The notes beneath the pieces were generated by a model. It had not been told where the DNA came from and did not search any database. It worked only from the letters and a program-made list of their open reading frames with translations. A stretch of DNA of 64,000 nt from the NCBI GenBank assembly GCA_965222155.1, contig CBDCTH010000012.1:2464001-2528000 (forward strand), given 5' to 3'. This document shows positions 1 to 64,000 of this stretch, in pieces. Source of the stretch: Gammaproteobacteria bacterium. Its GTDB lineage: Bacteria > Pseudomonadota > Gammaproteobacteria > Eutrophobiales > Eutrophobiaceae. Every line of letters starts with the position of its first letter. Positions within the stretch are counted from its first letter, which is position 1. Position numbers and translations under genes: made by a program.

Positions 1-1243
1 CGGCGCGGGTGTCGAGGTTCTCGGCAATGGCGCCGTCCGTGACCGGGGCTACCCAGGTGACAATCACTTCGGTCGGCGCCTCGTTGGCATTGGTGACGGC
101 AAGGGTCTGCTCAGTACCGGTGACACTGAGACCGCCGCTGTCGGTCGCAGTGAGCGTGAAACCATAGCTTGACTGTGTCTCGTAATCCAGCCCCACACCC
201 TGCTTCAGGTAGAGCGCGGCGCCGGTAATCTCGAAGATGTCCGCGCCACTGAGGCTGAAGACGTGACTGTCGTCGGCATCGGGGTCGACCGCGGACAGCT
301 CGGCCAGCTGCACCGGCCCGGCGCTCGTGTCCACGTCCTCAGCGATGGCGCCGTCCGTGGCCGGGGGCACCCAGGTAATCATCACTTCGGTCGGCGCCTC
401 GTTGGCATCGGTCACGGCAAGGGTCTGCTCAGTACCGGTGACGCTGAGGCCGCCGCCATCCGTTGCAGTGAGTGTGACGCCATGGCGTGGCTGTGTCTCG
501 TAATCCAGTATCACACCCTGCTTCAGGTAGAGCGCCGTGCCGGTAATCTCGAAGACAGTCGTATCACTGAGGCTGAAGACGTGGCTGTCGTCGGCATCCG
601 GGTCGACCGCGGACAGCTCGGCAATCTTCACCGGCCCGGCGCTCGTGTCCACGTCCTCGGCGATGGCGCCGTCCGTGGCCGGGGGCACCCAGGTGACAAT
701 CACTTCGGTCGGCGCCTCGTTGGCATCGGTCACGGCAAGGGTCTGCTCAGTGCCGGTGACACTGAGACCGCCGCCATCCGTTGCAGTGAGTGTGAAGCCA
801 TGGCGGGGCTGCGTCTCGTAATCCAGCACTACCCCCTGCTTCAGGTAGAGGGCCGCGCCGGCAATCTCGAAGACAGCCGCACCGCTGAGGCTGAAGGTAT
901 GGTGACTGTCGTCCGGATCGGTGGCGGACAGGTTCGCCAGCTTCACCCGGCCGGCGCTTGTGTCCACGTCCTCGGCCATCATGCCGTCCGTGGCCGGGGG
1001 GACCCAACTGACAATCACCCCGGTGGGCGCAGCATTGACGGGCGCAGGCGGGGGCCTGACGGTGGGCCTGACCGGCGCCGGTGCCCTGACCGTGACGGTA
1101 CGGGGCTTGCTGCTGTGGCCACTGTTGCTGTTGACGGCAATCAGGGTATAGACGGTGCCCACACGGGTCTCGACCGCCAGCTGGTTGCCGGCGGGCAGCC
1201 CATCGCCCGGGTCTATCAGGATGGTGCCCTGGTCATCGACCAG
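1..1243 (-). pseudogene. 3' portion (cadherin-like repeats, runs off the window) of a giant Fn3/cadherin surface protein gene, cut off by an IS insertion
   Basis: Removing 1260-2642 and one copy of the 16-bp duplication continues ORF 2637-5735 in frame (…ANTDVLSLVDDQG…). Units of 318 bp carry cadherin Ca-binding motifs LDYE, DPDADD and DANEAP. Confidence 0.85.
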
Positions 1244-1259
1244 GCTCAGCACGTCCGTG

Positions 1260-2642
1260 TGTTGTCAACAAATAGATTTGTCCGCTTCTGTAACAAATGA
1301 ATTGTCCGCTTTTGTCTTCACACTGACATCCTCCAGAAAGACAGAGTCCGACAAGGATCGTCCAGTGCCGACTGTGCGGCGGACATTACGCAGCAGTCGG
1401 TAGTTCATCCTGTAATACCTGGCCCTGAGAGTCGTATCTTGCCAAGCGCCGCGGACCATGAAATACACTCACTGTCTCATCCATATGACGAGCGACCTTC
1501 ACCTTGGCCTTGATGTAGTGATACCGATGCCGGTCGGCCGGAAGCTGTAATACCAGGCCGTCTACACGCACGCAGTTGTCCTTGCTCACAGTTCGCGCAA
1601 CGTGCTCACACAGGATGTCATCCAGTACTACTGACTGTGGGCAGGGCACGAAGGCTGAGCCGTCCTCCCGCGCCGGGTGGGCAAACTCGGCATTAAACGC
1701 CGGCAGGTAGACGTCCCGCAGATACGCATTGGCGGCGTCCATCGTGGTAATACCGGCCGCGGCCAATTCCTGCGGCAAACGTCCCTGGTGCGTGCCAAAC
1801 GCCCGTTCCGAACGCCCCCGGGCCGCCGGGGAATACGCCGGTATCATCTCAATACCCAACTGCGTCATGGCGCGCCCGAACTGTGTCAGATTGCCCTTGT
1901 CTACCTTGCCCCCGGCCTCCGGCGTCGTCCAGTAATGACTGCCCCGGTCGGTGTATAACGAGCAAAACAAGCCCTTCACCTCAATCACGTCTTTCACGCC
2001 TGTAAAACTGCTCTGCGTGCCTTCCTCTTCACAAAAGAACATCGAGTAATGCTCATTCGTGGCATCATCCATGGTCACAATCAAATCCCAGTGCCGACCC
2101 GGCACCCACTCGTGCGTGCTGCCATCCTGGTGCAGCAGCATCCCCGGCCAGGCCGCCGGCTCGCGCCGTTTCCGATGCGCCCCGCGTTTGGCCGCTTTCT
2201 TCACCACCCCGCCAGCCTGCAACGTATTCTTCACCCAACTGTAACTGCGCTCACCCCCGTCCCGGCGATACCACGAATAGTAATGCGTCACGTTCCAACC
2301 GTCATGACGCCGTCGATACCGGTCTACCAAGCGCAACACCTCGTCCACCGGCGCCCGCCGGTGCGAGACCTGCGAGAGACGCTTGTCCAGCAAGCCGTCC
2401 AACCCGGCGTCTTCATACCGGTCAATGTAACGTCGGAAGGTCCGGGCACACACGCCCAGTAACTGTGCCGCGTCCTCCTGGGTTAATCGCCGCGCTGTCC
2501 AACCACTATAGGCTTCTTCAAATCTCATCAGTTTTGTCTCCTGTAACCAGTTTGTCCGCGTCATCATGCCTCCCAAAAGCTGACATGATAAAACCGGACA
2601 GATTATGTGTTACAGATGCGGACAGTTTATGTGTTCTCAACA
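1260..2642 (-). mobile_element. IS1202-family (ISNCY/IS481-related) insertion sequence
   Basis: Ends TGTTG…CAACA with imperfect ~50-bp inverted repeats containing doubled TGTCCG motifs; flanking 16-bp direct repeat GCTCAGCACGTCCGTG at 1244-1259 and 2643-2658. Confidence 0.85.
1386..2567 (-). CDS. DDE transposase (N-terminal HTH + rve-like core)
   Basis: HQDGS…MDDAT…YTDRGS…GRSER motifs; intact ~393-aa ORF inside the IS ends. Confidence 0.9.
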   Translation of the reverse strand: MMTRTNWLQETKLMRFEEAYSGWTARRLTQEDAAQLLGVCARTFRRYIDRYEDAGLDGLLDKRLSQVSHRRAPVDEVLRLVDRYRRRHDGWNVTHYYSWYRRDGGERSYSWVKNTLQAGGVVKKAAKRGAHRKRREPAAWPGMLLHQDGSTHEWVPGRHWDLIVTMDDATNEHYSMFFCEEEGTQSSFTGVKDVIEVKGLFCSLYTDRGSHYWTTPEAGGKVDKGNLTQFGRAMTQLGIEMIPAYSPAARGRSERAFGTHQGRLPQELAAAGITTMDAANAYLRDVYLPAFNAEFAHPAREDGSAFVPCPQSVVLDDILCEHVARTVSKDNCVRVDGLVLQLPADRHRYHYIKAKVKVARHMDETVSVFHGPRRLARYDSQGQVLQDELPTAA

Positions 2643-5600
2643 GCTCAGCACGTCCGTGTTGGCGCTCACCGCCCAACTCAGGGTTGACTTGCCGTCCCTG
2701 AGTGGCGTGGCCTCGAAGCGGGTGATTTCGGGGGTGCTGGTGCTGGTGCCGGGCCCAAGGGGGGTGACAGGCTCAGGGGGCGTCGTTGCGGACGCAGGCG
2801 TGGCCGTGGCGCTGGCTACCCAGGGGCCCGCGCCCTGCGCGTTCACTGCCCGCACCTGCACCTGGTAGTCCTGGCCGTTGGTCAGGCCGGAAATGGTTGT
2901 GGTGGTGCTGCCAGCATCAGTGGCGCCGTGGCGGGTCCAGGCGCCGCTCGCGCCGGCGCGGTACTGGATATTGTAGCCCGTGATGGTCGAGCCGCCGTCG
3001 CTGCCGGGCGCGTGCCATGACACCTCGAGCTGCCGGTCGCCGGGCCTCAGGGTCGGGATCGCGGGGGCGGCGGGCGCCGCCGGCGCAGCCGAGGGGGTGA
3101 CCGGCGATGACGAATCCGACCAGGCCCCGTCCCCCGCCGCATTGGTGGCCAGTACCCGGAACACATGGGCGGTCCCCGGTGTCAGGCCCGTCACGTCGTG
3201 ACTCGTCCCGCTTACGCCCGACACCGGACTCCAGTCTGTCCCGTTGTTCGCGCGCTGTTGCAGCGTGTAGCCGGTGAGGGCGCTGCCCGTGTTGGCCGGC
3301 GCCGTCCAGTTCACCCGCAGCGAGGTGGCGCCCAGCACGGTGACCGTCGGGGCCGCCGGTTTGCCCGGCTTCGCATCCGGCGTCGCCGCGGCGGCGGTCG
3401 ACCAGTCACTCCAGCCCACGGCGTTTTTGGCCCGCACCTGCACGTCGTAGCGCTGGCCGTTGGTCAGGCTGGAGAGGGTTGTGCTGGTGCCGGTGCCGTT
3501 GTAGTGGGCATCCGTCCAGCCGGTGACGCTGCCCAGCTTGTACTGCACGTCGTAGTCCGAGATGGCCGCGCCGCCGTTGCTCGTCGGTACGGCCCACGAC
3601 ACCACTATCCTGCCGTTGCCGGGGGCGAGCGTCGGGGGCGCCGGCGCGGCGGGCACCGTAGCAGTGGTGGCCGGCGTGGCGCTGGCACTGGGTGACCAGC
3701 CGCCCCAGCCCACGCTGTTCTTCGCCCGCACCTGCACGTCGTAGGGCTGGCCGTTGGTCAGGCTGGAGAGGGTCGTGCTGGTGCCGGTGCCGTCGTAGTT
3801 GGCATCCGTCCAGCCGGTGACGCTGCCCAGCTTGTACTGCACGTCGTAGTCCGAGATGGCCGCGCCGTTGGCGGCCGGCGTGCTCCACGACACCGTCAGC
3901 TGCCCGTCGCCGGGCGCGAGGTTGGGGATGGCGGGCGCCGCCGGTGCCGCCGCGGGGGTGGCCGGCGATGACGCATCCGACCAGTCTCCGGCCCCCGCAC
4001 CGTTGGTTGCCCGTACCCGGAACACATACGACGTCCCCGGCGTCAGGCTCGTCACCGTCCTGCTTTTCCCGGTCCCCGCAGCATCCGGCAACGCCATCCA
4101 GATTAACCCGTTGTCCGCACTGCGCCGCAGCGTATAGCCGGTGATGACAGTGCCTGGGTTAGCCGGCGCCGTCCAGCGCACCTGCAGCGAGGTGGCGCTC
4201 TGCACGGTGACCGTCGGGGCCGCCGGTTTGCCCGGCACTGCATCCGGCGTCGCCGCGGCGGCGGTCGACCAGTCACTCGAGTCCACAGAGTTGGTGGCGC
4301 GCACCTGCACGTCGTAGCGCTGGCCGTTGGTCAGGCTGGAGAGGGTCGTGCTGGTGCCGGTGCCGTTGTAGTGGGCATCCGTCCAGCCGGTGACGCTGCC
4401 CAGCTTGTACTGCACGTCGTAGTCCGAGATGGCCGCGCCGCCGTTGCTCGTCGGCACGGCCCACGACACCACTATCCTGCCGTTGCCGGGGGCGAGCGTC
4501 GGGGGCGCCGGCGCGGCGGGCACCGTAGCAGTGGTGGCCGGCGTGGCGCTGGCACTGGGTGACCAGCCGCCCCAGCCCACGCTGTTCTTCGCCCGCACCT
4601 GCACGTCGTAGGGCTGGCCGTTGGTCAGGCTGGAGAGGGTCGTGCTGGTGCCGGTGCCGTCGTAGTTGGCATCCGTCCAGCCGGTGACGCTGCCCAGCTT
4701 GTACTGCACGTCGTAGTCCGAGATGGCGGCGCCGTTGGCGGCCGGCGTGCTCCACGACACCGTCAGCTGCCCGTCGCCGGGCGCGAGGTTGGGGATGGCG
4801 GGCGCCGCCGGTGCCGCCGCGGGGGTGGCTGGCGATGACGCATCCGACCAGGCCCCGGCCCCCGCCGCATTGGTGGCCAGTACCCGGAACACATAGGCGC
4901 TCCCCGGTGTCAGACCCGTCACGTCGTGGCTCGTGCCCGTCCCGCTCACGCCCGATACCGTACTCCAGTTGGTGCCGCCGTCTGTGCTCTGTTGCAGCGT
5001 GTAGCCGGTGATGACACTGCCCGTGTTGGTCGGTGTCGCCCAGTTCACCCGCAGCGCGGTGGCGCCCAGCACGGTGACCGTCGGGGCCGCCGGTTTGCCG
5101 GGCGCCACGTCCGTCGGCGTGTCCGTGGTGGAGGTCGACCAGTCACTCGATCCCACGGAGTTGGTGGCGCGCACCTGCACGTCGTAGCGCTGGCCGTTGG
5201 CCAGGCTGGAGAGGGTTGTGCTGGTGCCGGCGCCGTCGTAGTTGGCATCCGTCCAGCCGGTGACGCTGCTCAGCTTGTACTGCACGTCGTAGTCCGAGAT
5301 GGCGGCGCCGTTGTCGGACGGGGCGGTCCACGACACCGTCAGCTGCGCGTTGCCGGGCGTGAGGGACGGGGCCGAAGGTGTTGATGGCTTGGCCGCGGGC
5401 GTGGCGCTGACTGTGAGTGAAACGACATTCCTAGGGTCGGCCCCGAATCCCACCACCGCCGCCACCTGCACTTGGTAGCTCTGGCCGTTGGTCAGACCCG
5501 TGATGGTGCGGCTGAAGATGTTGCTGGCGATGGGGTATATACTTTCCCAACCGGCGGCTGGGCCAGTGCGCCACTGGAGGGCGTAGCTAAAGCTCAGGCC

Positions 5601-5735
5601 GCTGCTGACCGGGGCCGCGGTCCATGACACCACGATCTGCCTATCGCCGGGGGTGAGGGTCGGGGTCCACGCCGACTGCGCCCAGGCCGGCACGGTCAGC
5701 CCGCACATCAGCGTCATGAACGCCAGGGCGCACAA
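2637..5735 (-). CDS. Secreted fibronectin type III repeat protein (10 Fn3 domains), truncated by the IS; true start uncertain
   Basis: Signal-peptide-like …VPAWA-Q; ten repeats of the form L/IxVxW…Y…L…G..Y.V/F.V.A.N..G...WS; stop codon supplied by the IS end. Confidence 0.88.
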   Translation of the reverse strand: MCALAFMTLMCGLTVPAWAQSAWTPTLTPGDRQIVVSWTAAPVSSGLSFSYALQWRTGPAAGWESIYPIASNIFSRTITGLTNGQSYQVQVAAVVGFGADPRNVVSLTVSATPAAKPSTPSAPSLTPGNAQLTVSWTAPSDNGAAISDYDVQYKLSSVTGWTDANYDGAGTSTTLSSLANGQRYDVQVRATNSVGSSDWSTSTTDTPTDVAPGKPAAPTVTVLGATALRVNWATPTNTGSVITGYTLQQSTDGGTNWSTVSGVSGTGTSHDVTGLTPGSAYVFRVLATNAAGAGAWSDASSPATPAAAPAAPAIPNLAPGDGQLTVSWSTPAANGAAISDYDVQYKLGSVTGWTDANYDGTGTSTTLSSLTNGQPYDVQVRAKNSVGWGGWSPSASATPATTATVPAAPAPPTLAPGNGRIVVSWAVPTSNGGAAISDYDVQYKLGSVTGWTDAHYNGTGTSTTLSSLTNGQRYDVQVRATNSVDSSDWSTAAAATPDAVPGKPAAPTVTVQSATSLQVRWTAPANPGTVITGYTLRRSADNGLIWMALPDAAGTGKSRTVTSLTPGTSYVFRVRATNGAGAGDWSDASSPATPAAAPAAPAIPNLAPGDGQLTVSWSTPAANGAAISDYDVQYKLGSVTGWTDANYDGTGTSTTLSSLTNGQPYDVQVRAKNSVGWGGWSPSASATPATTATVPAAPAPPTLAPGNGRIVVSWAVPTSNGGAAISDYDVQYKLGSVTGWTDAHYNGTGTSTTLSSLTNGQRYDVQVRAKNAVGWSDWSTAAAATPDAKPGKPAAPTVTVLGATSLRVNWTAPANTGSALTGYTLQQRANNGTDWSPVSGVSGTSHDVTGLTPGTAHVFRVLATNAAGDGAWSDSSSPVTPSAAPAAPAAPAIPTLRPGDRQLEVSWHAPGSDGGSTITGYNIQYRAGASGAWTRHGATDAGSTTTTISGLTNGQDYQVQVRAVNAQGAGPWVASATATPASATTPPEPVTPLGPGTSTSTPEITRFEATPLRDGKSTLSWAVSANTDVLSC
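3300..4830. repeat. 867-bp period (3-domain) near-identical duplication inside the Fn3 gene
   Basis: 3406-3888 and 4273-4755 are nearly identical at offset 867; boundaries approximate. Confidence 0.8.
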
Positions 5736-6090
5736 GACCCCGCGCCGGAATCGGTTGGATAGCCCCGTCCTGGCCGACGCCCTCCCGGCGCCCGCTACCC
5801 GCGCGCGCGGAGAAGCGGCAGCGCCGCGCTGGCGACCTGTTATCTCATGTGGGGGGGGGTAAAGGAGGCTGGGCGCGGGACCCCGCGCAGCGGCCGCCTC
5901 AGCGAGTCAGCACTGCAACCGGCAGCGTTGGCCGTGCCGAACTCTGCCCCGTCAGGCAGGTCGCGGCGCATCACGCGACCGTTCAGGTCTATTGCCATGT
6001 GGCTGTCCATCCCCTAATCATAGTCGGCATACTCTACCCCGCTGCTTCATGCAATGTCAACCCCCTCTTGTCCGGGTTCAGTACCTATGA

Positions 6091-6235
6091 CAGGGCGAAC
6101 GCATACTTTAGAATCCGGGCTATCGTCATTCCGGCGCAGGCCGGAATCCAGTTAACAAACCAACCTTTTACCATAAGGAACTGTCTTTTTCGACTGGATT
6201 CCGGCCTGCGCCGGAATGACGAACTCGGAATGACG
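6091..6235. repeat. ISAs1-like end (CAGGGCGAACGCATAC) fused to an inverted REP pair
   Basis: CGTCATTCCGGCGCAGGCCGGAATCCAGT at 6124-6152 and its reverse complement at 6193-6221; homologous copy at 44281-44365. Confidence 0.7.
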
Positions 6236-6239
6236 GGGT

Positions 6240-6374
6240 CAGGGCAACCGCATACTTTTTTATATCTATTATGAGGACTGCCCAAATAGAATCTCCACCC
6301 AGCCTGCTTGAGTTTCACCCGCATACTGTCCTTCTGCGGATACAGCCGCGCCAGGTTCAGACAGAAGCGCCGGC
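6240..6374 (-). pseudogene. 3' remnant of an ISAs1-family transposase with terminal repeat
   Basis: Minus strand reads RRFCLNLARL…KDSMRVKLKQAGW, resembling ISAs1 C-termini; ends in CAGGGCAACCGCAT. Confidence 0.55.
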
Positions 6375-6376
6375 TA

Positions 6377-6495
6377 AACTGCATTTCTCTACCAGTTCGG
6401 TTGTCGTCATCGGCTAGTTGTTTGCTGTCAATACGGTATGATAATCTGCCCACCATATCAACATAACAGGCTGTGCTTGATGCGTCCTCGCTTGT
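6377..6495. mobile_element. Truncated copy (E) of the TA-flanked MITE family
   Basis: Aligns with the first ~120 bp of 19300, 23086, 43420 and 54938 (GCATTTCTCTACCAGTT…TTGCTGTCAAT…GCTTGATGCGTCCTCGCTTGT). Confidence 0.7.
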
Positions 6496-6497
6496 AA

Positions 6498-6550
6498 GGG
6501 GACGGATTTGAAATCCGTCCCCGGAGAGTCAGATTTGAAATCTGTCCCCT
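6498..6550. repeat. REP-like hairpin pair GGGGACGGATTTNAAATCCGTCCCC
   Basis: Perfect 12-bp stem plus a degenerate neighbour; another copy at 50250-50274. Confidence 0.75.
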
Positions 6551-6568
6551 TTTCCTCCCGGTTCCCGT

Positions 6569-8587
6569 TCACTTTTCATATTTGCTATAACCAGCGCGAA
6601 TCGGTTCGAGTATCTCCACCAGTTCGTCGAGATGGGTTTCGTAGTTGCGCCAGAAGTTGAGCGCCCCGGTGTAGATGGGTTGCCGCACCTGCTCCGAGCT
6701 GGCTGTTCTTACCGGACGCTCGGTTTCATAGAATTTGACACAGTTATCTTCCCAGGGCAGGCGGCAGTATTCCAGTATCCTGCGCACCTGGTTGTCAAAA
6801 TCGGTGACGACTTCCTCGTACTGGACGGTCAGAACACGGCCCGGCAGGACTTCGCGCCAGTGGTCCATCATGCGCTGGTATTGCAAGTAGTATTCACCGA
6901 TATCCGTCAAATCATAGGCAAACGTCTGGCCCCTGGCATAGTGCTGCCTGAAATTACCGACGCAGGCATCCAGGGGATGCCGGCGTGCATCGATGATCTT
7001 TGCATCAGGCAGAATCAGGTGGAGGAATCCGATGGTGGGAAAGTTGTTCGGCATCTTGTCCACAAAGAACGGTTTGCCCTCGGTGCGGTGCAGTTGCGCG
7101 TAGCGGATGTAGTCCTGGCCCAGCGCGGCAAGGTTTACCGGCGCCAACTCACGTACTGCCTCCGGGTAATTGACGCCGTCCGGCCGGTTCCTGTTGAGAG
7201 AGGTGGCGACCCGGCCCAGGTAAGGCAATTCACTGGTCCCCTCAACTTGGCTGTGACTGGCCAGCACCTGTTCTATCAGGGTAGAGCCGGAACGCGGCAG
7301 ACCCAGGATAAATATGGGCGCAGGGTCGGGATGTCCCGAACCGCTTTTTTCTTCAAGCAGTTCCCTGTCAAACACATCAATGATGGCATCGTTGATGGTT
7401 TCGGTGTGGACCGGGTCATACTGGACCAACATTCGCTGTTTGATGTTGCCCCGTTCGTAGTAATGCCAGGCACGGTTATAATCGTGCCGGTCATCGTAAG
7501 CCTTGCCCAGGGCGAACAGGAAATTGACCTCTGACTTCTCGGCGCTTGCGCCGTTGTCCTCGACCCGTTGTTCCATTTCCTGCAGTTGCTCATCACTGAA
7601 GCGATAAGTCTTGAGGTTCGCCAGACTCCAGTAGGTTTCGCCGTTATTGGGTTTTACGCTGATGCAGTCATGGTAGGCCTTGATCGCCAGTTCCAGACTA
7701 CCGATGGTCTTCAGGGCGTTGCCCAGACCGAGCAGTGCCCCGGGATGCCGGGGGGACAGTTCCAGTGTGCGTTGATACTCCTCTACCGCCTCCTGATTCA
7801 GGGCAGCCGGTGCGTAGGCGCCAGCAAGCAGGAAATGGGTCTGCGGGTTATTGGGATTAATCTCGATGGCCTTTTTGAAGTAACCGATGGCTTCTTCATA
7901 GCGATCCTGCTCCTTCAATATCCGGCCCAGGTCGATGACCGCAGTCAGGAAGTCCGGCGCAATCCCGAGGGCGCGCCGCAACAGGCGCTCTGCATCATCA
8001 TAACGTTTCAACGTTGCCGCAACCATGGCCAGCATCCTCATTGCATCGACGTTATCCGGGTTATTTTTCAATACCTGCCGGTAGAGTTTTTCCGCCTCCT
8101 CCAGGTTTCCTTCCTTATGCAGCCTGGCCGCCTGGGCCAGCAGCTTGCGCTCGGGTGACAGTGCGAAAGATGCCTCGAACGCCACATCGGCATCCTCGCC
8201 CTTGCCGGTGAGCGCCAACGCCTTGCCCAGGTTGAATTGGGCAAACTCCAGCTTCGGGTCCAGCCGCACCGCTTTTTGTAGGACCTCGACGGCCTCCTCA
8301 AACCGTTCCAGTTCAAGCAGCACGAAACCCAGGTCTTCATGGGGCTTGGCAAACGTCGGCGCCAGGCGGAGCGTCCGTTTCAATACCTGTTCCGCCTCAT
8401 CCAACCGGCGCATCTTTACCAATACCGCGCCCAGCATCCCCAGCATGTTGACGTCTTTCGGGTTGCGTTCAATGGCTTCCCTGCAAACGGCCTCGGCAGC
8501 TCTCGGGTTGCCGGCGTTGATCAGCTCCAGTGCTTCATCGAATACGGCTTTGGGGGCATAAATCTGTCGCATATAAAGCGCAATCAC
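6569..8587 (-). CDS. Tetratricopeptide-repeat sulfotransferase family protein
   Basis: N-terminal TPRs; PAPS-binding IFILGLPRSGSTL, DKMPNN, RHPLD and VRTASSEQVRQP motifs; GTGA overlap with the upstream gene. Confidence 0.9.
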   Translation of the reverse strand: MIALYMRQIYAPKAVFDEALELINAGNPRAAEAVCREAIERNPKDVNMLGMLGAVLVKMRRLDEAEQVLKRTLRLAPTFAKPHEDLGFVLLELERFEEAVEVLQKAVRLDPKLEFAQFNLGKALALTGKGEDADVAFEASFALSPERKLLAQAARLHKEGNLEEAEKLYRQVLKNNPDNVDAMRMLAMVAATLKRYDDAERLLRRALGIAPDFLTAVIDLGRILKEQDRYEEAIGYFKKAIEINPNNPQTHFLLAGAYAPAALNQEAVEEYQRTLELSPRHPGALLGLGNALKTIGSLELAIKAYHDCISVKPNNGETYWSLANLKTYRFSDEQLQEMEQRVEDNGASAEKSEVNFLFALGKAYDDRHDYNRAWHYYERGNIKQRMLVQYDPVHTETINDAIIDVFDRELLEEKSGSGHPDPAPIFILGLPRSGSTLIEQVLASHSQVEGTSELPYLGRVATSLNRNRPDGVNYPEAVRELAPVNLAALGQDYIRYAQLHRTEGKPFFVDKMPNNFPTIGFLHLILPDAKIIDARRHPLDACVGNFRQHYARGQTFAYDLTDIGEYYLQYQRMMDHWREVLPGRVLTVQYEEVVTDFDNQVRRILEYCRLPWEDNCVKFYETERPVRTASSEQVRQPIYTGALNFWRNYETHLDELVEILEPIRAGYSKYEK

Positions 8588-9420
8588 GCGTTAGCCGTGA
8601 CGTTTGCATCCTCCATATCCTCGCGCCAGTCTGACATGTTCATTTCGATCGCGGCAAAACCACCAATCCAGAGCATCTCATCCCAGAAATACAGGTACAG
8701 ATCAGTCAGCGCCCAATAAACCGCAATACCCATAATCACGCTATAGGCGCCAAGCTTGAGATAATTTCCCGTGGTGATGACCGGCCCGCTTGAGACTCCC
8801 CGGTCCTGGAACCTGATAGTCGATTCAATCATTACCATGATGACAAGCCAGCAAATCGACTCAGCCAGGTCCAGCCAGGCCAGCAACCTTTCCCTGACGA
8901 GGTTGGCAAGGTCTGCAACGACCAGCCCCTTATCCAGCAGAAAATAGTCCTTGCCGATTCCCGATTGTGCACAGTTATCCGCATCCAGGTAGGTATATTG
9001 CTGGTTGCTTACAAATGAAATGCGCCCATCGGCAACCTGGCACAGGTTCGACACTTCCGGGATGGGTTCTACCTCAAAATACAATTCGTATGCTTCGACG
9101 CTGTAAGCATAGACCGTATGAAGCACAAACAGGTAGCACAGCAGGCGGAGCCCGTGGGTCAACCTGCTGACCAGGGGGGTAAATACCTCATCGGAGAGAA
9201 TATAGGTCTCCAACTCCAACAGGATAATCAGGACAAGCCAGGCGGCATAATCAATGGACGTGGCATAAACCTTCATCCACTTGATGAGCGGTTCCGCCAA
9301 TGTCATCGTATGGGTGGCGGTATTCCAATCCCTGGTCAGGTAAAGGATAAAATTTACCAGCAGAAGGGAATAAACAATCCATTTAATGGATTGCTTTACG
9401 ACCTGGAAATCAACTCGCAT
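8584..9420 (-). CDS. Hypothetical multi-pass membrane protein
   Basis: 278 aa with about six hydrophobic segments and a Cys-containing loop; translationally coupled to the sulfotransferase. Confidence 0.75.
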   Translation of the reverse strand: MRVDFQVVKQSIKWIVYSLLLVNFILYLTRDWNTATHTMTLAEPLIKWMKVYATSIDYAAWLVLIILLELETYILSDEVFTPLVSRLTHGLRLLCYLFVLHTVYAYSVEAYELYFEVEPIPEVSNLCQVADGRISFVSNQQYTYLDADNCAQSGIGKDYFLLDKGLVVADLANLVRERLLAWLDLAESICWLVIMVMIESTIRFQDRGVSSGPVITTGNYLKLGAYSVIMGIAVYWALTDLYLYFWDEMLWIGGFAAIEMNMSDWREDMEDANVTANA

Positions 9421-9503
9421 CCATCACCGTAGCGGCCGGATTTTATTTCTCAATATGTACCCCATGACGTTTACCGATATTCCGGAGTCGTAACGCACGT
9501 TGC

Positions 9504-9893
9504 TCAAACCTCAGTCAATCCCAGGTATTTCACAAATGGTTTGAAGTCTTTATCCGAAAAAAGGAGAGGAATCTTTTGCTTAATACAGAAAGAAGCAATA
9601 ATCACATCAGCCGTTTTACATATGGTGATGCCTTTTTTGCGTAAGGTCCGGAAGTTTTCAGCGCTTCTGATAGCCATATCCCTGCCAAGCATCTCAAAGA
9701 TGGTCACATTATCAAACAAAGCTTTTGCCGTTCTGTAATCTCTGTCATGCCTGAAGCCTTGCAGAACTTCGGTCAGGATCAAGTTGCCCGCTGCAACAGA
9801 TTGCACCCCAAGCGTCTTGTCAAGGGTGGCTGTCTGGTGATTATCTATACCCGTGAAATAGTCTATCCAAACACCGGAGTCCACCAGGATCAT
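9504..9893 (-). CDS. vapC: PIN-domain toxin VapC
   Basis: ILVDSGVWID…EVLQG…DVIIAS…SDKDF; ATGA overlap with the antitoxin. Confidence 0.9.
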   Translation of the reverse strand: MILVDSGVWIDYFTGIDNHQTATLDKTLGVQSVAAGNLILTEVLQGFRHDRDYRTAKALFDNVTIFEMLGRDMAIRSAENFRTLRKKGITICKTADVIIASFCIKQKIPLLFSDKDFKPFVKYLGLTEV

Positions 9894-10084
9894 GCTGAAG
9901 TTCTCATATCATCCAGGTCCCCGGTCCATTTGAGCTGGCCGCGAAAGCGCTTAATGCCTTCCTGCTTTTTCAGCCTGACCAATGTTTTAAGGCCGAGCTC
10001 CACTACGTCTTTCTTGGTTTTCAAGCCAGTGGCTTTAAGCACGTCGTTCATCAGTTTATTATCGATTTCAATGTTGGTTCGCAT
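9890..10084 (-). CDS. vapB: VapB antitoxin
   Basis: MRTNIEIDNKL…TKKDVVELGL…WTGDLDDMR. Confidence 0.88.
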   Translation of the reverse strand: MRTNIEIDNKLMNDVLKATGLKTKKDVVELGLKTLVRLKKQEGIKRFRGQLKWTGDLDDMRTSA

Positions 10085-10111
10085 CTGTGCACCTGAAGCA
10101 ATAATCGCTAA

Positions 10112-10143
10112 AATGTGTATATAGTATGACAGATATACACATT
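10112..10143. promoter_or_regulatory. Probable vapBC autorepression operator
   Basis: AATGTGTATAT-N10-ATATACACATT next to a minus-strand TTGACT, about 30 bp upstream of vapB. Confidence 0.6.
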
Positions 10144-10198
10144 GAAAGTCAAGTCCCGGCAACATGGAGGACAGGCCTTTCCCCCGGATTATTATTGC

Positions 10199-10465
10199 CT
10201 ATGCGGCAATTTCTGATTCAATATCCCAATTGGGAAATACCAATACCGCAGGATGGCACCTGAGCGCCCTGGCGAGAACCTTGGCCCGTTCAACTCCAAG
10301 GTTTATCCGGTTTCGCTCAATCGCGGAAATGGTTGACTGCGGTATACCTGTGACAGATGCAAGTTCGTTCTGGCTGAGCTCTTGCAGCTCTCTCATTATT
10401 CTGACGGAATCTCCGGGAGAAATTCGAATACGGGATTTAGCTTCTCGAAACTCTTTCATGATCAT
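10199..10465 (-). CDS. XRE HTH protein, probable orphan antitoxin
   Basis: RELQELSQNELA…IPQSTISAIE HTH_3 pattern. Confidence 0.8.
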   Translation of the reverse strand: MIMKEFREAKSRIRISPGDSVRIMRELQELSQNELASVTGIPQSTISAIERNRINLGVERAKVLARALRCHPAVLVFPNWDIESEIAA

Positions 10466-10643
10466 TTCCTCCTGTAATCATATCGCATTCATCACCATTA
10501 AGACGGTTTACGTAGCACTGATCGAAACTAAGCCAATCCGAAAAATCGGAAGGGACAAACCAGATTAATTATCATTAATGCTTGCACCTGGTCGAAATTT
10601 ATGACATTTTGTTACCGTTTACGTAATGATAAATTCCTCTTTC

Positions 10644-10979
10644 GTGGATATTAATTTCCGGAACAGAAAACTTGAGAAAACTTTTAACTCGGCGGAGGTG
10701 CTCCAAAAGAAATACGGAGAACGCATGGCGAAAACACTCAAGAATCGCCTTGCCGTCTTGAGATCTGCTCGAACCTTAGAGTTGGTTCCTAATAGTCCTC
10801 CTGACAGGAGACACCAACTCCAAGGTAAACGGGATGAAGAGTACGCTGTCGATCTCATCCATCCCTACCGACTGGTTTTCAAACCGGACCACGAACCGCT
10901 CCCGCGCAAGCACGACGGCGGTATTGATACGAAACAGGTAACCTCAATCACAATCATTGAAGTGATCGACTATCATTGA
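10644..10979 (+). CDS. higB: HigB-like toxin (killer protein)
   Basis: MDINFRNRKLEK…RRHQLQGKR.EYAVDL…YRLVF…IIEVIDYH. Confidence 0.85.
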   Translation: MDINFRNRKLEKTFNSAEVLQKKYGERMAKTLKNRLAVLRSARTLELVPNSPPDRRHQLQGKRDEEYAVDLIHPYRLVFKPDHEPLPRKHDGGIDTKQVTSITIIEVIDYH

Positions 10980-10993
10980 TGGGAGAAATAGCT

Positions 10994-11678
10994 ATGGCAA
11001 CGATAACCAATCAATACAGACCAGACTATGCGGTGCCTCCGGGTGACGTCCTTAAAGAACGCATTAAAGCACAAGGTTTCTCGCAAGCCGAGTTTGCCCG
11101 GCGGTGTGGTCATTCTGCAAAACTCATCAGTGAAATCATTAACGGGAAAGCTCCTGTTAAACCTGGAATAGCGCTACAGTTTGAAAAGGTGTTGAATGTT
11201 GACGCCAGTATTTGGCTGAATATCGAGACCGATTACAGACTGTACAAAGCCCGGGAAGCTGAAGCGTGGGAAGCGGTGGAAGCAGCCAAGCAGCGGCGCC
11301 GCGTGGTGGCTGTCTCCCCGGAAGACCGTGGTACAGTTAAGCGCGCGTCACAAGACGGATGACCACCTGTGGTTCAGCCTGTTCCACGAAGCCGCGCACA
11401 TCCTCCTCCACAGCAGGAAGACCATATTCATGGACGCTACGAATAATGAGAACACGGACATTGAAGCAGAAGCAAATGATTGGGCTTCGAATATGCTTGT
11501 CCCTCGTTCGAGTTGGAAGCGATTTATCGCTGCTTCCTCGTTCAACATAGCGTCGGTCCAATCATTCGCTGAAGAACAGGGAATCGCCCCGGGCATAGTT
11601 GTGGGGATGCTCCAGCATGAGAGGTATCTTCTCTGGTCGCACCTTAATAGATTAAAGGTGCGATTAAAATGGAAGTAA
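10994..11678 (+). pseudogene. higA: HigA-HTH/ImmA-IrrE metallopeptidase fusion with internal deletion and frameshift
   Basis: HTH (PPGDVLKE…SQAEFARR) in one frame; SGAAWWLSP…QLSARHKTDDHLWFSLFHEAAH in another frame from about 11292. Confidence 0.75.
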
Positions 11679-11795
11679 GCATTTGTTACTCGCCTATGTT
11701 TGACTTGCACAATGATCAAAGGAATGCGGAGTAAAGGAGTGCACTCTAACAAAGCCTCGTCGCCAAACCCTGGCATAGGCAAGGCAAACAGGCGC

Positions 11796-12626
11796 TCATT
11801 TGTCAGCTATCTCCCTTTCTGAAGGCTGCCGGTCCTGCCGGAGCATGATCCAGCCTGCTATGAGTACGCCGGCGCTGACGATGCTGATGATAATGGTCGC
11901 CAATGCGTTAATATCCGGCGTCACGCCGAGGCGGACTTTGGAGAATATCCACATGGGCAGGGTGCTGGCTCCCGGGCCGGATACGAAACTGGCGATCACC
12001 AGGTCATCCAAGGACAGGGTAAAAGCCAGTAACCAGCCGGACAACATGGCCGGGGCGATGATGGGCAAGGTGATATCCAGCGTAACCCGGAATGGCCGCC
12101 CGCCCAGATCCATGGCTGCCTCCTCCAGGGACTCATCCATCGACATCAATCTTGATTGCACAATCACGGCGACGTAGGCCATGGAAAAGGTGATATGGCT
12201 GATGGTAATGGTCGTGACGCCCCGTTCCCCGGGCCAGCCGATGAAATCCTGCAAGCTGACGAACAGGAGCAACAGCGACAGACCGGTAATCACTTCCGGC
12301 ATGACCAGCGGCGCGGCGATCATCCCGGTAAATAAAACCCTGCCGCGGAAGCGCCTGATACGCGCCAGGGCAAGACCGGCCAGGACGCCCAGCGCCGTTG
12401 CCACCGTGGCGCTGACGAAGGCAATCCGCAGGCTGAGCAGCGCGGCCTCGATGATCTGCCTGTTCTCCAGCAGCGCCGCATACCAGCGCAGGGAAAAGCC
12501 GCCCCATACCGAAACGATGCGGGAATCGTTGAACGAGTAAACCATGACCATGATGATCGGTATATAAAGAAACGCATAGCCGAAGCAGAGCATGGTAATC
12601 AGGAACGTGGAGCGTTGTCCGTTCAT
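11796..12626 (-). CDS. potI: Polyamine ABC transporter permease (PotI/PotC)
   Basis: EEAAMDLG EAA loop; FTLSLDD motif. Confidence 0.88.
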   Translation of the reverse strand: MNGQRSTFLITMLCFGYAFLYIPIIMVMVYSFNDSRIVSVWGGFSLRWYAALLENRQIIEAALLSLRIAFVSATVATALGVLAGLALARIRRFRGRVLFTGMIAAPLVMPEVITGLSLLLLFVSLQDFIGWPGERGVTTITISHITFSMAYVAVIVQSRLMSMDESLEEAAMDLGGRPFRVTLDITLPIIAPAMLSGWLLAFTLSLDDLVIASFVSGPGASTLPMWIFSKVRLGVTPDINALATIIISIVSAGVLIAGWIMLRQDRQPSEREIADK

Positions 12627-13528
12627 GCTTCGCCCTGTGCTCCACGCGCCTGGTAATGCTGAAATACCATGATGGGCGCAACCAGGATGAGTAACAGGAT
12701 AATGGCGACTGCCGAAGACAACGGCCAGTCGCGATTGGTGAAAAATTCATCATACAGGGTTCGGCCTATCATGAGCGAGTCGAGCCCGCCCAGTAATGCA
12801 GGGATGACGAATTCTCCCAACGCCGGAATGAACACCAGCAGACTGCCGGCGATGATCCCGGGCAGGGAGAGGGGTAGGGTGATATCACGGAAGACCTGCA
12901 GTGGCCTGGCGCCGAGATCGGATGCTGCCTCGTTCAGGTTGAAATCCAGTCTCTCCAGGTTGGCGTACAGCGGCAGGATCATGAAGGGCAGGTAGGAATA
13001 GACAATTCCGAGGTAAACCGCAAAATCCGTATATAACAGCTTCAGCGGCTGCTCGATGAGGCCGATGGAGAGCAGCAGGTTGTTTATCAGGCCATTCGTG
13101 CTCAACATGCCCATCCAGGCATATACCCGCAATAGAAATGAAGTCCAGAACGGCAGGATCACCAGGAATAAGAGGATGTTGCGCCGGACCGGAGCGGCCC
13201 GGGCGATGGCGTATGCCATCGGATATCCGATGAGCAAACACAGTAAGGTGGAGATAAAGGCGACCCTGATTGATTTCAGGTAGCTGATCCAGTACAGGTC
13301 GTCCTCCAGCAGAAACCGGTAATTATCCAGCGTGATATGGAACCAGCGCCCCCCCTCTTTGCTGAAATCAAACAACGACGTAAAAGGCGGCAGGGCGACG
13401 ATGGGGTCTGCGAAACTGATCTTGAGAACGAACAGGAACGGCAGCAGAAAAAATACCGAAAGCCACAGGTAGGGCATGCCGATCACAAACCGGCGCCACA
13501 AGTTGTCCATGCCTTTTCCCGGGATCAT
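12623..13528 (-). CDS. potH: Polyamine ABC transporter permease (PotH/PotB)
   Basis: LPFWTSFLLRVYAW; EAASDLGA; ATGA overlaps at both ends. Confidence 0.88.
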   Translation of the reverse strand: MIPGKGMDNLWRRFVIGMPYLWLSVFFLLPFLFVLKISFADPIVALPPFTSLFDFSKEGGRWFHITLDNYRFLLEDDLYWISYLKSIRVAFISTLLCLLIGYPMAYAIARAAPVRRNILLFLVILPFWTSFLLRVYAWMGMLSTNGLINNLLLSIGLIEQPLKLLYTDFAVYLGIVYSYLPFMILPLYANLERLDFNLNEAASDLGARPLQVFRDITLPLSLPGIIAGSLLVFIPALGEFVIPALLGGLDSLMIGRTLYDEFFTNRDWPLSSAVAIILLLILVAPIMVFQHYQARGAQGEA

Positions 13529-14706
13529 TCGATTAGCACCACGCTGCTCTGAATATCCCAGGAAAGGTAAACGACGTCGTCCCATTCAAGAGTTCGTTCA
13601 GCTGAACGAACCCGGTTCTGGGTACTGACCTGTACGACCATTCCCGCGTCGGTCTTTATGCGGTAGATGGATAAATTACCGTAATACCCCAGGTCCCAGA
13701 CCACACCCCTGAGGGCAGCCGCGGCATCAGGTTCGGGCGGCTCCTTGGTGATCGAGATTTTTTCAGGTCTTACGGCAAGGGTTAGTGGCGCGGCCAGGCT
13801 TATTTGTTCAGCCGATCGTGCCCTGATGGCGGCATTCACTCCTTCACATTCCACCTTGACGGTCTCGCCGTCAATCCGGCTGACTGTTCCCTCGAACAGG
13901 TTGATAGTGCCGAAAAAATCAGCGACGTAGCGGTTCACCGGATATTCATAGATCTCTTTGGGCGTTCCGCATTGGATGAACCGACCTTCGTGCATGACCA
14001 CGATGCGGGTTGACAAGGTCATGGCTTCCTCCTGGTCGTGGGTCACGATGATAAATGTCACGCCAGTCTGGTCCTGGATATCCATCAACTCAAATTGAGT
14101 GTGTTCGCGTAATTTCTTGTCCAGCGCCGCCAGCGGTTCATCGAGTAGCAGGACTTTGGGGCGTTTAACCAGCGCCCGAGCCAGGGCAATGCGTTGCCGC
14201 TGTCCGCCGGATAACTGCCTGGGTTTGCGTCGGGCAAACTCCGTCAGTTGCACCAATTCGAGCATATCCGCCACCCGGGTCCGGATTTCATTTTTCGGCA
14301 TACCTTCTTTTTTCAGGCCGTAGGCAACATTTTTCTCGACGGTCAGATGGGGAAAGATGGCATAGGACTGGAACATCATGTTGACCGGACGCTGGTATGG
14401 AGGAACCTCGGTCATATCAACACCATCGATCAGGATCCTGCCCGAGGACGGTCGTTCAAATCCGGCCAGCATGCGCAGCAAGGTGGTCTTGCCACAACCG
14501 GAACCGCCCAGGATGGAAAACAATTCCCCTTTATATATATCGAGGTTTACGTTGCGGACAGCCATAAACCCGTCGAAATCTTTCGAGACGTTTTCGATTT
14601 GAATGAACGGTATCGCGTCCGGGTCCAACCAGGCCGGTTTAGACCCGGGATTAGCACTACCGACATCTCTCACCAAGTGATTGGAATTCTTAATCGGATG
14701 TTCCAT
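13525..14706 (-). CDS. potG: Polyamine ABC transporter ATP-binding protein (PotG/PotA)
   Basis: GGSGCGKT, LSGGQ, LLLDEP, THDQEEA; C-terminal TOBE-like region. Confidence 0.9.
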   Translation of the reverse strand: MEHPIKNSNHLVRDVGSANPGSKPAWLDPDAIPFIQIENVSKDFDGFMAVRNVNLDIYKGELFSILGGSGCGKTTLLRMLAGFERPSSGRILIDGVDMTEVPPYQRPVNMMFQSYAIFPHLTVEKNVAYGLKKEGMPKNEIRTRVADMLELVQLTEFARRKPRQLSGGQRQRIALARALVKRPKVLLLDEPLAALDKKLREHTQFELMDIQDQTGVTFIIVTHDQEEAMTLSTRIVVMHEGRFIQCGTPKEIYEYPVNRYVADFFGTINLFEGTVSRIDGETVKVECEGVNAAIRARSAEQISLAAPLTLAVRPEKISITKEPPEPDAAAALRGVVWDLGYYGNLSIYRIKTDAGMVVQVSTQNRVRSAERTLEWDDVVYLSWDIQSSVVLIE

Positions 14707-14733
14707 TTGATTTGGGCCGCAGTTCTTTATAAG

Positions 14734-14844
14734 CCACAGAGGACACAGAGATCACAGAGTGAATCCGGGACTTTTATATACGGAAATAGCCATATATCTG
14801 GTACGCCATTCATATAATTCTTTCTCTGTGCACTCTGTGTCCTC
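14734..14844. repeat. Inverted element built from tandem CACAGAG units with 9-bp period
   Basis: CCACAGAGGACACAGAGATCACAGAG … CTCTGTGCACTCTGTGTCCTC. Confidence 0.7.
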
Positions 14845-14858
14845 CTAAAAAGGGTTTT

Positions 14859-15965
14859 TCAGAGGCCGGATTTTATGCGCGTCCAGGTTCGGGATCGGTT
14901 TCTCTCCATCTTGGGTGAATAGACCAGGGAGAGCTCCAGGCGTTTGCGCACATCGGCGTCGGGATAGATGGCCGGGTCTCCGGTAATATCCGGATCAACC
15001 AGAACGGTAGCGGAGCGATTGGCATTGGCGTAACCGATGTAGTCGGAAGCAGGCGCAATCACTTCCGGCCGCAGGAGATAGTTCATCAGGATATAAGCGT
15101 TATCCGGATGTGGGGCGTCACTGGGAATAAACATGCTGTCAACCCAGGCGGGGATCCCTTTCTCCGGCATGACATAAGCCAGGTTGATGTCGACCCCGGC
15201 CTCCGCGGCGCGGGTGCGGGCAACGATATAGTCCCCGGACCAGCTCATGGCCACGCAGATTTCCTTATTCGGCATGTCGATCAACATTTTTGCGGAACTG
15301 AAATAACGGATATAGGGACGAATGGATTTCATCACGCGTTCCACGTCGCGCAGGTGGTGCGACTCAATGGAGTTGCCGGGATAGCCCAGGTAACTCATGA
15401 CTATGGGTAGCGTGTCAATGGGGCCGTCCAGTACGGTAATGCCGCAATCGGCAAAACGCGAGATGATCTCAGGCCTGAAAAAGAAATCGGCCGTATCCAG
15501 CGGCGCATCCGGGAAGCGTTCCCTGAGCATGTCTACATTATAGGAAATACCCGTCGTTCCCCACATATAGGGGACGCCATGGCGATTGCCCGGGTCAATA
15601 TCTGCCATAATTTGCACAATGTCCGGGTCCAGGTGTTTCCAGTTTTCAAGGCGGCTGCGATCCAGGGGTTGGTAGGCCCCGGCTTCAATAAGGCGGGCTG
15701 AATAAGAGGCAGCATGTACAACAACGTCATAACCGGTACTGCCGGTCATCAGTTTGGCATCCGCCATCTCCGTGGTGTCATAGATATCGTAATTGACCTT
15801 GATGCCGAATTCCCGTTCAAAATCAGCAAGGGTAGTCGGACCGATATAATCCGCCCAGTTGTACATATTGACAATTTTCTCTTCAGCCGACGCTACACCG
15901 GGAAACCCTGAGAACGCCAGCAGGCCGACGATCGTTCCGGTAATACCCGGGCTAAGTTTTATCAT
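14859..15965 (-). CDS. potF: Polyamine ABC transporter substrate-binding protein (PotF-like)
   Basis: Signal peptide; YNWADYI, TGYDVV, PYMWGTTGI, WSGD, RTWTRIKSG. Confidence 0.88.
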   Translation of the reverse strand: MIKLSPGITGTIVGLLAFSGFPGVASAEEKIVNMYNWADYIGPTTLADFEREFGIKVNYDIYDTTEMADAKLMTGSTGYDVVVHAASYSARLIEAGAYQPLDRSRLENWKHLDPDIVQIMADIDPGNRHGVPYMWGTTGISYNVDMLRERFPDAPLDTADFFFRPEIISRFADCGITVLDGPIDTLPIVMSYLGYPGNSIESHHLRDVERVMKSIRPYIRYFSSAKMLIDMPNKEICVAMSWSGDYIVARTRAAEAGVDINLAYVMPEKGIPAWVDSMFIPSDAPHPDNAYILMNYLLRPEVIAPASDYIGYANANRSATVLVDPDITGDPAIYPDADVRKRLELSLVYSPKMERNRSRTWTRIKSGL

Positions 15966-15980
15966 TGAGCCGTCACCCGA

Positions 15981-17135
15981 TTACATCGCTTCCAGGCCGC
16001 GTTTGAGCAGGCGGCCGGCTACGATCAGGCGCTGGATTTCACTGGGGCCTTCCCAGATGCGATCCACGCGCAGTTCCCGGAAGAATCTTTCCGCGGCATT
16101 CTCCCGCATGTAACCGCGCCCGCCGAATATCTGCATGGCGCGATCCGCGACCCGGTTGGCCATCTCGGAGGCATACAGCTTGGCCATGGAGCAACGGGTA
16201 TGGAGCGAGCTCAGATTTACACCCCGATCATGGGCCTGGGTCGCTTCGAAAGTCATCAATCGCGCTGCCCAGAGTTCCGTGGCGCTGTCGGCAAGCATGA
16301 ACTTGATTGCCTGTTTGTCCGCCAGCATTTCCTCGTGGATGCGCCTGTTTTTGGCGAATTCCGTTGCTTCCTCAATCAGGCGCGCAGCCGCTCCGCAACA
16401 GCGCGCTGCGATCATCATGCGCTCATGACGAAACCAGCTACGGGTATAATCCATCCCCTCTCCGGCTGCGCCGATCCGGTTCCGCGCAGGCACGAAAACG
16501 TTGTGGAAACGAAAAGTAGGATGATGCGCGGCGTAGGTATGGCTGAATCGGGGGTTGTCTGTCATTTCGATTCCGGCGCTGTCGATATCCACGAAAAATA
16601 ATGCCTGTTCCCCATCATCCAGCCGGGCCTGCAGAATAAAATAATCCGCATGGTTGGCGCTGGTTACGTACCACTTTTCACCGTTGATCAGGTAACCATC
16701 GGCGCACCGGGCAGCCACGGTCTCGATCACCTCCCAGGAGCCGGATTCGGCCTCGGTAATGGCGTAGCACTCGCCGCGGGAACCATCCACCAGGGGTAGT
16801 ATATAAGTGTTGATCTGGTCCTCGTCACAGGCCGCGAACATCCACTGCTGCGCCTCGGAAAAGCACCAGCATAAGGCATTAGTCACACGCCCCAGTTGTT
16901 CCCATACCGCAACCTGCTCGGTCATACCAAGCTCCAGCCCACCATAACGCTTGGGAACATCCATCCTGCTGAAGCCGAGTTCAACGGCTAGTTGCCTGTG
17001 GCGTGCATGAACTTCCGCAGGTATAACGCCATTGTTGAATTCCGCTTCCAGTTCCCAGGGTTGTAATTCTTGCTCGGCAAACGCACGGGCCTTTGCTTGC
17101 CATTCCAGCGTATTGCTGTCCAGTGATATTTCCAT
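15981..17135 (-). CDS. Acyl-CoA dehydrogenase family protein
   Basis: YAITE.ESGS, INGEKWYVT, QIFGGRGY, RIWEGPSEIQR. Confidence 0.9.
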   Translation of the reverse strand: MEISLDSNTLEWQAKARAFAEQELQPWELEAEFNNGVIPAEVHARHRQLAVELGFSRMDVPKRYGGLELGMTEQVAVWEQLGRVTNALCWCFSEAQQWMFAACDEDQINTYILPLVDGSRGECYAITEAESGSWEVIETVAARCADGYLINGEKWYVTSANHADYFILQARLDDGEQALFFVDIDSAGIEMTDNPRFSHTYAAHHPTFRFHNVFVPARNRIGAAGEGMDYTRSWFRHERMMIAARCCGAAARLIEEATEFAKNRRIHEEMLADKQAIKFMLADSATELWAARLMTFEATQAHDRGVNLSSLHTRCSMAKLYASEMANRVADRAMQIFGGRGYMRENAAERFFRELRVDRIWEGPSEIQRLIVAGRLLKRGLEAM

Positions 17136-17142
17136 TTGAAAG

Positions 17143-17799
17143 TTATTCCGGACCAGGGAAAGAGTGAAAATAGGCGGGAAGGGCAGTATGCAGGTAGTTC
17201 ATTACCAAAGCCCTTGCTTGAGTACCATTGATTTCTTTTGGCGTCAGCAACATATCCAGCCACAGGCCGTCGATAATAGCATCCAGTGTCGTCGCCAGAA
17301 TTTGCGGATCATGCTGTTTATTCTCATCGTCGCGCAGCATTTCGGCAAACAGGTCAGCTTCCACCTTCACATAATGTCGGTCATATTCCGCACAAGTCTT
17401 CATATAAATCGGACGTGAACGGGTTTCCCCCCAAAATGCGAACCATACCGCCAGTTTCTTGCGGTCGCAGATCGTTTTACTGAAGTCCAGTTCCACCAGC
17501 GCGGCAAGTTTGTCAGCCGGCGCCGGACCCGATTTTTCCAGCGTTTTTTCCCAATGGTGACGGTATTCTTCGGCCAGGTACTTGAGTGTCTCCAGCAGCA
17601 GTTTCTCTTTGCTCTTGAAGTGCAGGTTGACGATACCCAGGCTTAACCCCGCTTCCCTGGTGATGTCTGCCATGGTCGTCGCCGAAAAACCGCGTTTGGC
17701 AACACAGTTGATGGTCGCCTTGATGAGTTGCTCGCGGCGACGTTGTTTTGCCAGGGTCCTGCTGTCAGGGACGCTTCCGGTTTCTCTAGCCTGCATCAC
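17143..17799 (-). CDS. TetR-family regulator, BetI-like
   Basis: RREQLIKATINCVAKRG…AGLSLGIVNLHFKSKE; W.AFW and AIIDGLWL in the C-terminal domain. Confidence 0.88.
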   Translation of the reverse strand: MMQARETGSVPDSRTLAKQRRREQLIKATINCVAKRGFSATTMADITREAGLSLGIVNLHFKSKEKLLLETLKYLAEEYRHHWEKTLEKSGPAPADKLAALVELDFSKTICDRKKLAVWFAFWGETRSRPIYMKTCAEYDRHYVKVEADLFAEMLRDDENKQHDPQILATTLDAIIDGLWLDMLLTPKEINGTQARALVMNYLHTALPAYFHSFPGPE

Positions 17800-17804
17800 T
17801 CCCC

Positions 17805-17987
17805 GTTAGTCATTCCGCTCTCTGTTCGTCATTCCACCCCCTGTTCATCATTCCGCCCCCTGTTCGTCATTCCACCCCCTGTTCGTCATTCCGCCCCCTG
17901 TTCGTCATTCCACCCCCTGTTCGTCATTCCGCCCCCTGTTCGTCATTCCGCCCCTTGTTCGTCATTCCGCCCCCTGTTCGTCATTCC
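17805..17987. repeat. 19-bp tandem repeat (9 full units) derived from a REP end
   Basis: Unit GTTCGTCATTCC(G/A)CCCCCT starting at 17805, 17824 … 17957; the tenth start runs into the REP. Confidence 0.92.
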
Positions 17988-18092
17988 GGCGAATGCCGGA
18001 ATCCAGTGAATAAAGAGTCGCCTCCAGCGACATATTATAATGACTGGATGCCGGGTCAAGCCCGGCATGACGAACAGCCCGGCATGACGAAC
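17979..18092. repeat. Inverted REP pair
   Basis: CGTCATTCCGGCGAATGCCGGAATCCAGT and ACTGGATGCCGGGTCAAGCCCGGCATGACG, the latter with a duplicated outer end. Confidence 0.8.
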
Positions 18093-18103
18093 GGAGGGTA
18101 ACA

Positions 18104-19294
18104 TTATTTCATGGCGTGCAGGTACCAGTCGATAAAGCTGCGCGTGAAGCTCTCCATGCCGGTATAAGAGCCGGGGCGGTAAAATGTTGAATTGATGCCT
18201 TTCTGATTGTTCTCGATGATGCGCTTGTCGGCAATCGTGGTGATATCCCAGAGCCAGGTCAGGTCGTCGCGGTCATAATCTGTTCCTTCCTGCGCCGACT
18301 CGTTGACCAGCCAGGTGATATCGCACACGCTCTCGGTCACGTTTAACGGCCGGAAGTGGTAGATGACGACGTGATCGCAATAAGCCAGACAGAATGTAAA
18401 CGGCCCAACCTGTATATCGGTCGCGCCGCCGTCATAGCCGCTGATGTCGCCCAGTAGCGGCGCCACCGGTTTGCCGTCCCGGCTACCCGTGACAAATCCG
18501 TTGAACAGGGGGTACCTGTCAAAGCCGCGATCGGTACCGACGGCGCCGGCGTCCAGCCAGCTTTTATCGACACACCGTCCGTTCAGACCCAGCTTCTCTC
18601 CCCTGGCGATTACCTGCTGCAGCAGGTCAGCCACTTCCTCATCAGGCAGTGACCGGCCGTGTCCTTGGGCGTATTCAGGGTGGGCTGGCGTGCAGTGGTA
18701 ACATTCACAATAATTCTCCACCGCGAGTTTCCAGTTTGCCCGGATGGGGTAGCTTTGCCGGTGCGCGACCTTCGCCTTATCCAGCTTATAGGGTTGCAGG
18801 CATTCATCCAGGTCGCGCCGGATGGGATCGAAGGAAGCGGGCCGCTCGGCAAAATTGATGAAGATCATGCCGTGAAGGATCTCCAACCGCACCTGTCCCA
18901 GCGCATAGTCCGAACGATCGAAATCCGGCGATGTGTAGTTGGCGCCCCGTAATGCGCCGTCCAACTGGTAAGTCCAGCCGTGGTAGGGGCATACCAGCAG
19001 TTTCTGCCTGCCGCTGGATTCCATGCAGATGCGCGAACCGCGATGTCGGCACAGGTTCAGCAATGCTTTTACCGTATTCTCGCCGGAGCGAATAATGATC
19101 ACGGATTCATTGCCCAGTTCGTACAGGAAATAATCGCCGGTTTCGGGAATCAGGCTGAGGTGCCCGGCATACAGCCAGGACTTCATGAAAAGCCGGTCCA
19201 GCTCACGCCGGTAGATGTCGCTATCCCGGTAGAAATCCTGCTGCAGGGAAAAGCCTTCAGGCTGGTTGTCAATCAGTTGAGATATTGCTGCCAT
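18104..19294 (-). CDS. Rieske non-heme iron oxygenase alpha subunit (GbcA/Stc2-like N-demethylase group)
   Basis: CRH…CPYH Rieske motif; NWK…EN..ECYHC..AHP iron site. Confidence 0.88.
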   Translation of the reverse strand: MAAISQLIDNQPEGFSLQQDFYRDSDIYRRELDRLFMKSWLYAGHLSLIPETGDYFLYELGNESVIIIRSGENTVKALLNLCRHRGSRICMESSGRQKLLVCPYHGWTYQLDGALRGANYTSPDFDRSDYALGQVRLEILHGMIFINFAERPASFDPIRRDLDECLQPYKLDKAKVAHRQSYPIRANWKLAVENYCECYHCTPAHPEYAQGHGRSLPDEEVADLLQQVIARGEKLGLNGRCVDKSWLDAGAVGTDRGFDRYPLFNGFVTGSRDGKPVAPLLGDISGYDGGATDIQVGPFTFCLAYCDHVVIYHFRPLNVTESVCDITWLVNESAQEGTDYDRDDLTWLWDITTIADKRIIENNQKGINSTFYRPGSYTGMESFTRSFIDWYLHAMK

Positions 19295-19299
19295 ACTCA

Positions 19300-19685
19300 G
19301 CTCGGATATTGCACCAGTTCGCTTGTCATCATCGGTAAGTTCAATGCTGTCAATAAGTTACTTATGATATATCAGTTGTATTGCCATCCCAAACTGCGCT
19401 GAATGCGCCCTCGCTTGTCTTTTTCCCGCCTGCGGGCACGTGTTCATTGCGCCCATCCCTGGGCGCAACCCTGCGGGCGGCTGTCGCCGTGCAAATCGTC
19501 AGTCCTGACGATTTGTCCCTCAACCAGACAAATCTGCCCGGAGCAGATTTGGACATCCGAAAGATGCCCGCAGGGGGTGCCCCATGGATGGGGCGCATCA
19601 ATCCCTGCTATGCTTTCAGTCGCATGCACCCGCAAGCGGGAAAAATACTGCGCGATCTTCGCATTCACTGGTGCAATATCCGGGC
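19300..19685. mobile_element. MITE copy A (386 bp)
   Basis: Inverted ends GCTCGGATATTGCACCAGT / ACTGGTGCAATATCCGGGC; flanks CA and TA. Confidence 0.85.
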
Positions 19686-21079
19686 TAGACTCCGCGCAGG
19701 TACCACTCGTAATCGCGGTTGCTGACCTGCTCGTGAAACCGTTCACATTCACTGCGGCGAACAATCTCGTACACTCGGCAAAATTCCTCCCCCAGGTATT
19801 CGGGCAATTTATGGGTGTCCCGAAATTGGTCCAGGGCGGCATCCCAGCGGCGGGGCAGGGTGATCTCCTGTGCTTTCAGCACGGTCCCTTCCGCGATCAT
19901 CTCTGTCGGCTCGCAGTGACGTATGATGCCATGGTGTATGCCGGCAAGGATGGCGGCCACGACCAGGTATGGATTGGCGTCCGCGCCCGCTACCCGATGC
20001 TCGATGCGCATATCCTTGTTGTCGCATACCGGCACGCGCAGGGCGACGGCACGATGGTTATATCCCCAGTTCGGGCATAGCGGCACGAAGGAGTCAGGTT
20101 GCAGGCGCCGGTAGGAGTTGGCATTCGGGGCAAAAATGGCCATGGCATCGCCCATGGTCTGCTGCAGCCCGCCGACGGCGTGCTTCAGCGTGGCGGACAC
20201 AGCCGGTCTGGTCCCGCTTGCAGGGTCGGCGAATACATTATTTCCCTGTTCATCGAGCAGGCTGACATGCACGTGCAGGCCGTTACCGGCGTATTCGACG
20301 AAAGGTTTTGCCATGAAGGCGGCGCCCATGCCGTGCTTGAAGGCGGTTCCCTTGATGATGCGTTTCAGCATTGCGCCGTGGTCGCAGGCGGCTACCGGGT
20401 CATTCTCGTGGTGCAGATTGATTTCAAACTGCCCCGGGGAAAATTCAGGCAGGGCCGTATTCGCCGGCACGTTTTGCGCTTCACAAAAACGCTGCACATC
20501 CATCAGCAGCGGGTCGCATTCCCACAGATCCTCCAGGGTTGCGTACTGCAACCCTTCCTGTTTCAGGCCCGTGCCGGGAATCCTGCCCAGGCGCGGTTGC
20601 GGCACGTCACCAGCGCCTGATTCCAGCAGGTAGAACTCGAACTCCGTCGCGACGACGGCCCGCAGACCTGCCTCGAGCAGCAAGTCACAGACACGCTGCA
20701 ATACGTGGCGGGGGTCGGCAAACCAGGGTACGCCTTCCAGATCGTGCAGGGAAACAAACACCTGGGCAACGTCTGAGTGTTCAAACCAGGGAACCGGCGC
20801 CAGGGTGTTTGCCACCGGGTAGCTCATTATGTCAGGGTCCCCGTCGCGGGTGCCGATGTTTATGTCAAAGGTTATTTCGCCGCGACTGTCAACCAGCGGC
20901 GTCGAGGCGCAGGCCTTGAGACCCTGTTTATACAGCGTCTCAAGCTCGTCCCTGCCGATGCGCTTGCCCCGTAATATGCCGTTTATATCGGGCAGCAGCA
21001 GTTCAATCATTTTCACTTCCGGGCGTTTCTTCAAAAAACTCCGTAGTTCTTCAATATTGCCTTGTTCCGGTATCTTCAT
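19685..21079 (-). CDS. Glutamine synthetase family protein, gamma-glutamyl-amine ligase (PuuA-like)
   Basis: DINGILRGK, EFEFYL, PGQFEINL, FMAKP…GNGLHVHVSL, IEHRVAGADANPYL. Confidence 0.88.
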   Translation of the reverse strand: MKIPEQGNIEELRSFLKKRPEVKMIELLLPDINGILRGKRIGRDELETLYKQGLKACASTPLVDSRGEITFDINIGTRDGDPDIMSYPVANTLAPVPWFEHSDVAQVFVSLHDLEGVPWFADPRHVLQRVCDLLLEAGLRAVVATEFEFYLLESGAGDVPQPRLGRIPGTGLKQEGLQYATLEDLWECDPLLMDVQRFCEAQNVPANTALPEFSPGQFEINLHHENDPVAACDHGAMLKRIIKGTAFKHGMGAAFMAKPFVEYAGNGLHVHVSLLDEQGNNVFADPASGTRPAVSATLKHAVGGLQQTMGDAMAIFAPNANSYRRLQPDSFVPLCPNWGYNHRAVALRVPVCDNKDMRIEHRVAGADANPYLVVAAILAGIHHGIIRHCEPTEMIAEGTVLKAQEITLPRRWDAALDQFRDTHKLPEYLGEEFCRVYEIVRRSECERFHEQVSNRDYEWYLRGV

Positions 21080-21124
21080 GATCGACTTTTCATTACCGCG
21101 CTGGGCAACTGATATCGAAAAAGG

Positions 21125-21559
21125 TTATTCCGACCCACCAGGCGGAGTGACATGATGGAACCAGTTTTCCAACCGGAGGCCTTCAACCTGGGAGAAATGT
21201 TTTTGATTGTTAGTCACAAGTGTTGCATCGATCACCAAGGCATGGGAAGCAATCATTGCATCAGTGAAACCGATGGGTTTGCCCTTTTCGAGCAGTGCTG
21301 ACTGCGTGATAGCAAATTTATCCGCACACTCAGGTGTCCAATCCGCTACATAGTCAAGCCGTTCGCATACCTTATCGATGCGGTTGTGGTACTTTGCAGA
21401 ACCTACCCGTTCAGCACCAAAGCGTAACTCCTGGTAGGTAATAACGGACATACAAAGGATATGACCCTTGTTTGCTCTATCCTGCAGGGTTTCCAGGACG
21501 GACTGCGATTGCTGTCGTATGATGTAGCTGCACGTGTCCGTGTCGAGCATATAGATCAT
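21125..21559 (-). CDS. vapC: PIN-domain toxin VapC
   Basis: YMLDTDTCSYII…DAMIASHAL…LVTNN.KHF. Confidence 0.9.
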   Translation of the reverse strand: MIYMLDTDTCSYIIRQQSQSVLETLQDRANKGHILCMSVITYQELRFGAERVGSAKYHNRIDKVCERLDYVADWTPECADKFAITQSALLEKGKPIGFTDAMIASHALVIDATLVTNNQKHFSQVEGLRLENWFHHVTPPGGSE

Positions 21560-21801
21560 TCAATTTTTACCCGGCTTTCATCAATCTCGAACATATCCGG
21601 ACGTTCGGCTAGAAAGTCGTCGCCGACCGGTTTGCTTTCATCGTTCAACGTCAGCCAGGACTTACGCATCGGCTCCAGGATCAGCTTTTGTCCCACCTTC
21701 TGCACGGTTAGCTCGGTCACGCCCTCATAAGCAAAGTCCTTCGGGATGCGGACTGCCTGACTTCGGCCATTCTTGAATATCTTTGCGGTATGCATGATCA
21801 C
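21556..21801 (-). CDS. vapB: AbrB/MazE-type VapB antitoxin
   Basis: AKIFKNGRSQAVRIPKDF. Confidence 0.9.
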   Translation of the reverse strand: MIMHTAKIFKNGRSQAVRIPKDFAYEGVTELTVQKVGQKLILEPMRKSWLTLNDESKPVGDDFLAERPDMFEIDESRVKIE

Positions 21802-21908
21802 CTCCTACATTGATATATGACAGCATATACCGCATAGTATCATAGGTCGAGATAGACTGTCAGACGGGGCAAACACTTACTTTGTGAATTCACGACATCG
21901 GCATTATT

Positions 21909-23093
21909 TCAGCAATCCGCCGGGGTCTTGCGCCGCCGCGCCGGATCAAAAAATGCGCCTACCACCAGCTTGCAGCGGGCCATCAGACGCTTCCACTGTA
22001 ATTCGCTATTGTAATAGACCTCGGCATATAATTCATCGCCGGGCCTGCCCCAGGGCATCTCCATTGAGGCCAGGGCGATATTCATCTTGGCACTCGGTGA
22101 CCAGACCGCGGATGTGACGTGCCCGACGACTTTCTGTTTGCGGTTGTAGATGAACGCTTCGTTCGCAGGTTTGTTTCCTTCAACGTCCAGCCGGACCAGG
22201 CGATAGCGCGACCCCCTTTCCTGTTCTTCCAGCAGGGCTTTTCTGCCGTTGAACACCGGCTTGTCAAAATGCACCAGCCGGCCGAGACCCAGTTCAAACG
22301 GGGAACGGCCCCGGTCCGGACGCACCACGTCCACGGCAGGCACGAACTCCACTCCCGCCTGGATAAACCCGGCCTCGATCCTGGCCATATCCAGGGCCTG
22401 GTTGCCGATGGGCAGAATACCATGGGGTTTACCGGCCGCGAACAGGGCATCCCACAATCTTTCCGCGTAGGCCGGTTCGACCCACAACTCATAACCCAGA
22501 TCGCCGGTAAAGCCGGTGCGCGACACCAGAAGTTCCGTATCGTCAAAAGGGAAGCGCTGTAATTCAAACGGTTTCAGGTGCTCAATATCCGCCAGGCCCA
22601 TGGCTTTCAGGGTGCGGCAGGAAGTGGGTCCCTGTACGGCCAGGGCGGCTATCTCGTCCGATTCATCGCTGATGTCAACGTCAAAGCCCGTTGCCGTAGC
22701 CAGCAGCCAGTCCAGGTGGCGTTCCTGCGAGCACAGGCGCCAGTGATGTTCGCCCAGCTGAAAGACCGTCCCGTCATCCAGTACGTGTCCCCTGTCATTG
22801 CACCAGGCCGCGTACATGACGCGCTCCGGGGCCAGCTTATCCATCCTGCGCGTCATCAGCTTGTCCAGGTAAGCCGAACCTTCCTTACCGGTGATTCGGT
22901 ACTTGGTCATGGGACTCAGGTCGAACACCGAGGTGGCGTTGCGAATGGCGAAATATTCATCTTCCAGGGTGGTGTAACAATCAACGACGGTATATGCCTT
23001 CCAGGATGACCAGAGATTGGTCTCGCACACAGCCGAGGTGCGCGCATGGAACGGCGTGGGTAATACGCGCTTCTGTGTTTCCCTAACCCGCAT
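21909..23093 (-). CDS. Aminomethyltransferase (GcvT-like, THF-binding) family protein
   Basis: FDLSPM, G.VLDDG, AVQGP, SRTGFTGDLGYE, RIEAG, GHVTS. Confidence 0.9.
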   Translation of the reverse strand: MRVRETQKRVLPTPFHARTSAVCETNLWSSWKAYTVVDCYTTLEDEYFAIRNATSVFDLSPMTKYRITGKEGSAYLDKLMTRRMDKLAPERVMYAAWCNDRGHVLDDGTVFQLGEHHWRLCSQERHLDWLLATATGFDVDISDESDEIAALAVQGPTSCRTLKAMGLADIEHLKPFELQRFPFDDTELLVSRTGFTGDLGYELWVEPAYAERLWDALFAAGKPHGILPIGNQALDMARIEAGFIQAGVEFVPAVDVVRPDRGRSPFELGLGRLVHFDKPVFNGRKALLEEQERGSRYRLVRLDVEGNKPANEAFIYNRKQKVVGHVTSAVWSPSAKMNIALASMEMPWGRPGDELYAEVYYNSELQWKRLMARCKLVVGAFFDPARRRKTPADC

Positions 23094-23447
23094 TTCTCAG
23101 ATCGCTAGTTGCTATCGGATACATGATTGCTGTCAATGAGTTATGATAATTTGTTGACGATATTATCATTACAGAGTGCGCTTGATGCGTCCTCACTTGT
23201 CTTTTTTGCGCCAACGGGCACGTGTTCATTGCGCCCATCCCCCTGCTCAACTCCATACAGGGGCAGGCTCTGGGCGCAACCCTGCGGGCGGCTGTCGCCG
23301 TGCAAATCGTCAGGACTGACGATTTGCCCCTCAACCAGAGCTACGGCTATGCCTTCGGTCCCCGTATCAAGTACGGGGCAGGCTCCGGCGCCCGTTGGCG
23401 CAAAAAATCCTGTGTGATCTTCGCATCATCTGGTGAGAAATCCGGGT
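23086..23447. mobile_element. MITE copy B (362 bp)
   Basis: Ends ACCCGCATTTCTCA / TGAGAAATCCGGGT with TA on both sides. Confidence 0.85.
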
Positions 23448-23453
23448 TATCCG

Positions 23454-25028
23454 TCACAAGGGTTTCTCCTGCTTCAGTATTTCATTTGCGGCGTTACGGC
23501 CGGGCAGCCCCATCACGCCGCCGCCCGGATGGCAACCGGCGCCACACAGGTATAAGCCGGCTACCGGCGTTGCATAATGAGCGGTGCCGGGGACCGGGCG
23601 CAACATCATGAATTGATCCATGCTGTATTCGCCGTGATGCCAGTGACCGCCATGGATGTTGAATTCTCTTTCCAGGTCGGGCGGGGTCAGCAATTCAGCG
23701 GCAATAACCTGCGTGCTGATGCCGGGTGCATACTCTTCCAGTCGCTTGACAAGCAACTGCTTGAAGTCATTCCTTCCAGAGTCCCACCCTGAGCGAAGCT
23801 CGAAGGGTGCGTACTGAACTATGGCCGACAGTACATGTTTGCCTGCCGGCGCCAGGCCGTTGTCATGAATGGACGGGATATTGATCTCCATCACGGGTTG
23901 TGCCGAAAACCTGCCGTACTTGGAGTCATCAAACGCATGTTCGATATGATTTAACGAAGGAGCGATCAACAGGCGCTGACCCGATTCTGCGGTTGTCAAT
24001 CCGCTGAATTCCGGTAACCCATCCAGGGCCAGGTGCAGTTTTGCCACCTTGCCCTGCATGCGGATGTTGTCGATACGCCTGGCAAAACCGGTCTCAATGT
24101 TCCTCGCGCCGACCAGTTGCAGGAAGGTGGTTTTGGGGTCGGCGTTGGAGACGACCAGCCTGCTGTCGATGCGTTCCCCGGCTGCCGTTTCAACGCCGGT
24201 CACCCGGTCCCGGTCCAGCAATATCCGGCTGACCGGCGTTGCCGTCCTGATTTCCGCTCCTGCCGCTTCTGCGGCGTTGCGCAACGCGCCGGTGACGGAT
24301 CCCATCCCTCCCGCCACTACCGAGACCCCGCTGTCATTGGCGTGTAAGCGGCCGGTCAACCGGTACAGGTAAGTCAATACCGAGCCGGGCGACCGGGGTC
24401 CCAGGTTAGCGCCGAGCAGGGCGTCTATGCCGAGGGCGCCTTTCAGCCGTTCATCGGCAAAGGTTTCCTGCAGCACATCGTAGATATTGATGGCGCCCGT
24501 CCGCATCAATTCCCGCATGAGGTCCCGGCCCAGCAGGCGTATATTCAAGCCCAGCCCAGCCAGGCGCGCCAATTCCCTGATGCTGTTATTGCCCACACGG
24601 GGCGGACGACTTGTGAACGTTTTTTGCAGTATGCCGGCAAAGCGCCGGTATTTGTGCAGGAACAAGGGGTAAGCGGCGCGATCACTTTCGGAGATCCCGG
24701 CACCGTCTACATGATCACCGTCCAGGGTAAGATGATTGCCATCTGCCGAAAGCGCGATCGTGTTTAAATCGGAGGCCGCCAGGTTAAGTCCGTGCCCATC
24801 CAATCCCAGGTCCGAGACGATGTCCGGTGAAAACAGGCAGAGCAAGTGCGCTCCGGCGGAGACTGAAAAACCAGGGGCAAATTCCCGAGTGATCGCAGCG
24901 CCGCCTACCTGTTCATTCGCTTCGAGCACCAGTACCGAGCGACCTGCGCGGGCCAGATATGCAGCGCAAACCAAACCATTGTTGCCGGCCCCGATAATGA
25001 TATTGTCGAAACTGTCTGTCATCATCAA
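23454..25028 (-). CDS. Phytoene dehydrogenase-like (PYROXD2-like) FAD oxidoreductase
   Basis: IIGAGNNGL FAD motif; GGMG; LYLCGAGCHPGGGVMG.PG.NAA. Confidence 0.88.
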   Translation of the reverse strand: MMMTDSFDNIIIGAGNNGLVCAAYLARAGRSVLVLEANEQVGGAAITREFAPGFSVSAGAHLLCLFSPDIVSDLGLDGHGLNLAASDLNTIALSADGNHLTLDGDHVDGAGISESDRAAYPLFLHKYRRFAGILQKTFTSRPPRVGNNSIRELARLAGLGLNIRLLGRDLMRELMRTGAINIYDVLQETFADERLKGALGIDALLGANLGPRSPGSVLTYLYRLTGRLHANDSGVSVVAGGMGSVTGALRNAAEAAGAEIRTATPVSRILLDRDRVTGVETAAGERIDSRLVVSNADPKTTFLQLVGARNIETGFARRIDNIRMQGKVAKLHLALDGLPEFSGLTTAESGQRLLIAPSLNHIEHAFDDSKYGRFSAQPVMEINIPSIHDNGLAPAGKHVLSAIVQYAPFELRSGWDSGRNDFKQLLVKRLEEYAPGISTQVIAAELLTPPDLEREFNIHGGHWHHGEYSMDQFMMLRPVPGTAHYATPVAGLYLCGAGCHPGGGVMGLPGRNAANEILKQEKPL

Positions 25029-25094
25029 CAGGGCAACTGCATACTTTGTGAATTCAGGCCATTGCCTTTCCGGCGGATTGCCTGGTTATGAGGG

Positions 25095-26711
25095 CTAATC
25101 ATCGGTGAATGTTTCCGGTACGATATTTTTACGACCCAGGTCCCGTAATATTTCCCTTGCTGAGTTTGCACCCGGCGCGCCCATCACGCCCCCGCCCGGG
25201 TGTGTGCCGGAACTGCACATATACATACCTTTTACGGGTCCCCGGTACTGGGCATAACCAGGGAAAGGCCGGTTGAACAGCAGTTGGTCCATGGTTAATT
25301 CGCCCTGGAAAATATTGCCCTCGGTGAGACCAACCTCGTGTTCCAGTTCCCGCGGTGTACGGACTTCTGCATGCAGGATCAGGTCCTTGAAATCGGGACT
25401 GTATTCCGCAATCTGGTCAATCACGGTCTGGCCGAACTGGTCCCGTTGCTCATCCGTCCAATCCCGGCCGTTCACTTTCGGCGGGCAGTACTGGACGAAT
25501 ACGCTCATCATCTGCTTGCCGGGTGGCGCCATGGTCGGGTCCACCAGGGTGGGGATCAAGGTGTCCAGGTAAGGGTCTTTTGACCAGGTGCCGTTCTTCC
25601 AGTCATCGTAAGCCTTTTCCATGCGTTCCAGTGAATCAATGAAATGAAAATCAGCTTTCAGCAACTCATGGCCCCTGGGCACGGCGTGAAACGTGGGCAT
25701 GCCGTCCAGTGAGATGTTGAGTTTTCCGGAAGAGCCGCGGATCTTGAAGTTTTGCGCCTTGCTGACCACATCCCGGGGCAGGTCCCGCTCATCCATGATG
25801 TTCAGAAAGGTGCGTTTCGGGTCAAGATTGGAAATAACGATGTCCGCGTAATATTCGTCGCCGTTTTCCAGGACGACACCCTTTGCACGCCTTTCTTTGA
25901 CCAGGATTTTATCAACCCCGGCGTCAACCTTGATCTCTCCGCCGAATCCCTCAAATGCGCCGGCCAGGGCATTGGCAATGGCGCCCATACCACCCCGGGC
26001 AAACCCCCATGAACCGATACTGCCATCCACGTCGCCCATGTAATGATGCAACAGGACATAGGCCGTCCCCGGAGAATATACCCCCAGTGCGGTGCCGATG
26101 ATACCGCTGCCGGCCAGGTGCGCCTTGACAATATCCGATTCAAAATATTCATCAAGAAAATCAGCGATGCTCATGGTCCAGAAGCGGATGGTGTCACACA
26201 GGAGTTCCTCGCCCAGTTCCCAGTAGGATTTTATGAAATGAATCAACTCCATCAGGTCGCGCGGTTTGAACGACGTTGGGTCCGGCGGGGTCCTCATCAG
26301 CAGCGGCCGTATCAGCCGGGTCTGGCGCATCACGTCGGCTTCATAGCGCTGGTATGCGTCGGCGTCACGCCGGGAATGCCTGGCCATCTCCCGATATTGG
26401 CGCTCCTTGTCGCCATAATTACCATAGTAATCCCCATTGCGCATAAAGGTGATGCCGCCTTCATAAGGAATGATTTGCAGGCCGTGGCGGGCCAGTTCCA
26501 GGTCGCGATAAATCTCCGGACGGAACAGGCTGCACACATAGGAACAGTTCGAATAAGTCCAGCCCGGATACAGGGACCGGCTGACGGACGCACCTCCAAT
26601 CCAGGGATTTTTTTCTACAACAAGCACATCCAGGCCCGCCTTGGCAAGAAAGGCGGCATTGGTCAGGCCATTATGGCCGGCGCCAATCACGATAGCGTCG
26701 TATTTCTTCAC
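25095..26711 (-). CDS. Phytoene dehydrogenase-like (PYROXD2-like) FAD oxidoreductase
   Basis: VIGAGHNGL; PGTAYVLLHH; GNIFQGEL; THPGGGVMGAPG. Confidence 0.88.
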   Translation of the reverse strand: MKKYDAIVIGAGHNGLTNAAFLAKAGLDVLVVEKNPWIGGASVSRSLYPGWTYSNCSYVCSLFRPEIYRDLELARHGLQIIPYEGGITFMRNGDYYGNYGDKERQYREMARHSRRDADAYQRYEADVMRQTRLIRPLLMRTPPDPTSFKPRDLMELIHFIKSYWELGEELLCDTIRFWTMSIADFLDEYFESDIVKAHLAGSGIIGTALGVYSPGTAYVLLHHYMGDVDGSIGSWGFARGGMGAIANALAGAFEGFGGEIKVDAGVDKILVKERRAKGVVLENGDEYYADIVISNLDPKRTFLNIMDERDLPRDVVSKAQNFKIRGSSGKLNISLDGMPTFHAVPRGHELLKADFHFIDSLERMEKAYDDWKNGTWSKDPYLDTLIPTLVDPTMAPPGKQMMSVFVQYCPPKVNGRDWTDEQRDQFGQTVIDQIAEYSPDFKDLILHAEVRTPRELEHEVGLTEGNIFQGELTMDQLLFNRPFPGYAQYRGPVKGMYMCSSGTHPGGGVMGAPGANSAREILRDLGRKNIVPETFTDD

Positions 26712-26735
26712 GATTCCTGCTCTCCGCGTTTTATC

Positions 26736-28067
26736 TTATACAAGGTTGCCGTTTCTGCCATGTTGTTGTTCCAGCGTCGTGTCGACCGCCTGTTCGAACC
26801 TTGTAACGGTTTCTGCAACACAGTCTTCATCATGGGCTTCAGAGAGAAACCAGGGCTCCCGTGAATCCGGCTCAACCAGCACACCCACGTCATGCAGGTT
26901 CGGTGCCAGGTTATCGTAAAAGGTATAGTCGGAATGCACCCAAGCGCGGTAGTCGGCAGGCGCATCGGCGTTGAAAAACAATCCTGACATGGCGGGATGG
27001 CCGACAAAAGAACAGGGGATGCCGCGCCGGGACAATACCTCACCGACACCTTCCCGCAGCTTTTCGCCGTGCCTGGCGATGGATGCCAGTGCTTCCGTTT
27101 CATCCAGGATTTCCAGTGTCTTGTCGGCGGCAGCCAATGAGACCGAGTGGCCGCTGTAAGTGCCACCGTGGACCACCCTGTCGCCAATGATGCGCATGAT
27201 GTCCTCCCTGCCGGCCAGGGCGGAAATCGGGTAACCGTTGGCTATCGCTTTTGCATAGGTACACAGGTCGGCATTCACCCCCAGCAATTCCTGTACCCCT
27301 CCCCTGGCTACGCGAAAACCGGTTTTGACCTCGTCAATGATGAGTATCACATTGTAGTGGTTGCATAACTCGCGCACGTCCCTGAGATATTGACCCGTCG
27401 CGGTGATGGAGCAGCAATTCCCCATCATGGGCTCGATCAGGAAGGCGCCTATTTTATCGGCGCGGCATTGAAACAGACTCTCGATCCGGTTGGCGTCATT
27501 CATGGGAACACTGTGTATCAATTGGCGATACAGGCCCGGTACGCCTTCGCCGTAAGGCAGCAATTCCGGATCCTCTCCGTTTTCCTGCCAGTCTTCGACT
27601 TCGGAGTACCAGAGGACTTCGCTGAATACGCCGTGGTACCCCCCCTCCACCATCACGTACTCATCCTTGCCGGTATAGGCGCGGGCCAGCCTCAAGGCAG
27701 CCATCACCGCTTCCGTACCGGTTACGGAAAATCGTACCAGTTCGGCAGAGGGCACCATATTGGAAATCCGCTCAGCCACCCGATACTCAAGCTCCGTCGC
27801 AAGCGCAAACACCCCGCCGACATCCATACCGTTGCGGACGGCTTCGTCAACCCGCGCATCGGCATAACCGAGAATAGCGGGTCCGAAGCCCAGGCGATAA
27901 TCGATATACTCGTTGCCGTCAATATCCCACAGACGAGCGCCTTTCCCTTTCTGGATGTAAATCGTCCCGTCATCGCCCCAATAGCGAAAATTGGACGTCA
28001 CACCCAGGGGCAGGCGTTTCAATGCCTTTTTGAAATGAGCAGCAGAATTTTCACGGCTGCGCAACAT
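26736..28067 (-). CDS. Class III PLP aminotransferase (GSA-aminomutase-like)
   Basis: DIDGNEYID, GTEA, YHG, IEP, DEVKTGFR, AKAIANG, HGGTY; GAGG RBS before ATG 28067. Confidence 0.88.
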   Translation of the reverse strand: MLRSRENSAAHFKKALKRLPLGVTSNFRYWGDDGTIYIQKGKGARLWDIDGNEYIDYRLGFGPAILGYADARVDEAVRNGMDVGGVFALATELEYRVAERISNMVPSAELVRFSVTGTEAVMAALRLARAYTGKDEYVMVEGGYHGVFSEVLWYSEVEDWQENGEDPELLPYGEGVPGLYRQLIHSVPMNDANRIESLFQCRADKIGAFLIEPMMGNCCSITATGQYLRDVRELCNHYNVILIIDEVKTGFRVARGGVQELLGVNADLCTYAKAIANGYPISALAGREDIMRIIGDRVVHGGTYSGHSVSLAAADKTLEILDETEALASIARHGEKLREGVGEVLSRRGIPCSFVGHPAMSGLFFNADAPADYRAWVHSDYTFYDNLAPNLHDVGVLVEPDSREPWFLSEAHDEDCVAETVTRFEQAVDTTLEQQHGRNGNLV

Positions 28068-28130
28068 AACTACCTCATCTTGTAACAAGGCATCACATCA
28101 TGCCACAGCCATCCTGTCCTGTCCATAATA

Positions 28131-28150
28131 TTGAATGAGTATTCATTCAA
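28131..28150. promoter_or_regulatory. Palindromic operator, BetI-box-like
   Basis: TTGAATGA-GTAT-TCATTCAA, about 64 bp upstream of the first gene of the cluster. Confidence 0.6.
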
Positions 28151-28275
28151 CATACCCTCTCCCCACCATTCCTGCGGAAGTAGGAATCCATCCCTGCCAT
28201 CTCCCCCGTAAAGACAGAAACAGCGCCTTCTTCATATTTGTATTGCAATCCAGTAAACTGCCTCCGGATATGATT

Positions 28276-64000: not shown

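Follow-up and report, generated by a model that had tools for sequence, protein, structure and literature searches.

The 64,000-nucleotide stretch of gammaproteobacterial DNA analysed here (the window) carries a widely conserved gene cluster that probably encodes a three-protein N-demethylase undescribed so far. Its core is a trio of genes for two flavoproteins, Flav1 and Flav2, and a GcvT-like protein, of which no description was found in the literature searched. At about even odds (roughly 0.5), we read the locus as a catabolic island under repressor control that serves the breakdown of a polyamine-type amine with N-methyl groups, the trio being its heteromeric demethylase. Gene content, conservation, coupling and homology are established here, and the contact between Flav2 and GcvT is supported by a structure model.

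Gene content and insertions in the window strain

Every gene of the cluster lies on the minus strand between positions 11796 and 28088, and all are intact:

11796..12626, minus strand: PotI-like ABC permease (Pfam BPD_transp_1; NCBIfam PotI, 348 bits versus a cut-off of 476)
12623..13585, minus strand: PotH-like ABC permease (Pfam BPD_transp_1; NCBIfam PotH, 410 bits versus a cut-off of 489)
13525..14706, minus strand: PotG/PotA-like ABC ATPase (ABC_tran and TOBE_2; TIGR01187 polyamine ATPase subfamily passed, 409 bits versus a cut-off of 355.6)
14859..15965, minus strand: PotF-like periplasmic binding protein (E. coli PotF 1a99, E 6.9e-103)
15981..17135, minus strand: acyl-CoA dehydrogenase (four Acyl-CoA_dh domains; no NCBIfam equivalog reached)
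17143..17799, minus strand: BetI-type TetR regulator (TetR_N and TetR_C_6; NF001978 BetI passed, 125.8 bits versus a cut-off of 118; TIGR03384 missed, 126 versus 201.3 bits)
17800..18103, no strand: intergenic copy or pieces of an interspersed repeat (177 blastn matches in its own genome)
18104..19294, minus strand: GbcA/Stc2-type Rieske oxygenase (Rieske and Ring_hydroxyl_A; GbcA, 319 bits versus a cut-off of 670; match to the stachydrine demethylase Stc2, 3vca, at E 5.8e-73)
19295..19684, no strand: intergenic copy of an interspersed repeat (204 blastn matches in its own genome, 8 covering at least 70%)
19685..21079, minus strand: PuuA-like ligase of the glutamine synthetase fold (Gln-synt_C; gamma-glutamylputrescine synthetase model, 214.6 bits versus a cut-off of 650)
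21125..21801, minus strand: toxin-antitoxin pair of VapC (21125-21559; PIN domain, VapC models) and a VapB-like protein (21556-21801; 81-codon upstream ORF)
21909..23093, minus strand: stand-alone GcvT-like folate-binding protein (GCV_T and GCV_T_C)
23094..23453, no strand: repeat insertion separating GcvT from Flav2 (360 bases; 230 blastn matches in its own genome, 16 covering at least 70%)
23454..25028, minus strand: Flav2, a divergent flavoprotein of the PYROXD2/CrtI fold (Amino_oxidase and NAD_binding_8; 36% identity to oyster PYROXD2)
25095..26711, minus strand: Flav1, a highly conserved PYROXD2-like flavoprotein (Amino_oxidase; 38% identity to oyster PYROXD2, full length)
26736..28088, minus strand: class III aminotransferase of the HemL-like branch, HemL/GntE-like (Aminotran_3; GntE, 450 bits versus a cut-off of 525; HemL, 331 versus 527 bits)

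Each gene named in the initial annotation was found on this strand and intact, while the VapBC module and the three intergenic repeat copies had been overlooked. The solved relatives of the aminotransferase include aldehyde and amine transaminases. A Pfam scan of the 59 window ORFs (15 and 44) returned no gene for carotenoids or haem, nor one for the P or H protein of glycine cleavage, in agreement with the initial annotation. PuuB, PuuC and PuuD were likewise absent from the window, and no reductase partner for the Rieske oxygenase was found in the cluster.

The 360 bases between Flav2 and GcvT (23094-23453) are a copy of a repeat that is interspersed genome-wide; an 18-base perfect inverted repeat lies within them. 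The GTG that overlaps the Flav2 stop codon is a vestigial start, opening an ORF of just 36 codons, and an ATGA overlap joins the Flav2 stop to the GcvT start in three relatives of the same genus. Both observations bear out the earlier proposal that GcvT was originally coupled to Flav2 through a GTGA overlap. At the second repeat region (19295-19684), relatives carry merely 5-90 bases. VapBC is missing from its position in all eight same-genus loci and, judged from sequence, is an insertion into the operon between the ligase and GcvT. Together, the repeats and the toxin-antitoxin pair interrupt operon coupling in the window strain.

It could be argued that, whichever role it had ancestrally, the island of this strain is falling into decay and has ceased to function as a unit. 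Besides the four insertions (three intergenic repeats and VapBC inside the operon), the Flav2-GcvT overlap is gone, a gap of more than 100 bases being found in only 2 of 49 other loci; the CoA ligase is encoded about 770 kb away, compared with inside the cluster in two relatives; and a consensus scan found no promoter-like site upstream of GcvT. However, each of the 13 pathway ORFs has its full length, interrupted by neither a stop nor a frameshift, and is 65-94% identical to its counterparts in relatives, and the same repeats are scattered across the whole genome. We consider decay very unlikely.

Conservation and predicted assembly of the trio

The initial annotation had proposed that the two flavoproteins and GcvT form one unit, with conserved synteny and multimer structure prediction as checks. 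Relatives of Flav1 are encoded in at least 585 stretches of species-representative genomes. Of the 66 foreign loci (Gamma-, Alpha- and Betaproteobacteria) with at least 2.9 kb of sequence downstream of Flav1, 63 had the whole trio, and the remaining three still had GcvT. Within the genus, the gene order of the window recurred in 8/8 loci, each with the trio. Because of this recurrence among same-genus and foreign loci, the arrangement is far beyond chance. The cluster is accessory within the genus, as only 9 of the 22 other genomes from it carry orthologues with at least 83% identity. Start and stop codons overlapped between Flav1 and Flav2 in 38 of 49 loci and between Flav2 and GcvT in 33 of 49. 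Two apparent Flav2-GcvT fusion proteins (P0121 and P0123) were rejected as support for a fusion, being frameshift artefacts. The synteny and the overlaps, together with the structure model described below, support the proposal of a single unit.

Flav1 and Flav2 are paralogues with 35% identity, and Flav1 is 63-91% identical across the classes sampled. Over their full length, the two proteins share 38% and 36% identity, respectively, with oyster PYROXD2. The motifs SPG..YVLLHH.MG and GLT.GNIF.G are common to Flav1 and PYROXD2, and both are altered in Flav2; from sequence, Flav1 is presumed to be the catalytic subunit. In published reports, human PYROXD2 variants account for about 50% of N6-methyllysine variance and are associated with trimethylamine and dimethylamine, and PYROXD2 is linked to N6-mono-, di- and trimethyl-lysine and N-methylpipecolate. 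The link to PYROXD2 drawn in the initial annotation is borne out by the oyster identities, and the associations that it cited are published.

The Flav1 model has a CrtD/CrtI-like fold (TM 0.74/0.81 to 4rep); after CrtD and CrtI, it resembles putrescine oxidase, monoamine oxidases and nicotine oxidoreductase (TM 0.55-0.61). The CrtO, CrtI and CrtD matches, the best by family and fold, would suit CrtI-like enzymes that desaturate, saturate or isomerize C-C bonds in an isoprenoid, lipid or acyl chain, beside unrelated amine genes. Yet the two flavoproteins score far below the family cut-offs (CrtO, 296 and 256 bits versus 1000; crtI_fam, 114 and 134 bits versus 238), and the window has no crt genes; the initial annotation was thus right, by context and score, to discount a carotenoid role. 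The amine, folate and ABC context is also constant across three proteobacterial classes, and the model supports binding of a flavoprotein to the folate protein. A CrtI-like function is highly improbable.

In GcvT, Y94, D107 and E202 correspond in the alignment to Y83, D96 and E195 of the Thermotoga maritima T-protein, so that the catalytic Asp and Glu are kept, whereas T-protein R227 is Leu in the window GcvT, as it is in TMAO demethylase. The best solved relative is the C-terminal, tetrahydrofolate (THF)-binding domain of TMAO demethylase (9q59, E 8.7e-48). When Flav2 and GcvT were modeled as a pair, the score was 0.81 versus 0.00 for the best of three controls; among reference pairs, 58 of 80 solved complexes and 2 of 110 mismatched ones came up to this mark, a rough calibration here because self-built alignments were used. 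At least 93% of contacts agreed between runs, partner pLDDT was at least 89, and the predicted interface on Flav2 comprised residues 273-274, 303, 307-317 and 488. No solved complex of the two families was found in sequence searches of the PDB. The model supports docking of GcvT on Flav2.

Substrate and proposed route

A TetR homologue adjoined the trio in 57 of 80 loci, a class III aminotransferase of any kind was nearby in 53, a PotG-like ATPase in 48 and a Rieske oxygenase of any kind in 38. In Alphaproteobacteria, the transaminase and the binding protein are swapped for non-orthologous members of the same classes. Further genes of a methylated-amine or polyamine kind around the trio encode StcD/DgcA-sized NADH:flavin oxidoreductases, GNAT and HDAC-like proteins, in one locus (L077) a PurU-like formyl-THF deformylase and in another (L050) carnitine dehydrogenase with gamma-butyrobetaine-type CoA enzymes. 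The TetR regulator, Pot importer, aminotransferase and Stc2/GbcA-like Rieske oxygenase point to an N-methylated polyamine-type amine as the likely substrate. Of the 80 loci, only 11 had the PuuA-like ligase together with the trio and 19 an acyl-CoA dehydrogenase orthologue (at least 50% identity); glutamylation and CoA oxidation are therefore optional branches and, PuuB, PuuC and PuuD also being absent from the window, not the regular steps that the initial annotation had made them.

The window PotF, which has no second homologue in the genome at E<1e-20, keeps all acidic and aromatic ligand residues of E. coli PotF (W37, D39, Y40, W244, D247, D278 and Y314), with the changes S38A, S85A, F88Y, E185D and F276W. 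Its best PDB matches are engineered PotF variants that also have Trp 276 and Tyr 88. Among 20 cluster-linked PotFs, Trp 276 occurs in all, and D39, D247 and D278 are intact in 19 or 20. In SpuE, a preference for spermidine goes with Trp at this site. The shared Trp 276 and the two Ser-to-Ala changes of the window protein count in favour of the main reading. The kept ligand residues and the lack of a second homologue at that threshold, however, speak against a dedicated uptake system, and the PotF substrate may be ordinary putrescine or spermidine.

We infer the substrate and all chemical steps of the following route. PotFGHI would import the amine, and the BetI-type TetR would sense it or a breakdown product. 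The Rieske oxygenase would take one methyl group off a quaternary or tertiary nitrogen, and the heteromeric Flav1/Flav2/GcvT enzyme would strip the remaining ones: Flav1, as the PYROXD2-like FAD subunit, would oxidize N-CH3 to the iminium, Flav2, the diverged paralogue, would hold GcvT as the third subunit, and GcvT would capture the one-carbon unit on THF as 5,10-methylene-THF. The trio would be a variant of the folate-linked flavoprotein N-demethylases, with a stand-alone GcvT and two flavoproteins. The HemL-like transaminase would convert the primary amine to an aldehyde. In the optional branches, the PuuA-like ligase would gamma-glutamylate a free amino group, and the acyl-CoA dehydrogenase would act on the amino acid so produced, as a CoA ester made with an ADP-forming CoA ligase encoded elsewhere in the genome.

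The same enzyme logic, a Rieske oxygenase with a folate-linked flavoprotein demethylase, could serve a methylated amino acid or betaine, such as N6-methylated lysines, gamma-butyrobetaine, 4-methylaminobutyrate or beta-alanine betaine, the transaminase then acting on the amino group uncovered through demethylation. The published reports tying PYROXD2 to methylated lysines and N-methylpipecolate fit such a substrate, as do a regulator that passes one BetI model and a Rieske oxygenase closest to the proline-betaine demethylase Stc2. At one locus (L050), the trio adjoins carnitine dehydrogenase (630 bits versus a cut-off of 592) and gamma-butyrobetaine-type CoA genes (BKACE, ACAD, ADP-forming CoA ligase and ECH), a set that corresponds to the Sinorhizobium route for gamma-butyrobetaine; among 89 loci, the trio has an ADP-forming CoA ligase gene as neighbour in 17, an ALDH gene in 9 and an ECH gene in 5. 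However, carnitine genes are found next to the trio at no more than one or two loci, the window ACAD is just 33% identical to that of L050, and the gammaproteobacterial importer is a true PotF relative (E 1e-103) whose D39, D247 and D278 pocket fits two cationic ends and would repel a carboxylate. We regard this substrate class as unlikely.

Less likely still, Flav1 and Flav2 might together make up a C-N oxidase or dehydrogenase of ordinary spermidine-like polyamines, with GcvT only trapping formaldehyde from the Rieske reaction or having another folate-linked role. Both flavoproteins match Pfam Amino_oxidase, the amine oxidases follow CrtD/CrtI among the fold matches of Flav1, PotF has the Trp 276 and Tyr 88 of the engineered variants, the GNAT, HDAC-like and PuuA-like genes nearby are polyamine-type, and a stand-alone GcvT-family protein serves dimethylamine monooxygenase. 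But GcvT tracks the flavoproteins (63/66 loci) and not the Rieske oxygenase (38/80), it is start/stop-coupled to Flav2 and predicted to bind it, and secondary-amine cleavage gives no one-carbon unit for folate.

Flav1, the core subunit of the candidate three-protein N-demethylase, is a relative of human PYROXD2, an enzyme that is still unexplained.

Gene content of the island and its interruptions

ORF calls and domain scans placed 13 intact pathway genes on the minus strand of the window between 11796 and 28088. The features of the island are as follows.

11796-28088, minus strand: PotI, PotH, PotG, PotF, acyl-CoA dehydrogenase (ACAD, 15981-17135), BetI-type TetR regulator, Rieske oxygenase, glutamine-synthetase-fold ligase (PuuA-like, 19685-21079), GcvT-like protein (21909-23093), flavoprotein Flav2 (23454-25028), flavoprotein Flav1 (25095-26711) and class III aminotransferase (AT3, 26736-28088)
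21125-21801: VapC/VapB-like pair between the ligase and GcvT genes, inserted in the catabolic operon
23094-23453: interspersed repeat copy, 230 matches in its own genome, 16 of them nearly full length
19295-19684: interspersed repeat copy, 204 matches in its own genome
17800-18103: interspersed repeat copy, 177 matches in its own genome

Every gene named in the initial annotation was found on the minus strand, and its inventory left out the VapC/VapB-like pair and the three intergenic repeat copies. Flav1 and Flav2 are paralogues with 35% identity. Pfam scans of the 44 further window ORFs detected ATP synthase, several PIN/VapB modules, transposase genes and housekeeping genes, with no carotenoid, haem or glycine-cleavage P/H genes, as the initial annotation had stated.

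The repeat is about 350 bases long, has more than 200 full or partial copies genome-wide and contains an 18-base perfect inverted repeat (23202-23219 and 23390-23407). It occupies three intergenic gaps of the operon and breaks no ORF. The copy at 23094-23453 accounts for the earlier remark that the GcvT gene was originally coupled to the Flav2 gene through a GTGA overlap. The GTG overlapping the Flav2 stop now starts an ORF of just 36 codons, and GcvT coding picks up right after the insert. Three same-genus relatives have the start of GcvT and the stop of Flav2 overlapping as ATGA, so that the remark was correct. A promoter scan found no consensus promoter ahead of GcvT within the inserted repeat, a result that is weak either way.

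At least three more VapB or PIN-domain ORFs (9890-10165, 30887-31300 and 46642-47058) lie in the same 64 kb, making the region unusually rich in toxin-antitoxin modules. The window also contains an ORF with a Mu-transposase C domain (56861-58402) and an IstB-like fragment (60432-60755). L109, a second locus of the same genome, has at 14579-16120 an ORF that matches the former in length, Pfam domain and E-value (3.2e-22), indicating that the IS element is probably multicopy. Two large secreted-type proteins flank the region, one of 1032 residues with eight fibronectin-III stretches (2637-5735) and one of 896 residues with RTX repeats (33463-36153). Divergent from AT3, there is a plus-strand ORF (28135-29355) without a Pfam or NCBIfam match, in which a lipoprotein signal (LSGC lipobox) follows an internal start, and it is kept at the same position, with 72-83% identity, in four same-genus loci.

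Conservation and neighbours of the trio

Among 22 other genomes of the genus, 9 encode a Flav1 orthologue with at least 83% identity. The order AT3-Flav1-Flav2-GcvT-ligase-Rieske was kept in all eight same-genus loci fetched; TetR and PotFGHI follow in four of them and ACAD in three. None of the eight has VapBC at the corresponding position, and in two an ADP-forming acyl-CoA ligase occupies that spot.

Across species-representative genomes we found at least 589 matched stretches, of which at least 585, from marine and soil bacteria, encode a Flav1 relative. The best 80 of these loci, on which the following comparisons rest, come from Gammaproteobacteria (Woeseiaceae, Steroidobacteraceae, Halieaceae, Porticoccaceae and Pseudohongiella), Alphaproteobacteria (Mesorhizobium, Rhizobium, Shinella, Kiloniella, Rhodobacteraceae and Puniceispirillales) and one Burkholderiaceae MAG. 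Completeness was scored on the 66 loci with at least 2.9 kb downstream of Flav1. The trio of Flav1, Flav2 and GcvT was complete with normal spacing in 63 of them, while the remaining three (L064, L075 and L082) kept GcvT and had a displaced or missing Flav2 match. Together with the same-genus order, this is the outcome of the co-occurrence check that the initial annotation had suggested. In 49 complete loci, start and stop codons overlap between Flav1 and Flav2 in 38 and between Flav2 and GcvT in 33. Only two of the 49 have a Flav2-GcvT gap of more than 100 bases, which makes the 360-base gap of the window an outlier. Current annotations call the trio genes "phytoene dehydrogenase-like", "FAD-dependent" or "NAD(P)/FAD-dependent oxidoreductase" and "aminomethyltransferase".

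Beside the trio we found a TetR homologue in 57 of the 80 loci, a class III aminotransferase in 53 (orthologous, at 50% identity or more, in 25), a PotG-like ATPase in 48, a Rieske oxygenase in 38, a PotF of at least 40% identity in 27, ACAD in 19 and the ligase in 11. Clustering of all ORFs in 89 loci gave further recurrent neighbours: a second Rieske family (19/89), an ADP-forming acyl-CoA ligase (17/89), a PuuC/BADH-like aldehyde dehydrogenase (9/89), enoyl-CoA hydratase (5/89), a DAO-family oxidase, a small Asp/Asn-hydroxylase-like protein and TetR-GNAT fusions. Pot-type import combined with N-demethylation and transamination is the constant element of these loci, and glutamylation and CoA chemistry are optional additions. 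Of the linear route first proposed for the island, the import, Rieske and transaminase genes recur, and the ligase and ACAD would be optional branches. In the window genome, an orthologue of the CoA ligase (83% identical to that of locus L014) is encoded at a distance of about 770 kb, next to parAB.

Alphaproteobacteria have other members of the same classes in place of the binding protein and the transaminase, the latter being a PRK07036-type omega-transaminase. On annotated plasmids of Parasedimentitalea and Shinella, the trio adjoins more Rieske genes and a 680-residue NADH:flavin oxidoreductase, presumably of the size and family of StcD and DgcA; the Parasedimentitalea plasmid also carries a GNAT, an HDAC-family protein and a BKACE enzyme nearby. 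Five loci (L070, L084, L041, L045 and L085) have the trio without its usual partners, among unrelated housekeeping or signalling genes. Exceptions among such partner-poor loci are L077, where a PurU-like formyl-THF deformylase adjoins the trio, and L035, a Pseudohongiella MAG, in which a DDAH/amidinotransferase-fold protein and an amino-acid permease (6752-9017) lie just upstream of TetR and the trio. The latter pair hints at methylated arginine-type substrates in some lineages.

Distant paralogues of the flavoproteins (L019-L025) occur in mixed contexts, some without amine genes. One single distant paralogue adjoins a transaminase, a CoA ligase, an enoyl-CoA hydratase, a TonB receptor and a Rieske-like match. 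Loci L019 (G003:C1:683000-702999) and L020 have a tandem PYROXD2-like paralogue pair, 36-37% identical to Flav1, at 5 kb from a 454-residue GcvT-family gene and a TonB receptor, and the GcvT-family pairing may therefore extend to other PYROXD2 branches.

The flavoproteins, the folate protein and their predicted pairing

Flav1 and Flav2 both retain the GxGxxG motif and the C-terminal FAD motif. Their matches to DAO (PF01266) are partial, covering residues 5-111 of Flav1 and separate stretches of Flav2 (best 129-305), and a full-length DAO catalytic flavin domain was found in neither protein. A search of 1.84 billion cluster representatives returned 2162 Flav1 relatives at E 1e-30 or better, and the best 150 include clusters named PYROXD2 from oyster and mayfly and a choanoflagellate protein. 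PYROXD2 is an orphan mitochondrial flavoprotein of animals, and we know of no partner protein for it. In comparisons with the oyster and mayfly sequences, Flav1 was 38% identical to oyster PYROXD2 (P0357) over residues 4-527 (BLASTP, E 9e-124) and 37% identical to the mayfly protein, while Flav2 was 36% identical to the oyster protein over its full length (BLASTP, E 1e-96).

The motifs SPG..YVLLHH.MG and GLT.GNIF.G are common to Flav1 and PYROXD2, and their cores, YVLLHH.MG and GNIF, are invariant among Flav1 orthologues; Flav2 differs at both. Identity to foreign loci is 63-77% for Flav1 and 32-58% for Flav2. Since Flav1 is far better conserved, we take it as the probable catalytic subunit and Flav2 as its putative diverged partner.

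The GcvT-like protein carries both T-protein domains (Pfam GCV_T and GCV_T_C). In a PDB sequence search its best solved relative was the THF-binding C-terminal domain of the TMAO demethylase Tdm (9q59, E 8.7e-48); true T-proteins came next, then DmdA, dimethylglycine dehydrogenases and SoxA. Residues Y94, D107 and E202 align with Y83, D96 and E195 of Thermotoga maritima T-protein (1woo) and are invariant in an alignment of 46 GcvT sequences. We take the aspartate of T-protein to be catalytic and its glutamate and tyrosine to contact folate. R227 of T-protein is replaced by leucine, the same as in Tdm. A search for longer GcvT relatives returned two flavoprotein-GcvT chains (P0121 and P0123) and one GcvT-CoA-ligase chain (P0122), each a single sequence. 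The first two have an out-of-frame stretch mid-protein, and P0122 has such stretches after the GcvT part and at the C-terminal end. All three most likely arose from frameshift errors at 4-base gene overlaps and were rejected as support for fusion. In the window genome, the flavoprotein and the folate module are separate chains.

Multimer prediction, which the initial annotation had also suggested, gave the Flav2-GcvT pair a score of 0.81 (runs 0.82, 0.78 and 0.81) with a 46-row alignment per chain, and the best of three controls scored 0.00. Of 80 solved complexes, 58 reached the 0.81 mark, as did 2 of 110 mismatched pairs, a rough calibration since the Flav2-GcvT runs used alignments of our own. 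The runs agreed in at least 93% of contacts, and partner pLDDT was at least 89. The predicted interface joins Flav2 residues 273-274, 303, 307-317 and 488 to GcvT residues 74-78, 99-100, 129-137 and 278-285, and it takes in GcvT residues a few positions before the invariant D106-D107. PDB sequence searches found no solved complex of the two families, so the high score is unlikely to reflect a known structure. The model supports the view that Flav2 may bind GcvT.

The proposed pathway, its rivals and its meaning

The data partly support the reading of the island as a folate-linked flavoprotein demethylase of unfamiliar build, set in a methylated-amine or polyamine catabolic island. PotFGHI would import the amine under the control of the BetI-type TetR. 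The Rieske oxygenase, whose nearest relative is the proline-betaine demethylase Stc2, would take the first methyl off a quaternary or tertiary nitrogen. Flav1, Flav2 and GcvT would remove further methyls and transfer the one-carbon unit to THF, in the manner of dimethylglycine and sarcosine dehydrogenases, and the primary amine would then be transaminated by AT3. Where they are encoded, the PuuA-like ligase may protect the free amine, and aldehyde dehydrogenase, CoA ligase, ACAD and hydratase may process the resulting amino acid. All the chemistry of this pathway is what we infer. Of the three-part THF-dependent demethylase first proposed for these genes, the trio as a unit and the predicted Flav2-GcvT binding stand, and the remainder belongs to that inferred chemistry.

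The importer was compared with Escherichia coli PotF (E 6.9e-103). With the putrescine contacts taken from the literature, 7 of 11 residues are kept (W37, D39, Y40, W244, D247, D278 and Y314), while E185 is replaced by Asp, both S38 and S85 by Ala and F276 by Trp; Tyr also stands in place of F88. Trp at 276 is present in all 20 cluster-linked PotFs, and the acidic and aromatic residues are nearly invariant. The best PDB matches are engineered PotF variants with Trp 276 and Tyr 88, changes that presumably shift preference towards spermidine. The retained and changed residues suggest a pocket suited to a ligand that is cationic at both ends and may be longer or bulkier than putrescine, and the loss of two hydrogen-bonding serines with a gained aromatic would fit a methylated nitrogen. 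Since the window PotF is the only homologue in its genome at E<1e-20, it may also serve general polyamine uptake.

The NCBIfam equivalog cut-offs were missed by PotF (366 vs 636), PotG (472 vs 613), PotH (410 vs 489) and PotI (348 vs 476), while the polyamine ATPase subfamily TIGR01187 was reached (409 vs 355.6). The Rieske protein has both its Rieske and catalytic domains, scored 319 bits vs 670 for GbcA and matched Stc2 (3vca) over its full length (E 5.8e-73); no reductase gene for it was found in the cluster. The TetR passed NF001978 (BetI; 125.8 vs 118 bits) but not TIGR03384 (126 vs 201.3). AT3 fell below the HemL and GntE cut-offs; aldehyde and amine transaminases are among its relatives. 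The ligase scored 214.6 bits vs 650 for PuuA, and PuuB, PuuC and PuuD were not found in the cluster. A second polyamine-type cluster (L109, G000:C12:2612000-2630000) lies about 90 kb from the window, with a TonB-dependent receptor, a GS-fold ligase, a class III transaminase, a tungsten-type aldehyde:ferredoxin oxidoreductase and a DAO-family oxidase.

Like DMGDH, DMGO, SARDH and 4-methylaminobutyrate oxidase, the trio would pair a flavoprotein with a GcvT-type folate module (solved relatives of the window GcvT from this group, 4p9s and 1pj5, E 1e-20 to 1e-24), and the expected chemistry would be the same, from N-CH3 through an iminium to methylene-THF. However, those enzymes have a DAO-family flavin domain and GcvT in one chain, whereas the trio consists of two separate PYROXD2/CrtI-fold flavoproteins and a free GcvT. 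SoxBDAG and N-methylglutamate dehydrogenase, as we understand them, combine one catalytic flavoprotein with a second Rossmann-type subunit bearing the folate domain. SoxA is related to the window GcvT (2gag, E 4e-19), and the predicted Flav2-GcvT pairing would resemble a split SoxA, but the flavoprotein families are unrelated, the trio has no delta or gamma subunits and its GcvT is a separate gene. In Tdm the catalytic domain is DUF1989, with no flavoprotein. The GbcAB-DgcAB-SoxBDAG and Stc2/StcD routes resemble the island in their Rieske oxygenase and BetI-type regulator, and the island differs in its Pot-type importer, regular transaminase and trio as proposed later demethylase. With Puu/Pau/Spu and PotFGHI the island shares PotFGHI relatives (PotF, E 1e-103), a PuuA-like ligase and a class III transaminase, but it misses all equivalog cut-offs and has the ligase only as an occasional partner. 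A GcvT-family protein that stands alone in methylamine breakdown has a precedent in DmmD, although DmmABC is unrelated to Flav1 or Flav2; in a 2026 preprint, an aminomethyltransferase-family protein is listed alongside dmmA and dmmC for dimethylamine breakdown.

We give a probability of roughly 0.4 to the reading that the trio is a new class of heteromeric THF-dependent N-demethylase with a PYROXD2-family catalytic subunit, that human PYROXD2 would then be an oxidative demethylase of N-methyl-lysine-type or alkyl-methylamines, and that the module would be a main marine and soil route to folate-bound one-carbon units from methylated compounds of the polyamine type, for example pieces of the long-chain methylated polyamines in diatom silica. 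The same enzyme logic may instead serve methyl-lysines or gamma-butyrobetaine-type betaines, which we consider unlikely. At locus L050, from Peteryoungia, the neighbours of the trio are a carnitine dehydrogenase (630 bits, above cut-off), a BKACE enzyme and an ACAD/CoA ligase/hydratase set, presumably a gamma-butyrobetaine and carnitine route; the PotF pocket, which would fit two cationic ends and disfavour a carboxylate, speaks against this alternative. Substrates considered were N-methylputrescine, trimethylated diamines, methylated aminopropyl polyamines, methyl-lysines, gamma-butyrobetaine and beta-alanine betaine, with none singled out. An ordinary polyamine oxidase, in which GcvT would trap formaldehyde, appears improbable. 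In its favour, the Flav1 model is after CrtD nearest to putrescine oxidase, monoamine oxidases and nicotine oxidoreductase; against it, the pairing predicted for GcvT is with Flav2.

It is highly improbable that Flav1 and Flav2 are CrtI-like desaturases. The PDB sequence search with Flav1 returned CrtI only (1e-16), and its model (pLDDT 83, pTM 0.87) has the CrtI-type fold (CrtD 4rep, TM 0.74/0.81). On the other hand, scores were far below cut-off for CrtO (Flav1 296 and Flav2 256 bits vs 1000) and TIGR02734 (114 and 134 bits vs 238), and no carotenoid biosynthesis genes were found in the 59 window ORFs or the neighbour families of the 89 loci. We also give very little credence to decay of the window strain's copy, which is peppered with repeats and a toxin-antitoxin pair and has its pathway ORFs intact.

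For the demethylase reading, the link to PYROXD2 drawn in the initial annotation was upheld by the full-length homology of Flav1 and Flav2 and by associations in print. One report associates PYROXD2 variants with urinary trimethylamine and plasma dimethylamine (PMC3169529). Another associates them with N6-methyl-, dimethyl- and trimethyl-lysine, N-methylpipecolate and N-acetyl-isoputreanine and has them account for about half of plasma N6-methyllysine variance (PMC8109053). We found no account of the trio or of bacterial methylated-polyamine breakdown in the literature covered, which takes in few subscription journals. If the reading is true, the trio would be a new way of building a folate-linked demethylase and a hitherto unrecognised methylated-amine sink and source of one-carbon units. 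It would also give a concrete, testable reaction for the orphan human PYROXD2, and the bacterial operon brings its own transporter and repressor, which are usable for substrate finding.
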